IMG/VR virus record: IMGVR_UViG_3300043425_001539
Location: 1-64,000 of that record
DNA: 64,000 bases
Reading direction: 5' to 3' (one strand)
Shown here: piece by piece, positions 1-64,000 of the stretch
Numbering within the stretch: position 1 is the stretch's first letter
Layout: each line of letters starts with the position of its first letter
Notes under the pieces: generated by a model
Database searches by the model: none
What the model was told of the DNA's origin: nothing
The model's input: only the letters and a program-made list of their open reading frames with translations
Program-made: the position numbers and the translations under genes

Positions 1-360
1 CTGATGTACCGTCTACACCCGAAGTTCCACTTGTGCCTGATGTGCCATCTATACCACTTGTGCCTGATGTGCCATCTATACCACTTGTGCCTGATGTGCC
101 ATCTATACCACTTGTGCCTGATGTGCCATCTATACCACTTGTGCCGTCTGTACCACTTGTACCTGAAGTGCCTGATGTACCATCTATACCTGAAGTTCCA
201 CTTGTGCCGTCTATACCTGAAGTTCCACTTGTGCCGTCTGTACCACTTGTACCTGAAGTGCCTGATGTACCATCTATACCTGAAGTTCCACTTGTGCCGT
301 CTGTACCACTTGTACCTGAAGTGCCGCTTGAACCTGATGAACTACTTGATCCACCGCTTC
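1..360. repeat. Coding tandem repeat with 9/18/27-nt units encoding G-x-x triplets (GTS, GID, GTD)
   Basis: Unit tgtgcctgatgtgccatctataccact is repeated directly, with variants. Confidence 0.9.
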
Positions 361-1687
361 CAGTATTACCACCTGATATAGGAATCATATCACCGTTTAA
401 AACCGACGCGGTTAACGATGTACTATAATGGTTTCTAACTACCTGATAAATCTTATGTGAAAAACGATCTATAATTATTTGGTCAGATACATAAGAAGCG
501 TCTGATAAATAATAAGAAACGCTTTGTCGTAATGTTTCTAAAATGTCTGAAACATTTTGAGACATTATTCCAAATGTTTTCCATATTTGACTTACACTAA
601 AAGGTCTTAAATTATTTGCAGCACTTGAGCCAGTATAATTTGCTGGAACAAAAACAGCCGCTAATACTAATTCATTAGAAGGAATTGCAATTTGATTATA
701 AATTGCTTCATCAGCCGCATCACCTATACCAAATATATTATTACCACCTACAGTTGAACTATTAGAAAGGGTTATAGTGTTTCCTGATACGTTTGTAACT
801 TTAGTACCAAAATCAAATCCATATCCATATATTAAATCGCCTGAGTTAACAACACCTCCACCTATTCTTGTTAAAACGTTTGATCCTGTTGAACTAGTTG
901 CATATAAACCAACATTTAAACCCAATGAATTTACAGAAATGGCAAATGATACATCAGTTGCTGATGATGCAAAAGTTGTATTGATTTGTATACCTGAAGC
1001 AGAAACAGACATTACGGTTGCCTGTGATGCAATACCGTTTCCTACTATAATATCACCAGGATTTATTCCGTACACTGATCCTGTTCCTCCTGCAAAAGTT
1101 ATAATATTTGAACCTCCTGTAACGTTTCCTATAAATGAAATAGGGCGCCCTGGAGGAGCTTCATTTCCTTGATGATAATTTATTTGTGCTGCATATTCTG
1201 TTGCATTAGAAGGCATTCCAGTAACTCCAGTGGCTGGCACAGGGTAATTTCCTGATATTGTAATAATATCAATCCTTCCATTTATTAAACTAGTGTTGGG
1301 AGCAATTTGAATATCTCCACTTGCAGATGATTGAGTGTGCCAATAAGTTCTTCCGTCAATTCTTGCTGCACCTGAATCAACAGATATCCATAAAGATCCA
1401 CCCGAAATGCCTGTACTCGGCTCTTTAACAGCAAGTCCTGAAAGAATGGAATTATTGGAATTTAATTCAATTATTTCTGAGCCATCTTGTGTGAATAATT
1501 TACCTTTACTTAGGTCAATTATTTCTTCTCCTTTATAAATTGTCTTTTCGTCAAAAGACAGCGGATCATCAATATGATTCAATCCGGGTTCAATGCTACG
1601 TGGTCTGTACCATGTAGCTGTGTCAGAAAGAAAATATTTACTTATTCTTCTAACGAATGATGTTATCAAATTAGTTTGCGTAGCCAC
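1..1687 (-). CDS. Virion fibre-like protein with Gly-Thr-Ser collagen-like repeats; runs off the left window edge; absent from the ORF track
   Basis: GTG at 1687 opens [22 protein letters not shown]...; the same frame reads (GIDGTSGTS)n at 1-360. Frame spot-checked by hand, not at every codon. Confidence 0.75.
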
Positions 1688-1807
1688 CTAAGATATTTTC
1701 ATTTTTTTTAATTTCATCACAAAGCTTATATTTTTAAAAATATTAAAAAAGCATGTTTGCGTATGTTTAATGCGCTTTAAAAAAACGCAAATTGAACGAT
1801 AACAATG

Positions 1808-1894
1808 TTACCGTTCAATTATTAAACCTCTAATTATTAATTTGGCTTTTTTTCTATTCTTTAAATTAATTAATCTAACTTTACAATTACACAT
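1808..1894 (-). CDS. Possible 28-aa basic peptide MCNCKVRLINLKNRKKAKLIIRGLIIER
   Basis: ATG lies about 16 nt downstream of the late-promoter motif at 1911-1924; the stop codon lies inside a hairpin. Confidence 0.35.
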   Translation of the reverse strand: MCNCKVRLINLKNRKKAKLIIRGLIIER

Positions 1895-1910
1895 GTCTTT
1901 GTCTCTTGAT

Positions 1911-1924
1911 TTTATTTATATATC
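1911..1924 (-). promoter_or_regulatory. Late-type promoter GATATATAAATAAA
   Basis: Motif recurs upstream of virion genes and contains the T4 late consensus TATAAATA. Confidence 0.65.
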
Positions 1925-1948
1925 AATAAGATAAAGACAAAAAATTCT

Positions 1949-2257
1949 TTAAACAGTTTTAAATGTGGAAATTATACCGTGTACTTCAGTATTTTCAGGT
2001 GAGCCTTTTACTTCAATAACTTCTGAAACTCCTACCCAATATACGGCGCCTTCAACTAATGCATTTCCGCTAAAAGTCACAACTGATCCTCCTGATGTTT
2101 TAACTTTTAAAACTGATATGTTAGGATCCCATTTAAAAATATGCAAACCTATAATAGGGCGGCGTCCATCAGGCTTATGAACATACGATTTTTTTTCAGA
2201 AAAATACGTAGCTGTTATCGGAAAATAATTTGTTGCGAAAAAAGACATATTAAACAC
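1949..2257 (-). CDS. Hypothetical protein (ATG at 2248 is an alternative start)
   Basis: ORF in the operon on the coding strand. Confidence 0.6.
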   Translation of the reverse strand: MFNMSFFATNYFPITATYFSEKKSYVHKPDGRRPIIGLHIFKWDPNISVLKVKTSGGSVVTFSGNALVEGAVYWVGVSEVIEVKGSPENTEVHGIISTFKTV

Positions 2258-3356
2258 CTATTAATATCCGCATAGGAATATCAAATGAATGCGGATTTTT
2301 TAAATATACGGATTCTATAAATAAGTTATCTGTTTCAGTCACATCTTGCCCGCCTGATATAAGCATCATTTCTCCGCCAGTAATCCACTTAACAGAACTA
2401 GGACTCCAAACGTGATTAAGAATACCTTCGGTATTATTGCCTATATTAGTGTCAGTTGTAATTTGATAACCTTGAATTGATTGAATTAATGCTCTTTTAA
2501 AAGTATCCGTTGATATGTTAACTAAATCATTAGTATAAAAATGATAACCTATATGATCTTTGCTATTTCCATTCCAAGTATATAAATTATCATTACCATT
2601 TATCGAAATAGGAGAAACTTTTTGAAATTTCTCATATTCAGAAATTGATGTGTATTGAAAATATTTGACATTTGAAAGAATAATTCCTGATGAATCGGCG
2701 CAACCACATGAATCAGTATTTACTTTGTTAAATTCAGGTATTATTAGTATAATCTTTACTGCACCGTCAATATACTTGCGATACTTTTGAATTAAATTAC
2801 CAGGGTGTATATACGGAAAAGGTTCTGACCCACCAAATCCATCAATGTCAAAATAAAAAATGTGCCGATATTTAACACCTTTTTGAATAGCAGAAACAAC
2901 AAAACTTCCAACGGAAATATTTTGTGTATCAAAATTAACTAACGAATAGAGAGCGGAGTTTTGACCTACAGCGGAAGAAAGAGAGGAAGAAAAATTACCG
3001 TTTACTGTAAATTCGGTTGAACTTATTAAGTTTAATGAATCATCATATAATTCATATTTGTGTTTAGTTCCATTCCCGATTATATTAGGGGTATTAGTTA
3101 GATCAACAGAAAATTGATATTGCTCAGACAGTTCACCATATTCGGCAATCCCGCTAATATCAATTTTCTGCGTTGATCCTGCTCTAAGTATTAGTCGTTT
3201 GTCGTCATACCTATTCACAGGAATACATATTCCTTTTGTTGGAATAGCAATTTCTGTTTGTGCACCTTTTACAATTCCGTAGGACATCGGATCAATCAGT
3301 CTAAAACAACGTATTGAATAATCAGGTGGACATTTTATTTTGGGTACAACAGACAT
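2250..3356 (-). CDS. Hypothetical, probably virion protein
   Basis: 368 aa, beta-rich composition; late-like ATATATA motif just upstream. Confidence 0.6.
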   Translation of the reverse strand: MSVVPKIKCPPDYSIRCFRLIDPMSYGIVKGAQTEIAIPTKGICIPVNRYDDKRLILRAGSTQKIDISGIAEYGELSEQYQFSVDLTNTPNIIGNGTKHKYELYDDSLNLISSTEFTVNGNFSSSLSSAVGQNSALYSLVNFDTQNISVGSFVVSAIQKGVKYRHIFYFDIDGFGGSEPFPYIHPGNLIQKYRKYIDGAVKIILIIPEFNKVNTDSCGCADSSGIILSNVKYFQYTSISEYEKFQKVSPISINGNDNLYTWNGNSKDHIGYHFYTNDLVNISTDTFKRALIQSIQGYQITTDTNIGNNTEGILNHVWSPSSVKWITGGEMMLISGGQDVTETDNLFIESVYLKNPHSFDIPMRILIGV

Positions 3357-3372
3357 TTTTATATATGTAATT

Positions 3373-4332
3373 TTATTCTAAAACTCCGGGCATAATTTGC
3401 GGGTGCATTCTTGCCTTATTTTTAGATTCATTGCTTTGCAAATCAATATTATTTATCTCTTCTTTTATAAGAGACTCTTGAGTTGCGGGTGCATTTTGCT
3501 GGGCGGGCTCCTCAAAAGTGTTAACATTGCTGTTATTATCAGGTTCTTGATTAAAAGATTCCTCAGCAATTTTAATTTCATTTTTAAGTTTTGAATCGCC
3601 AGCATCTTCAATAATTTCAGATACTTGAGATTTTTCAGAATCGTTGGATTGAGTTAAAGGTTTAGAAATTTCAGTTATAGAATCAGTTACGTCGCTCCAA
3701 GTAGGTTTAACAGGCTCTTCAATTATTTCAGCATTTTCAGTAGGTTTAAGACTGTCTTTAGATTTATCTTTATTTTTTAACTTTCTATTAGCGGGTTTAC
3801 CTCGCTTAGCTTTCTTAGTTTTTTTTGGACTTACTTCAGGAGAATTATCAGATATTGGTTCAGATGTTGTTAATTCGGTAATCTTTGTCTCTTCATCTTT
3901 ATCCGGACGAATATAATCAACCAATGATTTAATAAAACCTAAAGCAACTACCGGCAAAATACCTCCACTAATGATTGATAAAATTCTTTTTTGATAAATT
4001 GTCTCTTCTTCAATTAGTCCAAAAAGCTCTACCCAACTTTGATAATTTTCCAAATGAGTAAATGCATAAAACGTATTACCCATCATCTGCATCATAGTTA
4101 AAATAATAAATAAAAACCAAACAAGGGTCTTATTCATTTTATCCATTGCTATGATAGAGGCTAAAGATGCGGTTGCTCCTATTTCAAAAGCAACGGCAAG
4201 AGAAATTGCAAGCCATTCAGGATTGGATAATTTAAAAAAGTCAATTACGTGAATAGTTGAAATTATACTTACTACTAAATAAAGCGATATGAAAGTCGTA
4301 ACAATAAAGCCTTTTAGAAGTTTTTGTCTCAT
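3373..4332 (-). CDS. Membrane protein with about 4 N-terminal TM helices and a disordered charged C-terminus
   Basis: Hydrophobic segments in aa 8-140. Confidence 0.7.
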   Translation of the reverse strand: MRQKLLKGFIVTTFISLYLVVSIISTIHVIDFFKLSNPEWLAISLAVAFEIGATASLASIIAMDKMNKTLVWFLFIILTMMQMMGNTFYAFTHLENYQSWVELFGLIEEETIYQKRILSIISGGILPVVALGFIKSLVDYIRPDKDEETKITELTTSEPISDNSPEVSPKKTKKAKRGKPANRKLKNKDKSKDSLKPTENAEIIEEPVKPTWSDVTDSITEISKPLTQSNDSEKSQVSEIIEDAGDSKLKNEIKIAEESFNQEPDNNSNVNTFEEPAQQNAPATQESLIKEEINNIDLQSNESKNKARMHPQIMPGVLE

Positions 4333-4622
4333 TTATTCTCAAGTATTTTAATTTCTTTGTCAATTTCAGATTGACGGTCGACGTCTAACAAACGTCTGTC
4401 GGTTGATTGAATCATACGTTTTTCTGATCGTAATCCTTCGATTTGAAGATCTTTTTGCGTTGCTACTACAGTACTTAGTGAATCAATTTTTTCTGTTAAA
4501 ACAATAAGTTTTTTATTTACTGTCTTATTTGGATTCCCGCAAGTATTAATAAAAATAACTAATAGGAATCCCAAAAAAATCAATTTAAAATTTTTGTCTA
4601 AAAATTCATTAAACTTGTTCAT
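4329..4622 (-). CDS. Small membrane-anchored coiled-coil protein
   Basis: N-terminal TM segment LIFLGFLLVIFINTC; ATGA overlap with the next gene. Confidence 0.65.
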   Translation of the reverse strand: MNKFNEFLDKNFKLIFLGFLLVIFINTCGNPNKTVNKKLIVLTEKIDSLSTVVATQKDLQIEGLRSEKRMIQSTDRRLLDVDRQSEIDKEIKILENK

Positions 4623-4625
4623 ATT

Positions 4626-5195
4626 TTATTGATTATTTTTAATTTCTTCAGATAGTTCTTGTTCAATTTCTTTTAGAAATTCATCCTCTCCTTCAAATGA
4701 AATACGATTCATAATAGCATCTTGAAGAGTTCCTAAGTCTCTTTCCATTTGATTAACTTCAGTCCATTCAGTTTTGTATGCAGTAAGTGCCTCATTAATT
4801 GGGCGCAATAAATTATTAATAAAAGATTCCGCTTTTTCTAAACCTTTTCCTTCTTCTTTGGTTAAAAAATAATAAAGTGCTTCAATAGTTACTGGGCCTA
4901 ATTCCAATTCATGATCAGATGTTGCAGATGTCAACTTAAAAATCTCTTCGTTTAAAACTCGGCAACCTTCAATAATACCAAGAGCTTCATTAAACTTCCA
5001 TTGTGCTTCATTCTTCAAAAAATTATGAAGAGCACGCGCGGTATCTAATCCTCCGCTGATGACATACTTTTTTTCCATCAACTCTCCGCGTTTTTTATTT
5101 AATTTGTTTTCTAAAAATTCTGCAAGTTTCTTACGATGCTCTTGCTTTTCATTGTTGGTTGATAATACAACCTTCATTTTTGTTTCTTTTCTCAT
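4626..5195 (-). CDS. Hypothetical helical protein
   Basis: 189-aa ORF; late-type motif at 5211-5222. Confidence 0.65.
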   Translation of the reverse strand: MRKETKMKVVLSTNNEKQEHRKKLAEFLENKLNKKRGELMEKKYVISGGLDTARALHNFLKNEAQWKFNEALGIIEGCRVLNEEIFKLTSATSDHELELGPVTIEALYYFLTKEEGKGLEKAESFINNLLRPINEALTAYKTEWTEVNQMERDLGTLQDAIMNRISFEGEDEFLKEIEQELSEEIKNNQ

Positions 5196-5226
5196 GTTTT
5201 TAAAATTATAAATTTATATATTTAAG

Positions 5227-5646
5227 TTAAAAAAATTTAAAAAATAAATAAGAGATAATAGCACTGCTTGCTATGAATCCTATTATAATCCAAGTTGTTA
5301 ATATTCTGAAAATTGGATAATAAACTAATAAATACGAATCAGTAATTTTTGTAGGATCTTCAGCATCAGGTATTTGCTCCACTGAAACCGTCACAAATTC
5401 GCTTAGACCTATTTTATCCATATACTTATGGATAGGCAACATTTTGTTTTGCGCTTTAATGCGCAACACTTCAGGTGAATCTCCTTTATCTTCGGGTGAT
5501 GGATTAATTACAGTATAAACTCTGCATATCCAATCTACTCTTAAACCATGTTTATTAAAATCCACGGTATTTTTATGTTTTTTAATTATGTTTCTAGCAA
5601 TTAGAAAACCTTTAATGTCATACCAAATAAGTTTTAATCTTAACAT
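5227..5646 (-). CDS. Hypothetical protein with a C-terminal TM helix
   Basis: Overlaps the stop of the sigma gene; hydrophobic C-terminus. Confidence 0.6.
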   Translation of the reverse strand: MLRLKLIWYDIKGFLIARNIIKKHKNTVDFNKHGLRVDWICRVYTVINPSPEDKGDSPEVLRIKAQNKMLPIHKYMDKIGLSEFVTVSVEQIPDAEDPTKITDSYLLVYYPIFRILTTWIIIGFIASSAIISYLFFKFF

Positions 5647-6251
5647 GTTTCTTGATATCTTTTTACTAAATCAGAATTTTTTTGAATTAAATTTTGCCGA
5701 ACCAATTCACGGGCTTTGCGAATACGAGTCCTAACGGTGTTATGTTTCCAGCCAAGCTCTTCGGCTATATCTTCGTACTTTTTCTTTTGAACTTCTCTTA
5801 ATGTTAATACGATTTTATAAATATCTGGAAGTTCTTCAATAGCACTAAGTGCTTCACTGTACAATAAATCAATTGGATTTTCTTCTTGTTCGTAAACATC
5901 TTCGTGGTGTGGAGATTTCTTTTCCATATTAATTCCTTGCTCCTCCATACCTTCGTAGGAATAAATCCGTTTACGGCCACGGTGAAATAAAAGAGCTTCA
6001 TTTCGAGCAATTCGGTAAACCCATGTACTGAAGTTCCAATAAGGATCGTATTGTTCGATTTTACTCCATACCTTTGCAAAGGTTGTAGCAATTACCTCAT
6101 TGCGGTCATCTTGATTTGGTACCAATTCTCTAAGGTAATATGAGATGCTAGGCTTAAGTCTTGCATACACTCGAGAAAAATCCATTTCGGTGCGAGTATT
6201 AAAGAAAGACATACCCATTTCTTGTAATGATAATTCTTTTTCCTTTTTCAT
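5640..6251 (-). CDS. RNA polymerase sigma-70 factor, ECF subfamily
   Basis: Region 2 (TFAKVWSKIEQYDP..FSTWVYRIARNEAL) and region 4 (AIEELPDIYKIVLTLRE..KYEDIAEELG..NTVRTRIRKAR). Confidence 0.9.
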   Translation of the reverse strand: MKKEKELSLQEMGMSFFNTRTEMDFSRVYARLKPSISYYLRELVPNQDDRNEVIATTFAKVWSKIEQYDPYWNFSTWVYRIARNEALLFHRGRKRIYSYEGMEEQGINMEKKSPHHEDVYEQEENPIDLLYSEALSAIEELPDIYKIVLTLREVQKKKYEDIAEELGWKHNTVRTRIRKARELVRQNLIQKNSDLVKRYQETC

Positions 6252-6277
6252 ATAATCAGTTGTTTAATTAATTACAA

Positions 6278-6337
6278 TACAAATATACAACTAATTATTG
6301 AAATAAAAAAATTTTTTTCACAAAAGTTATTAACAAT
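6278..6337 (-). promoter_or_regulatory. Early (host-sigma) promoter, Bacteroidota TAnnTTTG type, upstream of the ECF sigma gene
   Basis: TATATTTG at 6280-6287 (minus); the 60-bp block is 52/60 identical to 22988-23047. Confidence 0.75.
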
Positions 6338-6793
6338 TTAAAAATTTTTTTCGAGGTTATTAATATTACATCCGATAATTCCAGCATGACTAAAAATTTC
6401 GGATAGGTGGGAAACTTCTCTGTATTCGTTAAGCCAATAGATGTGTTTAAAACCAGCATTAACCAAAACTTTTGCACACATTTTACATGGAGAATGTGAA
6501 ATTATAATTATGTAATTTTCAGGATCAGTTTCTCGGAATTTTGCAACCAAATTAATTTCAGCATGAATCATTCCGCTTTTTCCAGGCTCAAGGCTATCTT
6601 CCTCTGTTCCAGTTGCAGGATTAATTGGAGCATTTGAATAACTTCCATTATATCCAAATGCTCCAATTTTAGAAAAATCTTTTTTTAGTGCAATGGCTCC
6701 TACTTTAAGGGAAGAAGAAACAGATAAATTTGCTATCTGATTAACTATTTCCTTAAATGATTCAATTTTCTGTAGAAACCTCTTGTCCTTCAT
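6338..6793 (-). CDS. dCMP deaminase
   Basis: HAE..SPCKMC zinc motif; KVGA and GYNG motifs. Confidence 0.9.
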   Translation of the reverse strand: MKDKRFLQKIESFKEIVNQIANLSVSSSLKVGAIALKKDFSKIGAFGYNGSYSNAPINPATGTEEDSLEPGKSGMIHAEINLVAKFRETDPENYIIIISHSPCKMCAKVLVNAGFKHIYWLNEYREVSHLSEIFSHAGIIGCNINNLEKNF

Positions 6794-7019
6794 TAACTTC
6801 TATTACATTTTGTTTAATTGTTGCAAAGAATTCGGCTACTTCTGCGTAAGGAAATTCTGATAATAGAGCAATAAAAGAATTTAATTCATCTTCAGTATAA
6901 ATAAATCCTTCGCGATTAATTAAATTCATATACGGAAAAATTGTGCCGTATTTTAATTTTTGTAACAATTCCGTTATTCTTTCTTTAAATTCTGGAGTGA
7001 CTTGAAAAGTTTTTTGCAT
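6762..7019 (-). CDS. Hypothetical protein
   Basis: 85-aa ORF directly behind a middle-type promoter. Confidence 0.65.
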   Translation of the reverse strand: MQKTFQVTPEFKERITELLQKLKYGTIFPYMNLINREGFIYTEDELNSFIALLSEFPYAEVAEFFATIKQNVIEVNEGQEVSTEN

Positions 7020-7036
7020 TGTTTAAATTTTTAATA

Positions 7037-7064
7037 TTATATTACAAAATGATGAATAGTTCTT
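7037..7064 (-). promoter_or_regulatory. Middle-type (ECF-like) promoter GAACT-N14-AATATAA
   Basis: Motif recurs upstream of replication and nucleotide genes. Confidence 0.65.
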
Positions 7065-7071
7065 GAAATTA

Positions 7072-7266
7072 TCAGTCTTCTAAATCCTTGTTTGTACTAC
7101 GAATAAACGGTGTAAAAAATACTTTTTGATCCTGAAATGCTTTATGAAACATTTCAAAACCTTTATCACCTTCAGCAGGCTGTGCCACATATTTAGGCGG
7201 TTCGTAGTTGCTGGTTAACCCTTCTTCAAAGTCAACAAATTTTTGTGTTTTTTTATTCTTGGTCAT
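7072..7266 (-). CDS. Hypothetical protein
   Basis: 64-aa ORF overlapping the end of the upstream gene. Confidence 0.5.
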   Translation of the reverse strand: MTKNKKTQKFVDFEEGLTSNYEPPKYVAQPAEGDKGFEMFHKAFQDQKVFFTPFIRSTNKDLED

Positions 7267-7573
7267 GGCTTATTCCTTCTATATTTTTCTTTTTGGCAAT
7301 ATCTTTAGCTTCTGATAAATCTTGTTTCTTTTTAACAAGTTCAGCTTTTTCAATATCTAATTTTTTTAGTTTAATATCTAATTCCAAAATTTGAGCATCA
7401 TAAGATTTTTTTTCTCTAACCGCCTTTTTTCTTAATTCTATTAAATCTTCAAGCTCAGCAATTAATTGCGCCGTCGACGGTTCTTTTTCTAATTTTGTTT
7501 CCGCCTTTTCTTTATTTTCAGTAATTTCATATTTGGTTTTTTCCCAATCGGTGAATTTAACAAAATTGCTCAT
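7253..7573 (-). CDS. Hypothetical coiled-coil protein
   Basis: K/E-rich; late-type motif at 7591-7603. Confidence 0.6.
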   Translation of the reverse strand: MSNFVKFTDWEKTKYEITENKEKAETKLEKEPSTAQLIAELEDLIELRKKAVREKKSYDAQILELDIKLKKLDIEKAELVKKKQDLSEAKDIAKKKNIEGISHDQE

Positions 7574-7607
7574 TGCAAATATTTTTTTTATAGTTTATAT
7601 ATTATAA

Positions 7608-10600
7608 TTAGGTTTTGTCAATATTCCCAGATACAAATATATTTCCGTTAACCTGTATTTTAGGAGTAGAAATTATTCCCCCTTCAGATGATAAACCTTC
7701 TGATGTTGTTTCTCCTCCGCCAACAAATGAATCTAACAAATTATTAAGTTTATCAAATACGCTACTTGAAGAACCGTCAGCTCCACTTTCTTTAATCATT
7801 TTTGCCTTTTCTATTTCTACTTGAAGTTTTTGCTGCTCATATACTATTAATGCATTAAGCGCTTCTTTTAATTTTCCTACGTCAACCTTAGATATTTTTT
7901 CCGTTACATCCCCATATATTTTAAAGGATGCCGCATCTTTTTCGGTAAAGTTTTTCCAATTTTTTGTAAAAGTTCCAACATCTTTAGAAAAAGTTCCAAA
8001 CGCCTTTACGAATTTTTCAAATGGGGATACAACTGTTGTCAATCTTTCAATAACTTTAGTTAAATTTTCAAATTTTAGAATGTCCGCAGGATTTAGTTTT
8101 TCTAATCCAGGTTGTACAGCGTTTAGTGAATTGCCTAAATCAGTAAATAACGGTGTTAATGAATACTGTTTTTTAAATAAACCTCCGCCGTCATTAGAAG
8201 AGATAAGAGATTGCATTTCAATATAACTTTTGATAACCATCATCATGCTATTTGAAGCAGGAACCAACATTGATGCAACATTTGCCGCGTTATCCAATTC
8301 GGTTTTTCTTTCGGTTATCATTTTTCCTATATTAGCTATTTCAAAAATTCCATTCCCAACATTTTTAATACCTGATATACTTTCGTTAATAATATCTTTT
8401 TGCGCTATGTAAAAATTTCCAAATGATGTTAAAACATTAGGTAAAGTTGTTAATAAATTGCTAATTGATTCTATTGCTTTAGGAACCGCCTGCGCAAAAG
8501 AAATAGTTTCTACAGGAACAAGCTTACCGTTTCTTAATTCATTAATAGTTGCTTTTCCAGCGGCTAATTCCGTTATCATTTTGGCAAGTTTGGAAATTGG
8601 ATCAGTAATTTCTGAAATTCCTTCGATGCCTTTTTCAATATTACCTTTACTAAACCATCCTCCACCTTCAGCCCAACTTTTTCCAAACATTTCAAGAGGT
8701 TGTGTTAATGCTGTTAACAAAGCATTAACATTATTTCCTGCATTAACAAAATCAGCTGGCCCTAATTTAACAACATCATAAGGTACAAGTTGATTATTTT
8801 TAACTTTATACATAACCACATTTAGATTGGCCATGTCTGATACTCCTTTTGCTAAAGATCCTATAATATCGCCTACTTTAGCCGAAGCGTCAATACCTTT
8901 TTCTAAATAACCACTTTTAAATAGTCCTGAACCTTCCGCTGCAGATTTGCCAAAATCTGTTAAAGGAGCCACAAGTGCTTCTAATACTGATTTAACACCT
9001 TCGCCCGCTTTTACAAAATCAGGTGAAGATAATTTAACAATGTCATAAGGTACAAGTTGATTATTCTTAACCTTGTATTTTATGACACTTAAGTTAGCCA
9101 TCTCGGATACACCTTTTGCTATTGAACCAATTATGTTGCCAACTTTAGCTGATGCATCAATTCCTTTTTCTAAATATCCATTTTTAAATAATCCTGAACC
9201 TTCCGCAGCTGCTTGTCCAAAATCAGTTAGTGGCTGAATCAGCGCATTTAATATAGAAGCTACATTTGGCCCTACTGCTTTAATTTCTTCAGGTGTTAAT
9301 TTAACTTGTCCTTTTGCAACTAATTTTTTTTGCGAATCATCCCATTCCATTTGTGTGAATGTTAACGAAGCCATACTTTTAATTCCCATTGCGATTGATG
9401 ACAATGAAAAACCTAACATTCCAATTATAGGAATTGCCGCAACTAATTTAAGCATTCCTTGTATACCTACTCCATCTAAAGCGTTTGAAAATGCTTGTAC
9501 GGTACTTTGAACGGCATTTTTAAGTAAGACGCCATCCGTTTCTGTCCAACCTATTGTTTTAAATATCGCAAGCGATCCTGTTAATGGAATTAATGCAACT
9601 GTAGCTGGAATTAATGCTGCTGCACCTAATGCAATAAGAGGTGACATTAAACCCAATAAAGAAAGCGATTTTCCTAATTCAAGTATAGTATAAGCAAGAT
9701 TATCTGCTTGTTCTTTAGTAAAATTAGTTTTAAATAAAATAAATAAAGCTCCTGCAAAGATTACTAAGCTTCCTGCTAAAAGTGTTAAAATTCCTGCTCC
9801 TATTGCTGTAACAGGCGCAACTAATCCTAAAGCATATGCAGCTAATCCTAATACTACAATAGATGCTCCGATTACAGCTATTTTTAATGCAAGGTCCATG
9901 GGATCACCAGGAATTAAGGATAATATTAATAATGCAGCAGAAAAACCTATTAAAGGCAAAATTAAAGCGGCTAATGTAGCGCTTCCTTTGGTAATATCTC
10001 CTTTGGAATTAAGTTTTCCTATTAAATATAAAGCCCCACCGACCGCAAGTATAGATAAAGAAACCGTAATTGCCCCTAATGCAATTTTAGGAGCGAAGCT
10101 TCCTATAAATAACATGGTCAACGAAAATAAAACTGTTGTTAAACTTATCGATCTGATTGCTTTTGCACCGATCATAACTTCAGGTGTTGCCGTTTTAGCC
10201 AATACTTTTAATATAGCATTAATTGATAATATAAAAACCATAACTCCTAATGCATATAGAGGAGCGGTTATTCCAATTAATACCATTGCTAATGAAAAAG
10301 AATTAATATTGGATAAAACATATGATAATAAAGCAAGACCTAACATTGTTTTAACACTAACACTGGCAGCATTTGAAAGTATTTTTAGTAATGCTGTTAC
10401 TCCCAATGCAAATACCAATACGCCTAATGCAAATAAAGGTGCAACTAATCCTACTAATGTCATTGTTAATACAAATTTAGCCACATTTTTTGCTAAATAG
10501 TTTATTAAAACAACACCAAGAAATACTTTAGGTGACACCGCAACAGCATTAGATAATATTTTTAACATTGTGATGACTCCTAATGAAAATACCAATATTC

Positions 10601-11018
10601 CAAATGCAAATAAAGGTGCTGTGACAGCAACCAATACCATTGCTCCTACAAATTGTAAAATATTTTGACTAATTGCTGTATAAAAATTAATCATTTTTGC
10701 AGATAAATCATCGGTATCAATTCCTTCAATATTTTTTGCTGTATCTTTAATCCCTTCGGATAATGTAATAACAAATCCTTTAAGTTTATCCCCTGCTTTA
10801 GGATTAAGTTTTTCAGTTTGCTTAATTAATGTAGAAAGTGACGATGCCATTCCTCCTACTGCTGCGGCATCTTTTCCATTTTCTTTGCTTTCGTTACTTT
10901 CAACTTGTGCTTGTCCGCCGCCAACACCTTTTTTATTGGGGTTTAAATAACTTTCAATCTTGGCCGTTAAAGATACGAGTTGAGTTAGTTTATTATTTGC
11001 TTGTATGGCAACGGACAT
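7608..11018 (-). CDS. Tail tape measure protein
   Basis: 1136 aa, Ala/Gly/Leu-rich with a long hydrophobic block and internal repeats; follows the tube and chaperone genes. Confidence 0.75.
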   Translation of the reverse strand: MSVAIQANNKLTQLVSLTAKIESYLNPNKKGVGGGQAQVESNESKENGKDAAAVGGMASSLSTLIKQTEKLNPKAGDKLKGFVITLSEGIKDTAKNIEGIDTDDLSAKMINFYTAISQNILQFVGAMVLVAVTAPLFAFGILVFSLGVITMLKILSNAVAVSPKVFLGVVLINYLAKNVAKFVLTMTLVGLVAPLFALGVLVFALGVTALLKILSNAASVSVKTMLGLALLSYVLSNINSFSLAMVLIGITAPLYALGVMVFILSINAILKVLAKTATPEVMIGAKAIRSISLTTVLFSLTMLFIGSFAPKIALGAITVSLSILAVGGALYLIGKLNSKGDITKGSATLAALILPLIGFSAALLILSLIPGDPMDLALKIAVIGASIVVLGLAAYALGLVAPVTAIGAGILTLLAGSLVIFAGALFILFKTNFTKEQADNLAYTILELGKSLSLLGLMSPLIALGAAALIPATVALIPLTGSLAIFKTIGWTETDGVLLKNAVQSTVQAFSNALDGVGIQGMLKLVAAIPIIGMLGFSLSSIAMGIKSMASLTFTQMEWDDSQKKLVAKGQVKLTPEEIKAVGPNVASILNALIQPLTDFGQAAAEGSGLFKNGYLEKGIDASAKVGNIIGSIAKGVSEMANLSVIKYKVKNNQLVPYDIVKLSSPDFVKAGEGVKSVLEALVAPLTDFGKSAAEGSGLFKSGYLEKGIDASAKVGDIIGSLAKGVSDMANLNVVMYKVKNNQLVPYDVVKLGPADFVNAGNNVNALLTALTQPLEMFGKSWAEGGGWFSKGNIEKGIEGISEITDPISKLAKMITELAAGKATINELRNGKLVPVETISFAQAVPKAIESISNLLTTLPNVLTSFGNFYIAQKDIINESISGIKNVGNGIFEIANIGKMITERKTELDNAANVASMLVPASNSMMMVIKSYIEMQSLISSNDGGGLFKKQYSLTPLFTDLGNSLNAVQPGLEKLNPADILKFENLTKVIERLTTVVSPFEKFVKAFGTFSKDVGTFTKNWKNFTEKDAASFKIYGDVTEKISKVDVGKLKEALNALIVYEQQKLQVEIEKAKMIKESGADGSSSSVFDKLNNLLDSFVGGGETTSEGLSSEGGIISTPKIQVNGNIFVSGNIDKT

Positions 11019-11033
11019 TTCACAAGTTTATTT

Positions 11034-11321
11034 TTACATTAATTTACCTAAACTTCCCAATCCGCCTGAAGGCATTTTAAACGATGTTTTAGGTAAACTT
11101 CTTTGTGCATCATTCATCATTTTTGAAGCGCTGAATGACTGCGGCATATTTTTATCATACTCTTCTTCTTGCGCTTTTCTTTGTTTATTTTCATCTTCAG
11201 CATGTTTTTTCAAATTTTCAATTAAAAATTCTGCTCTATAAAATTCCATTAGTTCAAGCTCAGATGGCTGAAGCCGCACTATTTTAAGAAGAAGAAATTC
11301 CAACTCAAACCAATTCTCCAA
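11034..11321 (-). CDS. Tail/baseplate assembly chaperone C-part (T4 gp51-like or lambda T-like); possibly made by frameshift
   Basis: LENWFELEFLLLKIVRLQPSELELMEFYRAEFLIENL resembles gp51-like proteins; only a TTG start, overlapping the upstream gene. Confidence 0.55.
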   Translation of the reverse strand: MENWFELEFLLLKIVRLQPSELELMEFYRAEFLIENLKKHAEDENKQRKAQEEEYDKNMPQSFSASKMMNDAQRSLPKTSFKMPSGGLGSLGKLM

Positions 11322-12306
11322 AGATATCTGAAATAAGGAAAATAGACTTGAATCCTCCTGGAAAGTTCAAAGGACTAACCTTTTCGCCTCCCCCCGAGCT
11401 AATATATTTTATTTGCGGATTAATATAAGAAGTTAAAATCTCAATTAGTTTGTCAAGAACAGAAATTCTTTGTATGCTCCAAGTCAAGCTATCTTGCATT
11501 GCTTTATCGTAAGCAGCTTGTGTTAATGTTTTCCATTCAGGAAATAAAAATGGAGCATATTTTACAAATGCTTTATCAAAATTCTTATTTGCTTGTTGCT
11601 TTTGTTTAATATAGCTCTTAATGAAATTCATAGTTCCTAATGTAGGTAAATATAAATTAAAAGATTCACCGTTTTTCATTCTAATTTTAAAACACTTTTC
11701 AGTAGAATCATAATAATTCATTAATCGCTCATCAGGATTAAAATAATCTAAAAGATCTTTGGTTACTTCAATTTTTTCTTCAAAACCGTCATTATCCGTA
11801 ACATTAATCATTAGTTTATTTTCTCCATTTTTAAATGTAAAGTCTCTGATGGCAAAAATTAAATAAAATCTATCTATTTCTAATAAATCTCTATAATTGC
11901 CTGGTTTCCCTGGAACTTTAATCCTGCAACATTTTTCAATAATAAAATTTAACATATCATCGGTGGATAACAAGTCATTATCATCCATTGTTGACCAATG
12001 ACGAATTTCAGCAACGCTAGCAGCACGGATAGCTACTTGTGTTGTGTCTTGATAAAATAATCCTTTAGATGGCAATGATTCCATTGGAATATTTTTCCAA
12101 CCAATCTCTGCTGCTAATAATGTATCATCTTCAATATGCAAAAACTTTTGCGCTTTGCCAATAGATGTTGGTTTTTCTTGTTGGCTTTCTTGATTTTTTG
12201 CATTTAAATCAATTTCATTTTGTTCATTTTGTTGCGCGAATAATGCAGCTTCTCGTTCAATTTTATTCTGAAGCTCATCACCGTCCATAAATTCTTTTTC
12301 GTTCAT
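11305..12306 (-). CDS. Baseplate hub/tail assembly chaperone (T4 gp26-like)
   Basis: LPSKGLFY and LLEIDRFYLIFAIRDFTF motifs; lies between tube and tape measure genes. Confidence 0.6.
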   Translation of the reverse strand: MNEKEFMDGDELQNKIEREAALFAQQNEQNEIDLNAKNQESQQEKPTSIGKAQKFLHIEDDTLLAAEIGWKNIPMESLPSKGLFYQDTTQVAIRAASVAEIRHWSTMDDNDLLSTDDMLNFIIEKCCRIKVPGKPGNYRDLLEIDRFYLIFAIRDFTFKNGENKLMINVTDNDGFEEKIEVTKDLLDYFNPDERLMNYYDSTEKCFKIRMKNGESFNLYLPTLGTMNFIKSYIKQKQQANKNFDKAFVKYAPFLFPEWKTLTQAAYDKAMQDSLTWSIQRISVLDKLIEILTSYINPQIKYISSGGGEKVSPLNFPGGFKSIFLISDIFGELV

Positions 12307-12368
12307 ATTGATAAAATTTTATTAATAATAGTATATATCTATGTTACATTTATAAGTAAGATTAAACC

Positions 12369-12399
12369 AAAAAAGGAAAGGCACCTTTGTGCCTTTCCT
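12369..12399 (-). terminator. Intrinsic terminator after the tail tube gene
   Basis: AGGAAAGGCAC/GTGCCTTTCCT stem with a U tract on the minus strand. Confidence 0.8.
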
Positions 12400-12437
12400 C
12401 TATTAAAAATACAATTTGTTTTATACAATTTGTTTTA

Positions 12438-13001
12438 TTAAAGAATAGTTTCTTCCCAGTAGTCTGCTCTAAGAGTGAATCCAGAAATTTTATAAATACC
12501 TGGTTCAGTAAAGTTTGCTTCATTTCCAAAACCTGCTATTGCAGTTGTTGGGAATACTGTTGGGAATGTTAATTGACGATAAATATCACCATTTTTATTA
12601 AAGTAATTTATTATCATTGGTCCACCTGAATAATCTCGTTTAAGACCCATACGTCCAGTAAGAGGATCATAAATAATATCACACCATTGCCGCAATGCTT
12701 TGTAAACATATGCACTATTTGCATCGTCAAGATTTACTTCAAAATCAAGAGTAATATCAACAGTTGTGCTATCAGGTGCTCCACCAGCAAACGATCTTCT
12801 TGCAAATTTATATGTTTGCTCTTGAACACCAGGAAGTTTATTTACCTCAATACCTCCAATGTTTGTAACATTTTCCATCACAAGCTGCCAATTCGATACA
12901 GCAGGTGGCGGAGTTAACAAAACTTCAAACTGTGATTGATACACAGGTTCAAATTTGTTCATCGAGGCAACCGAATTTCTATAATGTGGTAATCCTGCCA
13001 T
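12438..13001 (-). CDS. Tail tube protein (T4 gp19-like)
   Basis: 187 aa directly after the sheath gene; VYKALRQWCDIIYDPLTG..KRDY and VFPT motifs. Confidence 0.85.
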   Translation of the reverse strand: MAGLPHYRNSVASMNKFEPVYQSQFEVLLTPPPAVSNWQLVMENVTNIGGIEVNKLPGVQEQTYKFARRSFAGGAPDSTTVDITLDFEVNLDDANSAYVYKALRQWCDIIYDPLTGRMGLKRDYSGGPMIINYFNKNGDIYRQLTFPTVFPTTAIAGFGNEANFTEPGIYKISGFTLRADYWEETIL

Positions 13002-13031
13002 TTTATACTTTTATTTTTTTATTTTTTATAA

Positions 13032-16000
13032 TTATGCTGCGCTAAAACCGCCTGAACTAATTCCGCCTGTTTTTAGTACAGTAATTCTGTTAATGAATTT
13101 TTGTAATCCGCGAGAAGGCTCTATAGCAATATCAATTACGCCAAAGTTTTGGTCTATGATTTCTGCAGTATTATTGGTTTCATCCATGATAACAGAGTAT
13201 GCAAAAATTCCTCCACCGTTTCTGACTACATCCAAATAATTTTCAACGATTGTTTTAATTTCAAGTCGAGTAGTTGCATCATTAAATTCAAACAAATATT
13301 GTTGTAAAATTTCGATAACAGCTGTTTCGATAGTAATTAACAAGTCTCTTACGTGCAAATTATTAAATGCTGATAAAGTTCTTTGATATGCTGTTTGATT
13401 TGCAAAAATCATTGGACCAACATTTTTGACGTTGGTTATTGGGTTTAAGCCAAACGGCTCAAGATTTTCTCTATCAGACAACAGATAATCATATTCCATC
13501 CCAACAAATCTAGGGTTAGAAATTACACCTCTTCTTGGACCAGCTACGATTGCATAAGGAGTTCCATTAATAAATTTGCGAACAAAGTTATTTGAAACAT
13601 CAGCAGCGGGTGGAATACTCTTGTTTTTAGCATTCTCACGAATTATAAGATTTGGTGTAAATACGCCTATAAATTTTGCTCCTTGCTCTTCATCAGGTAA
13701 ACCCCAAACAAAAGATGGACCTAATGAAAGATTTCCTCCTGTTGAAATATAAAATGTATTTAATACAGGTGCAGGATTACCAGCCTGTGGGTCAGGCAAT
13801 TCAGTAAATCTTGGATCAGTACTTGCTTGAAATTCTGCAATTGACGGAGCATTAATAATTGCTAAACATTGCTGACGATTCTTTGCAAGGCGGCTAAGAA
13901 TTTGTTTAGACCCCATGTTTGGCTGAAGACCAAGATTGAAAGTATCAACAATATATCTAAATGTTATTACATCATCCGATGCAAGCGTTTTTGCAAGATT
14001 TGTGTTTTCAAGAACACCGTATATTTTATCAAGTTGCGCGTCGGTATTATTAGGCAAATGATAGTCGGTTAACGTAAATCCTGACAATGCAGTAAATTGG
14101 AAACGATCAGCAAATTTTTGAATTGATTGATAGCATGTAACATAAGTTAAACCGCTCGTTACCGTAGTTTTTGGCGTAACAAGTGTAGAATATTCAAAAT
14201 AAGGTACACCCGTAACAGGATCGGTTTTCTTAACTTTAGAAACTATCCGTGTCAAGAAAGTTTCAGTGTTATCCACTAAATAATCGCCAACCTCAATTTT
14301 AGCGCCGTTTGTTGAAGAAAGCTTAAACTTTTTACCTCCATCATAAAGACCCGGCGCTTCAATTTTGACGTTCTCGGATATGTTCTTTGCAATTGACGAG
14401 TAAAAAGCAACATAATTTAACGATCCGCCATCATCATATATGTTTGCATCTACGTAAGTTTCATTAACATCAGCAAATGTAGAATTTGCGGGCGTTAAAA
14501 GAGAACTGTCTGTAAACTGTTTAACGGATGCTCCTTTTAAGCCATAAGCAATACCGCTATATGCATCTACTATTCTGCTATAATTTGGTGTAGCAGCTAC
14601 ATAGTTAAATGATGAAGATCCTGATCCGTACTTAATTCTATCGCCGTCAATAACCAATTGATTATTAATATTATTAGCAAGAATTGCTCCTGGGTATGCT
14701 TCAATAATTGCATACTCAGCAATATTAGTATTATCTAAGTTAAATGCACCTGATACAACCGTTGCTGAAGTAGCCAATACTTCACCAGTAATTACCTTTC
14801 CATTTAAAAGAGTTACTTCAATAACATCGCCTAAAGTACCGCCATTAAAAGGATTACCTGTCGTTGTATCCACAACTCGTATTTTACCAAAATCAGCATC
14901 TGTTGTGTTGATTTCCCATCCTTTCAAATACCAAGAACCAGATATTGCGGTTGATGTTGTTACGTTATACAAGGTTACAAGATTTCCATTATCATCAGCA
15001 ACAGTTCCAGCAGGATTTAACAATGATACACCGTCAATTTTGCTGTAAGTATATGTAGGATTTAGGATATATGTAATTTCATCGGTTGTTGCAAGATCAG
15101 GTACTAAAAAATCTGCTTCATCAACGCTGACGTCAAGTAAAGTAATTGCTAAATCTGATGGCTGCAAGAATGAAGAAAATTCATCAGCAGCAAACCCAGC
15201 TGTACAAAATTTATCTCGATAAAAAGGAGCGCCTGTTGTTAACGTTGTTGCTACCGTAAGTTGAAACCCTCCTGTTATGCCAGTTACTGCATCAATTTCA
15301 AAATACTTAGCATATCCAGCTGCTTCAATTAAAATAATGTCGCCTGCCGCGGGAGTAAAAGATGGGAAGTTAACATTAATCTGATTTGCAATAGTTGGAA
15401 TTGTTAAAACTTCGCCTTCTTCTATATAGTTTGCAATATATGACGCATCGCTATTTAACGGATTACTCAACGGAGCAATGAAAAAATCTCCTGAATCAAT
15501 TATGTTATCTACTTTAACATAATCGCTTGGCGCTGCTGAATTGAACAAAGTATTTGTTCCATAAGTAGCAATTAATGAATTTGTATTTAATCCTCTCAAA
15601 AGAGCGTCATACATGGAAGGAGTAAATACCGTATCTGTAGGAACTGGTTTATAAACAACAAGTTGATTTAAGAATTTACCATTATTGCCTCCATAAGGAT
15701 ATGATGTTACATAAGGTTCTACAGAATCACCTGCAGTATCAAAAGGTTGAGCTAATTCATCGCCTGCTAAAGAATCTTGTCCATTGTACGAAAGAATGTT
15801 TTTAAGTGGCGTATTATATGAAAGAAAATCCAACACTTCATCAGTTGAATTTATTAATGAGTGACCTACCATATCTACTTTATAAGTAGAGTTTGCATAG
15901 TCATCAAGAGCCTTTTCATTAATGTTTAAAAACAATCCAGTAAGCGCGGTTGCTTGATTAACAATTACATCAATTGATTGATTAACGCCATTGTTATCAA

Positions 16001-16814
16001 TAAAGTTTGGTATTACACAACCTGTAAAAGTTCCAAGCAATGTTACGCCGTCAAGACTTAAAAAGTTTTCTAATTGGTTTGATTTAATGCCTCTTGCATC
16101 AAAATACTTAGACCAAACAGGATCTTTTGACAGCGAAGGTAAATCTGACCAATTTCCTTTGACTACAAATACATCAACAAAATAATCCGATACGTAATCA
16201 GTTGGATTAACGTATTCTGGAACATCGTCAGTTCCAAAATAATCTTGTGCTGTAATATTATACAACGAAGCATTTACAGATTTACGAATAATAATACTCG
16301 TTTCTTGTTGGCTTAAATTAACCAGGTTAAACAGTCTTCCTCTGTTTGCTGGTTTGCTATCAACAGTTGCCTGTAAATAATTTGTATCAGCAAACCAAAA
16401 TCTTTCTTTATTATAAAAAGAAGAAAGAAGGGCTTCTGTTACTGTTCCGTTTTCTCCAGCAGCTTCGAGTGAAAAAGACCTGTATTGAACAGCGTCTCCG
16501 CCTTCGTTTGCTGGAATGTTGTTAAGCGGAAGAAGATTGAGAGCAAATATTGGTGCTGATTGTAAGCACGTTTCAATCGCACGGTGAAAAAATGATCCAC
16601 GTTTTTCCAAGTATGCATCAATTGGTCCAAACACTCTTCGTGCTGTTGCAACGTCTCTTAAAAATACTGGAGCATTAAAAGGTCCTATACGAGAAAAACC
16701 TACCACAAGACGAACCGTTTGTGACGTAACCACTATTCTCTCAGACGCATCAAATTCTACGGTATAAACACCTGATGCCTTAAATTGGTTTAGATCAAGC
16801 GTGATTTTTGCCAT
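13032..16814 (-). CDS. Contractile tail sheath protein (gp18-like) with a large central insertion
   Basis: N-terminal ASGVYTVEFDAS..GPFNAP; C-terminal AGPRRG, LHVRDLLI, LFEFND..TR, DETNNT.EIIDQN. Confidence 0.9.
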   Translation of the reverse strand: MAKITLDLNQFKASGVYTVEFDASERIVVTSQTVRLVVGFSRIGPFNAPVFLRDVATARRVFGPIDAYLEKRGSFFHRAIETCLQSAPIFALNLLPLNNIPANEGGDAVQYRSFSLEAAGENGTVTEALLSSFYNKERFWFADTNYLQATVDSKPANRGRLFNLVNLSQQETSIIIRKSVNASLYNITAQDYFGTDDVPEYVNPTDYVSDYFVDVFVVKGNWSDLPSLSKDPVWSKYFDARGIKSNQLENFLSLDGVTLLGTFTGCVIPNFIDNNGVNQSIDVIVNQATALTGLFLNINEKALDDYANSTYKVDMVGHSLINSTDEVLDFLSYNTPLKNILSYNGQDSLAGDELAQPFDTAGDSVEPYVTSYPYGGNNGKFLNQLVVYKPVPTDTVFTPSMYDALLRGLNTNSLIATYGTNTLFNSAAPSDYVKVDNIIDSGDFFIAPLSNPLNSDASYIANYIEEGEVLTIPTIANQINVNFPSFTPAAGDIILIEAAGYAKYFEIDAVTGITGGFQLTVATTLTTGAPFYRDKFCTAGFAADEFSSFLQPSDLAITLLDVSVDEADFLVPDLATTDEITYILNPTYTYSKIDGVSLLNPAGTVADDNGNLVTLYNVTTSTAISGSWYLKGWEINTTDADFGKIRVVDTTTGNPFNGGTLGDVIEVTLLNGKVITGEVLATSATVVSGAFNLDNTNIAEYAIIEAYPGAILANNINNQLVIDGDRIKYGSGSSSFNYVAATPNYSRIVDAYSGIAYGLKGASVKQFTDSSLLTPANSTFADVNETYVDANIYDDGGSLNYVAFYSSIAKNISENVKIEAPGLYDGGKKFKLSSTNGAKIEVGDYLVDNTETFLTRIVSKVKKTDPVTGVPYFEYSTLVTPKTTVTSGLTYVTCYQSIQKFADRFQFTALSGFTLTDYHLPNNTDAQLDKIYGVLENTNLAKTLASDDVITFRYIVDTFNLGLQPNMGSKQILSRLAKNRQQCLAIINAPSIAEFQASTDPRFTELPDPQAGNPAPVLNTFYISTGGNLSLGPSFVWGLPDEEQGAKFIGVFTPNLIIRENAKNKSIPPAADVSNNFVRKFINGTPYAIVAGPRRGVISNPRFVGMEYDYLLSDRENLEPFGLNPITNVKNVGPMIFANQTAYQRTLSAFNNLHVRDLLITIETAVIEILQQYLFEFNDATTRLEIKTIVENYLDVVRNGGGIFAYSVIMDETNNTAEIIDQNFGVIDIAIEPSRGLQKFINRITVLKTGGISSGGFSAA

Positions 16815-16864
16815 TCTGCTTTATTTGTTATTTTTCTATTTATTTCTTTCATAAATAAATTTAA

Positions 16865-16874
16865 TCTATATATC
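16865..16874 (-). promoter_or_regulatory. Late-type promoter GATATATAGA upstream of sheath/tube
   Basis: Shared ATATATA motif. Confidence 0.55.
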
Positions 16875-16895
16875 TTTTAGATACCCACCTTTTTT

Positions 16896-18722
16896 TCATC
16901 TTCTTCGTTTTTCATATGCATTATTTATTAATTGTTGAGTCATCTGAAAAGGATCATCGCTGAATTGTTTAACTATTCTAAATGCATCTAAGAAATCATC
17001 AGCAGCTTTGTCACCTAGCGCCATTCGTTGGTCTATTGCTTGGATTGTTTTACTCGGTATTGTATCATACATATCTTCAACCATTTCAAAATAATCAATA
17101 GAATCAAATAATGCAACCATATTAACTACTGATAACGCAACATCATCATGCGCTATCTGTGATTCATATCTGCCAACATTATTTACACCAAATGCTGAAA
17201 GTTCTTCAAAAGTTCGAGGCTCATTAATAATAATTCTTCTGTCTTTTGCATAATTTCTCATTTCTCGGAAATAAGATTCTCGATTATCTTTTTGTAGCTT
17301 TATCCCAATTTTTAATTGGTCATTTGCCATTGACTGCTTTGTGTGTAAGAATATTTCTGGGTAATAATCTTTATTTTTAGCAATCCTATCAATAATTGCA
17401 TGCCCTTTAAAGTTTATTTCCAATATTATCTTTACACTTTCATAATGGAATAGTTCAAATGTTAAAATTTCTAAAACTTTTGCAACTTCTTCAACAGAAT
17501 GTGCATTTGATCTAAATAGTCCCACTTGCAAAAGTCTAAAAAACGAAGATTCATCAGCCCAATCTTTAGTTTTTCTAATTTTTGCCGGTGATTTAGGAAT
17601 AAGCTTAAATATATTAATGATTGAGTAATCTCTGCCTACGCCATCTCCTAAATCGACAGACAAAACAAATTTATCCCCGCGTTCATCAAAATCAACAGCA
17701 GGATCAAAGTTAGGGTGCCATTTAAGCATTGCACTTAAATCCGGGTAATCTAATAAAGCATCTAATTCCACCCACCGATATTCTTTGCATGTTTTTTTCA
17801 TTAACATCAAAGTATTATGATCAAATAATAATCTAGATGACGCTAAGAATTGATTACCATATTCTTGATTAAATAATTCTTCTGAACCTAAATTGGCAAT
17901 TTCGCGTTTCTTCCAGTCTTCGTCTCTCCCAGGTACTTGCCACCAATCAACTCTAATAGGCTTAAAGTTATTATTTCCTTCAATTGCGGATTGATAAATT
18001 TCATAAAATAAATTCATACCATTTGGTGTTGATGATATGATCATTCTTGAAACTTGTGAAGATGATAGTGTTGGGTAAATTGACCTATAAAAAGGCGATA
18101 AGAAATTGCTATGAATATGAGCAAACTCATCCGCATACAGTAAGTGAATTGTAAATCCAATCGCCGCGGTTTTGGTAGTTGCTTGAGAAAATAAACGATT
18201 CCCATTATCAAATCGCATACCTGTTATACCACCTGATACTACACCAGGCTTCATAAAATATGGAAGATTTTTTAAAATCGTTTTAATTTTATCTACTATC
18301 TCATTGGTAGTTGCCAATTTATTTGCAACTACTAATATATTTCTATCAGAGTGAAATGTTACATACCAGGCAATAAAAATTGAAGACGTAACGGTTTTAC
18401 CGATCTGTCGGCTGGCAAGCATAATTACAAAACGGTTATCTTGAAATGATTCAAGCATATCTTCTTGATATGGGCGCAACGTAATTTGCCGAATTCCTTC
18501 ATCGGTCATAGAGTGACAATACTTGTTACCAAAATAAACCACATCTGATGCGCATCTTGCTAATTCTGTCATTTCTTCTCGCGTATACTCAAATACCACA
18601 TCAGCAGCTTTTGTATCAATTTTACCGTCAAAAAAAGGAGACGTATCAGCTGTTAGACCGTTTTCAATACGTTCAATTTCTTCATTAATTCTTTTAGTGT
18701 TCCATATCTTCCCTTTCGCCAT
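16896..18722 (-). CDS. terL: Terminase large subunit (T4 gp17-like)
   Basis: LRPYQ, ASRQIGKT Walker A, LLYADEFAH Walker B, SSTPNG, nuclease DLGDG..DYS..HDD. Confidence 0.95.
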   Translation of the reverse strand: MAKGKIWNTKRINEEIERIENGLTADTSPFFDGKIDTKAADVVFEYTREEMTELARCASDVVYFGNKYCHSMTDEGIRQITLRPYQEDMLESFQDNRFVIMLASRQIGKTVTSSIFIAWYVTFHSDRNILVVANKLATTNEIVDKIKTILKNLPYFMKPGVVSGGITGMRFDNGNRLFSQATTKTAAIGFTIHLLYADEFAHIHSNFLSPFYRSIYPTLSSSQVSRMIISSTPNGMNLFYEIYQSAIEGNNNFKPIRVDWWQVPGRDEDWKKREIANLGSEELFNQEYGNQFLASSRLLFDHNTLMLMKKTCKEYRWVELDALLDYPDLSAMLKWHPNFDPAVDFDERGDKFVLSVDLGDGVGRDYSIINIFKLIPKSPAKIRKTKDWADESSFFRLLQVGLFRSNAHSVEEVAKVLEILTFELFHYESVKIILEINFKGHAIIDRIAKNKDYYPEIFLHTKQSMANDQLKIGIKLQKDNRESYFREMRNYAKDRRIIINEPRTFEELSAFGVNNVGRYESQIAHDDVALSVVNMVALFDSIDYFEMVEDMYDTIPSKTIQAIDQRMALGDKAADDFLDAFRIVKQFSDDPFQMTQQLINNAYEKRRR

Positions 18723-19371
18723 CTTTTAAGTTTTCTTTTGGTTTTGATGATGCTTTTCTTTCTGGTATTGCTTCACGCAATGTTTCAATCAAATGTCGGC
18801 TTCCTCTTATTTGAAATGTATTTTTATTTTCATTATGCGTTTCTTCGCCAGAATCAATTAAAGTAGGTTCTTCGGCTTTTTTGATGCGATAGTCCTCTTT
18901 AAGATTTTTATAATTATTTTCCATAATAACCATAAATTGCGCAAGATGTTTAACAATTTCCATTTTTGATCTCTGTAATGAAGACAGCACTTCAAATGTT
19001 CTTGGATGTAAATTCCCATTATCAATTTCCTCTAACAATTTGGTTATTGCATGTTCAGCGGTTTTCATTTGGAATAATAAATTTGAAACTGTAATTTTAT
19101 CAACTACATTTTTTTGCTGAATGTATGGGATTTCATTAATAATATACTTGTCCAAATAAAATTCGGCTATTGAATCTATAATATCATTAGCCTTTGTGTC
19201 CGTATCTATTTTTACACTTTCATAATTCATAAAGTTTGTAACGCGAGCAGGTAAAATACCTCTTGCTTCATCGACAAGATTAGTCATATCCTTTATATCG
19301 GAATTGACTAACTTTTCTAATTCATCTCGCAAATCAAGCTCTTTTCTTCGTTCTTCTGTTGGTTTTCTCAT
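18694..19371 (-). CDS. Putative terminase small subunit
   Basis: Helical; HPRTFEVL motif; overlaps the terL start. Confidence 0.5.
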   Translation of the reverse strand: MRKPTEERRKELDLRDELEKLVNSDIKDMTNLVDEARGILPARVTNFMNYESVKIDTDTKANDIIDSIAEFYLDKYIINEIPYIQQKNVVDKITVSNLLFQMKTAEHAITKLLEEIDNGNLHPRTFEVLSSLQRSKMEIVKHLAQFMVIMENNYKNLKEDYRIKKAEEPTLIDSGEETHNENKNTFQIRGSRHLIETLREAIPERKASSKPKENLKDGEREDMEH

Positions 19372-19372
19372 A

Positions 19373-21364
19373 TTATTTAGATTTTGCTATCCATGGTAAG
19401 CTTAATCGAGGAATTGCATTATCTATGATGATGCTGAATTGCGCATCTTGTACAATTGCCTGGTTAAGCATATTTATCTGTTTAATTTGCTCAGTTTCTA
19501 TTTTATCATATAACCTAACATTGGTAATAACTAAGTTTGACGCTAATAAATTATAATTCATATCAGCTGACGCATCAAGTTTATTAATTGTTTCTACAGC
19601 GCTATATATATTTTCCAAATCTGTTGTTTGTATTGGATTTGGATTTGATTCATTCCATTTTCTAACCCATAAATCAACTGACAGCTGGCGATAAAAATTA
19701 GATATATTTATAAACAAGCCATACCAATAATCTTGTACCAAATTGTTTTTAAATATAAACATTGAGGCTGTTTCGTTTCTTTGAACTATCAAATATCTAC
19801 TTGCATAAATACTAATTTTAATTCCTTTTGAATTTTCTTGTTTAAAACCATTAAACAAAATGTTTTCAAACGTCTTTTCAGCAATATATCCGCTACCAGA
19901 AGGTCCTGACCAATTAGGATAATATAAATTTAAAAATTCAATAATATTTTTTGAGACGGAAATTGTATAATTAAATCCACCAGAAACAGCGGTTGTACTT
20001 TTCCATGCCCCATATAAAGATAATCCATTAAATTTTGATATTTTAATTAAATCGCCTGCCACATATTTCCTGGTTGCAGCAAGTTTAAATGTAATATCTT
20101 GTAGATCATTATTAATTTGTCCTAATATTAATCCACCTTTAATATTATCTTTTGGAATAACTATATTTGGATTAATTTCTTTAAACCAACAACTAAAAGA
20201 CCTTTCAGCGGATTCGGGTAAATCCACATTTGCTCTATACTTAACAGCTTCAATTCGAGAGTTAACATTAAAAATTGAACGTAAATCATATTGTGATTCG
20301 GATAATAATAAAGAATAATTATTAACTTTCTGTTGTGTTATTATAAGATCATTATTTACCACTTCTCTTATTGGGTCATAATTTCTTGAACCTATCTTTG
20401 GGTCAAATTGCTGTGGATCAGTTGTTTTAATTTCAAGCAAATCTAATTCTTCTTGGAACTCTTCTTGATAACTTGTTGTAAGAACGTCAAATTCTTCTCT
20501 AAGATTTTGGGTTTCTTTGCGGTTTGCCTTGGGTTGATATTTTGTTAAACTTACTTTCCAATAAATTTCTGTTCGCATTAAATCTTTATAAAGATATGAA
20601 CTATCAACTTCATATATTCTATTTTCAAGAGGCATATAAATAATATCCCTCTTTTGCGGAGCAGTTCCTACTCCAAATAATTCCTCAAAATAATTTTTAG
20701 TAATGTGAACCTCAAATGGCATTTCAAAGTCAATGCCCATAGGGTTAAAATTTAATTTGCTATCGGGAAATTCATTTTGCGGAACAACTACTTTAATACA
20801 TTTAGGTTCATCAACATCATAGAGCGTCCATTCATTAAGAATTATGTCTTTACCTATTTCCATAGGTACGGCCCTTGCATACATTACATCAATTCCAAAC
20901 AATTGATTAATGGTAAAAGATAATTCTTTATATAAGATAACAAGAGGATTAACTTGATATGGTTTAAAAGTAAAATTTTCAATTTTTGTGATATTGCTAA
21001 TGTTACCTTTATCTGAAACTGTATAAACAGGTACAAATCCTATATAAGGATCTTGTGCTATAGGATCTTGTTCGTATGTAATTTCTATGTTATTAATAGT
21101 TATAGGACCGCCAGCAATTAATGTTATTTTAAAATCAACAAACAAATCATCATTAGGATCAAGTATAATACTATTTAAAGAACTTTGGGTAAGGTCAACC
21201 CAAGAAGACCTTACCCTATTTGTTGTGCCCCAACGCACCTCTTTTTTATATGTTCCGCTGCCCGCTATATCTTCTAACCATCCTGTAAGTTTGGTAACAT
21301 ATAAAAAAGGTGCGTCTTGCGTAAATTTAACAAAATCACCTGGGCTTGTTAGTATAGCTTGCAT
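19373..21364 (-). CDS. Neck/head-completion protein (gp14-like core) with extra beta-rich domains
   Basis: INQLFGIDVMY..PQKRDIIYMPLENRIYEV resembles gp14; late motif at 21381-21395. Confidence 0.55.
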   Translation of the reverse strand: MQAILTSPGDFVKFTQDAPFLYVTKLTGWLEDIAGSGTYKKEVRWGTTNRVRSSWVDLTQSSLNSIILDPNDDLFVDFKITLIAGGPITINNIEITYEQDPIAQDPYIGFVPVYTVSDKGNISNITKIENFTFKPYQVNPLVILYKELSFTINQLFGIDVMYARAVPMEIGKDIILNEWTLYDVDEPKCIKVVVPQNEFPDSKLNFNPMGIDFEMPFEVHITKNYFEELFGVGTAPQKRDIIYMPLENRIYEVDSSYLYKDLMRTEIYWKVSLTKYQPKANRKETQNLREEFDVLTTSYQEEFQEELDLLEIKTTDPQQFDPKIGSRNYDPIREVVNNDLIITQQKVNNYSLLLSESQYDLRSIFNVNSRIEAVKYRANVDLPESAERSFSCWFKEINPNIVIPKDNIKGGLILGQINNDLQDITFKLAATRKYVAGDLIKISKFNGLSLYGAWKSTTAVSGGFNYTISVSKNIIEFLNLYYPNWSGPSGSGYIAEKTFENILFNGFKQENSKGIKISIYASRYLIVQRNETASMFIFKNNLVQDYWYGLFINISNFYRQLSVDLWVRKWNESNPNPIQTTDLENIYSAVETINKLDASADMNYNLLASNLVITNVRLYDKIETEQIKQINMLNQAIVQDAQFSIIIDNAIPRLSLPWIAKSK

Positions 21365-21412
21365 TTAAAATGGGATACTATTTTTTCTATATATCCCATA
21401 AAGAAAATCAAT

Positions 21413-21829
21413 TTACTGAGTAACCATTTTTTCAAAATTGCGTAGCTCTTCTTCAAATGCATTACCTAAAAGTTTTAATGCATCATCAACATCTTTACGG
21501 GAAATTTTATTATATTCACAATACAGCTGAATTGCTTGGTCGGATATAGGTTGTTCAGCTTTCTTTTTTGCTTCTTTAGCCTTTGCAGTTTTTACATACA
21601 TCCAGCCAGGAGTTTTATTATAAATCTTGCTTAGGTTTTCTTGCCAATAAGTTACCGTTTGTCCAGGATTAATTTTAATATGATTAAAGTACCCTGCTTG
21701 AACAGGGTACTTGATACTCATAAAGCGATTAATCATAAAAAAATGTTTGGCCCTATCATTCAATTTGGTTTTGTGAAATTCAGCCGGCTTAGAAAACATT
21801 GTATTAATAAATCCAAATAAATCGCTCAT
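21413..21829 (-). CDS. Putative clamp loader small subunit (gp62-like)
   Basis: MSDLFGFIN..FMINRFMS pattern; middle promoter at 21835-21860. Confidence 0.55.
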   Translation of the reverse strand: MSDLFGFINTMFSKPAEFHKTKLNDRAKHFFMINRFMSIKYPVQAGYFNHIKINPGQTVTYWQENLSKIYNKTPGWMYVKTAKAKEAKKKAEQPISDQAIQLYCEYNKISRKDVDDALKLLGNAFEEELRNFEKMVTQ

Positions 21830-21859
21830 GTATATTATATTCTTTTGATTAAAAAGGTT

Positions 21860-22966
21860 TTAAAAATTGAATTGGGAAAAGATATCTGCCTCAATAGGTT
21901 TGCCGTTACTAACAAAACGTGTTCCTTCTAGCAAAGAGTTCATATCATAGGAGCGTGAACCCAAATCTTTATATTCTTGATTTATCGAAATTTTAAATTT
22001 TTCTTGAATATCTGAAGGGATTATACGTTCATCAAGAAATACCAATTGTAAATTTCTTACTAATCTTGATTTAATAACTTCAGAAGGAGCTGAATGTTTA
22101 CAAGTAGTTTCAATTGCCTTTGCAACTTCAGTTGCACGATTAGGTAAATCAAATACGTCATCAACATTTTTTGACATATTTAAAATATCATACATTCTTT
22201 TTGCTTTTGATGCAGTCACTCGATAAGTTTTGTTATCTTTAGTCCAAGACCAAATAGGAGGAACTGCATCACCAGCATCTCCTGTAATAACCTTTTCAAA
22301 TATAATGTATTTGTGATCAATTTCTTCAAGTGGCATTGAACCAAGCGCATCTGAAATGATATCTTTGGAGCGATTCATATATGTGTTTGCATCAAAAAGA
22401 TTATATTCTTCGGATTGCAGCCAGGATTGAAAACCCAATGATGAAGTTATTTTGCGACTTTTGGAATTTGGGTTATACACAACCACAAAATTTTTGTCAT
22501 TATGTTTAACACATTGTGTTAAATCCCGATCGCCAGTAATAATTACTGCGTCTGATCCTTCGTTAAAAAAATGATTAGCCCACAAAAACATTAAATCATC
22601 GCCTTCAGCGCGTTCTTCTCGGGAAATAATAATATTTTTAGATTTTAGAATTTCTGCAAATTCATTCATGCAGCCATAAAAAGCATCCCAATCTATAGAT
22701 GAAGATTTTTCTTCTCGATGTCCTTTATATGCGCCATCTTCAATTTCAATATCCTTACGCCAAGATTTTGAATCAATTGTAAAAACTATTTTATTTGGAT
22801 TACCAAAAACACGAACAGCGTGTGAAAAATCAGTTGCAACTTTTCGAACAAACATTTCTTGCTCTTTCTTGCTTTCCAAAACCTTTCCTTTTGAAGCGTA
22901 CCCACCAAATATGAATAGCGTTTTATAAAAGAGGTAATTTCCGTCTATAATTAAATTTAATGCCAT
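21860..22966 (-). CDS. RNase H / 5'-3' flap exonuclease (T4 rnh-like)
   Basis: LIIDGN, YKGHR, AEGDD, TGDRDL.Q, GDAGDAVP motifs. Confidence 0.88.
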   Translation of the reverse strand: MALNLIIDGNYLFYKTLFIFGGYASKGKVLESKKEQEMFVRKVATDFSHAVRVFGNPNKIVFTIDSKSWRKDIEIEDGAYKGHREEKSSSIDWDAFYGCMNEFAEILKSKNIIISREERAEGDDLMFLWANHFFNEGSDAVIITGDRDLTQCVKHNDKNFVVVYNPNSKSRKITSSLGFQSWLQSEEYNLFDANTYMNRSKDIISDALGSMPLEEIDHKYIIFEKVITGDAGDAVPPIWSWTKDNKTYRVTASKAKRMYDILNMSKNVDDVFDLPNRATEVAKAIETTCKHSAPSEVIKSRLVRNLQLVFLDERIIPSDIQEKFKISINQEYKDLGSRSYDMNSLLEGTRFVSNGKPIEADIFSQFNF

Positions 22967-22987
22967 TATTTATATTTTTTTTATTAT

Positions 22988-23047
22988 TACAAATATACAA
23001 ACTTTAATTGAAATAAAAAAATTTTTTCAAAAAAAGTTATTAACAAT
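22988..23047 (-). promoter_or_regulatory. Early (host-sigma) promoter block, TAnnTTTG type
   Basis: TATATTTG at 22990-22997; repeat of 6278-6337. Confidence 0.75.
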
Positions 23048-23282
23048 AGTTCCACTTTTTCATAACATTCCTGATTGTGGATTCAAGATGTTTTTTTAAG
23101 ACTGGCATTTCATTTACTGCAGGCAAAGAACCTCGAAATATTAGTTCTCTTTGTAAAGAGCCGTTGCGATCCACTAAATAAATATAAATTCTTGCGCCTA
23201 TTTTTGCAATATCAAATTTATTTTTTGAAAGAGCTGGGTATACTTCTGTTATGTATTTTTTAACATCTGATACTCTATTCAT
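23040..23282 (-). CDS. Hypothetical protein
   Basis: 80-aa ORF coupled to the upstream gene. Confidence 0.55.
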   Translation of the reverse strand: MNRVSDVKKYITEVYPALSKNKFDIAKIGARIYIYLVDRNGSLQRELIFRGSLPAVNEMPVLKKHLESTIRNVMKKWNYC

Positions 23283-23593
23283 AATTTTTCGACATTTTCA
23301 CCTTTTGGATATTTGTTTCTAATATTTGACACGAAAAAATTACCTTTTGATTCGGAATTTAAAAAATCCAAATATAATTCTTTATTAAATTTTTTATATT
23401 TATATCGAGCATCATTACTAAATGTTATAATAAATTCTTCAAGTTCTTCAGAATATTCGGTTGTCTTAAGCAATGAAGATTCCCATGTACATTTTTCAAA
23501 TCCATTGATAAATTCAGTTGAATGAGCTGAATTAGGAATAGCATTAGTGTCAGCTTTTTGCATAATATTTATTGGTTTAAAATTATTTGACAT
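23279..23593 (-). CDS. KTSC-domain protein
   Basis: SSLLKTTEY..ITF....RYKY..Y..FLNSESKGNFFVSNIR. Confidence 0.75.
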   Translation of the reverse strand: MSNNFKPINIMQKADTNAIPNSAHSTEFINGFEKCTWESSLLKTTEYSEELEEFIITFSNDARYKYKKFNKELYLDFLNSESKGNFFVSNIRNKYPKGENVEKL

Positions 23594-24519
23594 TCATAAA
23601 CGGCAGCAAGCATAGAAATTGCAGGATCAATGACATGTACTCGCTGTGATTGATAGTGAGCAACTTTAATTAAAATTTGGGGTATTCTTGCAGATTTTCC
23701 TGGGTGGTTATCACGTATAAAATCAGGCAATTCATTTCCTAAAGCAAACAAGACATCATCAACTTTTGACGAATAATTTGTCATTAAGAATTTATAATTT
23801 TCTTGCGGATCACCTGTTTTACAGACGAGTTCAAAAACATCACGGAAAGAGTAATTTAATTTTTTAACATCAGTAACTTCAATTTTTTTAACTCCTTGAA
23901 TTACAAATGATTGTATCTTATTTATAATCGAACGCATATCAGGAAAATTTCTTTTGACAAATTCCACAATAGCATCCTTTTCAATCTCAATTCCACAAGA
24001 TTTAAAAATTGTCCATGATCGTTTAATAAATTCGACCATTACTTCTTTTTCTTCCTCTTTGGAAATAAAATCAAAATTTACACATGTAAAACGGGATTGC
24101 ACTGGATCAGGAACTTTATTAATATAATTACAAGTACCAATAAAGCGAGCGGTTGTTGCAAATTTTTCAATAGTTGCTCTCAATGCTTTATAAAATTGAT
24201 CCGATGCACCATCCATCTCATCAAGAATCACAACTTTGTATAATTCTCCGCCATCAAGCAAACTTATAGTTGAACACCAATTTGTAATTTTTTCGCGAAT
24301 GATGTCAACCGAACTTTCATCTGAGACATTAATGTATAAATACGGATACTTATCGGCTAGTACTTTTGCCAAAGACGTTTTTCCTAAACCTGGTGATCCG
24401 TAAAATAAATAGTTTTGATGTAAAACTCCATCGCCGATTGATTTTCTAATCCTTGCAGGCAAAATCATTTGTTCCAATGATTTTGGCCTGTACTTTTCTG
24501 TGAATAATTCTCCAATCAT
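23569..24519 (-). CDS. Clamp loader large subunit (gp44/RFC AAA+)
   Basis: EKYRP, GSPGLGKT, VVILDEMD, QSRF, FPDMR. Confidence 0.93.
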   Translation of the reverse strand: MIGELFTEKYRPKSLEQMILPARIRKSIGDGVLHQNYLFYGSPGLGKTSLAKVLADKYPYLYINVSDESSVDIIREKITNWCSTISLLDGGELYKVVILDEMDGASDQFYKALRATIEKFATTARFIGTCNYINKVPDPVQSRFTCVNFDFISKEEEKEVMVEFIKRSWTIFKSCGIEIEKDAIVEFVKRNFPDMRSIINKIQSFVIQGVKKIEVTDVKKLNYSFRDVFELVCKTGDPQENYKFLMTNYSSKVDDVLFALGNELPDFIRDNHPGKSARIPQILIKVAHYQSQRVHVIDPAISMLAAVYECQIILNQ

Positions 24520-24540
24520 TTTTTTATTTATTTTTGATAA

Positions 24541-24568
24541 TTATATTCTAAATAGTATACTTAGTTCT
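24541..24568 (-). promoter_or_regulatory. Middle-type promoter GAACT-N15-AATATAA
   Basis: Shared motif, upstream of the clamp loader. Confidence 0.65.
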
Positions 24569-24573
24569 TATTG

Positions 24574-24615
24574 AATAAAAAAAACGTATGAATTTATATC
24601 CATACGTTTTTTATT
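24574..24615 (-). terminator. Terminator after the portal gene (probably bidirectional)
   Basis: AAAAAACGTATG/CATACGTTTTTT inverted repeat. Confidence 0.7.
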
Positions 24616-24630
24616 AATAATTAACTAATA

Positions 24631-26244
24631 TTAGAAGCCCATATCATCGCCTGCCTGGCTTTGTAAATCTTGTTGTTTTTTCATATATTCAAGATCCTCA
24701 ATATCTTTTTGTTTTTTGAGTCTTTCATTTTCGTCAATATCTGATTTATCTAATTTCATATATTTTTCAATAATAAATTTAGGAACAAAATAAGGAACAT
24801 CAACATCCATACCTGTGGCATCTTTTCTCTTATCCATAATTTGCATCAGAGAATTTGCAAAATCAACTCTCTTAGTCATAATTTCCATTTCTTTAAGTTC
24901 CTCAAACAAGTTATCTTTGTTAAACTTAATACCAAGCGCTGACTTAAATAACTCATCTTCTGCTAATTCAGGATATAATAAACCCATTTGTATAAATAAA
25001 GGCTTTAGCAAAATCTCTTGATAAATTGATCTTAACCTATTAACAAATCTTCCAAACCTAATTTCTTCGCGATCGATTGCATCAGCTGAAAAATTTACGT
25101 TGCCTGAATTTCCTTTGTCAAATCTAGACACTGGAACTTTAGAATCTTCTATTAATTTATCTTTAAAATACTTGAGAGCATCAGTATCACTTAAATCATA
25201 ACCGTCTCCGCCGATAGTTTCAATTTCAGGTTGTTCGCCATTTTTTGATGGAAACAAATAATTTTTATAAAATTGCATCGATGGCTGTCCATTAACCGAA
25301 AGTTCACCTGAATCAAAATTTAAGGAAATGTCCTCTTTGTACATTGACATTAATTCAGCCAAAGATTCTTTTGCTTTTTGAGGAGATTTGGTGCCAATTG
25401 GAATAACCATTTTTAATCTAAACGAACTATTCATTATATTCCAAATAATTCGGCTATTTTCCATTATGCGCAAAAGATTAAATGATCGAACCATTCTTTC
25501 CACATATGAAACCCTACTTACAAAATTTCCTTTTGCGTAAGAAATGTAAATTATTTGCGAATCAAGCAAAACTCTTTTCATTGAAGGGATATCTTCATAC
25601 TGTACCCATATTTTTTTATATGAGCCATCTCCACCTTTTTCAACGCCTGGTCTTAATGAAATTGGGTCAAGTTCTTTAAAGCCTATAATATTTTTTCCTT
25701 CAGGATCATATATAATTTCAAATGCAACGAATCCATCTATTAAAAGTTGACGAAAATACGACCAGGAATCATGACCTTGATTAAAATTAAAATGTGCATA
25801 TATTTTTTTAAACTGTGACCAAATTTCATTAATAATATCTTCCATATTATCAGGTGACACAATTTCTTTAACCTTTGCAACATCAGGTTGGCAAAAATAA
25901 TTTCCCGAATCAAATACAATTGCTTCATCTGATACGGTATCAAGAATAAATTCTATTTCAGGATTCATTGCAAATTTTCTAAGATACTCTCTTCTTGATT
26001 TATAATCTTTATCAAAAAAGGCAATAAATTTTTTCTGACCTACGTCAGATAATGCAAGAGAGTATAAAAATTCTTCTGGTAAATATCCTTGATTTCCAAA
26101 TTCAGCTTCTGTTACACCAATTGCTCTGGATTGCCTAATGACCATGTCGTCATACTGCATACCAAGATTTGCCAATTTTCTTAAACTTTTTGATAGCTGA
26201 CCAAAAACAGGATTAACGCCCGCGCGATCTATAAAACCCGCCAT
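24631..26244 (-). CDS. Portal protein (T4 gp20-like)
   Basis: PEIEFILD..DEAIV, FNLLRIME, SKVPVSRF, IDREEIRFGRFVNRLR. Confidence 0.92.
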   Translation of the reverse strand: MAGFIDRAGVNPVFGQLSKSLRKLANLGMQYDDMVIRQSRAIGVTEAEFGNQGYLPEEFLYSLALSDVGQKKFIAFFDKDYKSRREYLRKFAMNPEIEFILDTVSDEAIVFDSGNYFCQPDVAKVKEIVSPDNMEDIINEIWSQFKKIYAHFNFNQGHDSWSYFRQLLIDGFVAFEIIYDPEGKNIIGFKELDPISLRPGVEKGGDGSYKKIWVQYEDIPSMKRVLLDSQIIYISYAKGNFVSRVSYVERMVRSFNLLRIMENSRIIWNIMNSSFRLKMVIPIGTKSPQKAKESLAELMSMYKEDISLNFDSGELSVNGQPSMQFYKNYLFPSKNGEQPEIETIGGDGYDLSDTDALKYFKDKLIEDSKVPVSRFDKGNSGNVNFSADAIDREEIRFGRFVNRLRSIYQEILLKPLFIQMGLLYPELAEDELFKSALGIKFNKDNLFEELKEMEIMTKRVDFANSLMQIMDKRKDATGMDVDVPYFVPKFIIEKYMKLDKSDIDENERLKKQKDIEDLEYMKKQQDLQSQAGDDMGF

Positions 26245-26287
26245 ATTTTTTGTTTAGTTTTGTTTTATTTATTTCTAAAAAATAATA

Positions 26288-26980
26288 TTATTTTTTGTTC
26301 TTATTTAATGTTTGATTTTTAAATACAGTGTAATCTGCATAAATTTGAGCAGGACTTTTTCCTTCTATTTCGCGAGGAACATAAAATGGTATCATACTCC
26401 AATCTTCAATTTCAATTAATACTGGGTTTAAAATTCCTGTTATATCATAATTTCTAATAATAAATGTCAATGGAATTTTTCCTTGATTTACAAAAACTTT
26501 GGTCATAAATGTCCAATCGCTTAAATAACGAGCAATATTTTTTGCTTGCCCTATCAATCCTTTATCAGAATCTCGTTCAGCGTTCAATAAGTTGTTTTTA
26601 AAAACTTTATAATATGTATCAAGCAATTCAACTTTTTGAAGTTCAGGCACAAAATTAAGATTAATCCCTTGAAGAATAACTCTATTTGTTGTTTTTGCTA
26701 AAAATGTATTCATTACTAAAAGCATTGGTCTTGTATCATAATAACTTAAAACATCCTTTGTAATAGGATCAGGATATCTAAATGTATAAATTGAGCCTGG
26801 TAAGAAAAAATTAATTTTTCTTGCTATGAATCGAGATTCTTCTTCTATAATCCAATAATTCTCAAACGGATTTTTTACATACTTGTCTTCAAAAAACTGA
26901 AATGCTTCTTTTCTTATACCAGTTTTTTGATTTGAGATATAAAAATTTTTAATATCTATATGTTCATCGTTTTCTATCAC
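26288..26980 (-). CDS. DNA end protector (T4 gp2-like)
   Basis: PGSIYTF.Y..YYDTRP, GINLNFVP, IEDW motifs. Confidence 0.7.
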   Translation of the reverse strand: MIENDEHIDIKNFYISNQKTGIRKEAFQFFEDKYVKNPFENYWIIEEESRFIARKINFFLPGSIYTFRYPDPITKDVLSYYDTRPMLLVMNTFLAKTTNRVILQGINLNFVPELQKVELLDTYYKVFKNNLLNAERDSDKGLIGQAKNIARYLSDWTFMTKVFVNQGKIPLTFIIRNYDITGILNPVLIEIEDWSMIPFYVPREIEGKSPAQIYADYTVFKNQTLNKNKK

Positions 26981-27465
26981 TGTTGTTCAAACAAGAATTT
27001 TTCTGTTACTATTACAAATTTATACCCCACTGATTCTGCATACTTTTTTGCATATTGAAATTTGGCACGATTAGTTATCCAAGTCTGTAAAGAATAATTG
27101 TAATTTTTTAGTCTTTTTATTGTTTGACTCCCGCTTTCCATAACAGGTTTAGCAAGACTTGCTTCAGGTTTAACTTCAACTAAATAATCTTCTTCTTTAT
27201 CTCCTTTTTTAACCTTTGCATAAAAATCAATATAATAAGTATGCTCTTTGTTATCTATTGGACTAATGTATTTAATCCCTAAAGGTTCTGAAGACCACTT
27301 AATAATATTTTCGCTATCATCACAATACTTACAAAATCTATATTCCCAGGATGACCTGTAAATAATTTTAGTGGGGTCTCCAATATATTTGTCCGGGTTA
27401 TTTAAAACATAATAACCTTGACGATATGTACTTTTTTTTGATGGCTTATTATTTTTAATGCTCAT
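26977..27465 (-). CDS. Head completion nuclease (T4 gp4-like)
   Basis: NPDKYIGD..IIYRSSWE..WSSE..YYIDF..LVEVKP. Confidence 0.9.
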   Translation of the reverse strand: MSIKNNKPSKKSTYRQGYYVLNNPDKYIGDPTKIIYRSSWEYRFCKYCDDSENIIKWSSEPLGIKYISPIDNKEHTYYIDFYAKVKKGDKEEDYLVEVKPEASLAKPVMESGSQTIKRLKNYNYSLQTWITNRAKFQYAKKYAESVGYKFVIVTEKFLFEQQ

Positions 27466-27472
27466 TATTGCC

Positions 27473-27817
27473 TTATAGACTATAAAGGTTTTCGTTACTT
27501 AATGAAAGTTTATCAACGTCTCTAATAGGATGTAATTTTTTCCAACCTTTTGCAAAACCATTTTTAATTATTTGAGTGTAATAAGCAAAAGGATAATTTG
27601 ATTTAGCTGGGTCAAAACTTCGCCAATATTTAATTACATCCATAAGAGCAAACGCAATAACATCTTTGCGGTCTTCTTCGTTTTTGTATTTTAATTTTTT
27701 GGACGACTCTTTTGCCATTAATTGAAGCATTTCAATCGCACGAGGTGTTAATTCATCTTTTTCTTTTGATAAAAGAATTTCTTTTTTAAATTCTTCCGGG
27801 TCTACATAATTTGCCAT
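27473..27817 (-). CDS. Late-transcription sigma factor (T4 gp55-like)
   Basis: NYVD..EF, FDPAKSNYPFAYYTQIIKNGF. Confidence 0.85.
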   Translation of the reverse strand: MANYVDPEEFKKEILLSKEKDELTPRAIEMLQLMAKESSKKLKYKNEEDRKDVIAFALMDVIKYWRSFDPAKSNYPFAYYTQIIKNGFAKGWKKLHPIRDVDKLSLSNENLYSL

Positions 27818-27823
27818 AGTTAG

Positions 27824-28423
27824 TTAGTTTATTGAACCGCTTGCTAATGTTTCGGATTCAGAGTCTATTGATGATAAAAATGATTTAAAATCTGATATTG
27901 ATTTATCAATAAAATCATGTGAAATATCAGAGTTATCTTTAATAAATGTTTTTAATTCTTCCAATGAAAAAAGAACTTCTCCAGCTTTGTCTCCGACAGC
28001 AGCAAGTAATGCGCCTGATTTATCAGGTTTATTTTCTGAAGTTTTTGGATTGGATTTAACATCCGTTTCAGAATTATATACTCCAGTTTCATAAAGGTTC
28101 TTTTTCTCTAATATATTAATTGGTTGTAAAAAGCTCTTTTTAATTAACTTTTTTTTTCCTGCACCATAAACTATTTCCACATCGTCATTATCTCCACGGC
28201 TAGTAAAATCAAGAGCTTTCATTTTTACTTCTTCCCCATACCCGGGAATTAATATTTTAGCTCTTACATAATCATCAGCCTCCCTAATCCCAACTGAGGC
28301 GCCGTCAACTTGAGTGGTTATTTCAAGATCGTTTCCTGGTTGGGATTGGGAGGCTGGTTTATGATTTTTTAAATCAGCAGGTTTAACATCATACGTTCTG
28401 CCAGACTCGTCTTCAACTGTCAC
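27824..28423 (-). CDS. Hypothetical protein; probably the -1 frameshift extension of 28456-30018
   Basis: Only a GTG start; the frame is open back to the A9 slippery run at 28460-28468. Confidence 0.6.
   Translation of the reverse strand: MTVEDESGRTYDVKPADLKNHKPASQSQPGNDLEITTQVDGASVGIREADDYVRAKILIPGYGEEVKMKALDFTSRGDNDDVEIVYGAGKKKLIKKSFLQPINILEKKNLYETGVYNSETDVKSNPKTSENKPDKSGALLAAVGDKAGEVLFSLEELKTFIKDNSDISHDFIDKSISDFKSFLSSIDSESETLASGSIN
27827..27852 (-). promoter_or_regulatory. Middle-type promoter variant AAACA-N14-AATAAAC just upstream of the gp55-like gene
   Basis: Same spacing as the other copies but a weaker match. Confidence 0.4.
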
Positions 28424-28455
28424 AGTTCTATTTGCCTGTGTTGCTCCAATTACTG

Positions 28456-30018
28456 TTACTTTTTTTTTAAATATTCTGCGGTATCTCCAACGGAATAACC
28501 TACGCCTTCAGATATTTTTGTAATAGAATTAATTTTGGACTGATTATTATAATATTCTTTCTTAAGAATATCTATCTCTTCTTCGATTGCTTCTATTAAT
28601 TCCTTAATCTCAGGTGAACTTAAAATGCTTTCATTTTGTCCTTCAAGCATTTTTTTACGTTTTTCTAAAAATTGAATTGCTTCAGAATATTCAGACTTCT
28701 TGTTTTCTAATACTGAAAGCTGTCTTTTTTCGGGCGACATCATTTCATTAAATGTCAAAGATAAATCATAATTAACAAATTCAAGAATATGATTACGCGA
28801 TTGGTGTGCTGTGCAGTTTGGGTGAAACAGATTTTCGTTCATTAAAGTATCAACCGTGTTTATGTGCATTGTATTGCCACACTTAAACACATCTGCTCTG
28901 CGATTTGGGTATGCCTTTGAATAAATTGATTTAACATAATCAATCTCAAAGATGTTATTCCAATTTTCAACAATTGCATGGACAGAACGAAGAATACCTA
29001 TCTCTGCAGAATTAAACATACCAGAAGTCAAATAAATTTTACTAAATTCAGCAGGAGACGTAGTCTTCTCATTAACCGAAATTGTAAGATCACCTGTTTC
29101 GGATTCGGATATAACTAATTTTTTGTCCTTTGAAAAAATCTTAATGTTATTTTCACTAACCTCAACATTAGACTGATTGATGAAATTAGCAAGCCCAATA
29201 AACTCTTCAGGTAAATGCGCAACTTCGTTTTCTGTAAGAGGAGTTATATCATTTCCTCTTTTTCTGAAAGCTTTTCCTTGTACTGCAAAAATTTCTGATT
29301 CGTTGGTTATAATAACCGGCGAATAAACTTTTTTAACAACAGCATCATTACTTGTTGCCTTAATTTCAAAAGTTTTTGCTGATTCAACTATAATATTATA
29401 AAGTTTTTTAATAGTTGGATCAAAAAGATATTTATTTAGCTTTTCTAATAATACTGATCTTGCTGAAGCTGTTCTTTTTGCCAAATAATCATCTATTTCA
29501 GGCTGAACTGTAGGTAAAATATAATTTGACTTGGATATCTTTGCTTCATATATAGATTTATGAATTTTGATATCTTCCGCATATTTATTTGCATTTGTTT
29601 TAATTGAGTTAATGGATTCAAGAACAGATGGTTCAAAATCAAATGGTTTTAATGCAGAAATAAATTGTTCATACACCAGCCATTCGGGTTGATTTCCTAA
29701 TGAAGATACTTTTTCAAGAACATACCGCAAAGGCATATTTTGAGATGTATTAATTTTTCCCAATTCAGCTATTGCATTTCTTACTCCTAGATTATTAATT
29801 GCAATATCTGAAAATTCAAATATAGCGCCTTCATCATTAAGTTTACTAATAAATTCTTCGGCAATAACACTTTCCATTTTTTCCATTACGGATGCTGGCA
29901 ATTCAAGTGCAGCGTATTCATTGAATTTACTAATTGCTGCCTTGCAGGACTCTAACACAGATGTTGATTCTGTTCGCTCCATTAGGCTTTCTATTCTTTT
30001 CTTCAAATTTTTTGACAT
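28456..30018 (-). CDS. Probable head-associated protein with a coiled-coil C-terminus (ATG at 30018)
   Basis: Late motif at 30041-30054; ends TTA AAA AAA AAG TAA. Confidence 0.65.
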   Translation of the reverse strand: MSKNLKKRIESLMERTESTSVLESCKAAISKFNEYAALELPASVMEKMESVIAEEFISKLNDEGAIFEFSDIAINNLGVRNAIAELGKINTSQNMPLRYVLEKVSSLGNQPEWLVYEQFISALKPFDFEPSVLESINSIKTNANKYAEDIKIHKSIYEAKISKSNYILPTVQPEIDDYLAKRTASARSVLLEKLNKYLFDPTIKKLYNIIVESAKTFEIKATSNDAVVKKVYSPVIITNESEIFAVQGKAFRKRGNDITPLTENEVAHLPEEFIGLANFINQSNVEVSENNIKIFSKDKKLVISESETGDLTISVNEKTTSPAEFSKIYLTSGMFNSAEIGILRSVHAIVENWNNIFEIDYVKSIYSKAYPNRRADVFKCGNTMHINTVDTLMNENLFHPNCTAHQSRNHILEFVNYDLSLTFNEMMSPEKRQLSVLENKKSEYSEAIQFLEKRKKMLEGQNESILSSPEIKELIEAIEEEIDILKKEYYNNQSKINSITKISEGVGYSVGDTAEYLKKK

Positions 30019-30085
30019 GTTTATAAAGATTTTTTTCTCTGTATTTATATATTTCAACTTTTTTAGGCAAACCTTCACATAGGCG

Positions 30086-31711
30086 CTATTTTATAATTAT
30101 TTCAGCGTCTATATGAGAAAGTTGAAATTTAATATTTGTATTTTTTAATGTTACTTGATTGTTTAATTTTAATCTATTATTTACGATATCTATTTCTTCA
30201 ATAATAGTATCATCTGGGATTCCTAATCCTGTTACCCCCAAACCTATTTTTATATAACCTTGGATATTTAATTCAAAAACCGTTGGGTTAATATTAGATA
30301 TGTAGTAAGTATCCTCGACAATAGTTGTGTTATCTATATCACCAATAAAATCTATATTTTTGGATAAAACATCATATACAGACGTATTAAAGGCATCTTC
30401 TATTTTAATATAAATTCTAGTCTCTGGTGTCACAGGAAAACCTCCGCCTGGATTTATAATTTCAAATCCGATTATACCACCATTTCCATCTACATTTGCG
30501 GATATTAATGGATCATCAGTTAAAATTGGTTGGGAAAAAGGTTTTGAAACAATTGACACATTTATGTTATCTTCTCCAATATAAGCAAGTCCTGGATTAA
30601 ATATTATTATATTTTCTACTTCGCCAAGTCCTCCTATGATTGCTCGCAAACGAGAATCATAGCCAGTGTCTGATATTACATTTACCGCTAAATTATCTGA
30701 TTCTATTTGTTGTCCACTTTCATCAAAATATGGCAAAACCCATTCAAAAAAACCTGTATTTTTAAGATTAGTAACTATAGGAATCCATTCTTCGGTATTG
30801 CTAAGTTTATAATACAAATTAACAATAGGTATTGAACCTGTATTAACCCAAGATAATGGTAAAGTGCCTGCTGAAAAAAATGTATCCTTTGCAGCTGGCG
30901 CAGTAAACTCTAAATAATACGGCGGATTATCTTTTTCTCTTGCTGGATATATTCTTAAACCAATTCCGTTTGACGCAGAATTTAATGATTTTTGTCCAAG
31001 AATAAGTTTTCCGCCTTCGGATGGTTGCGGATTAATTTGTGTCATTCTGTTAGAATCTAAACGTTCTGTAGTAGGATCAGTAACAGGATAATAAGTTTCA
31101 ACAGAAACGGCAAAAATAAATTTTACTTTATTTTCATCTTGATAAGAAAATTCAAAAGTTTTGTCTATACCTAAATCATCAGAAAATCCAGCTTGACAAG
31201 GCACTCTAAAACCTTTAAATAAAATAGAAAAAACTTGTGTATTATAAAAAGTTTCTAAAATTGCTTGTTGTATTTTATATGCATCTAATACTGTATCAGT
31301 TGTAACTTCTATTTCAAATTCTAAATTAAGAGGCAAAGAATTTAAAAAAGCATTAAATCTTTGCAATTTTCCATTAACCTCTTTTACATAAGTACCACGG
31401 ACAAATCTATGTGTCATTGCTGTTGTGACAATGCTATTACTTTTGAGAGTAACAGATCCTCTTGGTATAACATCATAATTGCCGTCAGCCATTCTTGGGT
31501 GTTTGCAGTCATTCCAATGAGTAAAAAAATCTTGTAAAAATCTTTCATCTCCACCCATATTAGGCAAAAAAGGAACACCTATAATTTCTGCAACAGTATC
31601 CGATAACACATTTTCATATTGGATGCGCGAATTAAGTAGATTTATTAATCCTACTATAACTGCTCTCGTATGAACATTATCCGTGTTGTACTTATGTAAA
31701 AATTGACCCAT
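30086..31711 (-). CDS. Tail terminator/sheath stabiliser (gp15-like N-terminus) with a C-terminal extension
   Basis: IPRG, LPLNLEFEIEV..DAYKIQQAILETF pattern; late motif at 31714-31724. Confidence 0.55.
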   Translation of the reverse strand: MGQFLHKYNTDNVHTRAVIVGLINLLNSRIQYENVLSDTVAEIIGVPFLPNMGGDERFLQDFFTHWNDCKHPRMADGNYDVIPRGSVTLKSNSIVTTAMTHRFVRGTYVKEVNGKLQRFNAFLNSLPLNLEFEIEVTTDTVLDAYKIQQAILETFYNTQVFSILFKGFRVPCQAGFSDDLGIDKTFEFSYQDENKVKFIFAVSVETYYPVTDPTTERLDSNRMTQINPQPSEGGKLILGQKSLNSASNGIGLRIYPAREKDNPPYYLEFTAPAAKDTFFSAGTLPLSWVNTGSIPIVNLYYKLSNTEEWIPIVTNLKNTGFFEWVLPYFDESGQQIESDNLAVNVISDTGYDSRLRAIIGGLGEVENIIIFNPGLAYIGEDNINVSIVSKPFSQPILTDDPLISANVDGNGGIIGFEIINPGGGFPVTPETRIYIKIEDAFNTSVYDVLSKNIDFIGDIDNTTIVEDTYYISNINPTVFELNIQGYIKIGLGVTGLGIPDDTIIEEIDIVNNRLKLNNQVTLKNTNIKFQLSHIDAEIIIK

Positions 31712-31722
31712 TTAATTATATA

Positions 31723-33642
31723 TCATCCAATCTTTTCTATGTTTAAGTTGGAAAAACCGTTATTTTTAATAATATCCACCTTATAATCAAATATTTCCGT
31801 AGGTAATTGTGAGTGATTAATTACAAATATGTTTAAATTTAATTCTCTGCATGTTTTATGTAAAACTTTTAAAATGTGATATATCCCATCTGAGTCTATT
31901 GAAGAAAATATTTCATCTAAATAAATTAAGTTTAAACCTGCAAATTTAGTTTTCATTAGTCGTATTAAAGCAATTAAAACCGCAAAATCAACTTTTTTGC
32001 GTTCACCTGTGCTTAATTGTTCCGCTGAAACTTTAAATCCTAGATGTTGAATATCAACGTCAAATTCTTCATTAAAACTTACTCTATAGTCCATGTTTAA
32101 ATCATTTAATACTTTTTTGATCTCAACATTTAATACAGGTAAAATTCTTTTTAATGCTGATACTTTTACTCCTTTGTCTCCAAAGATGTCTTCTATAATT
32201 TTGTAAAAATTTGCCTTTTTTTCATCAACAGTTTTTCTTTGTATTGCTTCATTTTTTTTATTTGAATTGTCATTAATTATATTCTTTAATGATTGCGTTT
32301 GTTCATCAACTGCATGATTTTCTTTTAATAAATTAATTTCATTGGTATAAGAATATAATTGGGATGATGCATTTATTTTTTTATTATTTAATTCTGAATA
32401 CGCAGATTTAATTTTTTCTTTGCGTTCAGATAATTCTTTTATTTTTTCTCGAGTTTCCTCTATAATTTTTCTAGAACTTTCATCTCTTTTGATATATTCA
32501 TGCAATAAAAATTTGTGATGCTCGGTTGTTAAATCCGACTCGCAAGTGGGACATTTACCATTTTCATATAATCTTATTTTTTCAGTACATATGTGAATTT
32601 CCGTTTTATGACCATTTATGATATTTTCCCATTCTTTTAAAGTTGCTTCTACATCGTTATTCTTTTCTTTTATTTGTTTTAAATTTTCATCGGCATTCTT
32701 TATAAACTCATTTAGTTTTTGTATTTTCTCTAATAGGATAGTTTTCTTTTCTTCGCTTGCTTCTTTAATTTTTTGATTTAATAATTCAAGTTCATTTACT
32801 GATGCCGTTATATTGCGTTCTATCACCGAAATTTCTGTGTCTATCAAATCTATTTGTTCTTTCATTGTTTTGATTTGATACTTAACTTTCCATTTAATAC
32901 TTCCTAAAACCTCTAATCCAAACAACCTGTCTATAATCATTCGTTTATCGTGTACACCCATACTGATAAAACTCTTAAAATCATTAATGGACAAAGATAC
33001 CATATTATTAAATACATAGTACGGAACCCCTAAAATTTCGTCTTCTAAAAAATCTTGAACATTCTTTTTTCCTGCTTGGTCATATTCAATACCATTAACA
33101 TAAACCTTAAAAATACTTGGTGCAATTCCTCTTTCTATAACAACATGTGTACTTGAATTTTTTTCTACTTCTATTTTAACATATAAAGCATTATTAAACC
33201 TATTAGGTAATTCTTTTAATTTTTTGCCATCAACTTTTCCGTACAATCCAAATTTAATAACATCCGAAAGAGTAGAATTGTGTGATACAATATTATTTGC
33301 AAAAAATTCATGAACAGTATCAACTTCTATGTCATACAAATCATCTTTGTAATTTAATATATCGTTTGCAACTATTTCTTCTAATCCATGCTCTGTTTCT
33401 ATATAATCTCCTATTTTTAAATGTTTTACTTTAACCCATTCATTTTTCCAAAGTAAATGATCAGGTGAAGTTTTAATAAATTTTCCAGAAACTAATTTAA
33501 CACAATGAACTTCAGAATTTCTTGCTGTTATATCAATAGCTTTAATATCACGTTTCCCATATCGAGTTTTAACTTTAATACCTTCTATTTTTTCATTTTC
33601 AAAATGAATAAAATCGTATAAATCTTTTAGCGTGCAATTCAT
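31723..33642 (-). CDS. gp46/SbcC (Rad50-like) C-part preceded by a 122-aa split-intein C-fragment
   Basis: TSPDH (block B) and YDIEV..FFANNIVSHN|S; then zinc hook CPTC, LSTGE signature, YLDE, INH. Confidence 0.92.
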   Translation of the reverse strand: MNCTLKDLYDFIHFENEKIEGIKVKTRYGKRDIKAIDITARNSEVHCVKLVSGKFIKTSPDHLLWKNEWVKVKHLKIGDYIETEHGLEEIVANDILNYKDDLYDIEVDTVHEFFANNIVSHNSTLSDVIKFGLYGKVDGKKLKELPNRFNNALYVKIEVEKNSSTHVVIERGIAPSIFKVYVNGIEYDQAGKKNVQDFLEDEILGVPYYVFNNMVSLSINDFKSFISMGVHDKRMIIDRLFGLEVLGSIKWKVKYQIKTMKEQIDLIDTEISVIERNITASVNELELLNQKIKEASEEKKTILLEKIQKLNEFIKNADENLKQIKEKNNDVEATLKEWENIINGHKTEIHICTEKIRLYENGKCPTCESDLTTEHHKFLLHEYIKRDESSRKIIEETREKIKELSERKEKIKSAYSELNNKKINASSQLYSYTNEINLLKENHAVDEQTQSLKNIINDNSNKKNEAIQRKTVDEKKANFYKIIEDIFGDKGVKVSALKRILPVLNVEIKKVLNDLNMDYRVSFNEEFDVDIQHLGFKVSAEQLSTGERKKVDFAVLIALIRLMKTKFAGLNLIYLDEIFSSIDSDGIYHILKVLHKTCRELNLNIFVINHSQLPTEIFDYKVDIIKNNGFSNLNIEKIG

Positions 33643-33979
33643 AAATATTTTTTAAATTGTTTAAAAATTCATCAACATCGTCAGTATCCCAAACATATAA
33701 TAAAATAAAACCATTTTGTTCGGCTAATATTTTTTTACTATTATCATATAACATAGATTCTTCAGGAGTTTGATTGGAATAAAGTGATCGCCAAGAATCG
33801 TTATGTTTTTCTTTATTAAAATGAAATTTAGAACCTTGAAATTCTATTATAATTTTTTTAGACCTAATACAAAAATCGTAAAAAAATATTTTATTTTTTA
33901 ATTCTGCCCAAATATACCATTCTCTCTTGTCATTATATCCAAAAAAAATTTCATCATCAGAAATTCCGCTGTTTAACAA
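33599..33979 (-). pseudogene. N-terminally truncated Vsr/DUF559-like homing endonuclease between the gp46 halves
   Basis: FYDF..IIIEFQGSKFH..D..K..LAEQNGF....VWD matches the C-domain of 40420-41562; no DNA-binding part and no ATG. Confidence 0.65.
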
Positions 33980-34198
33980 TTAAACGGGTTCTCTATTTTT
34001 AAGAAATTTTTTAAACCTTTCTTCTTTATCTTTATCATCAAAGAAAATTTCTATATTAGTTTCTTTATCTAAACATTTACCTGCTCCATTACTTCCTAAA
34101 ACTATATAAAAATTTCCTTGGTTTTCATCAAATACTATTTGCTGTGCATTATTTCCATAACTACCAAAATTTTTCCAGGAAATGCTTTTAATTTTCAT
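33980..34198 (-). CDS. gp46/SbcC N-part (41 aa) plus a 31-aa split-intein N-fragment
   Basis: KNFGSYGN..GSNGAGK|CLDKETNIEI; Walker A is interrupted between K and S. Confidence 0.9.
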   Translation of the reverse strand: MKIKSISWKNFGSYGNNAQQIVFDENQGNFYIVLGSNGAGKCLDKETNIEIFFDDKDKEERFKKFLKNREPV

Positions 34199-34209
34199 AT
34201 TTAATATTT

Positions 34210-35316
34210 TTAGTTTTCATTACTTCGCTTTTCTTCCAATTCAAGAAGCGCATCGTAATATAATTTTTTACTTACTTTAATTAATTTTTCTTTGATTACA
34301 TCTGAATATTGTAAATTTTCTATATGTCTTTCGATTAAAAACGGCAAATTAATTTCACCCGTCTCAATATTTTCTGTGTTATTGCCATCTTCTATTCTTT
34401 GTTCTTCTTCAGTTACTATATTATGATTAATTTTTCTATAACCGCTAAATTTTTCTGTAAATGCTGCAAATGGGAATTTTAATGACCATTGCGGAGTTAC
34501 CATAATATCAATAAAATTATTTTTAAAAAGTCCTCTGAGGTCATCTAATGTTTGTTCAAGGAGCCATTCAAGTTTGTAACGCAAAAATTTTGGAGAATAA
34601 TCATTAATGAATTGTATTTCTTCATCATTTTCCAAATCATACAGCCAAATACTTTTAGTGTTTCCCGAATCTGAACGAGTAAGTTCATAAGGGCAACCAA
34701 GCATTCTTATGTTGTTTGTTTTTTGCGCGTAGTGAATATGCCCTGAGTAGACTTTTTTGAACGATTTAAAAATTTCGGCTTCGTTTCCTTCATCAATTTT
34801 TGTGAAACGATTAAAAGATAAACCGCGAATATCAGTATGGCAAAAGAGGATGTCTGATGCATTTTCAGGATTTTGGATTATTTCTTTAATATCTTCATGC
34901 TTTTCAACCCACGGCAAGAAAAACACTTTTTTCTTGCCAAACATCATATGCTCAGGTTTTTCAATTACGGTTATGTTATCAACATTACGAAATACTTTTA
35001 ATGAATTAATTTCATTTGAGTATTTCATAAAAATATCATGGTTACCTATAATCATATAGACCGGCATAATTTTTGCTATATCCTCAAAAATTGAAATACC
35101 TTTGTTTAATACATATAGGTTAATTGACTGCCGCGAATCAAATACGTCTCCACAATGTACAACCACATCTCCCGGTTTTCCTTCTTTTTGTAAAAGTGGA
35201 ATAAAAAAATTTTTAAAATAATCATCTATGATATCCATCCATTCTCGCGAATTTGAACGAACACCTAAATGCGTATCCGATATTAAAAAAATCCGTTTTA
35301 CGTCTTTTTTTATCAT
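34210..35316 (-). CDS. gp47/SbcD (Mre11-like) nuclease
   Basis: SDTHLG, GDVFD, GNHD, SGHIH motifs. Confidence 0.93.
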   Translation of the reverse strand: MIKKDVKRIFLISDTHLGVRSNSREWMDIIDDYFKNFFIPLLQKEGKPGDVVVHCGDVFDSRQSINLYVLNKGISIFEDIAKIMPVYMIIGNHDIFMKYSNEINSLKVFRNVDNITVIEKPEHMMFGKKKVFFLPWVEKHEDIKEIIQNPENASDILFCHTDIRGLSFNRFTKIDEGNEAEIFKSFKKVYSGHIHYAQKTNNIRMLGCPYELTRSDSGNTKSIWLYDLENDEEIQFINDYSPKFLRYKLEWLLEQTLDDLRGLFKNNFIDIMVTPQWSLKFPFAAFTEKFSGYRKINHNIVTEEEQRIEDGNNTENIETGEINLPFLIERHIENLQYSDVIKEKLIKVSKKLYYDALLELEEKRSNEN

Positions 35317-35317
35317 A

Positions 35318-35743
35318 TTAAAATAATCTATAAATTTTTCGTTTTTTAAAAATTCCGTATTTAAGGTCCAATTCTTTTAAAAGTTTTTCTTTATATGCGG
35401 GAGATAGCTCATCATATAAAACATCATAAGATATACTCATAAATTCCGCAATATTAATAAATCTTTCAATTGCCGTAATTGCTTCGGTTTCCTTTAATCT
35501 TTCATCAAAATAATAATAAATTTGCGCAACTTCACTTCTTGGTACTTTTTTACTTTTATTATATTCATCGTAAAATTCAGAAGATATAAAGATTTGGTAT
35601 AAATCTTTTTGTAGCTGATTTTCTATGTATTCTTCAAAAAAATCTTTAGGCCTATGAATATCATTTACTTCAATTTTTCCAAATTGTTCAAATTCTAAAT
35701 CGCCTGTATTATAACGGTTATTAAATATTTTATCTTCTTTCAT
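35318..35743 (-). CDS. Hypothetical protein
   Basis: 141-aa ORF coupled between the helicase and gp47. Confidence 0.7.
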   Translation of the reverse strand: MKEDKIFNNRYNTGDLEFEQFGKIEVNDIHRPKDFFEEYIENQLQKDLYQIFISSEFYDEYNKSKKVPRSEVAQIYYYFDERLKETEAITAIERFINIAEFMSISYDVLYDELSPAYKEKLLKELDLKYGIFKKRKIYRLF

Positions 35744-37044
35744 TATTCTGTGATTATTGTTGAGTCTGGATCTTCTACAATTCGCATGTAGTCATAATTA
35801 ATTAAAAATTTTCTACGTGAATTTTTATATCCATCATCACGATTTGCAATAAGTTTTAAAATGTATTCACGATTAGCGTGCATAATCTCATCTTGTATGA
35901 TACCAAACATTGCATCAACTGTATGCCCAAGTGCAGCTGACTCCGAAATGTTTGTTGCATTTAAATCAGTGCTGCCAAAGCCTGATCTATTAATCTGTGT
36001 TGCTGTGATAATTGCCCAATCATTTCGCATTGCCATTGCTCGTAAGTCTTCAGCAATTTGTTTGATTTTCATATACATATTTTCTGAATTGGGATTTCTC
36101 CAATTCTTTAAGATATTAATATAGTCAAGGACAATTACTTTAAATTTTATTCCTTTGGTTTCTTCCATTTTTTGGAGATACATTTCAATATCAGGAACGC
36201 CAGCCGATGAAGTAGGAAATTCTTTTACGTATAATTTACCAGGAACTTGTAAACTATCATAACCTATCTGTGTTAGCTTTTTCTTCATCATAACTTTGTC
36301 TTCAGCAGCCTTAGCATATTCCTTCATGTTTACATTCAGTAAATTTGCACCCAGACGTTTAACCAATTTACGATCACGCATTTCTAATGAAAGAACCGCT
36401 GTGTTATATCCAAGTCTTACGCAATTAGCTGCAATATTTGCCAGCCAAATAGATTTTCCGATTTTCATTTCACCGATATAGCAAAATAACGCTTTTGAAT
36501 AAAATCCACCGCCAAGGACAAGATCAATATATGAAAACCCAGAACTAAAAGTATCTGATGTAGGCTGAATATGTGAATCGGGATTAAAGAAATCAAGTCC
36601 TTCATCAAATCCAAATTGAATATTATTTCTTTCTGTGATAATATTCTTTGCATTTTGCACAACATCCTTGACATTATCAACAGAAACTTTTGTTGTTTTT
36701 AAATATGTTATTAAGTCAAGAACGGAAATGTCAAGATTTTTATATTCAATCCACGATTCAGCTGTTTGCTGCAGCCAATCGTCATCATATTCTTTAAGAT
36801 TAACGTCAAATAAAGATTCGATTTTTGAAGGCACCAAATCTCCGTCGATGCCTTTTACTTTAGTTAATTCAACTATTTGAGACTTAGTTGGAATAGAATT
36901 ATACTTTTCAGTAAATTCTTTGGTTATATCATATATTTTTTTAATATCATCAGTTTCAAAAAATCTATTATTAACAACAGATATTAATTCTTTTCTTGAA
37001 AGAAGATAATGAAAAAATATTTTTTCTAAATGTACAGCTACCAT
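35743..37044 (-). CDS. Replicative helicase (gp41/DnaB-like)
   Basis: GEMKIGKS, SLEM, VLDYI, TATQINR, ISES; middle-like motif at 37051-37077. Confidence 0.93.
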   Translation of the reverse strand: MVAVHLEKIFFHYLLSRKELISVVNNRFFETDDIKKIYDITKEFTEKYNSIPTKSQIVELTKVKGIDGDLVPSKIESLFDVNLKEYDDDWLQQTAESWIEYKNLDISVLDLITYLKTTKVSVDNVKDVVQNAKNIITERNNIQFGFDEGLDFFNPDSHIQPTSDTFSSGFSYIDLVLGGGFYSKALFCYIGEMKIGKSIWLANIAANCVRLGYNTAVLSLEMRDRKLVKRLGANLLNVNMKEYAKAAEDKVMMKKKLTQIGYDSLQVPGKLYVKEFPTSSAGVPDIEMYLQKMEETKGIKFKVIVLDYINILKNWRNPNSENMYMKIKQIAEDLRAMAMRNDWAIITATQINRSGFGSTDLNATNISESAALGHTVDAMFGIIQDEIMHANREYILKLIANRDDGYKNSRRKFLINYDYMRIVEDPDSTIITE

Positions 37045-37077
37045 ATTAATTTATATACATTGAATAACTAATTGTTT

Positions 37078-37407
37078 TTAGGACCAAGGATTATTAATAA
37101 CTTGATATTGCATTTCAGGTTTTTTACCTGACGTCAAACCTATTCTTTGTAAAAAAGCGCCTGGGCAATCTTCCGGATCAGCTGCATAATCCAAAAATCC
37201 TGAAAGCTCACTAATAGTGCCTACACCGTCTTTCATGTAAGGCCACACTTGAGACGGTGTAAAAGGACTATTTAGTTCTTCTTTGTCTGATAAGTTACTA
37301 AGAAGCATATATGTTAAATCAGTGTGTGATGGAAAGCTTTCCATCTCTTTATACACATTTAACAAATATTTAATAGGTAATTTGTTTTGATTAATCTTCA
37401 TTTTCAT
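37078..37407 (-). CDS. Hypothetical protein (likely start 37407 or 37401)
   Basis: ORF coupled to the end of UvsX part 3. Confidence 0.55.
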   Translation of the reverse strand: MKMKINQNKLPIKYLLNVYKEMESFPSHTDLTYMLLSNLSDKEELNSPFTPSQVWPYMKDGVGTISELSGFLDYAADPEDCPGAFLQRIGLTSGKKPEMQYQVINNPWS

Positions 37408-38140
37408 CTTCAAAAATATCTCCAATAATTTCGTCGTCTTCAATTTGATTAACGTCGCCAATATTTGGAAGCATAAACATTTTTTTGATAATTTTTTCGT
37501 CAAGCTCTTCTAATACTTCTTTAGTAATAACTCTTGAAGTAAATAAATCCTGTGGTTTAATTTCTTCGCACAAATGTCTGACTGCAATGGTACGTGCCGT
37601 TGGCTTATCTTCAAAATAAAAAACTGTTTCTGTTCCGTCTTCGTTAGTTTTGACGAATCTTGTTGACTCAATTATATCTTTTTTCTCATGTCCTTTTGCA
37701 TACGTTTTTTCAAATTCTTTTTGTGTAATTAGTTTACCTTTTTGAATCCCGCAATTTTCCCAATTTATGTATTCTTCTAATCCAACATAAGGATTCATTC
37801 CTTTATAAAAGGAAATATGGAATTTAATAGGTAAAGGACGAGCAAATCTATTTTTAGCTGGTTTTGAAGTTACGATAATTCCAGTTTTCATGGCAAAACC
37901 GTTAGAACCAACTGCTCCTTCTTTAAGGCCAGCTTTTGATAATTGAACTATGATTGATGCATTGTATATAGCTCCGCCGCCACCTGAAATTGTTTGTCCT
38001 GGAATAAAAGAACCGATTGAATTATGCATAATGACACCTTCTTTAGAAATATAATGGTGCTCATCTGCAACTTCAATATCATATACTGTGTTCAAGTTGC
38101 CTTGTTCTTTTTTAAGAAGTTTTAGTTTTTTCATATTCAT
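37391..38140 (-). CDS. uvsX: UvsX/RecA part 3: 38-40-aa split-intein C-fragment plus 209-aa C-extein
   Basis: VYDIEVADEHHYI..IMHN|SIGSFIPGQTISGGGGAIYNAS..KNRF. Confidence 0.9.
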   Translation of the reverse strand: MNMKKLKLLKKEQGNLNTVYDIEVADEHHYISKEGVIMHNSIGSFIPGQTISGGGGAIYNASIIVQLSKAGLKEGAVGSNGFAMKTGIIVTSKPAKNRFARPLPIKFHISFYKGMNPYVGLEEYINWENCGIQKGKLITQKEFEKTYAKGHEKKDIIESTRFVKTNEDGTETVFYFEDKPTARTIAVRHLCEEIKPQDLFTSRVITKEVLEELDEKIIKKMFMLPNIGDVNQIEDDEIIGDIFEDENED

Positions 38141-39149
38141 TTATTTTTAATTGTAATTCTTCATATGTTATGGAATTAGTTGCGCCTTTTGATAAATTTT
38201 CCACGAATGGAATAAATTCAAGATTTGCAATATGGGAAGCTATTAAAGGGTCTATACACATCTCAAAACAAGATCTGATTGACAAGCTATGATCTATGTG
38301 ATACATCATTTTTCCTCTTTTTATTTCCCAATTATTGCCAAATTTTGCGTTTCCATGGTTGATTAAAGTTTCTTCTGTTAATATTCTAACTAATTTTATA
38401 TATTCATTAAGAGTTAATATTTCTTGATTTATGAGTTTTTCAGATATAAATTTAACATCTTCAATGTCTATACCAAGTTTGGATGCCAACATTTTTCTTT
38501 TAAAAATGTCTACATGCATAGGATTACTTGTGTTATATTTTTGATTAAATGATGATAACCATTTTTCTTTAACATTTTTGTCTGACAGCGGATTTGGACC
38601 ACCGTATTTTTCTTTACATGTATTTTTTGCTTTTTCCTTAACAATGTCACTTTTTTGTGCTATTTCATTTCCGTACTTTATTTTCCAAGTTTTTGCTCTA
38701 GACTCTTTAAATCCTTCTATTTTAAAATTATGATTTACGCCGTATTTTTCTTGTAAGGTATTTTTTCGCTTCGTTTTAATTTCATTTTTTTCCGTCTCGC
38801 TAAGCATTGAATAAGTATTTGAATAAGATTCAGATCGTTTTCTTTTTATTTCTAAATCTTTAGCTTGATTAAATGCTCGACAAGAATGACTACAAAACAT
38901 TTTTTTCCCGCCGTCATTTATCAGAGTATTACATTCTTTACATATATTCATTTCTGTTAATTCATTAAGAATATACGTTATCCTAATTTTAATATCGGTG
39001 TCAGAATTACAAAAAGATGTATTTTCTATTATTAGATTATGTAAATCTTTTCTTTTATATAATTCTTTTTTAACATTTCCTAAATTAGAAGTATTTTTGT
39101 TTTTTTCTAATACAATTTTCCAATTATTTTCTGTAATGTGAAGTTTCAT
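38112..39149 (-). mobile_element. Free-standing HNH-like homing endonuclease between UvsX parts 2 and 3
   Basis: CKEC/CSHSC zinc motifs, T..EKYG repeats, C-terminal HIDH..NL..ENLSKG. Confidence 0.8.
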
Positions 39150-39184
39150 AAGTTTTTATTTATATATCTCCATGAAACTTCACA
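39137..39184 (-). promoter_or_regulatory. 13-bp hairpin sequestering the HEG AUG, with a late promoter in the loop
   Basis: TGTGAAGTTTCAT..GATATATAAATAAAAA..ATGAAACTTCACA. Confidence 0.8.
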
Positions 39185-39203
39185 AATCATACATTTAGTT
39201 TCT

Positions 39204-40409
39204 TTATTGAGTTTGCTGCAAAATAAAATCACCTTCATTTAATTCATCTGCAGTTTTCCAGGAAGTCTCTTTATTCGGATCTTCATCCACAAGAAATTTA
39301 TGTAAAGGAGAACACTCAATTTCAATATTGTCTTCAAAAAATAATTTAACTGTTCTTGTTTTATCATATTTAAAAGTGTTTAACACCTCTTTACCGCCGT
39401 AAACAGTCATAACGGTATCACCTATTTTAATTTCATTAAGTTGTTTAATTTCGCCATTACCCATCATAATTTCTGTATCGCCTAAGGCACAAGCATATGT
39501 GTGATTTGTGAATATAAACGGGATTTTAAATTCTGCAAGATCTGTAGTAATCACACGGAAAAGTGATCTTAGATCTTGTTGTTTTGTCATATCCTTTTTT
39601 TCACTTCCTGATGCTGCATCTGCTTTTTCTTTGGTTGTTGCAAGATTTCCTAAAGAATCAAGAACCAATAAAATTTTAGGTAATTCTGCTCCTTTATCTT
39701 TTGCTTTTTTAAGTTGGTCACAAAGATTAGAAACAAAATGTCGTACTTCAAGTGATGTACTTACAGGTTGATACCGAACTCCTTCAGGGTCTATTCCAAA
39801 GTTACGCATAGTAGTTTCATCAACCGCAGCTTCTGAGTCACAGTATATAATATGATATCCCATTTTTTGGGCTTCACGGCAAGCATTCAAGGTTAAGAAT
39901 GTTTTTCCTGTGTTATGTGAAGATATACCGTCGCCGGCCCAATACCTATGATTTTCATGAAGCACCTCCCAGTCATATACTTCTTCTGTTCTTGTTGCAG
40001 AACATTTTTTTACATTATAAAAGCCATCTTTAGTTAAAACAGAATCCTTTGTTGTTAAATCTTCTGCTTTTTTCCAGCCATTTAATGTTTCATAAAGATG
40101 ATCTTGTGAAGATTCGCATACATAATTATTTTCTAATTCTAATTTGTATATTTTTCTTGGTTTCTTAATATAAAAGTTTCCAATAGGTTGATAACCGTCT
40201 GGTGTATCAATAAAAATTGCCGAATCTTTTAAAGATACTAATTCTCCAGCTGTAATTTCTATTGAATTTTCTTCAGCATGTAAATTAAATCTCTGTATAA
40301 TTTCATTATCCGATAAATGATCAAAATTTTCTTTAGGATAACAAAATTTTAATTCTTCGCGTAAAATTTCAGGGTCATAAATTGCTTTTTCTGTTTCAAG
40401 ATTTTGCAT
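39204..40409 (-). CDS. uvsX: UvsX/RecA part 2: 166-aa IntC, 140-aa extein, 95-aa IntN of a second intein
   Basis: SQDH..VYDWEV..SSHN|TGKT..DSE..VLDSLGNL..FTNHTYA|CALGDT..CSPLHKF..LNEGDFI. Confidence 0.92.
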   Translation of the reverse strand: MQNLETEKAIYDPEILREELKFCYPKENFDHLSDNEIIQRFNLHAEENSIEITAGELVSLKDSAIFIDTPDGYQPIGNFYIKKPRKIYKLELENNYVCESSQDHLYETLNGWKKAEDLTTKDSVLTKDGFYNVKKCSATRTEEVYDWEVLHENHRYWAGDGISSHNTGKTFLTLNACREAQKMGYHIIYCDSEAAVDETTMRNFGIDPEGVRYQPVSTSLEVRHFVSNLCDQLKKAKDKGAELPKILLVLDSLGNLATTKEKADAASGSEKKDMTKQQDLRSLFRVITTDLAEFKIPFIFTNHTYACALGDTEIMMGNGEIKQLNEIKIGDTVMTVYGGKEVLNTFKYDKTRTVKLFFEDNIEIECSPLHKFLVDEDPNKETSWKTADELNEGDFILQQTQ

Positions 40410-40419
40410 ATAGTGTATT

Positions 40420-41562
40420 TTATTTTAAATTTATATTCAATAAGTTTTTGATAGTTTCTTGATTATTTCTTTGATAATCCCAAACTACAAAATATAAAAA
40501 TCCAGCTTCTTCTGCAATACGTTTTTTTTCTTTATCTTTTTGCAATGATTCTTCATAAGTATAAATAGGATTTTTCCAATTTTCTTTTGACTTGTTAGAA
40601 TCAGCGTGCCAAAAACTTCCGTGATATTCAATAATTATCTTTTTTTCAGGAATGACAAAGTCATAAAAATAAATCTTTTTATTTACGTTATCATATAAAA
40701 AATATTCATTTTTTCCGTATAAACAATTAAGATTTATAAAGTAATTTTTTTCTATTTCTTTAAAGAAAATATATGATTCAGTTGAAAAAAATTTGTTTCT
40801 TTTTATTCTTTTACAAATTATTTCTAATTTTTCATCATCTGGTTTATTTGCCCAATTCTTTTTAAATAAGTCTATTCTTTTTTCATATCTTTTTATACCT
40901 TCGTCATAACCGTATTTTTTTACATATGCTTGAAGAGATGTTGTAGTTTGTCTTTCTTTTAATGCATTTTTTGCATCTTCAAGTGTTAAACCGCGTTCCA
41001 AATAAAAACTTAACTGTCTATCAGAAACAGCTTTCCCAAGTTTTTTATACAAAGTATTTTTTATTTTACCTGCGCGTGAACATCTATTAAAAATTTTTTG
41101 TTTAGCCTCTTCTTGCGTTAGACCCTGATTTTTTACAAGCCAATCTGCATTTAAACCATTACCTTTTCTTTTGTTTATTTCTGCTTTTTCTTCTTTTGTT
41201 TTTTTGGAAAGCGTTGCTTGTATTTTTGCAGCAATCTCAGGCGTACAGGTTGATTGTCTTTTCTTAATTTTTTCAATTGCTTGAGCTTTACTCCATCCTC
41301 TGTCTATCCAATAATTAATATTTAATTGGGTTGCAGAAAAAAAACCAATCATTGATAAACAAATTCTGCTTGCCTGTTTTTTTTCGATCTGAACATAATT
41401 ATCAAGATAACGTTGATACATTTTCTCAAATTCGTTTGTGTCTGCATCATAATTAAAATTTGAAACAAGCTGTCTTACATACTTGATATAATCATCGTAA
41501 GACAGCTTGTTTTTAAAAATGCTCAACGGATTTTTACTCTTCGATTGTGTACCTTTCATCAA
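40420..41562 (-). mobile_element. Free-standing Vsr/DUF559-like homing endonuclease between UvsX parts 1 and 2
   Basis: Helical repeats (YW..RG.S..EA), then FYDF..IIIEYHGSFWHA..KD..K..IA...GF....VWD. Confidence 0.8.
40431..40457 (-). promoter_or_regulatory. Middle-type promoter AAACT-N15-AATATAA inside the last HEG codons, upstream of UvsX part 2
   Basis: Minus strand reads AAGAAACTATCAAAAACTTATTGAATATAA. Confidence 0.6.
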
Positions 41563-41818
41563 ATGTGCGGGTTTTCAGTATATATACTTTAACCTTTTCA
41601 TTTTTTGGCAAACATCCTGATTCACCCGCAAAACATATTGATCTTGAGTTTGGGATGCCTCCAAAGAGAGAGCCAGTTAATTGCGCATTTAACATAAAAT
41701 TGCCCGTAGGAATATATTCATCAATTTTAGAAAAAGTGTTGTGAGTGATGATCGATCCTTTAGGATTAATTTTTGACAGCGCTGAATCTAATTCAGAAAA
41801 AGAAAATGATTTAGCCAT
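41534..41818 (-). CDS. uvsX: UvsX/RecA part 1: 68-aa N-extein plus 26-aa split-intein N-fragment
   Basis: IPTGNFMLNAQLTGSLFGGIP..FAGESG|CLPKNEKVKV. Confidence 0.9.
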   Translation of the reverse strand: MAKSFSFSELDSALSKINPKGSIITHNTFSKIDEYIPTGNFMLNAQLTGSLFGGIPNSRSICFAGESGCLPKNEKVKVYILKTRTFDERYTIEE

Positions 41819-41820
41819 TT

Positions 41821-42084
41821 TTAGTTTATAGTATTTTTAAATTCTTGTAATGTTTTTTGTAGATTTGTATGTGAACTTGTTAAAGTTTGTTTGATTGATA
41901 AATATTCACTTTCAGGTAAAACGCTGGTATTAATAGTTTCAATGTATGAATCTCCTATTTCAATTGGTATGATATAGGACTCGGTATAAATATCAGGTTT
42001 TGAATGTAAATCTATATAGTTTACCAATTCATAATTTGAAAGATTATTAACATTTACATAGTGTATAAGAATTTCTTTTCTCAT
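41821..42084 (-). CDS. Hypothetical protein
   Basis: 87-aa ORF coupled to the PolB C-subunit gene. Confidence 0.55.
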   Translation of the reverse strand: MRKEILIHYVNVNNLSNYELVNYIDLHSKPDIYTESYIIPIEIGDSYIETINTSVLPESEYLSIKQTLTSSHTNLQKTLQEFKNTIN

Positions 42085-43262
42085 TAAAACAATTGTGTTC
42101 TGACAATTAATTCCGGTGAAAGCGCAGGTAAACCCATTGCAACTATAAAGCGATTAATAGGATCAATAATACATCGTGCAAATTGCGCATCATAATCAAC
42201 CGGTGGTGCAATTTCTACAGGATAATTACCAGGCAAATATCCAAATACGTTTTCCCCGCCATCATTATTTTTTGCATAATAGAATCTAACCTTGTCGCCG
42301 CTTTTAATTAATTGATACTTATTTTTCCATTTACTATTATTGATTAAAAAATTATGATATCCTGAAGCACGAACGTGCATTGGACAATGGTCATTAATTA
42401 CTAATTTTTTTCTATCATCAGCAATTCCTTTTTCATAATCTCCTATGCTTGAAGACATAGAAATATTTTCAATGTTATCCAACATAAATGTTTCTTTTTC
42501 CCGTTTAAGAATTTCTGTAAATTTGCGTAAATTTAATGATTTACGTTCTCTTAGGATAACTTCAAGCAATTCTTTTAACTTTTTTCTTGCAAATGCTGGT
42601 GTTGAAGATTGAGCAATCTCCACGCCTGTTGCTTTAATTTTTTGTTGTGAATTATAAAAAATTCCGCCATTTGCACCACCTTTCCAAGCAAGATCTAATA
42701 CATATTTCTTTTTCTTTAAAAAGATTCCTGAATATGAAAGGGTTTCCATTTCCAAATCTTGAATATTTTCTGTGCCTGATTTTTTAGCCATAGATTCAAA
42801 ATTTTTCTCAAGATATTCTTTAAGACGATTTTCATAAATCATCATAATTAGTTTTCTTGTATCTTCTTTCCAATCACAGCCATTGACAATTTCTTGTAAA
42901 GTTATATAACAAGAATCCGTGTCTCCATAAACAGCAACCTCATCTTTTACCGGGTTTACTGTGTTTAATCCTAGTAATTCATGAAGCTTTTTATCTTTAT
43001 GCCAAAATTCTAAAAAATAACGATTAATAATTCTGCTTGTAAATTTAATCATTTCTTGTCCTTGTAAAGTAATAGCTTCAGCTACTTTTACGTTATAACC
43101 AACAAAATAAGTTGATGCTAATGCTCCATAACAACTATTAATAAAGATTTTTACAGATTGTTCCTCATTTTTTTTAAGATTCATTAAATATGTTAACCTT
43201 TCTATTTCCGATAAAATTTCTTCTCTAGTTGCAGAAGAAGGATCAATTTTACAGTATTTCAT
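42084..43262 (-). CDS. polB: Family B DNA polymerase, C-terminal subunit (gp43B-like)
   Basis: Motif B QSVKIFINSCYG, AITLQGQ, motif C YGDTDS, KKKY, GVEIAQSSTP. Confidence 0.92.
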   Translation of the reverse strand: MKYCKIDPSSATREEILSEIERLTYLMNLKKNEEQSVKIFINSCYGALASTYFVGYNVKVAEAITLQGQEMIKFTSRIINRYFLEFWHKDKKLHELLGLNTVNPVKDEVAVYGDTDSCYITLQEIVNGCDWKEDTRKLIMMIYENRLKEYLEKNFESMAKKSGTENIQDLEMETLSYSGIFLKKKKYVLDLAWKGGANGGIFYNSQQKIKATGVEIAQSSTPAFARKKLKELLEVILRERKSLNLRKFTEILKREKETFMLDNIENISMSSSIGDYEKGIADDRKKLVINDHCPMHVRASGYHNFLINNSKWKNKYQLIKSGDKVRFYYAKNNDGGENVFGYLPGNYPVEIAPPVDYDAQFARCIIDPINRFIVAMGLPALSPELIVRTQLF

Positions 43263-43278
43263 TAAAAATTGTTTAAAT

Positions 43279-43305
43279 TTATATTCATTATTTATTAAAT
43301 AGTTT
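43279..43305 (-). promoter_or_regulatory. Middle-type promoter AAACT-N15-AATATAA for the PolB C-subunit
   Basis: Shared motif. Confidence 0.55.
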
Positions 43306-43389
43306 TTTTTAAAAATATCACCAAATTAATGTTTTTTTCATTTGTGTGTTTTATGTTTTTTATATATAAACAAAAATAATATCATAGAA

Positions 43390-44463
43390 ATGTTTAAAGA
43401 ACTTATTACAAATCACTTAAAAGAATTCGGCACGCTAAAAGGATTTCAGCAAAAATATAAAGATTTAATTAAAACCGAAATTATAAACTACCATTCATTT
43501 CAAGAATTTGCTTATTTTCAATATTATGAATTAACAGAACGACCTAAATGTAATTGTGGTTCAAGCGTTTCTTTTCGTGGCTTTGCAAACGGTTATTTAA
43601 AATTTTGTAAACCATGTGGGTTAAAACAAAAATGGATAAACTATGAAAAACCAAACATCAAAGAAGTTAAAAAATGTTTAAATTGCAATAATGAATATGA
43701 ATTCAAGCCAAGAAAAAAAGAACGTTTATTCTGTTCAACTAAATGTTCAGCAAAATATATGCACGAAAATATGAGTAAAGAAAATAAAGAAATGCGTGTA
43801 TCAAAAATTAAAAAAACCAATTTATTAAAATATGGCAGTGAGTGGGTAGTTAATTCAGAATACACAAAAAATAAAACATTTGAAAAACATGGATATTACT
43901 ATCCATTCCAATCGGAAAAAATTTTAAATAAATGTACTGAAACACACAAAAAACTTACAGGATATACAAATCCTTTACATAATCCGTTGACTGTAAAAAA
44001 AATGATTGATACTAAAATGGATAAATATGGAGATTTGCTTAAACCAATATATTCATATAAAGATTTTATTTTACCGTCTGGGACTACAATTAAAGTACAA
44101 GGATATGAAGATCTTGCTATTAATTATTTACTTAAATATTATAAAGAATCGGATATCATAATAGGGCGCGCCCAAATTGAAAAATACACAGGTCCTTTAA
44201 CATATACATCAGGTAATAAAATTCATAGGTATTATCCTGATATTTATATTGCATCAAAAAACTTAGTAATTGAAGTAAAATCCAAATATACTTTTAATTT
44301 GCATAAAGAAAAACTCAATTTTGTATATGACAATTTAAAAAAAGGCCCATTAACATTTCATATATTTATTTTTAATAGTAGAAATGCCAATGAACCTATT
44401 ATTATAGAATCAATTGATGAATTGTGTGTTAGATCTTTACCGCCTGCTCCTCATTTTTTTTAA
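43390..44463 (+). mobile_element. Free-standing PD-(D/E)xK homing endonuclease on the opposite strand (likely ATG at 43390)
   Basis: Zinc ribbons, KT...KYG repeats, VQGYE..YYPDIYI..VIEVKS; late motif TATATATAAAC at 43361-43371. Confidence 0.75.
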
Positions 44464-44548
44464 GATTCATTAAATTGGTTAATCTTGATATTTCAGCTTT
44501 TATTTCATCAATGCTGGAATTATTAGGATCTATTTGGCAATATTTCAT
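44429..44548 (-). pseudogene. 39-aa duplicate of the PolB C-subunit N-terminus
   Basis: MKYCQIDPNNSSIDEIKAEISRLTNLMNLKKNEEQAVKI* is 27/39 identical to the start of 42084-43262. Confidence 0.9.
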
Positions 44549-44569
44549 ATTTATAATTTTTATAAACTT

Positions 44570-44600
44570 AGCGGTTCTTGTTTATTTGACAAGAACCGCT
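44570..44600. terminator. 12-bp hairpin after the clamp gene (no clear U tract)
   Basis: AGCGGTTCTTGT/ACAAGAACCGCT. Confidence 0.5.
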
Positions 44601-44607
44601 GTTTAAA

Positions 44608-45351
44608 TTATTCTGCTTTACCAATAATCATTTTGGTGTCAGATTCTATTGAGTGAAAAATTAAGCGGTCCTCGGAAAGATAAACCATTGTATCTTCTTT
44701 ATCCAAAAAAGCAAATTGGTTTTTATAAACCGACACAGATATGTCTGCTGATTTATTTTCAATTTGACCAATATTAAGATTAAAGCTTTTACCTGATACT
44801 ATTACATTTCCTTTTTTTACTCCAAGAGTTAAAAGCTTTTGGTCGGAATCAATACCAGCTAAGCTATTAATTTTGGATTGAATTTCTTTAGTAAGAACAA
44901 ATGAAATTTCTGAAGATGAAGAATCGGCAATTTTGTCCATCATTTCATCCGTGATATAGGTAAAAAGCCTTAAACTTGCACATTGAAAGTTGATGTCCAA
45001 TGATTCATTTTTAAGATTAATATCTGTTCCTACATTTCCGTCTGATGTTGATTCTTGGTGTAGCTCAAAGTTAATTGCGCTGTTACCAAAATGCGAAAAA
45101 GCTTTCATCATTCGTTCAACAGAAAATAGACCAAATTTGACATCTTCGTCAAATGCATCATCATTGCTAAACATTCGCCCAATTGGTATCTTTGAAGATT
45201 TAACAACTGATCTTTCAGGTGTATGCGTTTTTGCTTTTAAATAACCGTCTTCAACTTCAAGTAAAAGGTTTGATGAAACGGGTGAAAATCTTTTTAAGAA
45301 ATTTGTTAGCTCTTCGGTTGAAGTAAGTTGTAAAGATTTAGTACTTTTCAT
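44608..45351 (-). CDS. Sliding clamp (gp45/PCNA-like)
   Basis: 247 aa, two-domain alpha/beta pattern; next to PolB; middle-like motif upstream. Confidence 0.6.
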   Translation of the reverse strand: MKSTKSLQLTSTEELTNFLKRFSPVSSNLLLEVEDGYLKAKTHTPERSVVKSSKIPIGRMFSNDDAFDEDVKFGLFSVERMMKAFSHFGNSAINFELHQESTSDGNVGTDINLKNESLDINFQCASLRLFTYITDEMMDKIADSSSSEISFVLTKEIQSKINSLAGIDSDQKLLTLGVKKGNVIVSGKSFNLNIGQIENKSADISVSVYKNQFAFLDKEDTMVYLSEDRLIFHSIESDTKMIIGKAE

Positions 45352-45395
45352 TGCGTATAATTTTAATTATTTTATTCATATTTAAACATATAGTT

Positions 45396-46013
45396 TTAAA
45401 TTATCTGATCTATTAATCCGTATTTTAAACATTGTTTAGAGTTCCACCAAATATCATGTGAAAGTATTTTATCTAAATCTTTAGCAGGAATTTTTGTTTT
45501 TGCTGTATACCATTCCTTTATGGTTTTCATAATGTTATCATTGCTTGTCATCTGATCTTTAAGTCTACTATATTTTCCCCAATGTACATCACTTAATTCA
45601 TGAATTAACATATATGAATTTTTTCTCATTAATCTTTTTGCTCCTGCTGTTGATATAATAGTTGCACCAGATGCTGCAGCTCCTTCAATTACTGTTATAA
45701 CTGGCGTTAATGAAGAAATGCGTTCAATCGTATCCGCAATTGCAAATGATGAAAAAACTTCGCCACCCATAGAATTTATATGTAAAAATATAGGCGCGGG
45801 TGATCCTACTTCTTGCATTGATGAAAATGCGGTGGGCGCTAATCTCATTGATAGTTCATGCAAGGCGCGATTAAGAGCCATTGCTGATGATTCATCCACT
45901 CCGCCATAAAACCAAACGTGGTCACCTATAACCGAAACTGCTTGATGCGTAGATAAGTCTGAATCATAATCATTCTTTTTTAAATTTAATAAATTTGTGT
46001 TTTGTGTAATCAT
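45396..46013 (-). CDS. ClpP-family serine protease
   Basis: IFLHINSMGG, AASGAT, MLIHE, CLKYGLIDQII. Confidence 0.85.
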   Translation of the reverse strand: MITQNTNLLNLKKNDYDSDLSTHQAVSVIGDHVWFYGGVDESSAMALNRALHELSMRLAPTAFSSMQEVGSPAPIFLHINSMGGEVFSSFAIADTIERISSLTPVITVIEGAAASGATIISTAGAKRLMRKNSYMLIHELSDVHWGKYSRLKDQMTSNDNIMKTIKEWYTAKTKIPAKDLDKILSHDIWWNSKQCLKYGLIDQII

Positions 46014-47404
46014 AGTTCGTCTTCTTCTTCATTTTGCTGGAATATTTCAATACCATCAATTTCGTCTTCTTCAGACTCAAATAAATTTACTGATGATATT
46101 GATCTATTAGTTGTTGCTCTGCTTAATGCTGTGTCTTCAGCTTTTTCAAAATCTTTAATTGCTTCAGATAATTCTTTTTCTTGTTTTTTAATTTCCTCTT
46201 TTAGGAATGCAATTCTTTCTCGCGTTCTTGTAAGTTCTTCTTCGGTTAATGTTTTTAACAAAATTGAATCAAGACGACGTCTAATATGAGAATGATTAAC
46301 TGTTAACTCGGTTAAAAAATCATTTACTTCTGAATCTGAACGCATTTTATTTTTGTTATTTAACATAAAGATAAAATACTTTTCTTTGAATGTCAAAAAT
46401 AATAATTCATCATCATTCAGATTTTTGTAATGTTGAATCCGTTTAACTCGTAAATCCGCTAATCTATAACGATAGTCATTGATATAATCTTCAATTCTAT
46501 CATATTCAATAACTAAGCCATCTTTAACAAAGACGGGTGTTTCTGTGATAAGCATTTTAACACTTTTATCTACAGCTTCTAAAAATACTGGCCACTCTTC
46601 TTTGTTACCCGTAAAATTTAAAATAACATCAATATTTGTGGAAGAATTATTAATCATTTTTACAGAATGTTTTTCAAGAATTGTTTCCAATTTCTTTAAA
46701 AAACTGCTATACTTCATCAATGGAGGCAATTCTAAAATCCTGATTGATTTTACGTCTTCATTTACTTGAAGACTTCCTTCAATCAACCAAGTTTTGTTCA
46801 TCCCTTTATACCTCTTGATTTTGCCTTTAAAGTTTTTAAACTTAGGAATAATTTCTTTGGATTTGCCTTCAAGAAATTTTTGAACATCTTCCAAATCCCT
46901 GGGCAACACTGTTGTTTTATACCCGACGGCTATACCAATAATCATATTAGTGATACCGATTGGCATATCTAACCATAAAGGATCCCAAGATCCTTCTTCA
47001 TTTTTAACATTTAAAAATTCACTCTTACGAATTAATTCTGCAATTCTTGGATTGATTTTAATTGAAGTGTAACGCGCAGCGGATGCTTCGTGATTAATAG
47101 GTGTACCAAAAAAACCATCACCTAACAAAAGTTGTTCGCTATTTCCAAATGGACGAGCTAATTTATTAATTGCGCCTGTTAATGACTTATCACCGTGGTG
47201 ATATCCATCAGATATACAAGATCCGACCAGTGATATAGTTTTATTATAATTATGAGGTGCATTAATTAGGATAAATCGTTGTACGTTTGTTAAAGCGTCG
47301 TAAAAGGAAGGGATTCCTCGATTTTCTAATACATATAAAGCATAATTTCTAAAATTAACATCAATTTGCTTTGATATGTTTAATGGATATGATTTAGTTT
47401 TCAA
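46010..47404 (-). CDS. Type II topoisomerase, gp52/GyrA-like subunit
   Basis: RGIPSFYDAL..VQR, YHHGDKS, SAARYT catalytic Tyr; middle motif at 47433-47460. Confidence 0.92.
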   Translation of the reverse strand: MKTKSYPLNISKQIDVNFRNYALYVLENRGIPSFYDALTNVQRFILINAPHNYNKTISLVGSCISDGYHHGDKSLTGAINKLARPFGNSEQLLLGDGFFGTPINHEASAARYTSIKINPRIAELIRKSEFLNVKNEEGSWDPLWLDMPIGITNMIIGIAVGYKTTVLPRDLEDVQKFLEGKSKEIIPKFKNFKGKIKRYKGMNKTWLIEGSLQVNEDVKSIRILELPPLMKYSSFLKKLETILEKHSVKMINNSSTNIDVILNFTGNKEEWPVFLEAVDKSVKMLITETPVFVKDGLVIEYDRIEDYINDYRYRLADLRVKRIQHYKNLNDDELLFLTFKEKYFIFMLNNKNKMRSDSEVNDFLTELTVNHSHIRRRLDSILLKTLTEEELTRTRERIAFLKEEIKKQEKELSEAIKDFEKAEDTALSRATTNRSISSVNLFESEEDEIDGIEIFQQNEEEDEL

Positions 47405-47462
47405 AATATTGATAAGTTTAATATTGTTAAATTTATATTCAATAATTTTTTAAAGTTCTTAC

Positions 47463-47495
47463 AAAAAAACAGAGGAATTTAAAATTCCTCTGTTT
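47463..47495 (-). terminator. Intrinsic terminator
   Basis: AAACAGAGGAATTT/AAATTCCTCTGTTT with a U tract. Confidence 0.8.
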
Positions 47496-47508
47496 AGACG
47501 AGATATAT

Positions 47509-47835
47509 TTAGATTGAATCCAATCCCAAATCTTCAACCTCTTTTTCTTTTTTGTTTTTCTTTTTTACTTTTTTAGAATCTTCCTCTTCAGAATCTTCTT
47601 CCTCTTCAGAATCTTCTTCCTCTTCAGAATCTTCTTCCTCTTTAGAATCTTCTTCCTCTTTAGAATCTTCTTCCTCTTTAGAATCTTCTTCCTCTTCAGA
47701 ATCTTCTTCCTTTTCAGAATCTTCTTCCTCTTCAGAATCTTCTACGTTTTTTTTCACAAGGTCTTCTTCCTCTTCAGACAATTTATTTTTCTCAAACTCT
47801 GTTATAAAGTCGCCGAAGCTTTTTAAATGTTTCAT
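47509..47835 (-). CDS. Acidic repeat protein with a capsid-targeting-like N-terminus
   Basis: MKHLKSFGDFITE followed by about 9 copies of S(E/K)EEED. Confidence 0.7.
   Translation of the reverse strand: MKHLKSFGDFITEFEKNKLSEEEEDLVKKNVEDSEEEEDSEKEEDSEEEEDSKEEEDSKEEEDSKEEEDSEEEEDSEEEEDSEEEDSKKVKKKNKKEKEVEDLGLDSI
47575..47742. repeat. 18-nt coding tandem repeat, about 9 copies
   Basis: Variants of agaatcttcttcctcttc. Confidence 0.9.
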
Positions 47836-47866
47836 ATTTATTATTTTTGTTTTTAATTAAAGCATC

Positions 47867-48226
47867 TTATTTTAAAGACAGTAAGTACTTTAGTTTTTGA
47901 ATATCCGCAATAACTTCATCTTTAATATTTGCTAATTCTGAATCTTGTTGCGCCATAAAAGTATTATTCATAAAATCTTCAAACGATTCAATAAATGCAT
48001 CAATTTTAAGATTATCATAATCTGCAAGGGTTATTTGCCTAACTCCATCAAACTTAGGTCTCTTATACTTTCCGCTATAAACTTCAACTATTCTGTCAAA
48101 TTTATCGCTTAAGCTTTCATAGGTTTCACCAAATGCTTTATGTTCTGCATACGAAGTAGTTTGCCAATGTAAAATTTTAAGCTGTCCTTGAATTTGGACA
48201 ATATTTGCAAGTAAGTCCTTTTCCAT
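47867..48226 (-). CDS. Ferritin/Dps-like four-helix protein (DUF5856-like)
   Basis: LHWQT.SYAEHKAF...Y......D..VE..G..KLKYLL; late motif at 48241-48254. Confidence 0.7.
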   Translation of the reverse strand: MEKDLLANIVQIQGQLKILHWQTTSYAEHKAFGETYESLSDKFDRIVEVYSGKYKRPKFDGVRQITLADYDNLKIDAFIESFEDFMNNTFMAQQDSELANIKDEVIADIQKLKYLLSLK

Positions 48227-48283
48227 TTTATTTTTGTATTTTTATTTATATATCATTTTTGTGGCAAAGCTTATTAATAATTA

Positions 48284-50125
48284 TTAAATTCTTCCTTCAA
48301 GCCACTTTTTTCTTTTGTCTGATGATACACCAAATGCAATGTCAATAAATTTTCCAGCTGACCTATCTTGTCTTACTTTGAACATTTTTCTTTCAGCCAT
48401 AATTACTTGCCAATCTTCAATGCTTAAAGATCCTAAACCTTTTAAATATCGAACTCCTTTATAAGCTTGTCCGCTTTTTTCAAATTCACCCCATTCTTGC
48501 AATGAATAAAAATATTTGCGTTTATTATTTACTTCGGCTGAAACAAGAGGAGTTATTAAAATATTTAATTTGCCTTGCTCAATTACTTGAGGAAACCATT
48601 TATAAAAAAGATTAATTACCAAAGATGCAATATGTCCAATTCCATCAGGATCCCAATCAGTTGCAATTGCAATGTTGGCAAAAGAACATTTACTTCCGTC
48701 TTTAGGTTCAAGATTTAAGATATTCATTAAATCAATAATTTCATTGTTTGTACTTAAATCTGATAGACTCCTTGCATTTTTAATTTTTCCTTTTAATGAA
48801 TAAACAGCATCAACTCGCGGATCTCTTTTTTGTAAAATTGAACCCATAGCCGAAGACCCTTCTACAATAAATAAAGTTCCTTTACTTCCTGACGGCGGAA
48901 AATACTTGTCGCTGATTTTCTTTGCTGCTGCTCTCTTTTTACTTTTGATTGCATTTAAATCTTGTTTAAGATTACGCTCGTCAATTTTCTTCTTTACATT
49001 TTCATAAAATTCTGATCTTAATACTCCATTTTTTAGTTTTTTATAAAATTCTTTTTCAAGTAAAGGTTGAATTTCCCACCGGCCTGCAGCATATTTAGTT
49101 TTATTTTGATCCGCAAATCTAACCAATTTAGGAGGTACATTTAAAACTAAAAATGTATCATAAAAGTGATGGCCTAATTGATAGTCAAGCATTTCGTTGA
49201 TCCAATCAATAAATATTTTTTGATGAATGCCTGTGCAGATAGCGCCATTCACAAAAGATGCGCTTGCGCCGTTTTCATATTTTTCCCAAGCAAAAAATAT
49301 TCCCAATTTGGTTTTAAACATAAGTGCATTATCAGGCAAAAAAGGCAAATTAAGATCAAGCTTCTCGCCATCAAACACAAATTCAATTTCCAAATTGGAA
49401 ATTACCGGGTCTTCCTTTTTAAGGAATTGCCGAAAAATAAACATTGTATGCAAATACTCTTTATCCCATGTGCAATTTTTAAAAACATCTTTTCTTGGAA
49501 TATAAGTTACTGTTGTTCCTGTAACAGCATTCTTTTTCTTTTCGGTTTTCTCTTCTTTGTCTTTGACAAATTTTGTCCAATGAACTTCAAAATGAACCTC
49601 ATTATTTGTGGTTGATACACTAAATTCATCAGACAACATATTAACCAATGCAGCGCCTACGCCGTTTGTTCCGATAAGAGAGTCTGATGAATTTTCGTTA
49701 TAAAAATTTGAACCTGCTCGCAACATTGACATTGCTGTCTCAACATTTGATTGTCCTGTTTTAGGATTAGGCTTTTCTGCATTTATAAATCCGCTTCCAG
49801 TATCTGTTACGGTTACCTGATTTGTTTTGGAATTTATTTCTACCGTAATCTTCGGCATTGTGCCTTTCATTCTTTTTGCTTCGTCAAAAGCATTGTCTAC
49901 AATCTCATTGAGCATTTTGTAGAATCCAACTGAAACAATTTTATTTTTTTCTACAAGTTTGCCATTTTCCACAATTTGAACTTTTTCTTCTGTCTTTTCT
50001 ACACTTCCTATATACATAGTTGGTCTAGCAAGACAGTGTTCAAAATCGCTTAATGCAACTATGGTTTTATTGTCATATTTTGACCTTTTTTCTTTTTCTA
50101 AATCCTTCGGATCTTTATTTGCCAT
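48284..50125 (-). CDS. Type II topoisomerase, ATPase/TOPRIM subunit (gp39+60/GyrB-like)
   Basis: RPTMYIGS, EIVDNAFDE, DTGSG, GTNGVG, EGSSA, LKGK, TDWDPDG, YLKGLGS. Confidence 0.93.
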   Translation of the reverse strand: MANKDPKDLEKEKRSKYDNKTIVALSDFEHCLARPTMYIGSVEKTEEKVQIVENGKLVEKNKIVSVGFYKMLNEIVDNAFDEAKRMKGTMPKITVEINSKTNQVTVTDTGSGFINAEKPNPKTGQSNVETAMSMLRAGSNFYNENSSDSLIGTNGVGAALVNMLSDEFSVSTTNNEVHFEVHWTKFVKDKEEKTEKKKNAVTGTTVTYIPRKDVFKNCTWDKEYLHTMFIFRQFLKKEDPVISNLEIEFVFDGEKLDLNLPFLPDNALMFKTKLGIFFAWEKYENGASASFVNGAICTGIHQKIFIDWINEMLDYQLGHHFYDTFLVLNVPPKLVRFADQNKTKYAAGRWEIQPLLEKEFYKKLKNGVLRSEFYENVKKKIDERNLKQDLNAIKSKKRAAAKKISDKYFPPSGSKGTLFIVEGSSAMGSILQKRDPRVDAVYSLKGKIKNARSLSDLSTNNEIIDLMNILNLEPKDGSKCSFANIAIATDWDPDGIGHIASLVINLFYKWFPQVIEQGKLNILITPLVSAEVNNKRKYFYSLQEWGEFEKSGQAYKGVRYLKGLGSLSIEDWQVIMAERKMFKVRQDRSAGKFIDIAFGVSSDKRKKWLEGRI

Positions 50126-50173
50126 AATTTATTTTTTTGTTATTTTTAAGATGCTATTTTCTTGTTGTTATAA

Positions 50174-50223
50174 TTATATCACACAAAAGAAAAAAGTTCT
50201 GTAGAAGTCATCTACAGAACTTT
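50174..50223 (-). terminator. Terminator hairpin overlapping the middle-type promoter GAACT-N14-GATATAA
   Basis: AAAGTTCTGTAGA/TCTACAGAACTTT inverted repeat. Confidence 0.7.
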
Positions 50224-50246
50224 GTATCTTAAATATTTTAAATATT

Positions 50247-50702
50247 TTAATTTTCAGAAAGAGTAACCATGTATCTATACATAAATCCTTTAATCTCCAT
50301 TGATTTACCTATTTGACTGGATTTAAAACCCATTGCTTTTAATCGGCTAATAACACCATCCCTGCCTCTGTTAGTCTCACAACGATAAATCAATCTACGT
50401 TCTCCATTATATTCTACCAATTCTTGAGTGTTTGCACCTATTTCCCAAGCATCTTTTGTAAGTAATTCTTCAAATTTGGGGTCTTTGGCAAATTTGTTGC
50501 TTTCATTGATAAATTTATCATATTCCTGTCCGTAGCCATTACTTGTTAGAATATCTTCAACATCTTCTAATGAATAATTGTTTGGCAATTCTTTTTTAAG
50601 CCAAGATAAGCTTGGATTTGCTTTAATGATTTTATTTACCAATTTTTCTGGTGTAATTTTTCCTTCGTTGATAAAACTGTCAAAATCTTTAATGGGTTTC
50701 AT
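50247..50702 (-). CDS. Hypothetical protein with a capsid-targeting-like N-terminus (ATG at 50702)
   Basis: MKPIKDFDSFINE; internal DKFINE. Confidence 0.65.
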   Translation of the reverse strand: MKPIKDFDSFINEGKITPEKLVNKIIKANPSLSWLKKELPNNYSLEDVEDILTSNGYGQEYDKFINESNKFAKDPKFEELLTKDAWEIGANTQELVEYNGERRLIYRCETNRGRDGVISRLKAMGFKSSQIGKSMEIKGFMYRYMVTLSEN

Positions 50703-50718
50703 GCTTGTGTTTTTTTTA

Positions 50719-51288
50719 TTAAACATTTCTTTTTCTAAAGGTCCAAGGACTAACTTTAATTCCTTTTTGACCCCATAGACCAAGTTTTTGTTTTTTTGCA
50801 TTTTTTTGTAATTCTTTAAGTTTCTCTCTTTCTTCTTTAGGCATTTCTTTACCCGGATCATAAAACCAAGCATACCCATTTTCAATTAAGTACTCCGATA
50901 AATCTTTACCGTTTACATAAATTTTTGCAACCATTCTGTCATAAATATCAGCATACATAGGAACTACATAAACGCATTCTCCTTTAATTTTTTCTCTTAC
51001 ATGATCGCCAGCTTCCCTGCCAAAAATTTGGGTTTTTCTTACATAAGGAGAATAAACTTCTGGGCAATCTGCTGCATACAATCTTACCCAAACAAATGTA
51101 TTTGTGGTAGAAGTATCAAACTTAATTTTGTAACTGTCACCATCATGGACAGCAAAAACTTTTGCATTAGTTGCTATGCTGTCGGATTGAGTGTAGACTG
51201 TTGTGTCGGTTGCTATACTGTCAGTTTGTGCATAAGCTGTTACAGTTGAAAAAATAGATAATAATAAAATTTTTAGTAAGTTTTTCAT
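50719..51288 (-). CDS. Thermonuclease (staphylococcal nuclease family) with signal peptide
   Basis: HDGDS, VRL..ADCPE, DIYDR, LIENGYAW, AK..KLGLW. Confidence 0.88.
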   Translation of the reverse strand: MKNLLKILLLSIFSTVTAYAQTDSIATDTTVYTQSDSIATNAKVFAVHDGDSYKIKFDTSTTNTFVWVRLYAADCPEVYSPYVRKTQIFGREAGDHVREKIKGECVYVVPMYADIYDRMVAKIYVNGKDLSEYLIENGYAWFYDPGKEMPKEEREKLKELQKNAKKQKLGLWGQKGIKVSPWTFRKRNV

Positions 51289-51309
51289 AAATGTTTTTTT
51301 TTTTTATTT

Positions 51310-51600
51310 TTAATCGACTACAAATACTAAGTAAACTTTGCCATCTGTATTACGCCATCCAATGTAAGGAATATCAGCGTTTTCAAGTTCTTTTGCCATT
51401 CTATTTGATTGAGTCTGAATTTTTACATCAACGAATGCAAGATCCTCAGGAAATGCATTATTATCTTCCATAAAATTATTAAGTAAATTATCAACGCCTG
51501 TTATATTCATATCTGAGTATTCATTGGCATTCCACTTATTTTTGAATTGCTGGCCTTTTCCTTCATTCAAGAAGGCTTCACATTCTTTGATGTGTTTCAT
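51310..51600 (-). CDS. Small acidic protein, paralog 2, capsid-targeting-like N-terminus
   Basis: MKHIKECEAFLNE; similar to 51614-51916. Confidence 0.75.
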   Translation of the reverse strand: MKHIKECEAFLNEGKGQQFKNKWNANEYSDMNITGVDNLLNNFMEDNNAFPEDLAFVDVKIQTQSNRMAKELENADIPYIGWRNTDGKVYLVFVVD

Positions 51601-51613
51601 AATTTTTTTATTT

Positions 51614-51916
51614 TTAATCGACTACAAATACCAAATAATCTTCATCGTCATCAGCATTATGCCAATCAATATAAGGAAGATTAGCTGTTTCGAGCTCTTT
51701 TGTCATTTGCTTAACCTGAGATTGAGATTTCATTGTTACATTAACAAATGCAACGTCATCAGGTGAAGCATTGTTATCTTCCATAAAAGTATTAAGTAGG
51801 TCAACATCATCACCTATTATGCTCATGTCCCAATACTCATCGGCATCCCATTTATTTTTTAAATGTTCGCCTTTTCCTTCGTTCAAGAAGGATTCAAATT
51901 CTTTGATATGTTTCAT
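51614..51916 (-). CDS. Small acidic protein, paralog 1 (ATG at 51916)
   Basis: MKHIKEFESFLNE; late motif at 51931-51941. Confidence 0.75.
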   Translation of the reverse strand: MKHIKEFESFLNEGKGEHLKNKWDADEYWDMSIIGDDVDLLNTFMEDNNASPDDVAFVNVTMKSQSQVKQMTKELETANLPYIDWHNADDDEDYLVFVVD

Positions 51917-51939
51917 ATTTTTTAATTTTATTTTATATA

Positions 51940-53766
51940 TCATTTTATTTCTGAATATAACATAATTTTCATACCTTTTTTGTTTGCCGTTGACATTTTT
52001 GAGCTTGAGGATGCCAAATCATCGGTAAACAAAACTTTTGCATCTTTTATACCTGCGTGGTAATAACCTTTTGATTTTGCAAATTCTAAAAATTCTTCTT
52101 TTGTTTTAAATCCAGCTGATTTAGGAGAACCTGTAAATTCACAAGGAATCATATCATCTGCAATTTTTTCAGGCATAACTATTTCCAAAAACTTTGAAAG
52201 ATTTTGAACTGCACTTTCATATTTCTCTCTCTTTTTTTCACCTTGGCCAAATCCTGATATTACTGTTTTTTCCAAACCTGCAAAATTATATTTTACACCT
52301 GAGAGCATATTTCCAATTTGCTTTGCTGATGAATATCCCATTCCAGGAAATCCTAACATTAATACAACATCAGCAGGTTTAAGTGTTTTGATTTTGGCAA
52401 TTTCGTTAAACATATTATCAACAGTTTTACCAGGCTTGAGATCACTGTTTGCATATAAATGTTGTTTGGTAAATTTAGTAGGATCAAGTATTTCAACAGC
52501 TGATCTATATCCTGCTTTCCAAAGTTGTTTAATCATTGCTCCACCGACGCCATCAATTCCTAATTGTTGAACTCCTTGAGCAAACATATTATAAGCAATG
52601 TTTTCACAAGTAGGATTAACACACATTAAGTGAATTCCTTGTGTGTGTAATTCTGAGCCACATTTGCAAGTTTTAGGAACAATTAGATTATTGCGAGATC
52701 CTTGAACAACAACCCGAGTAATTTGAGGAATAATGTCTCCGGATTTTGCGATCGCAACAGTTGCACCCGGAAAAGCTCCTTTAGATAATAAATATCCGTA
52801 ATTAAATAAAGCGGCGCGGGAAACGGTTGTTCCGTCAAGTTCAACAGGTTCCATTACAGCAACCGGTGTTACTTCACCTGTTTTGCCGTATTGCCAAGAT
52901 ATTCCAGTTATTTTGGTTATTGCTTCTTTAGGTGGGAATTTAATTGCAACCGCCCAATTTGGATCATGTGAATTTTCTCCCCACACAGGACGAATTTCTT
53001 CGGGCGCCTTAATTACAAATCCGTCTAATTGATATTCACAAGTATTACGGTATTTTAACATTTTTTCATACACATCAGCAAAGTTTGTTGCCTGATTTTT
53101 AAATGTGTATGGTTGATATTTAAAATTCAAAGAAGATGTATCAGTATAAATAACATTCTCGTTTTCGTGGATTTTAACCTCGACAGGAATAAAATCCAAA
53201 TCAGCAATAACACTTGTAGGATTTTCGTCGCGGTTTAAAACACCAGCAACATAATTTCTTGGATTTTTAAAATCGGAATATTTTTGATTAAATGTAGCAA
53301 TTTTAATTACAACCTCACCGCGTACCTCCACAATACCTTTTACATCGATGCTGTCTGGAACATTGTGCTTTACCTTTTCTGTAATATCTCTGCCTTTATT
53401 GCCATTTCCTCGTGACAATATTTGTATCAACTTACCATCTTGATATATGACGTTTGCGGCGTTGCCGTCATATTTTGGAGAAAACTCAAATTCAACTTTA
53501 CCAAATTGTTTCATCCAATTGGACGCTGATTCAATTGGCGGTTTTCCCGACAAAGATGCTTGATATTTTGATAATGAAAGCATCGGAGATGGGTGGGAAT
53601 ATTTTGCCTTACGATCTGATGCTCCTACTTTATGTGGAGCATCAGATCCAAGTAATAGCAATTGTTTTTCTATGTGGTCAAATTCATCGTCAGAAACAAT
53701 AGGCGTCCCAGCATAATAGGCATCTTTTGCTTCAAAGTAAAGTTGTTCTAATTGAAACCTTTCCAT
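51940..53766 (-). CDS. ligA: NAD-dependent DNA ligase (ATG at 53766)
   Basis: YYAG.P..SDDEFD, PMLSL, KYDG, RGNG..G.DIT, EVRGE, NPRN, AIKF, GDIIP, zinc finger, BRCT-like end. Confidence 0.93.
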   Translation of the reverse strand: MERFQLEQLYFEAKDAYYAGTPIVSDDEFDHIEKQLLLLGSDAPHKVGASDRKAKYSHPSPMLSLSKYQASLSGKPPIESASNWMKQFGKVEFEFSPKYDGNAANVIYQDGKLIQILSRGNGNKGRDITEKVKHNVPDSIDVKGIVEVRGEVVIKIATFNQKYSDFKNPRNYVAGVLNRDENPTSVIADLDFIPVEVKIHENENVIYTDTSSLNFKYQPYTFKNQATNFADVYEKMLKYRNTCEYQLDGFVIKAPEEIRPVWGENSHDPNWAVAIKFPPKEAITKITGISWQYGKTGEVTPVAVMEPVELDGTTVSRAALFNYGYLLSKGAFPGATVAIAKSGDIIPQITRVVVQGSRNNLIVPKTCKCGSELHTQGIHLMCVNPTCENIAYNMFAQGVQQLGIDGVGGAMIKQLWKAGYRSAVEILDPTKFTKQHLYANSDLKPGKTVDNMFNEIAKIKTLKPADVVLMLGFPGMGYSSAKQIGNMLSGVKYNFAGLEKTVISGFGQGEKKREKYESAVQNLSKFLEIVMPEKIADDMIPCEFTGSPKSAGFKTKEEFLEFAKSKGYYHAGIKDAKVLFTDDLASSSSKMSTANKKGMKIMLYSEIK

Positions 53767-53786
53767 ATTTGTTTGAATAATTATAT

Positions 53787-53820
53787 TACAAATATACAAC
53801 TATTTGTTGAATAAAAAAAA
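53787..53820 (-). promoter_or_regulatory. Early (host-sigma) promoter, TAnnTTTG type
   Basis: TATATTTG at 53789-53796 in the same context as the other two copies. Confidence 0.7.
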
Positions 53821-53869
53821 TTTTTAGGTAACTTTTTTTCTTAAAAAGTGTTAAAATTTTCTATAAGAT

Positions 53870-54544
53870 TTAATCTAATTTAAGAATAATATTTTTTAGC
53901 TTAGCACAGTTTTCATATTCTTCGCTTTCAACATACATATCTATCATTTGATTCAATGTAAGAATCATATCATTTATATTTTTGACAGTTACTAATATGT
54001 CTTCATCTTCATATAAAATTAAATCTTTTAATATGTCAATTTCCGATGTTGTAATAAATTCAAATATTGACCTAAAAAAATCTTTTATTTCTTTTTCCTG
54101 CTCGTTAAGATTAGGATCATATATCCATTCTTCTTTAATACTTATGGAATTTAAAATATCATCAACTTCATATGAATTTTCGATGTCCGATTCTTGCATA
54201 AGTTGTTTAAGTATTAATACAGATTGTACGGTTAATAAAAAACTATTGTCTATTTCTGATGATGAATGGCTTAATTCTGTATCTTTGCACAAACCCCATT
54301 CAATAGGTAATTGCTGTGAAGGTATAACCAAAACTTCTCCACGTAAAGACATATTAAAAACGTCAGATGCAATTTTATTAATAGGGCCTTCTTTTAATGA
54401 TTCATTATAAATTATCCAAACAGGCCCAATTTTGATTGGAGCAACCCATCCTTTAATTAATTCATTTAATCCACCAACGTCAAAACAGTCTGATGGCGGA
54501 TTGACTGTTTTGACGATGGATTCAGTTGTTATTAAAACTGCCAT
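53870..54544 (-). CDS. Hypothetical protein with a C-terminal UvrB/C-like motif
   Basis: ESEEYENCAKLKNII. Confidence 0.6.
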   Translation of the reverse strand: MAVLITTESIVKTVNPPSDCFDVGGLNELIKGWVAPIKIGPVWIIYNESLKEGPINKIASDVFNMSLRGEVLVIPSQQLPIEWGLCKDTELSHSSSEIDNSFLLTVQSVLILKQLMQESDIENSYEVDDILNSISIKEEWIYDPNLNEQEKEIKDFFRSIFEFITTSEIDILKDLILYEDEDILVTVKNINDMILTLNQMIDMYVESEEYENCAKLKNIILKLD

Positions 54545-54566
54545 AAATTATTTGTTATTTTCGTAA

Positions 54567-55646
54567 TCATCCTTCACAACTTACGCAATCTGGGTCAGTT
54601 GCTCTTGCTGCTATATCACCTCGTAATACACTTTCTGTCCTTGTATAATATAAAGTTTTAATACCTTGTCGCCAAGCTTCCATATGTACTTGGTTAATCC
54701 ATTTAGGTTCAGCGCTTGAAGGGAAGGCAAGATTTAAAGAGACAGATTGATCTATGTATTGTTGTCGTATCCCAGCTTGCTTGACTAAATCCAATTGATT
54801 AATTTCTTTAAATGTCTTAAATACATCTTTAACCATATTGCATCTGTTTTGCTCATCTTGAGTTAATTCGTTAAAATTACACACCTTTCCGTCAAGAAAA
54901 CACCAGGAATCCAAAAAGTCCAGTCCTTGAATAGAACCGCCGTCCACAAAAATTTGATCCCAAACTTCTTTGGTATTTTTACCAATTCCTTCAAGTACTT
55001 TTTCAAGTTCGTGGTTTTTTCTAATAAAAGTTCCTTTTGCAGTTTGCTCAGTAAAAACATTGGCAGCCCAAGGCTCAATACCTGAAGATACGTTTCCACT
55101 TAATTTGGAATTTGACACAGTTGGAGCAACAGCACGTAAATGTGTATTTCTAAATCCTGTGTCTTTGCACCATAAAGGTTCACCGTATTCGTTTGCCAAA
55201 TCTCTACTTGCTCTTTCGCTTTCAATTTTTAATTGTGAAAAAATTCTGCGAGTTTCAAACTGAGCCTGTAGGCCTTCAAAAGGAATTCCGTTTTGTTGCA
55301 AATATGTATGCCATCCAAGTACGCCTAATCCTAATGCTCTTCCTTTTTCAGCTGATCTTACAGCATTTTCAAAGCCTTTCATATTTTTGGCTTTTTGTAT
55401 AAATTCCTCTAAAACTCCATCCAAAAACCAAGTAGCTGTATACATCAAATCCGTATCTTTCCACTCGTTGTATTTAGCAAGATTGAGAGAACTTAAACAA
55501 CAAACAAAAGAGTGCGATTCATCAGTGAAAAGCACAATTTCACTACAATTATGGACTAATATATCATTAGCATAAAAGTTTTTATTTTCAGCAACTGTTA
55601 TATCATAAACCGGTTCACGTTTTGTTGTTTTTTTAATTTTTAACAT
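54567..55646 (-). CDS. nrdA: Ribonucleotide reductase alpha C-part preceded by a 33-aa split-intein C-fragment
   Basis: VYDITV..NFYANDILVHN|CSEI..CCLSSLNL, APT, DQSVS.NL, KTLYY, CVSCEG. Confidence 0.93.
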   Translation of the reverse strand: MLKIKKTTKREPVYDITVAENKNFYANDILVHNCSEIVLFTDESHSFVCCLSSLNLAKYNEWKDTDLMYTATWFLDGVLEEFIQKAKNMKGFENAVRSAEKGRALGLGVLGWHTYLQQNGIPFEGLQAQFETRRIFSQLKIESERASRDLANEYGEPLWCKDTGFRNTHLRAVAPTVSNSKLSGNVSSGIEPWAANVFTEQTAKGTFIRKNHELEKVLEGIGKNTKEVWDQIFVDGGSIQGLDFLDSWCFLDGKVCNFNELTQDEQNRCNMVKDVFKTFKEINQLDLVKQAGIRQQYIDQSVSLNLAFPSSAEPKWINQVHMEAWRQGIKTLYYTRTESVLRGDIAARATDPDCVSCEG

Positions 55647-57055
55647 GTTTCAACTTTATTTTTTATTTTTATAAATTCAAATTGATCTAAATGAGTTTCT
55701 AAATTTTCTTTTAATTTTTGTGAAAATCTAGAAGAATTTGAATTTTCTTCAATTATCCTAGATTCATTTATATTATACTTTATCTCTGCAATACATTTAT
55801 CGTTTATTATTAAATAAAACATTACTTCACCCCAGTCTGGTTCAACTGTATAAAAGAACAAACCGTTACTAATAAAATAGCTTTTGGTTGGCAAATTCTT
55901 TATTATTTCATTTCTAGTAAGTCCTATAGAAATTCCCTTATTAGGTTCTATATTTTCCATTTCATGTGTTTTTTGATATATTTCCATTTCTTTCATTTTT
56001 TTAAAGTCTTTTATTGATAAGCCTTCTATGTTTGTTAGAAAAATATAATTATGATACTTTGCAGAAAACATAACACAATCTTGTATTTTTTCAAAATTTG
56101 ATTCATCTCTAATATATCCTTTTAATTCTATTAAATATTCTTCGTTATCAATATTAATAATAAAATCTGGCGTATATAATTTAGAGCCAATGCAAATAGT
56201 TACATTTTCATAAGACCAACTTTCTAATATATTTTCATTTGGTTTAATTATTTTTTCTATAAACTCAGATTCTAAAGAAGATCTAGTAATAAAAGGTTCT
56301 GTATTAAGGCATTTTTTAAAATCTGCGTTGTTAAATTCTGTTCTTTTAAATATTGGATTACCCATTGAATTTGAACCCATTATTGAATGATATGTCCCTA
56401 TTATAGAATTTATAATTTTATATGCCTCATCTAAATTACTGTCGGTTAAGTTTTTTAAGATATCTTTATCATAATATTTTTTATAAGCTTCTTTATTCCA
56501 AAAGTTTTGTATTTTAGATAATTTATATTCATCGCTATTAACTATCTTTCGTCGAAACTGCGAATAAATTTTATCTACATTTTCATTGGAGACGCCATCC
56601 AAGAAATATCCTTTATTTGATAAAACCAATCTTTTCCAATCTGTAGTATTAAATTCTTTATCGTAAGATTTTCGTTTATCTGTCCAATTATCCTTCTTAT
56701 TTTTTAAATTAGGTCTACCTTTAAGTTTTTTAGAGTGATCTGGTCTTCTTTTACCTCTAAATGAATGTCCCCTATTATAATTAGCATCTTTTACATCATG
56801 TCTAAATGTTATATTATCAAAAATTTTGTATTTGTTATCATCAACTTCAGATTTACAAACTTTTAAGAAATCATCTAATGTTAAGATTTTATTTTTTATA
56901 ATATACTTTAGTACATAAAAATATTTATCTTTATAGACTTTCTTACAAATATGTATAATACTTGAATCTATTAAATCTTCAATTTTTTCAATATTTTTTT
57001 TGATAGTTAATACAGATAGTTTTTTATACCCTTGTAATACTTCTAAAGTGTTCAT
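55640..57055 (-). mobile_element. Free-standing PD-(D/E)xK homing endonuclease between the nrdA halves (likely ATG at 57055)
   Basis: GKRRPDHSKKLKG (NUMOD-like); RSSLE..WSYE..YTPDF..LIELKG. Confidence 0.75.
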
Positions 57056-57104
57056 GACCAATATAAATTTTATTTATGTTATATATTCAAGTCATGAACA
57101 CTTT
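57045..57104 (-). promoter_or_regulatory. 14-bp hairpin sequestering the HEG AUG, with a late-like promoter in the loop
   Basis: AAAGTGTTCATGAC..GAATATATAAC..GTCATGAACACTTT. Confidence 0.8.
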
Positions 57105-57109
57105 TTTAC

Positions 57110-58240
57110 TTAATTTGTAATTAAAATGTCATCTTCCAATAAATCTTTTGCCTCTACCCAACCTCTTTGTGTAAATAATTTATGATTAGCTGTGCATTTT
57201 ATTGTTTTATTATTATCTAAATCTTCAATTTCATATACTTCAGCTGAATCATCAGTCATACCAAAATCGGTTATTAATTTCCATTCATTTATGTTAGTAT
57301 CAATATTACGTGATAGCGTATAAATTTGATCTTCTAATTTAAGTATTTCACCAATTTCATCTATTCTTACTTTATGAATTTCATCACTTATTTTAATATC
57401 AATTATCGTATCACCTGTCACACAAATATTAGTCATAAATACTTTTAGACCGTTTTTCTTATATGATTCGGGGTTTTGTTTATTGACATTGCCTTTAAAC
57501 ATAATATAAGGTTCACCGGTCGCTTTTCTTTTTTGCAAAAGTTTGCCCCATTTACGGCGTGCTTCGGTATCACCATCTAATAATTTGCGCATAAATTTAT
57601 CACCAACAACTGCGCATTGATGCATATTTAATGATTGGCGATTAACATCACCTTTAGGTTCTCGTGTTTCCAACCAATCTTCAAAATCTTTATGCTCAAT
57701 ATTAATATTTGTACTTGCTGCGCCTCTTCTTACAGCACCTTGATTGGTTGCAAGAATTGTTGAATCATAAATTTTGCAAAAAGGAACCACTCCATCTGAT
57801 GTTCCATTACCCGTTATTTTTGATCCAGCAGGTCTGATTTGATTAATACCAATACCTACTCCACCTCCATGTTTTGCAAGCAACATTAGTTCCAAATTTT
57901 TAGAACCTATTTCATAAATACTATCGCCAACATCAATCCCAAAACAACTAATAGGTAATCCTCTATCTGTTCCCATATTTGACAAAACTGGTGATGCCAA
58001 GCCTAGCCAGCCTTTCCAAATATAATCAAAAAATTTAGTAGCAAGGTGTGGCTTTCCTAATCTTTTAGCAACAGTGGTAGAAACCCGCCAATAAGCATCT
58101 TTAGGTTTTTCTCCCGCTAAAAGATATCCTTTGGATATTGTGTTAACATAAATTTCTGTTGCGCCCCAATCAGGAATATCAACTCCAAGTTCCCAGCCCA
58201 ACATATCTAATAATTCTTGTACTTTTTCGTTATTCATCAT
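57110..58240 (-). CDS. nrdA: Ribonucleotide reductase alpha N-part (272 aa) plus a 104-aa split-intein N-fragment
   Basis: ASPVLSN, LPISCF, GGGVG, RRGA, TGEPY, MTNI|CVTGDT..CTANH..WVEAKDL...D. Confidence 0.93.
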   Translation of the reverse strand: MMNNEKVQELLDMLGWELGVDIPDWGATEIYVNTISKGYLLAGEKPKDAYWRVSTTVAKRLGKPHLATKFFDYIWKGWLGLASPVLSNMGTDRGLPISCFGIDVGDSIYEIGSKNLELMLLAKHGGGVGIGINQIRPAGSKITGNGTSDGVVPFCKIYDSTILATNQGAVRRGAASTNINIEHKDFEDWLETREPKGDVNRQSLNMHQCAVVGDKFMRKLLDGDTEARRKWGKLLQKRKATGEPYIMFKGNVNKQNPESYKKNGLKVFMTNICVTGDTIIDIKISDEIHKVRIDEIGEILKLEDQIYTLSRNIDTNINEWKLITDFGMTDDSAEVYEIEDLDNNKTIKCTANHKLFTQRGWVEAKDLLEDDILITN

Positions 58241-58256
58241 ATTTTATTTTTTCTTT

Positions 58257-59279
58257 TTAAAACCAATCATCTGCATTCCAATTTTCATTTTCGTTTGCTT
58301 TACTATAATCGGTAGATCTTAAAGCAAAGAAATCCGTCCAAGTAACGCCTCCTGTCAAATGATAAAACCAATCCAAATTAGAGGCTTTTTCTTCGTCAAA
58401 TTCAAAATAATCAGCACTGCCTTTAACAGAATTATATCCCAATTCGTTAAGTTTTTCGTTAACTCTTTTAGTGATAAATTCTTTTAAATCACTTGCCTTA
58501 AGATTTTCCAAATCGCCCATCTCAAAAATTTTATCAATAAATTTATGTTCCAATTCTCTGATTAACTTAGCTGCTTTAAAAACATCTTCTTTAGCTTCGT
58601 CCAATAATTCAGGATATTCTTCACACATATGTCTAAATAATTGACAGCCCATTCTTGAATGTAAAGATTCATCTCTAACACTCCATTTCATTTGCTGTCC
58701 GATTCCTTTTAGCATATCTCCTCTCATTTGGAATGAGTATAAAACCGCAAATGAAGAATATAACGCAACCCCTTCTGCAAAAGCTGAAAAAATAGCTAAA
58801 CTGCGAGCAACTTCAACTCTTGCTTGTGGGTTCGTTGCTAAATCATTAGGAGTCCAATCAGCTGTTGTGCTGGTTAATAATTCAAACCTTTCTTTCATTG
58901 TTTCATCATGTAGAAAGCCTTCAAAATTGTCTAATCCCAATGTTTCATTTAAGTATGAATAAGCTCGGGCATGAATAGTTTCAAAATATCCAAATGCCAT
59001 TGCCATTTCTTTAATTTCATGTTTAGGAAACCACCTAGTTACCATTCCAGTCCAATAATCTGATACCGCGCATTCAGTTTGCGCAAAGCCTAATAGAATA
59101 TTCCCGACTAAATGTTTTTCTTCTTTGGTCAATTTTTCATTCCAATCCTTAATATCTGCGCCCATTGGAATTTCGGTGTGCATCCAAAATGCTTGACTTT
59201 GTGGCATCCAGCCGTTCAAATCATATTCAGGATATTCAAATGGTTTATAAGGAATTCTTTCTGTAAATAGCTTACTCAT
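58257..59279 (-). CDS. nrdB: Ribonucleotide reductase beta subunit, class Ia
   Basis: ETIHARAYS, EG..LYSSF, RDESLH, DFFA. Confidence 0.93.
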   Translation of the reverse strand: MSKLFTERIPYKPFEYPEYDLNGWMPQSQAFWMHTEIPMGADIKDWNEKLTKEEKHLVGNILLGFAQTECAVSDYWTGMVTRWFPKHEIKEMAMAFGYFETIHARAYSYLNETLGLDNFEGFLHDETMKERFELLTSTTADWTPNDLATNPQARVEVARSLAIFSAFAEGVALYSSFAVLYSFQMRGDMLKGIGQQMKWSVRDESLHSRMGCQLFRHMCEEYPELLDEAKEDVFKAAKLIRELEHKFIDKIFEMGDLENLKASDLKEFITKRVNEKLNELGYNSVKGSADYFEFDEEKASNLDWFYHLTGGVTWTDFFALRSTDYSKANENENWNADDWF

Positions 59280-59280
59280 A

Positions 59281-60657
59281 TTATTTTATATATTTTTTAA
59301 GTTGTTCAATTTCATCTTCAATATCCATATATTCTTTTTTTGCCTTTTTTCTTTTACCGTAGTAATTTGCAAGAATCGTTCTAAACACCGAGTCCTCTTC
59401 CTTTTTAAACAAAGCTCCTGACGACGTTTTAATATATTTATCTACGTCAACTTCTTCATTTTTATCGACGTTGTATAGATATGATTCCGGAGATATATTC
59501 CATTGCCTCATTATTGAAGGATAAAGAGACGCAAAGTCAAACGATGCAACCCATTCATATATTCCTGTTTTGGGATCAACGACAAAAGCTCCTTCATAGT
59601 GTTCCTTCTTTTTAGTTATTTTATCCGTTTTAGGAAAAACCTTACCTCTTGACCAATTTTCGCGTGCCATTGCAGCTTCAGCCATCCAAATTGGGGAAAA
59701 TGCCCGATTTGCTTCAACTTGGGTAATATTTCCAAGCAGCAAAAAAGTTTGCATTGTGTTAATTTTTTCATCGATCATTTCAACCAATTTGGTATCAACC
59801 GCATTATAGAAAATATATGTTTCAAAATCATTTTCATACATATCTTGCAAAGTGCCTGGATATTTAATTTTATTTATTCCCAGCGCTGCTTTTGCTACAT
59901 AGTCCAATGTGTTATTTTCTTTGATATCAATAACCCGATCCCATTTTTTATATACATCAAGATAGTCAACAACAAGTCGGTGAACAGGAAACTGTAAATC
60001 ACCTGCTAATTTGTATGTTGGTGAACATGCTGAGATGTCAATGTTTAATCTTTTGCATCGAGTAATTAAATATGTCCAGTCAAAACCAATAAAATTCCAT
60101 CCAGTCAAAAGTGGCATTTTTGGAACTGCTTTCAAGAAAAAAGAAGAAAGCATATCATATTCGGTTTTAAAATATAGATAATTAAAATCTACTTTTTGAT
60201 TGATATGTTCCTCAATTTTTTTCTTGATGTTAAATATTTGTTCAGCAGTTAATTGCTTTGTTCCCATCGAGATTACTTTTTCTTTATGACAAAAGGTAAT
60301 TGCAGTGACAGGAGTTTTTGCCAATTCTGGTTTAGGCCATTCATCGCCTACAAAGACCTCAATATCAATAAAGAATTTTTTGGGAACATTATTTGAATAA
60401 ATGTTTTTGGTGCGTTCTTCAGGTAATGAAAGTAAAAATTCTTCAATTCTCCATTTACTTAAGAATTTAGTTTTTTTCTTCTTTACAGGTTTGCCGTCCC
60501 AGGACATAACTCCTGGGAACGGTTTATCATTTCCTGTGCAATATTCCCATTCAAACATTTCTTCCATTGGAACAGATATCCTATCAAGAGCAACATCACC
60601 ATTTTCATTAAAATAAGAAATTGTAAGTGTTGAATCTTTTTGTTCAATATCAATCAT
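59281..60657 (-). CDS. polB: Family B DNA polymerase, N-terminal subunit (exonuclease plus motif A; gp43A-like)
   Basis: DIE, GWN..GFD, YN..D, YEGAFV, DFASLYPSI...NISPE; ends in the fingers helix. Confidence 0.92.
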   Translation of the reverse strand: MIDIEQKDSTLTISYFNENGDVALDRISVPMEEMFEWEYCTGNDKPFPGVMSWDGKPVKKKKTKFLSKWRIEEFLLSLPEERTKNIYSNNVPKKFFIDIEVFVGDEWPKPELAKTPVTAITFCHKEKVISMGTKQLTAEQIFNIKKKIEEHINQKVDFNYLYFKTEYDMLSSFFLKAVPKMPLLTGWNFIGFDWTYLITRCKRLNIDISACSPTYKLAGDLQFPVHRLVVDYLDVYKKWDRVIDIKENNTLDYVAKAALGINKIKYPGTLQDMYENDFETYIFYNAVDTKLVEMIDEKINTMQTFLLLGNITQVEANRAFSPIWMAEAAMARENWSRGKVFPKTDKITKKKEHYEGAFVVDPKTGIYEWVASFDFASLYPSIMRQWNISPESYLYNVDKNEEVDVDKYIKTSSGALFKKEEDSVFRTILANYYGKRKKAKKEYMDIEDEIEQLKKYIK

Positions 60658-60688
60658 GGTTTATATTTTTAGATGTTAAAATGAAAAA

Positions 60689-61171
60689 TTAGTATCCGTT
60701 TTTTTGCCTTTCGCGATTATGCTCATTTTTGGACATATACATATTATACATTTCCTGCGAAGTCATTCCGATAGAAGCGGCATAATTCATAAAGAAATGC
60801 AACATATCCACAATCTCAAATTTGCATTCCAGTTGGTCATCAATAGACAAATCAGAAAATTTTAAATTGGCATATTTATTGTAATCTTTTTTCCAACGTT
60901 TCCAAACAGCTGACCCACCTGAAGAAACACCGCCCAAAGAATCTGTTGCTTCATGAATTTCATCGATCATTGCGTGATTATTCATGTGCCAAAAATTCAT
61001 TATATCCCTAAGAGACATATTTTCAAAGTCATAACCATAAACATTTTTTTGAGTTTCAGCTTGAAGATTTAAAATATCGCCCAAAGTATCTGTAAATTCG
61101 TTTGATTCAATTGCTTTGGACCAAAGGTCATCAATTTTTAAATGCGAACAAGTATTATCTGTATTTGCCAT
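60689..61171 (-). CDS. Dimeric dUTPase/dCTP pyrophosphatase (T4 gp56/MazG-like fold)
   Basis: EIHE, WKRWK, EIVDMLHFF, Y..KN..N..RQ..GY; middle motif at 61191-61217. Confidence 0.8.
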   Translation of the reverse strand: MANTDNTCSHLKIDDLWSKAIESNEFTDTLGDILNLQAETQKNVYGYDFENMSLRDIMNFWHMNNHAMIDEIHEATDSLGGVSSGGSAVWKRWKKDYNKYANLKFSDLSIDDQLECKFEIVDMLHFFMNYAASIGMTSQEMYNMYMSKNEHNRERQKNGY

Positions 61172-61241
61172 ATTATTATAGTGTTTGTTTTTATATTCAA
61201 TTATTATACTTAGTTCTTTTTTAAGAATAATGTTGGTTTGA

Positions 61242-61267
61242 AAACTTTTTTTTAAATGCGTATATAA
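61242..61267 (+). promoter_or_regulatory. Middle-type promoter AAACT-N14-TATATAA, divergent
   Basis: Same motif on the plus strand, facing a non-coding repeat region. Confidence 0.5.
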
Positions 61268-61325
61268 CCTATACGTTGTTTAGGTTGGTGAGATACTTAT
61301 ACTAAGCTACTTATTACAAGTTAAA

Positions 61326-61373
61326 CTTAAAGAATAACTTAATTAAGATCTTAAAGAAAGACTTAAAGTATTG
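61326..61373. repeat. Four 12-bp phased repeats beginning CTTAA
   Basis: CTTAA at 61326, 61338, 61350 and 61362. Confidence 0.6.
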
Positions 61374-61478
61374 ACATCTTGACATTACCATCTTTATGAT
61401 TTATGTCTTATTGTCATAAAAATAGGATTTGCACAATCTTTGCAGATAATAAATAAAAAAAAACAAATTTTATACATT

Positions 61479-61838
61479 ATGGCACATCATTTTCATTCAA
61501 CCAAACTTTACGATCCGTACTCGCTTTTCAGCGTTTCATCAAACACAACTACTTACCCTTCGCCAAAGGCAATGAAAACTGATGATGGGTGGGTGCAGGA
61601 AATTATTTTACCTGGTTTTACTAAAGAAGAAATTAAAATTACAGTTGAGCAAGATTACTTTGTAGTTGAGGCTGAAACCGAACGCGAATTACCTACAACA
61701 CTTAATCAAAAAGTAACCAAAACATTTTTAGCTGATGACATTGATCCTGAGTCTGTTATCGCTACTTTGGAAAACGGTATTCTTAAAATCATGTTTTCAT
61801 TGACAAAACAGCCAGGAAAAGTAATCACAGTTAGTTAA
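61479..61838 (+). CDS. Small heat-shock protein (Hsp20; ATG at 61479)
   Basis: LPGF.KEEI.I..A.LENGILKI. Confidence 0.88.
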   Translation: MAHHFHSTKLYDPYSLFSVSSNTTTYPSPKAMKTDDGWVQEIILPGFTKEEIKITVEQDYFVVEAETERELPTTLNQKVTKTFLADDIDPESVIATLENGILKIMFSLTKQPGKVITVS

Positions 61839-61857
61839 ACAATTTGTTTTAAAAAGT

Positions 61858-61895
61858 AAAGCCTCGAGAAACTTAAAGTTTCTCGAGGCTTTTTT
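61858..61895. terminator. Bidirectional terminator between convergent genes
   Basis: AAAGCCTCGAGAAACT/AGTTTCTCGAGGCTTT. Confidence 0.85.
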
Positions 61896-61913
61896 ATTGT
61901 TAATCTGATTATT

Positions 61914-63287
61914 TTATAGATATCTTTCAGCCATCCTTGCCCAGTTTTTCATACCCAAGCTCTTGAATCCGGCGGCTTTTACAAAGGTTCTCATTGAAAC
62001 ATCTTTTGCCCGTTTCATAAATTCATATACTTCCAATTTATCTTCAATAGACATATCACGTGGTTCCATGTGTGGGAGTAATAAACGAATTCTTTCCATC
62101 AGAGTTACGTCGTCTGGGTTTACGTCAACCAAAATTGATCTTGAACGAATTGCGCCATCGGGATCCGCTTTATCTTTTGGTAAATTTGATATAAATACAA
62201 CTCGTCCTGCAAACTCAAAATAAGCTGGGATCATACCACCTTCAACAGCATTCCATTCTGCCTCAGGATCATTTTCGTAATCTTTAGGATCAAATACTAT
62301 AGATGATTTTTTAAGATATGAAATTCTTCTAACCTTTTTAGTGTCAAGCGCAGCTTTTAGGATGTTACGTCCTGTTTCGTCTCTAAACACAGAATCACAA
62401 TCATCAAAAACCAAAACTTTATTGCGGTATTGGAACATCTTCTTATACATCATAATTACTGAAACCGCACCGGAAACAATAATGTAATCTTCATCCTCGA
62501 CAAGGCCTTCATCTTTTAATGCACGTTCAACACTGAAAGTTTTACCTGTACCTGCTCTACCAGAAATAAACAATGAATTAAATCCACCTGCAGCAAGTCT
62601 TCGCGTAATTTCGTAAATGTCTTCAAGAGTTTCGTCCAACAGTTTTACTTTATCTTCCAATAGCATTTCATTACGCTTTACCGCTGGAATTTTTTCTGTG
62701 GTTGATGTTACACCCTTTCTTACCTGCAAGATCATTCCGTATGAAATGCCCATACTTTTTGAAATGTCTGCAGCGCTCTCGCCTTGTTCCAATCTTGATT
62801 GGATTTCAGATTGTTCATCAGGTGACAAAGGTTTACGTGCTTCATACAAAGAAGATTCAACCAATTTATCAATTGATTTAGCGTAAGATGGATCATTAAT
62901 CAATCTTACAAATTCACTTAACAGAGAAACGATTGGAAAATTTTCACTTGATACAGAAAAATCTGCAACTCCAGAATTAGGCTTTGAAAGATATTCCAAA
63001 GTACCTATAATTCCTCTGCGTCCGCCACCATAAATTTTTACGCATGACAAATCCTTATCACTAAACAACATAACAACTGGTGTGTTATGATCATCATATC
63101 CAATAAACGGAAACAAAACGAATGCTTTGCCTGTCTTTTTGTTTAAAAAGGATTTTATAATTTCCGATGCTTGATTTAATTTAGGTTCTATATCAGTCTG
63201 AGACCTTCCTAAATTTTCGTTCATGCTATCAGAAGAATGCAAATCTCCGGAAATAAATTCCTCGAATAGTTGAATGTAATTCTTCAT
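61914..63287 (-). CDS. AAA+/P-loop ATPase with a central HTH-like segment
   Basis: GRAGTGKT, VLVFDDCD, FISN, AIRSR; late motif at 63305-63317. Confidence 0.75.
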   Translation of the reverse strand: MKNYIQLFEEFISGDLHSSDSMNENLGRSQTDIEPKLNQASEIIKSFLNKKTGKAFVLFPFIGYDDHNTPVVMLFSDKDLSCVKIYGGGRRGIIGTLEYLSKPNSGVADFSVSSENFPIVSLLSEFVRLINDPSYAKSIDKLVESSLYEARKPLSPDEQSEIQSRLEQGESAADISKSMGISYGMILQVRKGVTSTTEKIPAVKRNEMLLEDKVKLLDETLEDIYEITRRLAAGGFNSLFISGRAGTGKTFSVERALKDEGLVEDEDYIIVSGAVSVIMMYKKMFQYRNKVLVFDDCDSVFRDETGRNILKAALDTKKVRRISYLKKSSIVFDPKDYENDPEAEWNAVEGGMIPAYFEFAGRVVFISNLPKDKADPDGAIRSRSILVDVNPDDVTLMERIRLLLPHMEPRDMSIEDKLEVYEFMKRAKDVSMRTFVKAAGFKSLGMKNWARMAERYL

Positions 63288-63335
63288 TTAATTTTTTTTT
63301 ATTTTTATTATATATTTTGATTAAAATTTATTTTT

Positions 63336-63659
63336 TTATTTTTTTGGCTTAAACCCCGCGTCTCTTGCCTCTTTTGCTAAATCAGCATCAGCTTTACCCC
63401 AGGTACCTTCACCGCCAGTTAAAAAACTGTTTACTCGTGCATAACCCCATTGCTCCTGTCCTGCTCCAGGTCTATGCCCGCTTTTCCATGCTGCCATGCC
63501 TCTTCGCATAACTGCTCGAATTATTCCGATAGGAGCGCCTGATTCTTCGCTTTTCTTTTTGAGCGCTTTTTCGATATCGGGATTATCAATAGGACTTCTG
63601 TCAGTTGATTGTTGCTTTTCTTCAAGCAGCCAAGATTCATATGTTTTTGTGTATTCCAA
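63336..63659 (-). CDS. Conserved viral hypothetical protein (DUF5824-like)
   Basis: RRGMAAWKSGHRPG...QWGYARVNSF. Confidence 0.6.
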   Translation of the reverse strand: MEYTKTYESWLLEEKQQSTDRSPIDNPDIEKALKKKSEESGAPIGIIRAVMRRGMAAWKSGHRPGAGQEQWGYARVNSFLTGGEGTWGKADADLAKEARDAGFKPKK

Positions 63660-63673
63660 AACAATTATAATTT

Positions 63674-64000
63674 TTATTTGAATTTATGAATTAATCCTAG
63701 AACACCCGAAACGTAATTTGCAGTATCTCTTATTAATTCCTTTTCATCTTCTGTAAATTCGTGAATATCTTTGACAAATTCAACTCCCATTGCCCCGTGT
63801 AATTTGCCAGTTGGGGTTTTTAAAGAAACTATAAATAAAGATTGACAACCCGTTGACTCAGCTGTATCTCTTAATCCAAAGGATTTTTGATTTTCGTCGC
63901 TTATGTCATTTATACATAATTCCTCATTATCATGAATTTCTTTAAGTGCTCGACTAAAAAAACTTGTTGGCACATTTTGAAATTTATCTCTAATAGTAGA
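63674..64000 (-). CDS. GAF-like domain protein; 5' end lies outside the window
   Basis: Frame is open to the edge (STIRDKFQNVPTS..); SLFIVSLKTPTGKLHGAMGVEF..FTEDE. Confidence 0.6.
   Translation of the reverse strand, partial: STIRDKFQNVPTSFFSRALKEIHDNEELCINDISDENQKSFGLRDTAESTGCQSLFIVSLKTPTGKLHGAMGVEFVKDIHEFTEDEKELIRDTANYVSGVLGLIHKFK

What the first reader, a model, noticed from the sequence alone, without database searches (positions are those of the whole stretch)
5640..27852. Three-tier sigma cascade: host sigma, phage ECF sigma, gp55
Seen: the ECF sigma gene lies directly behind a TAnnTTTG promoter. A second motif precedes replication genes and, more weakly, the gp55-like gene (27827-27852). 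A third motif precedes virion genes and HEGs. Established: T4 uses MotA/AsiA for middle genes and gp55 for late genes; SPO1 uses a sigma cascade; many ECF sigmas read AAC-containing -35 boxes. Inference: a T4-like phage that uses an ECF sigma for middle transcription.
Basis: partly seen in the sequence, partly recalled or inferred. Interest (0 to 1): 0.72.

Follow-up and report, generated by a model that had tools for sequence, protein, structure and literature searches.

The report
Three promoter classes, two phage sigmas
An uncultivated freshwater T4-like jumbo phage of Bacteroidota carries three clearly different promoter types (host-type, an ECF-sigma-type two-box promoter in front of replication genes, and a single-box gp55-type promoter in front of virion genes), but the gp55 gene itself is not behind the second type, so a strict sigma-to-sigma-to-sigma relay is not shown.

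Summary
The window is the first 64 kb of a 238,475-bp IMG/VR phage contig from freshwater metagenomes. It is T4-like and nearly all genes are on the minus strand.

All three motif classes are real, strand-specific, gene-proximal and conserved in relatives.
- **Early:** 19 copies of a ~70-nt stereotyped Bacteroidota sigma-A-type promoter (-7 box TATATTTG). One copy lies 29 nt upstream of the ECF sigma gene (5640-6251).
- **Middle:** (A/G)AAC(T/C)-N14/15-(A/T)ATATAA, 24 sites against 3.0 expected. Every annotated first gene is a replication or nucleotide-metabolism gene.
- **Late:** ATATATA(A/G) with no -35 information. It precedes tail sheath, neck and terminase, a gp15-like gene and homing endonucleases.

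Only two sigma-like genes were found: an ECF-family sigma and a 114-aa gp55 homologue. No MotA or AsiA was found.

There, gp55 sits behind late-type motifs.

No transcript data exist, so which sigma reads which motif is inference.

Verdict: a new variant of a known kind. Observation largely confirmed; interpretation partly supported.

The parts
5640..6251 (-). ECF-type (group IV) sigma factor, 203 aa
   Evidence: Pfam r2 + r4_2; TIGR02937 above cut-off; PDB ECF sigmas E~1e-11 over residues 25-188; more than 200 protein clusters down to about 60% identity, some on contigs up to 317 kb
5227..5646 (-). 139-aa protein overlapping the sigma stop codon by 7 nt, with a C-terminal hydrophobic helix; conserved partner gene of unknown function
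   Evidence: Present directly downstream of the sigma gene in all 22 relatives at 42-75% identity; AF2 model pLDDT 84 with no fold match; complex prediction gave no answer
6262..6333 (-). Early (host sigma-A type) promoter of the ECF sigma gene; -7 box TATATTTG at 6280-6287
   Evidence: TAnnTTTG conserved upstream of the sigma gene in 14 of 22 relatives, variant TTATWTTTA in the others
22990..22997 (-). Early promoter -7 box in front of exonuclease 21860-22966 (PHROG 107)
53789..53796 (-). Early promoter -7 box in front of NAD-dependent DNA ligase 51940-53769
7037..7061 (-). Middle promoter (PWM 21.3) before an 85-aa ORF and dCMP deaminase, upstream of the sigma gene; no terminator predicted before the sigma gene
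21835..21859 (-). Middle promoter (23.3) before a 138-aa ORF of unknown function
24541..24566 (-). Middle promoter (23.2) before clamp loader 23569-24519
37051..37076 (-). Middle promoter (21.2) before DnaB-like helicase 35743-37044, followed by SbcD and SbcC
40431..40456 (-). Middle promoter (23.3) before UvsX-like recombinase 39204-40409
43279..43304 (-). Middle promoter (25.9) before DNA polymerase C-terminal half 42084-43262
45370..45395 (-). Middle promoter (22.5) before gp45-like sliding clamp 44608-45351
47433..47457 (-). Middle promoter (27.6) before topoisomerase II subunit 46010-47404
61191..61215 (-). Middle promoter (23.1) before MazG/dUTPase-like 60689-61171 and DNA polymerase N-terminal half 59281-60657
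27473..27817 (-). gp55-like late sigma, 114 aa, sigma region 2 only
   Evidence: PHROG 234 at 1.6e-13; T4 gp55 (7d7c_F) is the top PDB hit, E 0.05; full-length conservation in the closest relatives and 257 relatives found in IMG/VR
27827..27852 (-).
   Evidence: PWM 3.5 bits; not conserved
16866..16873 (-). Late promoter ATATATAG (15.8) before tail sheath 13032-16814
21387..21394 (-). Late promoter (13.6) before head-closure/neck protein 19373-21364 and large terminase 16896-18722
31716..31723 (-). Late promoter (14.9) before the run gp15-like, 540 aa, 199 aa, gp55, gp4, gp2, portal
   Evidence: conserved at about -3850 from gp55 in relatives
30045..30052 (-). Weaker late motif (10.5) before the 520/540-aa ORF upstream of gp55
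   Evidence: a late motif at about -2250 from gp55 recurs in relatives
39160..39167 (-). Late promoter (15.1) before homing endonuclease 38112-39149
43362..43369 (+). Late motif on the + strand, 27 nt before the ATG of the + strand homing endonuclease (ORF 43342-44463)
57079..57086 (-). Late promoter (13.4) before a 473-aa ORF inserted between the two halves of the RNR large subunit
59286..59293 (-). Late motif (15.0) 6 nt before the RNR small subunit; an exception to the class-function rule
5214..5221 (-). Late promoter (12.7) before a 189-aa ORF, directly after the sigma/139-aa pair
7595..7602 (-). Late promoter (13.9) before a 106-aa ORF
48246..48253 (-). Late promoter (16.5) before a 119-aa protein (PHROG 858, regulator-like)

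Best explanation
The phage has three promoter classes, each read by a different RNA polymerase holoenzyme built on host core enzyme.

1. Host sigma-A reads 19 stereotyped Bacteroidota-type promoters. Most sit in a block of small ORFs at 193-234 kb. Three are isolated, in front of the ECF sigma gene, an exonuclease and DNA ligase. So the ECF sigma is made early.
2. The ECF sigma has regions 2 and 4. It most likely reads the two-box class (A/G)AAC(T/C)-N14/15-(A/T)ATATAA. That class drives the clamp loader, sliding clamp, helicase, UvsX, both DNA polymerase halves, topoisomerase II, nucleotide enzymes and the tRNA clusters. One such promoter lies upstream of the sigma gene with no predicted terminator between, so feed-forward expression is possible.
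3. The 114-aa gp55 homologue has region 2 only. It most likely reads the single-box class ATATATA(A/G), which has no -35 element, in front of virion, packaging and homing-endonuclease genes.

The gp55 gene is not behind a recognisable middle promoter. It sits inside a late-type gene run. Its first expression would come from read-through, with the nearest middle promoter 9 kb upstream, or from a promoter not recognised here. The middle-to-late dependence may instead run through the middle-class clamp and clamp loader, as in T4.

Shown: the motifs, their positions, their conservation and the protein families. Inferred: which sigma reads which motif, and the timing.
For: - Motif statistics and positions.
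- The late motif has no -35 information.
- First genes behind middle promoters are 9 of 9 DNA or nucleotide functions.
- In the window, all 7 annotated virion or packaging genes have a late motif as nearest upstream promoter. Of 17 replication or nucleotide genes, 14 have a middle or early one. Fisher p = 0.00035, but genes in one operon are not independent.
- Only two sigma-like genes in the record, and no MotA or AsiA.
- E. coli-type sigma-70 promoters are not enriched.
- Conservation in 22 loci with ECF orthologues at 57-100% identity: middle PWM hits 23 on the coding strand against 0; late hits 78 against 5.
- Whole contigs with ECF orthologues at about 60% identity show 0/23 and 13/0 strand-exclusive hits.
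- A contig whose ECF homologue is 37% identical keeps AAACT-N17-TATAA.
- Flavobacterium phage MaF61 and Chryseobacterium phage MA9V-2 lack this sigma and lack the motif.
- An AAC-containing -35 box with a 16-17 nt spacer is the usual ECF promoter layout (my own knowledge).
Against: - There are no transcript 5' ends or time-course data, and no RNA run was listed.
- The co-occurrence of sigma and motif is confounded by shared ancestry.
- The middle -10 box and the late box share the core TATAA, so one recognition module reading both is not excluded.
- The -10 box is A/T-rich, unlike the CGT-type -10 of many ECF sigmas.
- Late motifs also precede the RNR small subunit and a glycosyltransferase.
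- The record is estimated 84% complete, so a further regulator could be missing.
- No gp33 homologue was identified.
- Lak-B5 has an ECF-like sigma at 23% identity but no countable enrichment of the motif.
Confidence: 0.6

Rival explanations
1. A strict linear cascade: host sigma makes the ECF sigma, the ECF sigma transcribes gp55 from the site at 27827-27852, and gp55 then turns on late genes.
For: The first link is supported. An AAC...AATAAAC string does lie just before the gp55 ATG.
Against: The site scores 3.5 bits, and about 170 positions in the genome score as well. In relatives the region is the 3' coding end of the preceding gene and scores negative. No middle PWM hit >=13 lies within 4 kb upstream of gp55 in 27 relatives, only late motifs.
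Confidence: 0.08
2. The AAC-N-TATAA class is read by host polymerase with a host sigma, either a host ECF sigma or sigma-A helped by an unrecognised phage activator. The phage ECF sigma has another job, such as reprogramming host genes or running a small regulon.
For: No direct link between protein and motif was obtained. T4 itself uses host sigma plus phage adaptors. Many early ORFs are of unknown function. My own knowledge: Bacteroidota carry many ECF sigmas.
Against: No MotA or AsiA was found. The motif is unlike the Bacteroidota sigma-A boxes. The motif is kept across phages carrying ECF homologues from 37% to 100% identity. It is absent from two Bacteroidota T4-like phages without this sigma. 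The sigma is a conserved gene with an early promoter.
Confidence: 0.2
3. Middle and late boxes are one -10 element (core TATAA) read by gp55. The AAC box is an upstream enhancer bound by another factor, so the classes differ in strength rather than in time.
For: The -10 of the middle class, (A/T)ATATAA, and the late box, ATATATAA, overlap in sequence. Late motifs occur before some nucleotide-metabolism genes.
Against: The sorting by function is sharp: 9 of 9 against virion genes. The AAC box sits at a fixed 14/15-nt spacing typical of a sigma region-4 contact. The only protein found with a region 4 is the ECF sigma.
Confidence: 0.1

Closest known systems
Bacteriophage T4 transcription programme (host sigma-70 early; MotA/AsiA sigma appropriation for middle; gp55/gp33/gp45 for late)
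   Same: T4-like gene set: gp55 homologue, clamp, clamp loader, gp2, gp4, gp15-like, portal, sheath. Late promoters are a single -10-type box without a -35 box. HEGs sit behind late promoters. Replication genes form their own promoter class.
   Different: No MotA or AsiA was detected. The middle class is a two-box AAC/TATAA promoter with a phage ECF sigma as the likely reader. The late box is ATATATAR rather than TATAAATA. gp55 is only 114 aa. No gp33 was found. The early promoters are the Bacteroidota -7/-33 type.
Bacillus phage SPO1 sigma cascade (gp28, then gp33/34)
   Same: Successive phage-encoded sigma factors replace the host sigma on host core RNAP. The first phage sigma gene is read by host sigma.
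   Different: In SPO1 each sigma gene is transcribed by the preceding holoenzyme (my own knowledge). Here the second link is not seen: gp55 has no middle promoter.
phiEco32 gp36 sigma, with gp79 (PMC12276001; phage 7-11, PMC8948821)
   Same: A phage-encoded distant sigma-70-family protein takes over after host-sigma-dependent early transcription. It contacts the -10 region and the -35 region.
   Different: phiEco32 is a podovirus with one phage sigma for both middle and late genes, a consensus AATGTA near -11.5, and a helper protein, gp79. Here there are two phage sigmas, two phage promoter classes and a T4-like myovirus background.
Group 2 jumbo phages with a 'minimal' and a 'fuller' sigma (Iyer et al. 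2021, PMC7824862); Lak megaphages; 'moraphages' (PMC12619734)
   Same: Gene content. The co-occurrence of a gp55-type minimal sigma and a second sigma in T4-related jumbo phages, including Bacteroidota phages, has been noted. A core sigma orthologous group is reported for freshwater Bacteroidota jumbo phages. Lak phages are the nearest named relatives of gp55 and of the sheath.
   Different: Those papers, as read here, give no promoter motifs or regulons. The promoter-level assignment is what this locus adds. Membership of this contig in the moraphage lineage was not tested.

Membership tests
ECF (group IV) sigma-70 family | Only sigma regions 2 and 4, about 200 aa | tested here: met
   Pfam r2 at residues 29-95 and r4_2 at 134-182, 203 aa; alignment to solved ECF sigmas over residues 25-188
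ECF (group IV) sigma-70 family | Scores above the curated ECF superfamily model | tested here: met
   TIGR02937 68.2 bits against a cut-off of 42.9
ECF (group IV) sigma-70 family | Belongs to a named ECF subgroup or equivalog | tested here: not met
   Best is TIGR02985 (Bacteroides expansion family), 81.6 bits against a cut-off of 126.4; SigW and RpoE models are far below cut-off
ECF (group IV) sigma-70 family | The protein directs initiation at a two-box promoter with AAC in the -35 box | not testable with these tools
   Such a motif class exists and is found in phages carrying homologues of this sigma, but binding or initiation was not measured
ECF (group IV) sigma-70 family | Co-transcribed cognate anti-sigma factor (common, not universal) | tested here: inconclusive
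   A conserved 139-aa membrane-anchored neighbour is present. It has no Pfam hit and no fold match to anti-sigma domains. Complex prediction gave no answer
T4 gp55-type late sigma system | Homology to gp55 | tested here: met
   PHROG 234 'late sigma transcription factor' at 1.6e-13; T4 gp55 chain 7d7c_F is the top PDB hit at E 0.05; tblastn hits to annotated late sigma factors of cyanophages and Xanthomonas phage
T4 gp55-type late sigma system | Sigma region 2 only, no region 4 | tested here: met
   114 aa with only a weak r2 match and no r4 match at this locus
T4 gp55-type late sigma system | Late promoters consist of one -10-type box without a -35 element | tested here: met
   Information content is about 0 at positions -40 to -2 from the box
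T4 gp55-type late sigma system | Sliding clamp (gp45) available as activator | tested here: met
   44608-45351 matches gp45-slide_C and PCNA clusters at TM 0.77-0.83. Its role in transcription was not tested
T4 gp55-type late sigma system | gp33 co-activator | not tested
   No family accession was available for a search. The 199-aa gene coupled to gp55 gave no hit
T4 gp55-type late sigma system | C-terminal clamp-binding epitope shared with the DNA polymerase C-terminus | tested here: inconclusive
   The gp55 tail ...LSLSNENLYSL and the polymerase tail ...LSPELIVRTQLF show only a loose resemblance
T4 MotA/AsiA middle mode | MotA and AsiA homologues | tested here: not met
   PF09114 and PF09010 gave no match at E<=1 in the record, which is 84% complete
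Bacteroidota sigma-A promoter | -7 box TAnnTTTG | tested here: met
   TATATTTG in all 19 early elements
Bacteroidota sigma-A promoter | -33 box TTTG about 19-21 nt upstream | tested here: inconclusive
   9 of 19 copies have TTTG at 19-20 nt. The copy before the sigma gene has a T-run instead
Linear sigma cascade (SPO1 type) | Each sigma gene carries a promoter of the preceding tier | tested here: not met
   Tier 1 to 2 is met. Tier 2 to 3 is not: there is no conserved middle promoter before gp55

The most novel reading that the evidence does not exclude
In a large, widespread clade of freshwater T4-related jumbo phages of Bacteroidota, sigma appropriation (MotA/AsiA) is replaced by a phage ECF sigma. 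That sigma comes as a fixed pair with a membrane-anchored 139-aa partner of a fold not seen before. The partner gates the sigma like an anti-sigma factor, so the early-to-middle switch would respond to a membrane or envelope cue. The late stage would be gated by the middle-class clamp and clamp loader rather than by transcription of gp55.
Probability: 0.12. Interest if true: 0.8.

Novelty: new variant of a known kind. Interest (0 to 1): 0.58.

Why it matters
As far as I know, transcription control in phages of Bacteroidota is essentially uncharted, and Bacteroidota promoters differ from the textbook type. My own knowledge: how T4-like phages without MotA/AsiA run middle transcription is an open question, for instance in the cyanophages.

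This locus gives precise predictions that are conserved across the clade:
- three promoter consensus sequences;
- two candidate sigma factors;
- a defined regulon for each.

A simple in vitro transcription or reporter experiment could test them.

If the predictions hold, they would improve annotation of temporal classes in hundreds of uncultivated jumbo phage genomes. They would also supply orthogonal sigma/promoter pairs for engineering Bacteroidota.

Tried and rejected
- **gp55 split by a homing endonuclease:** rejected. The 'TnsA-like' ORF 26977-27465 is the T4 gp4-type head completion protein (PHROG 218). The 114-aa gp55 is conserved end to end in the closest relatives.
- **RNA evidence:** no RNA run was listed for the region. 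Only DNA metagenomes hold it.
- **Complex prediction of sigma with the 139-aa neighbour:** no answer, score 0.20 against a mark of 0.34. This counts neither for nor against binding.
- **AF2 model of the 139-aa protein (pLDDT 84):** no fold match in PDB or in AFDB clusters. The Atlas gave nothing for it or for the 199-aa protein.
- **Covariation between sigma and motif:** the strict pattern AACY-N14/15-WATATAA first seemed absent from a contig whose ECF sigma is 37% identical. De novo dyad search then showed the same AAACT-N17-TATAA motif with a different base before TATAA. So no covariation signal can be claimed, only conservation.
- **Annotation of late-class proteins:** PHROGs and Pfam left most of them unannotated. 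The class-function test therefore rests on few genes.
- **Clamp-binding tail shared by gp55 and the polymerase:** inconclusive.
- **MA9V-2 as a 'sigma-free' control:** corrected. It has another sigma-70_r2 ORF in an open frame of 393 aa, but no orthologue of this ECF sigma.
- **E. coli-type promoter scan:** not enriched.

Full report
**Context.** The window is bases 1-64000 of a single 238,475-bp contig. It is an IMG/VR virus record, linear, with a CheckV completeness estimate of 84%. The sequence is found in freshwater, subsurface and wastewater metagenomes. G+C is about 30%. A simple ORF call gives 318 ORFs, 295 of them on the minus strand. The gene content is T4-like. The tail sheath is nearest to Lak megaphages, an uncultured 462-kb phage and Flavobacterium phage MaF61. 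The window also holds portal, gp2, gp4, a gp15-like gene, large terminase, clamp loader, helicase, UvsX, topoisomerase II, SbcC/SbcD and RNR.

**The two sigma genes.**
- ORF 5640-6251(-) is a 203-aa ECF-type sigma. It has Pfam Sigma70_r2 and r4_2, scores above the cut-off of TIGR02937 and below the cut-off of every subgroup model, and finds solved ECF sigmas as its best PDB matches.
- It has more than 200 homologous protein clusters, down to about 60% identity among those listed. Some lie on contigs of 147-317 kb.
- ORF 27473-27817(-) is a 114-aa gp55 homologue. It matches PHROG 234 at 1.6e-13, and T4 gp55 is the top though weak PDB hit. It is nearest to Lak phage and cyanophage late sigma factors. 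The closest relatives match it from end to end, and 257 relatives were found in IMG/VR.
- Whole-record searches found no other sigma region 2 or region 4.2 gene above noise and no MotA or AsiA.

**Early class.**
- k-mer enrichment in upstream regions and direct listing show one element of about 70 nt, consensus ...AAAAAGTTG.CCAAAAATTTT...GTATATTTGTATATAATTAAAAAACAAC... It occurs 19 times, always on the coding strand. Shuffles predict 0.1 copies.
- It contains the Bacteroidota -7 box TAnnTTTG. In 9 of 19 copies TTTG lies 19-20 nt upstream.
- Sixteen copies sit among small ORFs at 193-234 kb. Three are in the window, before the ECF sigma gene (box at 6280-6287), an exonuclease (22990-22997) and NAD ligase (53789-53796).
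- In 22 related contigs the sigma gene again follows TAnnTTTG (14 loci) or a variant TTATWTTTA.
- This confirms the first part of the observation.

**Middle class.**
- AAC(T/C)-N14/15-AATATAA gave 16 exact sites, 15 of them within 34 nt of a start codon.
- A two-block PWM found 28 coding-strand sites at >=14 bits against 1 on the other strand.
- The looser pattern with W at the first -10 position gives 24 against 6, with 3.0 +/- 1.9 in dinucleotide shuffles. 19 of the 24 lie within 60 nt of an ORF start, where 7.4% is expected.
- The first genes behind these sites that could be annotated are clamp loader, DnaB-like helicase, UvsX, DNA polymerase C-half, topoisomerase II, MazG/dUTPase, thymidylate kinase and a DNA-binding protein.
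- A 247-aa protein behind another site is a gp45-type sliding clamp by structure. That makes 9 of 9 in DNA or nucleotide metabolism.
- Two near-identical sites precede the tRNA genes.

**Late class.**
- ATATATA(A/G), usually preceded by G or A, has no information content anywhere in the 40 nt upstream.
- By PWM >=10 there are 52 coding-strand sites against 4, and 37 of the 52 lie within 45 nt of an ORF start.
- By pattern there are 54 against 13, with 30 +/- 5 in shuffles.
- In the window it precedes tail sheath, the head-closure/neck protein followed by large terminase, the gp15-like gene that opens the run containing gp55, gp4, gp2 and portal, a homing endonuclease, a 473-aa ORF inserted in the split RNR large subunit, and on the + strand a second homing endonuclease.
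- Exceptions are the RNR small subunit and, outside the window, a glycosyltransferase. Many late-class proteins have no family match.
- Taking the nearest upstream promoter for each annotated gene in the window, 7 of 7 virion or packaging genes are late, and 14 of 17 replication or nucleotide genes are middle or early. Fisher p = 0.00035, but genes in one operon are not independent.

**The gp55 link fails.**
155 positions on this strand reach 4 bits or more.
- In relatives this stretch is the 3' coding end of the preceding gene, with a stop codon about 10 nt before the gp55 ATG. It scores negative on the PWM.
- In 27 non-redundant relatives no middle site >=13 bits lies within 4 kb upstream of gp55. 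Late motifs recur at about -2250 and -3850.
- In this genome the nearest middle promoter upstream is the helicase promoter at 37076, with no convincing minus-strand terminator in between.
- So gp55 may first be made by read-through, or from a promoter not recognised here, and then reinforce itself from late promoters.
- A dependence of late on middle transcription could still exist through the clamp and clamp loader. Both are in the middle class, and in T4 the loaded clamp activates gp55 transcription (PMC2988020). This is inference.

The indirect evidence is as follows.
- The class has a fixed-spacing -35 box, which needs a sigma region 4. The ECF sigma is the only protein found with one.
- An AAC-containing -35 box and a 16-17-nt spacer are the common ECF layout (my own knowledge).
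- The class is conserved wherever the sigma is. In 22 loci with orthologues at 57-100% identity there are 23 coding-strand hits and none opposite. Two larger contigs with orthologues at about 60% identity have 23 and 13 strand-exclusive exact matches. A 323-kb contig whose homologue is only 37% identical keeps AAACT-N17-TATAA.
- MaF61 and MA9V-2 are T4-like phages of Flavobacterium and Chryseobacterium. They lack an orthologue of this sigma and lack the motif. MA9V-2 has a different sigma-70-family ORF.
- The host-type boxes are quite different, and E. coli-type promoters are not enriched.

Four things weaken the case. All the positive genomes are relatives. The middle -10 box and the late box share TATAA. 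Lak-B5 shows no countable enrichment. The record is incomplete.

**The sigma neighbourhood.** The order, conserved in relatives, is: middle promoter (7037-7061), 85-aa ORF, dCMP deaminase (absent from some relatives), early promoter, ECF sigma, 139-aa ORF, late promoter (5214-5221). No terminator is predicted between the middle promoter and the sigma gene, so the sigma could boost its own synthesis. The 139-aa protein overlaps the sigma stop codon, has a C-terminal hydrophobic helix and follows the sigma gene in all 22 relatives. It has no family, no fold match and no verdict in complex prediction. An anti-sigma or helper role is only a possibility.

**Comparison with what is known.**
- Phage sigma cascades (SPO1) and gp55 late sigma are textbook knowledge.
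- A phage sigma for middle and late genes is documented for phiEco32 (PMC12276001).
- The joint presence of a minimal and a fuller sigma in T4-related jumbo phages, including Bacteroidota phages, has been noted (PMC7824862).
- A recent paper on freshwater Bacteroidota jumbo phages lists a core sigma factor (PMC12619734).
- None of the papers found describes the promoter classes or assigns an ECF sigma to T4-type middle genes. That is not proof of absence.

I rate this a new variant of a known kind.

Noticed in passing
window 59281-60657 and 42084-43262: The family B DNA polymerase is encoded as two separate genes 16 kb apart. The N-half matches PHROG 262 positions 109-495 and the C-half positions 498-839. 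Each lies behind its own middle promoter.
   Followed up: partly
window 54567-58240: The RNR large subunit is split into 57110-58240 and 54567-55646. A 473-aa ORF of unknown family (55640-57061) lies between them and has its own late motif. It is probably a mobile insertion.
   Followed up: partly
window 43342-44463 (+): One of the few + strand genes is a homing endonuclease (PHROG 3339) next to the polymerase C-half. A late motif lies on the + strand 27 nt before its likely ATG.
   Followed up: yes
window 5227-5646: A 139-aa protein with a C-terminal hydrophobic helix is always found directly downstream of the ECF sigma gene in relatives. The confident AF2 model has no fold match, and its function is unknown.
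   Followed up: yes
genome 171454-171480 and 174264-174290 (L006): Two nearly identical middle-type promoters lie upstream of tRNA-Gly and of a cluster of six tRNA genes.
   Followed up: partly
window about 6322-6333 and loci L016, L029, L032-L035: A conserved box TGTTAATAACTT lies about 45-50 nt upstream of the -7 box of the sigma gene in this phage and in several relatives. It may be a regulator site or an UP-like element.
   Followed up: no
genome 193-234 kb (L007-L009): The early promoter is a ~70-nt near-identical repeat present 19 times. Such repeats could also act as recombination substrates.
   Followed up: no
window 44608-45351: A protein with no PHROG hit, and which the record-wide Pfam gp45 clamp search did not detect, is a gp45/PCNA-type sliding clamp by predicted structure, TM 0.77-0.83.
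   Followed up: yes
window 27824-28423: A 199-aa protein with an acidic, serine-rich tail precedes gp55, with its stop codon a few nt before the gp55 ATG, and the arrangement is conserved in relatives. No family or structure lead was found.
   Followed up: partly
record G002 (locus L108), 26731-27345: The ECF sigma homologue of a 230-kb relative has one in-frame TAG. This could be a recoded stop, as in Lak phages, or a broken gene.
   Followed up: no
record G001 (loci L121-L137): A 323-kb relative uses a different stereotyped early element whose -7 box is GGTTATATTTA instead of TATATTTG. This suggests a host lineage with a variant sigma-A consensus.
   Followed up: partly

What the first reader, a model, noticed from the sequence alone, without database searches (positions are those of the whole stretch)
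7037..61267. Middle promoter motif (G/A)AAC(T/C/A)-N14/15-(A/G/T)ATA(T/A)AA, about 12 copies
Seen on the minus strand at about 7037, 21835, 24541, 27827, 37051, 40431, 43279, 45370, 47433, 50174 and 61191, and on the plus strand at 61242. The genes behind them are the dCMP deaminase operon, both clamp loader subunits, gp55, helicase, UvsX part 2, polB-C, clamp, both topoisomerase subunits and the dUTPase-polB-nrd operon. The tight spacing and functional coherence argue against chance.
Basis: seen in the sequence. Interest (0 to 1): 0.6.

Follow-up and report, generated by a model that had tools for sequence, protein, structure and literature searches.

The report
Phage ECF-sigma middle promoter class
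A two-box promoter motif (AACT, 16-17 bases, TATAA) really does sit in front of the DNA-replication genes of this large T4-like phage and its relatives. It is most likely read by an ECF-type sigma factor that the phage itself encodes, which is a different solution from T4's MotA/AsiA switch.

Summary
The motif is real. The site at 27827 does not fit.

- **Independent genomes.** A matrix trained here finds 46 coding-strand and 2 other-strand sites in six related phage genomes; shuffles give 0-0.2 per genome. T4 lacks the motif.
- **Genes served.** These include clamp loader, clamp, helicase, primase, split polB, both topoisomerase subunits, nrd and thymidylate genes, tRNA clusters, and gp55 through a conserved internal site at 28071-28104.
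- **Distinct class.** It differs from an early class (Bacteroidota TAnnTTTG type) and a late class (GATATATA(A/G)A, no -35 box).

No MotA or AsiA was found. The phage does encode an ECF-type sigma factor (5640-6251) directly behind an early-type element. The -35 box is the ECF hallmark (compare GGAACTT of E. coli sigmaE), with matching geometry and recognition-helix residues.

My best reading is a cascade: host sigmaA, then the phage ECF sigma (this motif), then gp55. There are no expression data, so timing and the sigma-promoter link are inferred.

The parts
7034..7066 (-). M-class promoter before an 85-aa ORF and dCMP deaminase. It lies about 0.8 kb upstream of the sigma gene, which is next in line on the same strand.
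   Evidence: Matrix score 21.5. dCMP_cyt_deam_1 E 2e-13. A matching site lies 0.8-2.7 kb upstream of the sigma gene in 18 of 22 related loci.
21832..21864 (-). M-class promoter before the gp62-like small clamp-loader subunit (21413-21829).
   Evidence: Score 22.5. Atlas look-alike Phage_clamp_A 0.93, 223 shared features.
24538..24571 (-). M-class promoter before the gp44 large clamp-loader subunit (23569-24519).
   Evidence: Score 21.3. phrog_168 E 2e-64. The motif is present before 26 of 29 distinct orthologue upstream regions: 24 score >=13 and two more are recognisable by eye. Among the 21 scoring >=15 the boxes carry 2.0 bits per column and the flanks 0.1-0.5.
28071..28104 (-). Weaker M-class promoter inside the upstream ORF, about 280 nt before gp55.
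   Evidence: Score 13.7 here. A site scoring 13-21 lies at -275 to -301 from gp55 in 24 of 29 close relatives.
37048..37081 (-). M-class promoter before the DnaB/gp41-like helicase (35743-37044).
   Evidence: Score 19.5. DnaB_C E 3e-19, phrog_19 E 6e-53.
40428..40461 (-). M-class promoter in the 3' end of the upstream ORF, before the UvsX/RecA piece with intein fragments (39204-40409).
   Evidence: Score 19.7. phrog_97 UvsX-like E 7e-25, Intein_splicing E 1e-12.
43276..43309 (-). M-class promoter before the DNA polymerase B C-terminal part (42084-43262).
   Evidence: Score 24.0. DNA_pol_B E 2e-14, phrog_262 residues 498-839.
45367..45400 (-). M-class promoter before the sliding clamp (44608-45351).
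   Evidence: Score 23.7. Atlas structure matches gp45 and PCNA clusters at TM 0.77-0.79. No sequence-family hit.
47430..47462 (-). M-class promoter before the topoisomerase II A-type subunit (46010-47404). A terminator hairpin at 47467-47495 abuts it.
   Evidence: Score 22.7. DNA_topoisoIV E 6e-37. Terminator.
50171..50203 (-). M-class promoter before the topoisomerase II large (GyrB-type) subunit (48284-50125). The 3' arm and T-run of the terminator at 50193-50223 form its -35 box.
   Evidence: Score 18.3. HATPase_c plus Toprim. Terminator.
61188..61220 (-). M-class promoter before the MazG/dUTPase-like gene, polB N part, nrdB and split nrdA.
   Evidence: Score 20.8. phrog_173, phrog_2062, phrog_86, phrog_84.
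61238..61270 (+). Divergent M-class promoter on the plus strand, 170-210 nt before an Hsp20-like gene (61440-61838).
   Evidence: Score 19.1. phrog_432 Hsp20 E 6e-8. A second divergent pair exists at genome 109561-109622.
5640..6251 (-). Phage-encoded ECF-type (group IV) sigma factor, 203 aa. It is the proposed reader of the M-class promoters.
   Evidence: Sigma70_r2 E 6e-13, Sigma70_r4_2 E 7e-15. TIGR02937 sigma70-ECF 68.2 bits against a cut-off of 42.9; nearest subfamilies Sig70_bacteroi1 and GFO_1088/PG0214. Nearest solved structures SigE, E. coli sigmaE and SigW.
6252..6337 (-). Early-type promoter element with the Bacteroidota sigmaA -7 box (TATATTTG), directly before the sigma gene.
   Evidence: Sequence. 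A TAnnTTTG-type box with an upstream GTTAATAACTT block also precedes the sigma gene in most of the closer relatives. Consensus TTTG/TANNTTTG as given in PMC6847099.
27473..27817 (-). gp55-like late sigma factor, the downstream step of the proposed cascade.
   Evidence: phrog_234 late sigma transcription factor E 2e-13. Weak Sigma70_r2 hit and no region 4.

Best explanation
The motif is the promoter class of the replication and nucleotide-metabolism ('middle') genes of a T4-like jumbo phage that probably infects a freshwater Bacteroidota host. It has a -35 box, A(A/g)AACT(A/T)TT, and a -10 box, tG(A/T)ATATAA, with AACT-N16/17-TATAA spacing.

It is most likely read by host core RNA polymerase carrying the phage's own ECF-type sigma factor (window 5640-6251).

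Proposed cascade:
1. Host sigmaA reads the early elements (TAnnTTTG type), one of which sits directly before the sigma gene.
2. The phage ECF sigma then turns on about 33 M-class promoters. These serve clamp loader, clamp, helicase, primase, polymerase parts, topoisomerase, nrd and thymidylate genes, tRNA clusters, probably its own operon, and gp55.
3. gp55 reads the late promoters, GATATATA(A/G)A, before the structural genes.

Shown here: the motif, its enrichment, its conservation, the three classes, and the presence and type of the sigma factor.

Inferred: that this sigma reads this motif, and the timing.
For: **The motif is real and conserved.**
- The matrix at >=17 bits gives 31 minus and 2 plus sites in this genome. 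Both plus-strand sites lie before plus-strand genes.
- In six related genomes the counts are 9:0, 6:0, 0:6, 1:6, 1:17 and 7:0, against 0-0.2 in shuffles.
- Loci around the sigma gene give 21:0 and loci around gp55 give 19:0.
- The motif is present before 26 of 29 distinct gp44 orthologue upstream regions, with divergent flanks.

**It is not a translation signal.** Two sites precede tRNA genes.

**It is a separate class.**
- Early elements carry TATATTTG (20:1 by strand). Late sites, GATATATA(A/G)A, are 34:4 by strand, show no upstream conservation, and precede tail sheath and neck genes.
- The sigma-70 consensus is not enriched: 87 against 98 +/- 9.

**Link to the sigma factor.**
- This is the only protein in the genome with a sigma region 4, and it is ECF-type.
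- It sits behind an early-type element here and in the closer relatives.
- The -35 core AAC followed by T-rich sequence is the ECF hallmark. E. coli sigmaE binds GGAACTT (PMC1540707).
- The recognition helix TVRTRIRKARE aligns with TVRSRIFRARE of sigmaE.
- Lane and Darst report that T instead of S at position 172 goes with A instead of G at -34. Here that residue is T and -34 is A in 23 of 31 sites. R176, which reads the G at -35, is K here, and -35 is A in 27 of 31 sites.
- An ECF-type sigma is present in 16 of 18 related records, including distant clades. One distant genome (G008) was read in full and keeps a GAAACTTTT box.
- An M site before gp55 shows that the class cannot itself depend on gp55.
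- No MotA or AsiA was found. T4 lacks the motif.
Against: - There are no transcript data. No RNA run holds this phage, so start sites, timing and sigma dependence are all untested.
- The -10 box (TATAA) is not the GTC/CGT type usual for ECF sigma factors. It resembles this phage's late box, so another factor could read it.
- F175 of sigmaE is R here, unlike most ECF sigmas.
- Within the close clade the recognition helix does not vary, so no covariation test was possible.
- In the distant genome G008 (sigma 33% identical) the motif is weak and sparse.
- The MotA search had no positive control.
- The record is 84% complete, so a missing activator gene cannot be excluded.
Confidence: 0.65

Rival explanations
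1. Sigma appropriation of the T4 kind. An unrecognised phage activator binds the AACT box and works with host sigmaA, possibly remodelled by an AsiA analogue, which reads the TATAA box. The ECF sigma would then serve another purpose.
For: T4-like phages are the classic case of this mode. Most early ORFs here have no known function. The record is 84% complete. The -10 box is not typical of ECF promoters.
Against: - No MotA_activ or AsiA match was found.
- The box sits at the -35 position with 16-17 nt spacing, not at -30 with 11-13 nt.
- Bacteroidota sigmaA needs TAnnTTTG (PMC6847099), which the M box lacks.
- A dedicated sigma with a matching -35 preference is present and conserved.
Confidence: 0.12
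2. A host alternative (ECF) sigma factor reads the motif, and the phage merely exploits a host stress regulon.
For: The -35 box is generic for ECF sigma factors, and Bacteroidota carry many of them. The phage sigma is closest to Bacteroidota ECF families, so a host paralogue with the same specificity may exist.
Against: Host ECF sigmas are normally held inactive by anti-sigma factors. The phage and 16 of 18 related records carry their own copy, placed behind an early-type element. That would be pointless if the host factor were enough.
Confidence: 0.08
3. The sites are late-type gp55 promoters with an added upstream enhancer box.
For: The M -10 box, G(A/T)ATATAA, resembles the late box GATATATAA.
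Against: - gp55 lacks region 4, and late sites show no upstream conservation.
- M sites serve replication genes, whereas late sites serve tail sheath and neck genes.
- A conserved M site drives gp55 itself, which gp55 could not start.
Confidence: 0.05
4. The matches arise by chance from AT-rich intergenic composition.
For: The genome is 32% G+C, and no single 4-mer dyad passes Bonferroni.
Against: Dinucleotide shuffles of the same intergenic DNA give 1.4 hits against 14 observed. Strand bias is 31:2 here and 46:2 in six independent genomes, with shuffles at 0-0.2. Positions are conserved before orthologous genes.
Confidence: 0.01

Closest known systems
T4 middle promoters (MotA box plus sigma70 -10, with MotA and AsiA)
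   Same: A second promoter class in a T4-like phage, placed before replication and nucleotide-metabolism genes and tRNA genes. It depends on an early phage product and lies between host-type early promoters and gp55-type late promoters.
   Different: - The box is AACT at the -35 position, 16-17 nt from the -10 box, not TGCTT at -30 with 11-13 nt.
- No MotA or AsiA was found.
- T4 has none of these sites.
- The proposed reader is a complete alternative sigma factor, not an activator plus a remodelled host sigma.
ECF (group IV) sigma promoters, for example E. coli sigmaE: GGAACTT at -35 and GTC at -10
   Same: - Invariant AAC followed by T-rich sequence at -35.
- By my recollection of the sigmaE consensus, the same distance from AAC to the -10 box.
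- The cognate sigma has only domains 2 and 4.
- The recognition helix is nearly identical.
- The residue-172 and -34 rule of Lane and Darst holds.
- A promoter of the class lies upstream of the sigma's own operon.
   Different: - The -10 box is TATAA with a conserved G three bases before it, not GTC/CGT.
- The -35 and -34 bases are A/A rather than G/G, and K replaces R176.
- No anti-sigma partner was identified.
- It is used as a developmental switch of a virus, not as an envelope-stress response.
Phage-encoded sigma cascades (Bacillus phage SPO1 gp28 then gp33/34; phiEco32 gp36)
   Same: Host sigmaA reads the early genes, one of which is a phage sigma factor that redirects host core polymerase to middle genes.
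   Different: These are different phage lineages, sigma families and promoter sequences. Here the ECF-type sigma is combined with the T4-type gp55 late system in one genome.
Sigma factors noted in T4-like 'group 2' jumbo phages (Iyer et al. 2021, PMC7824862)
   Same: That survey notes that group 2 jumbo phages encode minimal (gp55-like) and more complete sigma factors, and lack their own polymerase.
   Different: The passages on sigma factors that I read give no ECF assignment, no cognate promoter and no temporal role. I did not read the whole paper.

Membership tests
T4-type MotA/AsiA middle promoter | MotA box (a/t)(a/t)(a/t)TGCTT(t/c)A centred at -30, 11-13 bp upstream of a sigma70 -10 box. 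| tested here: not met
   The upstream box is A(A/g)AACT(A/T)TT, and AACT lies 16-17 nt before TATAA. The T4 genome has 1 match against 3 and 1 for the control pattern.
T4-type MotA/AsiA middle promoter | motA and asiA genes present in the phage. | tested here: inconclusive
   No MotA_activ (PF09114) or AsiA (PF09010) match in the 238-kb record. The MotA control rang nowhere, the AsiA control only below the cut-off, and the record is 84% complete.
ECF (group IV) sigma-dependent promoter | -35 element with an invariant AAC core and T-rich 3' side. | tested here: met
   AAC in 31 of 31 sites, T next in 28 of 31, then (A/T)TTT. The hallmark is described in PMC1540707.
ECF (group IV) sigma-dependent promoter | Tight spacer of about 16-17 nt between the -35 and -10 boxes. 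| tested here: met
   Only two spacings occur among 31 sites (16 and 14 sites, plus one outlier). The AACT-Nx-TATAA profile peaks at 16/17.
ECF (group IV) sigma-dependent promoter | -10 element of the GTC / CGT(C) type. | tested here: not met
   The -10 box is G(A/T)ATATAA. Only the G is shared with the GTC of sigmaE (PMC6648896).
ECF (group IV) sigma-dependent promoter | A cognate ECF sigma factor (domains sigma2 and sigma4 only) available in the same system. | tested here: met
   Window 5640-6251: TIGR02937 68.2 bits against a cut-off of 42.9. r2 and r4_2 domains. Present in 16 of 18 related records.
ECF (group IV) sigma-dependent promoter | This sigma initiates transcription at these sites. 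| not testable with these tools
   No RNA run holds the phage. This needs in vitro transcription or a reporter assay.
Bacteroidota sigmaA promoter (-33 TTTG / -7 TAnnTTTG) | -7 box TAnnTTTG. | tested here: not met
   After ATATAA the M sites continue with A or T. G occurs at most 3 times in 31 in any following column, so no TTTG box forms. The separate early class does carry TATATTTG.
T4-type late promoter (gp55, single -10-like box) | No -35 element; a single A/T-rich box close to the start. | tested here: not met
   M sites have an invariant -35 box. The separate late class, GATATATA(A/G)A, shows no upstream conservation.

The most novel reading that the evidence does not exclude
A large, uncultured lineage of freshwater T4-like jumbo phages of Bacteroidota has no MotA/AsiA switch. 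It runs its middle genes through its own ECF-type sigma factor, giving a three-sigma cascade in one virus: host sigmaA, then the phage ECF sigma, then gp55. Its promoter code, AACT-N16/17-TATAA, is readable from sequence alone.
Probability: 0.6. Interest if true: 0.68.

Novelty: new variant of a known kind. Interest (0 to 1): 0.6.

Why it matters
How T4-like phages without MotA/AsiA time their replication genes is poorly understood. Nothing on promoter classes of Bacteroidota-infecting T4-like phages turned up in my literature searches.

- **A testable answer.** A clean three-class promoter code and a candidate sigma factor offer an answer for a whole uncultured lineage.
- **Annotation.** The code lets early, middle and late genes of these metagenomic genomes be annotated from sequence.
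- **A new use of ECF sigmas.** ECF sigma factors are known as bacterial stress switches; here one would act as a viral developmental timer.
- **A possible tool.** The sigma-promoter pair is compact, apparently orthogonal to the Bacteroidota sigmaA code, and could be tried as an expression tool.

Tried and rejected
- **Close cultured relatives.** A near-identity DNA search of 20 kb against GenBank phages found nothing. The topoisomerase is only about 30% identical to that of cultured T4-like phages. The sigma's best phage hits are crAss-like, Lak and huge phages at 23-32% identity.
- **Expression evidence.** The look-up of sequencing runs returned only DNA metagenome contigs, mostly freshwater, and no RNA run. 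I did not use read laying, because contigs cannot show transcript starts.
- **Covariation between sigma residue 172 and the -34 base.** All close-clade sigmas carry the same helix, so no test was possible.
- **A different motif in distant clades.** Genome G008 (sigma 33% identical) shows only about ten weak GAAACTTTT-N13/14-TA(T/G)AA candidates. This is suggestive but not significant on its own.
- **Unbiased dyad search.** After masking, M dyads rank top, but no single dyad passes Bonferroni.
Rejected at 0.9 bits.
- **Classical sigma-70 promoters.** Not enriched.
- **Sequence-family and PDB sequence searches for the clamp.** Empty. A fold-level match settled it.
- **Literature.** Searches found no description of ECF-sigma middle promoters in T4-like phages. 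The library does not hold most subscription journals.
Full report
**Setting.** The window is the first 64 kb of a 238,475-bp IMG/VR virus record. The record is 84% complete and 32% G+C, and about 95% of its ORFs lie on the minus strand. It is a very distant T4-like phage. Its topoisomerase II large subunit is about 30% identical to those of cultured T4-like phages, and no close DNA relative exists in GenBank phages. Near-identical DNA occurs mostly in freshwater metagenomes.

**Observation.** I read all twelve places.
- Eleven share a two-block pattern on the coding strand. The 31 best sites in the genome give A(27/31) A/G(23/8) A A C(31/31) T(28/31) A/T T T T, a short variable spacer, then G(27/31) A/T A T A T A A A/T.
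- Only two spacings occur, which equals AACT-N16/17-TATAA.
Twenty-six of the 36 lie in the roughly 8% of the genome that is non-coding.
- Against dinucleotide shuffles of the intergenic DNA, the window has 10 hits where 0.66 are expected.
- A gapped-dyad search with no prior pattern ranks AACT-N13..18-(GAAT/TATA/ATAT) first once the repeated early elements are masked. Single dyads do not pass Bonferroni.

**Independent genomes.**
- A weight matrix trained on this genome finds, at 17 bits or more, 31 minus and 2 plus sites here. Both plus-strand sites are in divergent intergenic regions before plus-strand genes.
- In six related phage records that took no part in training, the counts are 9:0, 6:0, 0:6, 1:6, 1:17 and 7:0. 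That is 46 on the coding strand and 2 on the other, with 0-0.2 expected from shuffles.
- The simple pattern AACT-N15/16-ATATAA gives 18:0, 15:1, 8:0, 10:0 and 4:0 in five records, and 1:0 in T4, where the control pattern gives 3 and 1.
- Before the gp44 orthologues of 29 distinct relatives (73-100% protein identity), 24 have a site scoring 13 bits or more and two more are recognisable by eye. Among the 21 scoring 15 or more, the boxes carry 2.0 bits per column and the flanks 0.1-0.5.
- In 18 of 22 loci around the sigma gene, a site lies 0.8-2.7 kb upstream of it. The total is 21 sense and 0 antisense hits in 373 kb.

**What lies behind the sites.**
- In the window: dCMP deaminase, gp44, DnaB/gp41-type helicase, a UvsX piece with intein fragments, the polB C part and both topoisomerase II subunits; a clamp with gp45/PCNA fold; a gp62-like small clamp-loader subunit; and an operon of MazG/dUTPase, polB N part, nrdB and split nrdA.
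- Outside the window, the same class precedes primase, a separate 3'-5' exonuclease, thymidylate kinase with thymidylate synthase, a DNA-binding protein with a helicase, a glycosyltransferase, and others.
- Two sites precede tRNA genes (one single gene and one cluster of six), so the motif is not a translation signal.

**gp55.** In 24 of 29 close relatives, a site scoring 13-21 bits lies 275-301 nt before the gp55 start, inside the preceding ORF. In this window it is at 28071-28104 and scores 13.7.

**Three promoter classes.** Listing all intergenic regions shows two further classes.
- *Early class.* About 20 copies of a conserved element of roughly 80 nt end in GTTGTATATTTGTATATAA. The core occurs 20 times on the minus strand and once on the plus strand.
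  - The copies are concentrated at 208-237 kb among small ORFs. In the window they lie at 6252-6337, 22967-23039 and 53767-53869.
  - They carry TATATTTG, the -7 box TAnnTTTG of the Bacteroidota primary sigma factor (PMC6847099).
  - This suggests a Bacteroidota host and a host-read early class.
- *Late class.* GATATATA(A/G)A occurs 34 times on the minus strand and 4 on the plus strand, 27 of the 34 in non-coding DNA. It shows no conservation further upstream and lies before tail sheath and neck genes. This is the gp55 type.
- The classical TTGACA/TATAAT consensus is not enriched: 87 against 98 +/- 9.

**Who reads the motif.** There is no MotA or AsiA match. The MotA control did not ring, so that negative is weak.

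The genome does encode one protein with sigma regions 2 and 4, at window 5640-6251, 203 aa.
- It is ECF-type. TIGR02937 scores 68.2 bits against a cut-off of 42.9. The nearest subfamilies are Bacteroidota ones, Sig70_bacteroi1 and GFO_1088/PG0214.
- The nearest solved structures are SigE, E. coli sigmaE and SigW.
- It sits directly behind the early-type element at 6252-6337. In the closer relatives the sigma gene is likewise preceded by a TAnnTTTG-type box.
- ECF sigma factors are defined by a -35 element with an AAC core and a T-rich 3' side; E. coli sigmaE binds GGAACTT (PMC1540707). The M box is that element with A/A in place of G/G.
- The recognition helix of the phage sigma, TVRTRIRKARE, aligns with TVRSRIFRARE of sigmaE.
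  - R171, which reads the C:G pair of AAC, is kept.
  - Position 172 is T. Lane and Darst found that T instead of S goes with A instead of G at -34, and here -34 is A in 23 of 31 sites.
  - R176, which reads the G at -35, is K, and -35 is A in 27 of 31 sites.
- By my recollection of the sigmaE consensus (16-nt spacer before TCAAA), the distance from AACT to the -10 box is the same. That is not a tool result.

An ECF-type sigma of 205-238 aa is present in 16 of 18 related records, including clades whose gp55 is only 51-61% identical. In one such genome (G008), upstream boxes of the form GAAACTTTT persist with a looser -10 box.

The class precedes gp55 itself, so it cannot depend on gp55.

**Mechanism proposed.**
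1. Host sigmaA reads the early elements, including the one before the sigma gene.
2. The phage ECF sigma then redirects host core polymerase to about 33 M promoters. These serve replication, nucleotide metabolism, tRNAs and gp55. They probably also serve the sigma gene itself, by read-through from the conserved site at 7034-7066, as in the positive autoregulation usual for ECF sigmas.
3. gp55 reads the late boxes.

The parts list and their conservation are shown. The pairing of sigma and motif and the timing are inferred.

**Weak points.**
- The -10 box is TATAA-like rather than GTC/CGT, and it resembles the late box.
- F175 of sigmaE is R here.
- The close clade offers no covariation.
- No transcript data exist.

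**Comparison and novelty.** Functionally this is the counterpart of T4 middle promoters, but it fails their defining features: box sequence, box position, MotA/AsiA and presence in T4. It works like an ECF-sigma promoter and like the sigma cascades of SPO1 or phiEco32, combined with the T4-type gp55 late system.
- A survey of jumbo phages notes that T4-like 'group 2' phages encode sigma factors of two sizes. The passages on sigma factors that I read give no ECF assignment or promoter (PMC7824862).
- My literature searches found no description of this arrangement.
- I rate it a new variant of a known kind, of moderate to good interest.

**Compliance with the operators' notes.** No alternative genetic code was used.

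Noticed in passing
window 6252-6337, 22967-23039, 53767-53869; genome 193574-193670 and about 16 copies at 208-237 kb: A conserved element of roughly 80 nt ends in GTTGTATATTTGTATATAA. It carries the Bacteroidota sigmaA -7 box (TAnnTTTG), and some copies have TTTG 19 nt upstream. It is probably the early promoter class and a clue to a Bacteroidota host. In the window it precedes the sigma gene, an exonuclease (21860-22966) and an NAD-dependent DNA ligase (51940-53799).
   Followed up: partly
window 1915, 3358, 5213, 7594, 16865, 21386, 30044, 39159, 48245 (9-nt sites, minus strand) and about 20 more in the genome: Late-type box GATATATA(A/G)A, 34:4 by strand, with no -35 conservation. It lies before tail sheath and neck genes, often only 2-25 nt from the ATG.
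   Followed up: partly
window 50193-50223 and 47467-47495 (minus strand); also genome about 145215-145245, 138020-138055 and 187275-187300: Terminator hairpins sit directly upstream of M promoters. In some cases the 3' arm and T-run of the hairpin form the GAACTTTTT -35 box, making compact terminator-promoter modules.
   Followed up: partly
window 24545-24560, and the same place before gp44 in about 20 relatives (L040-L074): The spacer of the gp44 promoter carries a conserved (A)GTATAC(T) palindrome that the other M promoters lack. The promoter at 61188 has the similar AAGTATAA. It may be an extra regulatory site.
   Followed up: no
window 61188-61270; genome 109561-109622: Two back-to-back divergent pairs of M promoters. 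In the pair at 109561-109622 the two -35 ends overlap by a few bases; in the window pair they lie about 17 nt apart.
   Followed up: no
genome 171264-171485 and 173142-174295 (L034 7264-7336 and 9142-10010): M-type promoters, each followed by a shared leader of about 60 nt, precede one tRNA gene and a cluster of six. They lie next to a 541-aa RNA-binding protein (phrog_850).
   Followed up: partly
window 39204-40409, 42084-43262, 59281-60657, 54567-58240; genome 108866-109549: Several replication genes are in pieces.
- UvsX carries Hint/intein fragments and is followed by a homing-endonuclease-like ORF (38112-39149).
- polB is split into N and C parts 16 kb apart, with a separate 3'-5' exonuclease gene.
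- nrdA is split in two around a 473-aa ORF of unknown function.
   Followed up: partly
window 21832-21864, 37048-37081; genome 83449-83482, 160346-160378: At several M sites the TATAA box ends only 3-8 nt before the annotated ATG. The mRNAs would then be leaderless, or the true start codon lies further downstream.
   Followed up: no
related record G006, 27090-27233 and 192212-192370: One related 202-kb phage record carries two ECF-type sigma genes.
   Followed up: no
window 47867-48226: A 119-aa ORF matching 'starvation-inducible transcriptional regulator' (phrog_858) sits behind a late-type box, between the two topoisomerase genes.
   Followed up: no

Follow-up and report, generated by a model that had tools for sequence, protein, structure and literature searches.

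A probable fractured gp46 gene with an atypically split intein in its Walker A motif in a freshwater T4-like phage

A freshwater T4-like phage carries its gp46/SbcC gene in two separate pieces, each bearing part of one intein, and the locus appears to combine the arrangement of a fractured gene with an atypical split of the VidaL type. The stretch of DNA analysed here, 64,000 nucleotides corresponding to positions 1 to 64,000 of IMG/VR record IMGVR_UViG_3300043425_001539, is called the window throughout. We consider it very probable that a mini-intein residing in the Walker A P-loop of gp46 was cut by the gene of a Vsr-like/EDxHD homing endonuclease, that the two resulting pieces are trans-spliced to a protein of 558 aa, and that what is left of the endonuclease is dead.

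The locus lies on the minus strand, where gp47, a 72-aa ORF, a 126-codon ORF and a 639-aa ORF follow one another in this order. The gp47 gene (34210..35316), directly upstream, encodes the Mre11/SbcD-like nuclease that is the partner of gp46 (Pfam Metallophos, E 6.5e-12), and the order gp47, N-piece, C-piece is common to the relatives. The N-piece (33980-34198; ...GSNGAGK|CLDKET...NREPV) is composed of 41 extein residues containing the first half of Walker A and ending in GSNGAGK (34076..34198), followed by a 31-aa IntN (33983..34075), which begins with Cys1, comprises strands beta1-beta2 (CLDKETNIEIFF) and terminates in an amphipathic tail helix; a TAA (33980..33982) ends the piece and thereby splits the intein. 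The C-piece (31723-33642, 639 aa) opens with a 122-aa IntC (33277..33642), which harbours helix alpha1 (TLKDLYDFI), TSPDH (block B), DLYDIEV (block F) and, at its end, VSHN (block G). It continues with 517 extein residues starting from Ser+1 (STLSD, the second half of Walker A; 31723..33276), which bear a zinc-hook CPTC and a Walker B motif and have their own stop at 31723-31725. The predicted spliced gp46 therefore counts 41 + 517 = 558 aa. The N-piece, IntN, IntC and 558-aa product had been proposed in a first-pass annotation made from the letters alone, whose coordinates and strings were all recovered, exact to the base; blocks B, F and G (TSPDH, YDIEV, SHN) are indeed all found on the C-piece ORF (33642-33277). 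The absence of a Shine-Dalgarno sequence before IntC is uninformative, because this phage hardly uses such signals (5 of its 123 long ORFs).

The position of the insertion is defined by the SbcC profile phrog_77. Residues 1-41 of the N-piece align with profile positions 296-333 and residues 123-636 of the C-piece with positions 334-955 (E 7.7e-64 for the C-extein), so that the two matches abut at 333|334 and the 31 + 122 residues constitute a precise insertion that parts the Lys of Walker A from its Ser/Thr. A close relative has an intein-less allele (P0039, 76% identical), whose sequence at this place, GSNGAGK|STISDVIKFGLYG, corresponds to the junction predicted for the spliced protein. In run X4, a contig joining 33280 to 34143 may represent another intein-less allele. 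Pfam matches on the exteins are weak, both for the N-terminal parts of AAA_15, AAA_27, AAA_23 and SMC_N on the N-extein, all below cut-off, and for SbcC_Walker_B and Rad50_zn_hook on the C-extein.

The inserted residues have the features of a class 1 intein with Cys1 and Ser+1, located between K and S of Walker A, which bears out the earlier proposal of an atypically split intein at this site. The borders of the in-frame insertion read GK|C...HN|S, and the class 1 blocks are all recognizable, namely TxxH in block B (TSPDH), the Asp of block F (DLYDIEV) and the His and Asn of block G (VSHN). When the window IntC alone was compared with solved inteins by phmmer, it matched Pho RadA (2.4e-4), NrdJ-1 (2.6e-3) and Aes123 PolB1 (2.9e-3), in alignments that bring blocks B, F and G into register, and its matches to the Pfam Hint families were below the curated cut-offs. 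The profile of the intein family matched gp41-1 (2.7e-14), NrdJ-1 (7e-12) and VidaL (1.1e-11). Furthermore, H62, D104, H121, N122 and S123 (the +1 Ser) are invariant in 30 members of the family, down to 35% identity, and every IntN piece of the family starts with Cys.

Structural modelling gives a consistent picture. The AF2 model of a contiguous relative (L044; a single chain, as opposed to the two pieces of the window) reaches a pLDDT of 94.6 and displays a HINT fold. Foldseek retrieved VidaL as the best match of this model (TM 0.89, E 2.7e-11), followed by NrdJ-1 and gp41-1, and the top 50 matches were inteins, BIL or hedgehog Hint domains. The two halves encoded in the window were modelled as a complex, which obtained an ipSAE of 0.74 as compared to 0.00 for the best control; 51 of 78 solved complexes and 2 of 108 mismatched pairs attained the same mark, and part of the score may be owed to solved split inteins that the model had seen. 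The complex model supports an association of IntN with IntC, in which N-piece residues 39-55, 58-59, 61-63, 65-66 and 69 would lie against IntC.

The TAA that separates the two halves is genuine, because it is identical in three metagenome assemblies. Each contig belongs to a different run and a different study of freshwater metagenomes (2021 and 2025); they measure 2.5, 47 and 21 kb and show no differences over the locus, although the window itself may derive from one of them. In the closest relatives the N-pieces are 69-74 aa long and end at a stop no more than a few codons away from this position. The intein is carried by two ORFs, the first closed by a genuine stop and the second having a start of its own, and both this stop and the Met that starts IntC are conserved in the relatives. 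The first-pass annotation had suggested that homologs might expose the TAA at 33980 as an error in a contiguous intein; on the contrary, both the homologs and the independent assemblies confirm it. A sequencing or assembly error at 33980-33982, concealing a contiguous intein perhaps with an embedded endonuclease, could appeal to the contiguous inteins of the same family found at the same site in L004, L013, L041, L044 and L078, and it is nonetheless extremely improbable given the identical contigs and the equivalent stops of the closest relatives. Moreover, IntC is in a different reading frame from the ORF that follows the TAA (337 nt separate 33979 from 33642); even reading through the TAA would hence give no contiguous intein, and we rejected this route. 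An explanation at the RNA level, by a group I or group II intron, was also discarded, as no Rfam family was found between 30 and 60 kb of the window.

Between the two pieces lies an ORF of 126 codons starting from TTG (33599..33979), in frame directly after the TAA, which was overlooked when the locus was first described as consisting of two ORFs. Judging from its sequence, it is most likely the dead remnant of a free-standing Vsr-like/EDxHD homing endonuclease gene. Its product shares 69% identity with residues 195-305 of an endonuclease of 307 aa that relative L001 encodes in this position, and is homologous to a full-length 380-aa paralog present in the same window (40420-41562). DNA homology to L001 runs to 33998 and resumes from 33962, with 35 nt here vs 657 nt in L001, and about 620 bp have been lost from the window copy as compared to this closest relative. 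The spacer, the start codon and about 190 N-terminal codons are gone and only the C-terminal nuclease domain is left, with no ATG; in addition, a 1-nt difference makes the remnant overrun its former stop. The complete members of this endonuclease family (L001 and the paralog) have N-terminal repeats of the type W-x-x-KG-x-S-x-EEA, presumably the DNA-binding part, and a C-terminal core with the motifs YDF, IIE[FY]xG and H. The core motifs, conserved among four aligned homologs, are kept in the remnant as YDF, IIEFxG and H. All similarities to Vsr are below threshold (DUF559 3.2e-3 for the remnant, Vsr Pfam 5.2e-3 for the paralog, 1vsr E 0.77), and the PHROG matches of the remnant (phrog_22677 and phrog_559) are weak. 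Compared with the I-Bth0305I/EDxHD (Vsr-like) endonucleases (PMC3239194), the middle ORF is weakly Vsr/DUF559-like and retains only the catalytic third.

The following course of events would account for the locus. A mini-intein would have occupied the site between the Lys and the Ser of the P-loop until a free-standing Vsr-like/EDxHD homing endonuclease gene cut it in the loop after beta2. Two polypeptides would then be made, one with 41 extein residues and the 31-aa IntN, the other with the 122-aa IntC and 517 extein residues. IntN, consisting of beta1-beta2 and the amphipathic helix, would dock on IntC and complete the HINT fold; Cys1 would form the thioester, Ser+1 would attack it and Asn122 would cyclise, with release of a 558-aa gp46 having an intact GSNGAGKST P-loop. 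As the endonuclease has here lost its start codon and what would be its DNA-binding two-thirds, the element would be past its mobile phase, and the gp46 gene would now depend on trans-splicing.

The visible decay of the neighbouring endonuclease raises the question of whether gp46 itself is broken, either as a pseudogene in pieces or with an inactive intein whose flanking fragments are never joined. This is very improbable, considering that about 45 diverged loci have both pieces as intact ORFs and that the block B His, the block F Asp, the His-Asn pair, Cys1 and Ser+1 are kept down to 35% identity. The C-extein, too, retains its Walker B and zinc hook, the partner gp47 is intact, and T4 requires both gene 46 and gene 47 to grow normally. 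Alternatively, the pieces could join non-covalently, the intein halves serving as an interaction module only, as in the split NrdA of phage Aeh1; the title of PMC3045599 describes a fragmented RNR assembled via interaction domains derived from a mobile element, and the IntN-IntC interface predicted here is large. The break, however, falls inside the P-loop (GK|ST), so that without excision 153 foreign residues would remain in the ATP-binding site, and all the residues of the splicing chemistry are invariant, although mere binding does not require them. A purely non-covalent assembly is therefore highly improbable, and we infer that the two gp46 pieces are spliced.

The site of the split was then defined with respect to the two atypical positions known from other inteins, that is S1, after beta2 and before helix alpha1 (VidaL, PolB16), and S2, after alpha1 (AceL-TerL) (PMC13014065). 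The L044 model shows, in order, beta2, a helix, a loop, a short strand and the canonical helix alpha1 (H46-56). The split members of the family end their IntN in the loop after the first of these helices, upstream of alpha1. Furthermore, the start of the VidaL IntC (IEEKKVTVQELRELY) aligns with the start of the IntC of the gp46-intein family, which places the split at S1 and not at S2. A 31-aa IntN, within the 15-37 aa of the S1 type, block B on IntC and alpha1 downstream of the split all agree with S1, while the location of the TLKDLYDFI helix (alpha1) on the IntC piece disagrees with S2. The departure from the S1 type is an extra helix appended to IntN, in which a core of about 13 aa is extended by some 18 aa of conserved amphipathic helix. 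The pattern C-[LV]-x3-T-x-[IL]-x-[IV] and an F-x-x-F-[LI]-K tail are common to about 30 aligned IntN pieces, and the hydrophobic face of the tail helix (F62, F65 and L66 in N-piece numbering) is conserved across the family. Particular to this family, the helix occurs in its contiguous members too. Since it is predicted to dock on IntC, trimming IntN may cost affinity.

These features allow a comparison with known systems. VidaL (PDB 6vgv, 16-aa IntN) shares the S1 split with the gp46 intein and is its best structural match. Both are cysteine-dependent, come from metagenomes of T4-like phages and reside in a P-loop ATPase, of the UvsX or helicase type for VidaL and gp46/SbcC in our case. On the other hand, the IntN of the gp46 intein is longer, as the helix follows the core, sequence identity is only about 22%, and the +1 residue of the gp46 intein is Ser. 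The first-pass annotation had likened the intein to the AceL-TerL type, and the likeness holds for the short IntN (31 aa vs 25-37 aa in AceL-TerL, GOS-TerL and Cat), whereas the split position is of the VidaL type. The AceL-TerL, GOS-TerL and Cat inteins are, like the gp46 intein, natural, cysteine-dependent and derived from phage metagenomes; they differ in that they are split after alpha1 (PMC13014065), which in the gp46 intein belongs to IntC, and in that they reside in the large terminase. In sequence, the similarity to CatC is weak, with E 0.12 for the single sequence and 6.8e-11 by profile.

The arrangement of the locus resembles that of the fractured genes gp41-1, gp41-8, NrdJ-1, IMPDH-1 and NrdA-2, in which an endonuclease gene lies between the intein halves of a phage DNA-metabolism gene (PMC2677866). 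Members of this group (gp41-1 and NrdJ-1) are the best sequence matches of our family profile. Their free-standing endonucleases are GIY-YIG or Vsr-like (PMC2677866), and the middle ORF of the gp46 locus probably belongs to the same Vsr-like family, later named EDxHD. The fractured inteins of that survey are nearly all split canonically, with an IntN of about 100 aa and a single exception noted; SbcC/gp46 is not among its eight host enzymes, and an SbcD-like gene was found fractured without an intein (PMC2677866). A further difference is that the endonuclease of the gp46 locus is a truncated remnant.

The split gp46 intein of the window is not unique. A search for N-piece homologs gave 6 clusters, the word index limiting a 72-aa query, and the census was therefore built from IntC loci. 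It comprises 33 protein clusters and 80 IMG/VR loci, about 45 of which are SbcC/gp46 Walker-A inteins sharing the site and the split position, along with five contiguous relatives (L004, L013, L041, L044 and L078). The layout N-piece, (endonuclease), C-piece recurs in L001, L003, L005 and dozens of IMG/VR loci, with an IntN of 21-40 aa (21 aa in L027) and a gap to IntC of 19-1353 nt. Roughly half of the loci carry a full endonuclease gene (245-430 aa) and the rest none, the window having only the nuclease-domain remnant.

When the IntC regions were placed in a tree, the window fell next to L001 (support 100/99), and members with an endonuclease, without one and with a contiguous intein were intermixed; the well-supported branches call for at least 8 changes of the endonuclease-bearing state and at least 2 of the contiguous state. 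Between the window and L001, amino acid identity is 80% for the intein and 69% for the endonuclease remnant as compared to 57-66% for the exteins, as expected of a mobile unit. Synonymous divergence from L001 is saturated (pS 0.58-1.0), and only such contrasts of identity were used in place of Ka/Ks. Two of the contiguous forms, L044 and L041, branch within split ones and carry an internal Met-Lys-Lys exactly where the split relatives start IntC, either directly after or five residues after the point at which the IntN of those relatives ends. This Met-Lys-Lys would fit a re-fusion of the halves and equally a pre-existing Met that made splitting viable; the tree gives no direction of change from one form to the other, as the element can pass from lineage to lineage by homing. 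Tentatively, the family might record a full and partly reversible cycle, in which the endonuclease splits the mini-intein at the beta2-alpha1 loop and then decays (this window) or vanishes (L003, L012, L027), the halves re-fusing in some lineages. If this were so, natural splitting of inteins would not be one-way, and the tail helix of IntN would be what makes so early a split viable.

According to the earlier remark, an intein with a very short IntN is not known from a Rad50/SbcC host. The full-text literature, queried for intein together with SbcC, gp46 or Rad50, returned no intein in an SbcC/gp46 host, and an earlier mention is possible. Among 50,697 deposited phage genomes we found no related intein in gp46; the four matches lie in TerL or UvsX-like genes. 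The best match of IntC among deposited phages, in Salicola phage SCTP-2, is a UvsX-like gene with two contiguous inteins and not gp46. Cyanophages S-T4 and ACG-2014f, which tblastn with the C-piece had pointed to as bearers of such an intein, have a gp46 that is intein-less in translation (GK|ST), with unrelated small ORFs upstream. The split-intein family of gp46 is thus real, widespread and apparently undescribed, and falls within a class of known usefulness. Split inteins with a short IntN are valued in that the N-piece can be obtained by peptide synthesis. The few natural ones named in PMC13014065 are AceL-TerL, GOS-TerL, VidaL and PolB16. To these, the locus and its roughly 45 relatives add a series from nature, in a host site that is new and all with Cys1 and Ser+1. 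The occurrence of split and contiguous versions side by side, both with the predicted docking helix, also offers a comparative set on what makes an early split viable. As for the host protein, the P-loop of a core recombination ATPase would here exist only after protein splicing, and the locus would catch a homing endonuclease in the middle of its decay while the split that it caused persists.

Other genes of the same window are fractured as well. UvsX is divided into three pieces with two split inteins, and carries a much closer relative of VidaL (E 4.2e-13) than the gp46 intein; NrdA is fractured too.

The intein in the Walker A motif of gp46, a Rad50/SbcC-type ATPase, is accompanied in the window by further split inteins. 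The UvsX/RecA-like gene (37391-41818, minus strand) consists of three pieces, all on the same strand, which are joined by two split inteins. The N-piece (41534-41818) ends with FAGESG/C, where the slash marks the intein-extein junction, and a 26-aa N-terminal intein half (IntN); this first intein is atypically split and lies within Walker A. A full-length Vsr-like endonuclease (40420-41562, minus strand) is followed by the middle piece (39204-40409), which carries the C-terminal half (IntC, ...SSHN/TGKT) and closes with a canonical IntN from NHTYA/CALGD. The third piece (37391-38140) bears the corresponding IntC, ...IMHN/SIGS, and a DUF7487 ORF (38112-39149, minus strand) is possibly the second endonuclease of the locus. 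The atypically split intein VidaL (PDB 6vgv) is a close relative of the first UvsX intein (E 4.2e-13). In Salicola phage SCTP-2, unlike the split pair found here, two inteins are contiguous, and they apparently occupy the same two sites as the UvsX inteins of the window (FAG[ED]SG/C and after NHTYA).

A canonically split intein also breaks up NrdA (54567-58240, minus strand), in an arrangement similar to the NrdA loci described by Dassa 2009 (PMC2677866). The N-piece (57110-58240, minus strand) has ...MTNI/CVTGDT... at its end, its IntN measuring about 90 aa, and the C-piece (54567-55646, minus strand) starts with a 33-aa IntC ending in VHN/CSEIV. The locus also contains a 473-aa ORF (55640-57061, minus strand), without Pfam match, which is likely an endonuclease.

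Among the metagenomic relatives of the gp46 intein, the contiguous-intein SbcC gene of L004 (3001-5307) must be read with TAG as Gln. This single TAG is located within the coiled coil, distant from the intein; either the phage behind this contig may be TAG-recoded or the TAG may be a nonsense mutation. L003, devoid of an endonuclease, has a 134-nt spacer (2867-3000) holding a 20-codon ORF (MLKESQTTFSLDKCIKFINK), whose similarity to the middle of the full-length endonuclease of L001 (SERQSTFSLQSCIEKYG) identifies it, judged by sequence, as a shorter relic of that endonuclease gene.

In the wastewater metagenome run X4, a diverged relative is represented by a 541-bp contig that connects window positions 33280 and 34143 and skips 862 nt, so that the N-terminal part of gp46 directly meets the region at the end of the intein. 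Judged by its joined coordinates, this contig may represent an intein-less gp46 allele.

Outside the window, the same 238,475-bp genome (31.9% GC) shows a weak tblastn match to the gp46 IntC (G000:C1:76347-76592, minus strand; E 0.002, 26% over 88 aa), which includes the C-terminal block region and may represent another intein. Shine-Dalgarno-like cores precede only 5 of its 123 long ORFs, and the 344-kb contig of the relative L005/L006 has neighbouring genes for a Por_Secre_tail domain and two-component regulators; these features hint that the host, or the style of translation, may be of Bacteroidota type.

Follow-up and report, generated by a model that had tools for sequence, protein, structure and literature searches.

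A phage uvsX gene in three pieces flanked by the halves of two split inteins

The UvsX/RecA recombinase of an uncultured phage, known from a 238-kb contig, is encoded as three separate ORFs whose ends bear split-intein halves, which raises the question of how a single recombinase could be made from them. We addressed this question in a window of 64,000 nucleotides, the whole stretch of the contig that was read directly. To our knowledge, natural split inteins represent only single breaks that yield two polypeptides; the ligation of three segments with two orthogonal inteins is a laboratory goal. Our main reading, to which we assign a probability of roughly 0.85, is that intein/homing-endonuclease elements entered uvsX at two sites and that the gene is expressed as three polypeptides that are trans-spliced to a 417-aa UvsX. 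Post-translational joining is the most likely route because the ends of the three proteins bear the halves of two split inteins. The in silico evidence strongly supports three-piece trans-splicing, the splicing itself being a prediction.

Three open reading frames and one recombinase

The locus consists of five consecutive ORFs on the minus strand, namely, the N-piece, an endonuclease gene, the middle piece, a second endonuclease gene, and the C-piece, and no terminator was found between these ORFs on their strand. The N-piece, P1 (41534-41818, minus strand), encodes 94 aa, that is, a 68-aa extein ending in GESG followed by a 26-aa tail that starts with Cys. The middle piece, P2 (39204-40409, minus strand), has an intein half at each end, IntC first and IntN last, so that its 401 aa are composed of 166 aa ending in SSHN, 140 aa extending from TGKT to NHTYA, and 95 aa with Cys in the first position. 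The C-piece, P3 (37391-38140, minus strand), encodes 249 aa, of which 40 aa ending in MHN precede a 209-aa portion beginning with SIGS; the intein part is 38 aa long if translation starts at the ATG in the third codon, and 40 aa long otherwise. The ORFs in the two gaps encode 380 aa and 345 aa and belong to different families. The initial annotation, which had proposed this three-ORF architecture with a distinct free-standing endonuclease gene in each gap, is matched to the residue with respect to the coordinates and the lengths of the intein halves. Both breaks show the features by which fractured genes have been defined (PMC2677866): conserved gene order and strand, in-frame intein halves, and a free-standing endonuclease gene in between.

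After removal of the intein parts, the exteins add up to 417 aa (68+140+209). Extein 1 (P1 residues 1-68; 41615..41818, minus strand), which ends in FAGESG and thus contains the first half of the Walker A motif, matches the UvsX-like family PHROG 97 (E 2.9e-8). Extein 2 (P2 residues 167-306, TGKT to NHTYA; 39492..39911, minus strand) matches the same family (E 7e-25) and the UvsX/RecA structures 7z3m, 9gbg, and 3io5 in the PDB, the last two of which are also among the Foldseek matches of the P2 structural model. Extein 3, together with the stop codon (P3 residues 41-249, beginning with SIGSFIPGQTISGGGG; 37391..38020, minus strand), aligns with 9gbg_A and 7z3m. The solved phage UvsX 9gbg_A is tiled in order by exteins 1, 2, and 3 (residues 17-64, 64-208, and 203-281), so the pieces are colinear with it, and the Walker A motif GESGTGKT is complete only across junction 1.

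The exact junctions can be read from a syntenic relative (L002) that encodes an uninterrupted 417-aa UvsX (P0064), 93-98% identical to the exteins. At the predicted splice points, between residues 68 and 69 and between residues 208 and 209, this protein reads ...FAGESG/TGKTF... and ...NHTYA/SIGSF..., respectively; the identity is 96% for extein 1 (residues 1-68), 98% for extein 2 (69-208), and 93% for extein 3 (209-417). The same junction positions are found in 33 intact homologues. The 417-aa recombinase that the initial annotation had spliced in silico, with the Walker A motif and NHTYA/SIG rebuilt by removal of the inteins, therefore has the same junctions as a natural contiguous protein. 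Taken with the intein matches described below, the tiling and the shared junctions go far beyond chance. The predicted product of about 46 kDa would contain two junction peptides, SICFAGESGTGK and one spanning ...NHTYASIGSF....

Two split inteins of different types

On sequence grounds, intein 1 is a VidaL-type class-1 intein that is inserted within the Walker A loop and atypically split, with a 26-aa IntN and a 166-aa IntC. The C-half, IntC1 (P2 residues 1-166; 39912..40409, minus strand), matches the VidaL intein 6vgv (phmmer E 1.4e-12), which is also the top Foldseek match of the P2 model (E 7e-10, TM 0.74, rmsd 1.7 A). A helical N-terminal extension precedes its HINT core, in which His104 belongs to block B, D146/E148 to block F, and SSHN to block G; residues 143-167 score exactly at the cut-off of the NCBIfam model intein_Cterm. 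Across 35 middle pieces that are 40-81% identical, H104, D146, E148, S164, H165, and N166 are invariant. In a larger set of homologues, the +1 residue is Thr in 65, Ser in 7, and Cys in 4, with no others observed. The N-half, IntN1, with its stop codon (41534..41614, minus strand), starts as CLPKNEKV, its Cys1 being residue 69 of P1, immediately after GESG. The two halves belong to separate polypeptides: a stop codon closes IntN1, and IntC1 begins with an ATG of its own.

Two observations on intein 1 weigh against the main reading: none of the database models matched the 26-aa IntN1 on its own, and the helical extension of IntC1, about 45 aa, is absent from VidaL. The assignment of IntN1 follows from its position, its Cys-Leu start, and its homology to contiguous forms and to the form in Pseudomonas phage PA5oct. 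In all 15 distinct N-piece sequences, Cys-Leu directly follows the P-loop G-x-S-G, with tails of 15-32 aa. Contiguous inteins inserted at this site, in Salicola phage SCTP-2 gene 204 and in P0055, have an N-terminus homologous to IntN1. The IntN of PA5oct and that of L066 are 15-17 aa long, compared to 26 aa here. UvsX inteins of this type from Lake Vida were reportedly listed by the Mootz and Pietrokovski groups. Intein 1 shares with VidaL and other atypically split inteins (6vgv; AceL-TerL, GOS-TerL, PolB16) the very short IntN, the long IntC with blocks B, F, and G, and Cys1, and in blocks F and G its motifs are almost the same as those of VidaL; in contrast to VidaL, its IntC opens with the helical insertion, its IntN is longer by about 10 residues, and its +1 residue is Thr.

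Intein 2, as judged from the matches of both halves, is a gp41-1-type class-1 intein with a canonical split (95-aa IntN, 40-aa IntC). IntN2 with its stop codon (P2 residues 307-401, Cys1 being C307 and block B His being H370; 39204..39491, minus strand) matches Pfam Intein_splicing (E 1.2e-12, 48.4 bits against a cut-off of 35.8) and the gp41-1 intein 6qaz (E 1e-5); its score with NCBIfam intein_Nterm, 22.6 bits, is slightly below the cut-off of 24.5, which weighs against the main reading. IntC2 (P3 residues 1-40, or 38 aa with the later start; 38021..38140, minus strand), with a Lys-rich beginning and a block G ending in MHN, matches NCBIfam intein_Cterm (24 bits, cut-off 15.6, E 3.3e-5) and aligns to positions 130-155 of Pfam Intein_splicing. 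C307 and H370, the latter within SPLH, are invariant in the 35 middle pieces, and MHN is followed by S, with HN followed by S/T retained in the C-pieces of other loci. The canonical split site, Cys1, Ser at +1, the acidic IntN tail, and the Lys-rich IntC head are common to intein 2 and gp41-1 (6qaz/6riz), whereas the gp41-1 intein resides in the gp41 helicase and intein 2 in UvsX. Homologues of intein 2 occupy two adjacent sites in UvsX, either after HTYA or 13-14 residues further, after GGG. The presence of two different split inteins, as originally proposed, is borne out, one being VidaL-like with an atypical split and the other gp41-1-like with a canonical split.

The three primary products would be ExtN-IntN1 (68 + 26 aa), IntC1-ExtM-IntN2 (166 + 140 + 95 aa), and IntC2-ExtC (40 + 209 aa). 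Pairing of IntN1 with IntC1 is predicted to form a VidaL-type HINT domain, split just past the first strands, and pairing of IntN2 with IntC2 a gp41-1-type HINT domain, split at the canonical site. In the class-1 pathway that each intein would then follow, an acyl shift at Cys1 precedes transesterification, for which the +1 acceptor is Thr in intein 1 and Ser in intein 2; the terminal Asn then cyclises, and a further acyl shift restores the peptide bond. The first join, Gly68-Thr69, would rebuild Walker A as GESGTGKT, and the second, Ala208-Ser209, would lie immediately before the GGGG DNA-binding loop. Mispairing might be avoided, making the two inteins orthogonal, through sequence divergence combined with topology: both IntC1 and IntN2 contain the block-B core, which is absent from IntN1 plus IntC2. 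The partner halves are also complementary in charge: the IntN2 tail and the IntC2 head carry charges of -9 and +4, respectively; the IntC1 head carries -9, and the start of IntN1 is basic.

It is very unlikely that the intein halves do not splice and act only as docking domains that hold the three UvsX fragments together non-covalently, as in Aeh1 NrdA. A precedent exists, as outlined in PMC3045599, in the endonuclease-split NrdA of phage Aeh1, the fragments of which assemble via domains derived from a mobile element. However, all catalytic residues of both inteins are invariant in the 35 diverged sequences, a conservation that docking alone would not require. Furthermore, the first break falls within the Walker A loop (GESG/TGKT), where nucleotide binding should be destroyed by 192 residual intein residues, and both VidaL, the nearest solved relative of IntC1, and gp41-1, a relative of IntN2, are reported to be fast trans-splicers (PMC13014065).

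Endonuclease genes, recurrence and selection

Gap 1 holds HEG-A (40420..41562, minus strand), a free-standing gene for a putative Vsr-like (EDxHD-type) homing endonuclease, the first 29 nt of which overlap the coding sequence of IntN1. The Vsr signals agree with one another, each being weak: the models NCBIfam vsr and Pfam Vsr match below their cut-offs (E 1.7e-4 and E 0.005, respectively), and the family profile matches AbaSI in its Vsr-like nuclease domain (E 0.0011). The best PDB matches of the AlphaFold model are Vsr (1vsr/1cw0) and the catalytic domain of I-Bth0305I (3r3p), with probabilities of 0.97-1.0 but E-values of 0.03-0.2. In 13 homologues, residues D300, E311, G314, and H318 do not vary, and homologues occupy the same gap in PA5oct (gp275), L008, L011, L028, L066, and L068. 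Gap 2 holds HEG-B (38112..39149, minus strand), a free-standing endonuclease-like gene whose last 29 nt overlap the coding sequence of IntC2. Its product matches Pfam DUF7487 (PF24308; E 2.6e-15, 57.4 bits, cut-off 27), with the match confined to the N-terminal modules, and two PHROG families labelled 'homing endonuclease', 3339 (E 4.9e-12) and 12131 (E 1.6e-7); a family search with the C-terminal 100 aa gave no match. These genes are probably the mobile agents that spread each of the two elements. A 15-bp RNA hairpin is predicted at 39137..39184 (minus strand; MFE -16.6 kcal/mol, z = -4.7, equalled by 0 of 200 shuffles); it buries the start codon of HEG-B (39147-39149), and its loop contains TATAAATA (39157-39164), which is similar to the T4 late promoter. 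By analogy with the regulation of T4-type HEGs, this hairpin may control HEG-B.

The three-piece layout is not unique to this phage. The search of phage genomes that the initial annotation had suggested found it in many diverged metagenomic contigs: three-piece middle pieces make up 39 of the 120 top homologue clusters, and the layout, recurrent across dozens of metagenomic phages, is kept in lineages that are only 40-50% identical. Other states of uvsX were found as well, including intein-free genes, genes with intein 1 only or intein 2 only, and genes with either intein contiguous, and different intein states sometimes occur on identical middle-extein sequences. The presence of zero, one, or two elements on near-identical uvsX alleles suggests that the three-piece state arises repeatedly. 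The three-piece loci contain both, one, or neither of the endonuclease genes. L001 lacks HEG-A and has a 52% identical HEG-B homologue in the same gap; in L008, HEG-B is reduced to a truncated 82-aa remnant; L011 lacks the endonuclease gene in gap 2; and L004 lacks both, with the three pieces and their motifs intact in all four. Given that relatives retain the three pieces after the loss of one or both endonuclease genes, splicing does not seem to require these genes.

Two named phages have related arrangements. In the cultured phage PA5oct, intein 1 is present at the same P-loop site in split form, with the homologous Vsr-like endonuclease gene in the gap (gp276/gp275/gp274), but uvsX is in two pieces only rather than three. 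SCTP-2 gene 204 contains both inteins, intein 1 at the same P-loop site, both contiguous within a single 656-aa ORF. The inteins are unannotated in both records, and in the paper on MIJ3, a relative of PA5oct, the PolB split intein is the only one noted.

Comparison with L002 gives extein identities of 78-83% for DNA and 93-98% for protein, and dN/dS of 0.014-0.036 (0.014 for extein 2 and 0.036 for extein 3); for the intein halves, dN/dS against L001 is about 0.06-0.10. Given that dS is saturated, all these values indicate direction only, and the direction is that of strong purifying selection on exteins and intein halves alike. None of the three pieces contains a frameshift or stop.

It is likewise very improbable that only one of the two inteins is active, in which case the product would be two chains, with one spliced junction and one non-covalent contact. 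The activity of each intein is predicted separately, IntN1 is very short, and intein 1 belongs to a subtype with an extra helical insertion. Against this, catalytic conservation is complete and purifying selection is alike in both inteins, and each is also found without the other in two-piece genes of many phages, PA5oct being one of those with intein 1. Slightly less probable still is a reading in which endonuclease insertions inactivated uvsX, the three ORFs are what is left of it in decay, and recombination is provided by another gene or by the host; decay of the pieces had also been considered in the initial annotation. Direct inspection covered 64 kb of the 238-kb genome, so that a distant RecA-like paralogue could be encoded elsewhere, and endonuclease genes do decay in relatives (frameshifted in L016; remnants in L008, L021, and L042). 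Decay of uvsX itself is countered by the low dN/dS, about 0.01-0.1, with saturated synonymous change, by the lack of disruptions, and by the retention of the layout in distant lineages; moreover, no second uvsX copy was found in two collection scans, which showed a single locus on the contig. Finally, an assembly artefact or joining at the RNA level, by an intron or RNA trans-splicing, is next to negligible even for metagenomic data and a region dense in mobile elements: two independent assemblies from different samples are identical over 10,203 bases, the layout is seen in many diverged contigs, no intron or other RNA family of Rfam was detected below E = 0.5 in 36500-45500, and the intervening coding parts are recognisable as conserved intein halves.

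Precedents and implications

The closest natural precedents are the fractured genes described by Dassa, London, Stoddard, Schueler-Furman and Pietrokovski in 2009, 26 loci each broken in two, where UvsX appears only as an intact neighbour of gp41 (PMC2677866). There, too, a split intein interrupts a conserved phage DNA-metabolism gene, the halves keep their order and strand, and a free-standing endonuclease gene lies between them; the likeness extends to a Vsr-like family of endonucleases, to hairpins that lie upstream of the endonuclease ORF, and to one locus without an endonuclease. The present locus differs in that a single gene carries two elements, with different intein and endonuclease families, and yields three polypeptides, the middle one double-ended. 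Engineered tandem trans-splicing (e.g., PMC12707363) follows the same logic, joining an N-, a middle, and a C-segment of which the middle one bears the IntC of one of two orthogonal inteins and the IntN of the other; that is a laboratory design, whereas here the arrangement is natural, genome-encoded, under selection, and recurrent. Full-text searches of the searchable literature found no description of natural three-fragment trans-splicing, in agreement with the initial annotation, which knew of no natural case.

On balance, we favour a broader proposal, that natural tandem protein trans-splicing exists and is common, with large phages building an essential recombinase from three products via two orthogonal, co-resident split inteins, in a state that arises repeatedly and is stable after the decay of both endonuclease genes. 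If true, natural three-fragment trans-splicing would here be described for the first time, and the loci would supply intein pairs co-evolved to act side by side on one substrate. A natural, widespread three-piece gene under selection would show two split inteins working concurrently, without cross-reaction, on one protein in vivo, and would offer protein engineering many ready orthogonal pairs, each combining a short-IntN atypical intein with a gp41-1-like one. As for annotation, such pieces now appear as hypothetical or under wrong labels, as in PA5oct and SCTP-2. For the evolution of mobile elements, these loci provide an unusually complete series of homing-cycle states at two sites within a single gene, in which the sites are empty or filled by one element or by two, with inteins contiguous or split and endonuclease genes present, decayed, or absent, the host gene of both elements being the recombinase on which homing itself depends.

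Architecture of the fragmented uvsX locus

Five open reading frames lie in a row on the minus strand between window positions 37391 and 41818. P1 (41534-41818, 94 aa), P2 (39204-40409, 401 aa) and P3 (37391-38140, 249 aa) are the N-terminal, middle and C-terminal pieces of UvsX, and the gaps between them are occupied by HEG-A (40420-41562, 380 aa) and HEG-B (38112-39149, 345 aa). P1 consists of the 68-aa N-terminus of UvsX, ending in FAGESG, followed by 26 residues of which the first is Cys. P2 comprises 166 residues ending in SSHN, 140 residues running from TGKT to NHTYA, and 95 residues that again start with Cys, whereas P3 is composed of 40 residues ending in MHN and 209 residues beginning with SIGS. 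The piece lengths and coordinates in the initial annotation are correct to the residue, and the three extein parts add up to 417 aa (68 + 140 + 209).

The extein pieces were searched one by one and compared with natural contiguous homologues. In separate searches, parts 1, 2 and 3 matched consecutive residues 17-64, 64-208 and 203-281 of a solved phage UvsX (9gbg_A), and the PHROG UvsX family was matched as well. The decisive comparison is with P0064, a contiguous UvsX of exactly 417 aa encoded in the contig L002, which is 96%, 98% and 93% identical to extein parts 1, 2 and 3, respectively, and reads through both predicted junctions (...FAGESG/TGKTF... and ...NHTYA/SIGSF...). L002 and the window share the gene order topoisomerase, ClpP-like protease, PolB C-terminal gene, small ORF and uvsX, followed by a small ORF, a DnaB-like helicase and Mre11/Rad50-like genes. 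The junction positions are the same in 32 intact homologues besides P0064. Judged from these sequences, the three pieces are one UvsX. The predicted tryptic peptide across one splice junction is SICFAGESGTGK; the context of the other junction is ...TNHTYASIGSF...

Extein identity to L002 is only 78-83% at the DNA level but 93-98% at the protein level, and nearly all DNA differences fall at third codon positions. The dN/dS values, 0.014-0.036 for the exteins against L002 and about 0.06-0.10 for the intein halves against the three-piece relative L001, are qualitative because synonymous sites are saturated. By this measure, the UvsX pieces are functional rather than decaying.

As to joining of the pieces at the RNA level, an Rfam scan detected no RNA family or intron with E < 0.5 in the region 36500-45500. 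A scan for sigma-70 promoters and terminators found no terminator-like site on the coding strand between the ORFs, and its promoter and terminator counts are uninformative because they equal the shuffled background. A second uvsX locus was not found in two collection scans of the IMG/VR source contig (238,475 bp, of which the window is bases 1-64000). Misassembly is countered by a 49-kb contig assembled from another sample, which agrees with the window at every one of the 10,203 bases compared (source samples IMG 3300043425 and 3300043429).

Two different split inteins

Intein 1, made up of the P1 end (IntN1) and the P2 start (IntC1), is located inside the Walker A loop. IntC1 is similar to the VidaL intein structure 6vgv (E 1.4e-12), and the block F/G motifs of the two are almost identical. 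VidaL is also the best PDB match of an AlphaFold model of P2 built with 35 homologues as input (mean pLDDT 84; E 7e-10, TM 0.74, rmsd 1.7 A), followed by other inteins and UvsX/RecA cores. Intein 1 is atypically split, with an IntN of 26 aa. Intein 2, made up of the P2 end (IntN2) and the P3 start (IntC2), is a canonical split intein of 95 + 40 aa: IntN2 resembles the gp41-1 intein and scores above the cut-off of Pfam Intein_splicing, and IntC2 passes NCBIfam intein_Cterm.

Among 35 aligned middle pieces that are only 40-81% identical to that of the window, the invariant residues include the block B His, the block F Asp and Glu, and Ser-His-Asn of intein 1, the Walker A Gly-Lys of the extein, and Cys1 and the block B His of intein 2. 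All 15 distinct N-pieces found carry Cys right after the P-loop G-x-S-G, and the +1 residue of intein 1 is Thr, Ser or Cys without exception. Within both pairs, the intein halves are oppositely charged, as is typical of split inteins. The core of IntC1 can be aligned with IntN2, and because both of these halves hold block B whereas a combination of IntN1 and IntC2 would be without a core, the two inteins are probably unable to complement each other.

The reading of the locus in the initial annotation, tandem trans-splicing, is supported by the contiguous 417-aa P0064, the intein matches, conservation and selection. The likeliest mechanism, to which we assign a probability of about 0.85, is that the locus encodes and performs tandem protein trans-splicing, whereby three predicted polypeptides yield the 417-aa UvsX.

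IntC1 starts with a confidently predicted three-helix extension (pLDDT 85-93; P2 residues 13-55, window 40244-40373, minus strand) that is absent from the inteins of VidaL, phage PA5oct and the partial three-piece loci L065 and L066, and kept in most three-piece relatives. In the contiguous P0055, a stretch matching this extension sits at the split point. Intein 2 occupies two neighbouring UvsX sites, after HTYA (45 clusters) and 13-14 residues further on, after GGG (13 clusters), as compared in alignment A1, the protein clusters P0018, P0045, P0046, P0049, P0052, P0054, P0056, P0065 and P0096, and the SCTP-2 locus (L005). Both sites are used in three-piece genes, the inteins at both are homologous and gp41-1-like, and GGG belongs to the DNA-binding loop. 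The distal site may correspond to a known mycobacterial RecA intein site.

Recurrence and precedents

The layout described in the initial annotation recurs in metagenomic contigs. Among the best 120 protein clusters homologous to P2, 39 are middle pieces of the IntC1-extein-IntN2 type, 32 are intein-free, 26 contain split intein 1 only, 10 contain split intein 2 only and 7 combine split intein 1 with a contiguous intein 2, with single cases of a contiguous intein 1; because the query used for the search carried inteins, these counts cannot be taken as population frequencies. Four further loci are complete (L001, L004, L008 and L011) and two are partial (L065 and L066). An identical middle-extein sequence occurs in different architectures, with both inteins split (P0008), with intein 2 only (P0022) and with none (P0115 and P0116). 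On the extein tree (140 columns), the three-piece state must have changed at least 12 times, a lower bound and not a history because the tree is poorly resolved. The tree and this mix of alleles fit ongoing gain and loss of intein elements.

GenBank phages yielded no match to near-identical window DNA, and a protein-level search of 50,697 GenBank phage records found no three-piece uvsX. The only UvsX intein forms in these phages are two-piece (PA5oct group), middle extein plus IntN2 (Lak phages) and both inteins contiguous (SCTP-2), and the UvsX inteins are unannotated in all of them. PA5oct (NC_071039.1, 134722-137728) has a fractured uvsX that is not annotated as such. It comprises gp276 (81 aa) and gp275 (477 aa), both recorded as 'hypothetical', and gp274, recorded as 'UvsX-like recombinase'; its IntN measures 17 aa, and it includes a Vsr-like endonuclease gene. 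The predicted intein-1 junction peptide of gp276 and gp274 is VTMFAGESGSGK. In SCTP-2, gene 204 (MF360958.1, 202685-204655; 656 aa, labelled 'hypothetical') encodes a UvsX that carries two contiguous inteins.

Both fractured genes (PMC2677866) and inteins with an atypical split, VidaL being an example (PMC13014065), are already known, and engineered tandem trans-splicing of three segments is an active technology (PMC12707363). The gp41-1-type inteins and Vsr-like endonucleases are known parts, too. The abstract of a 2023 preprint describes natural inteins as coded by one gene or two. In the searchable literature, we found no gene in nature whose product is assembled by two split inteins, an earlier mention in papers on VidaL-type inteins being possible. 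UvsX inteins from Lake Vida are reportedly among those listed there, which makes it likely that the P-loop intein itself was already known.

Endonucleases and neighbouring replication genes

Each gap holds a different free-standing endonuclease gene, as initially annotated. HEG-A is one of a family of 23 ORFs that share an IEYxGxxWH motif and lie in gap 1 (P1-P2) or gap 2 (P2-P3), depending on the locus. It matches the NCBIfam and Pfam Vsr profiles below the cut-off, the family profile weakly matches AbaSI (E 0.0011), and the top Foldseek matches are Vsr and the I-Bth0305I catalytic domain; these several weak signals agree in suggesting a Vsr-like nuclease domain. The Vsr-like family was found in half of the fractured genes by Dassa et al. 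(PMC2677866). HEG-B matches DUF7487 and PHROG homing-endonuclease families and shows an HNH-like pattern, seen by eye only; its C-terminal domain has no match in PDB or Pfam. A 15-bp hairpin (z = -4.7) buries the start codon of HEG-B and contains TATAAATA in its loop; no hairpins beyond chance were found at the start codons of HEG-A, P2 and P3. By analogy with T4-type endonuclease genes, the hairpin may block translation from read-through transcripts, and a late transcript starting inside the loop would allow HEG-B to be translated.

Both gaps of the window carry an endonuclease gene, L001 has one in gap 2 and none in gap 1, L011 has one in gap 1 and none in gap 2, L008 has one in gap 1 and only an 82-aa stub in gap 2, and L004 has neither, with a possible gap 1 remnant, seen by eye only. 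This variable occupancy among three-piece loci implies that split inteins outlive their endonucleases. Members of these endonuclease families persist only as truncated or frameshifted remnants in gaps of L016 (3288-4480), L008 (5722-6060), L021 (4090-4485) and L042 (5236-6125), flanked by split-intein halves that stay intact. These remnants document endonuclease decay after fixation.

No Shine-Dalgarno sequence precedes the ORF starts in window 37045-42100 (minus strand); the leaders are A/T-rich, with TATAAAT(A) motifs upstream of HEG-B and the helicase gene. A Bacteroidota-type host is hinted at by the GenBank proteins closest to this UvsX, which are 41-46% identical and come from Prevotella Lak phages and huge uncultured phages.

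A third free-standing endonuclease-like ORF (43342-44463, plus strand; DUF7487, E 1.6e-29) lies on the strand opposite to uvsX, flanked by a 247-aa ORF and the PolB C-terminal gene; as these two abut in L002, it looks like a recent insertion. The PolB (family B DNA polymerase) C-terminal gene (42084-43262, minus strand; 392 aa) stands alone, with a full-length match to PHROG 1918 and to positions 498-839 of an 856-position full-length polymerase profile; neither an adjacent N-terminal polymerase part nor intein motifs on this piece were seen. The helicase gene of the window (35743-37044) is uninterrupted. In relatives, a DnaB-like helicase gene and a PolB fragment give faint or weak Intein_splicing matches (L001, 6516-7496; L004, 9131-10255 and 1613-2347), adjoined by endonuclease-like ORFs. 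This phage group seems to be rich in fractured replication genes.
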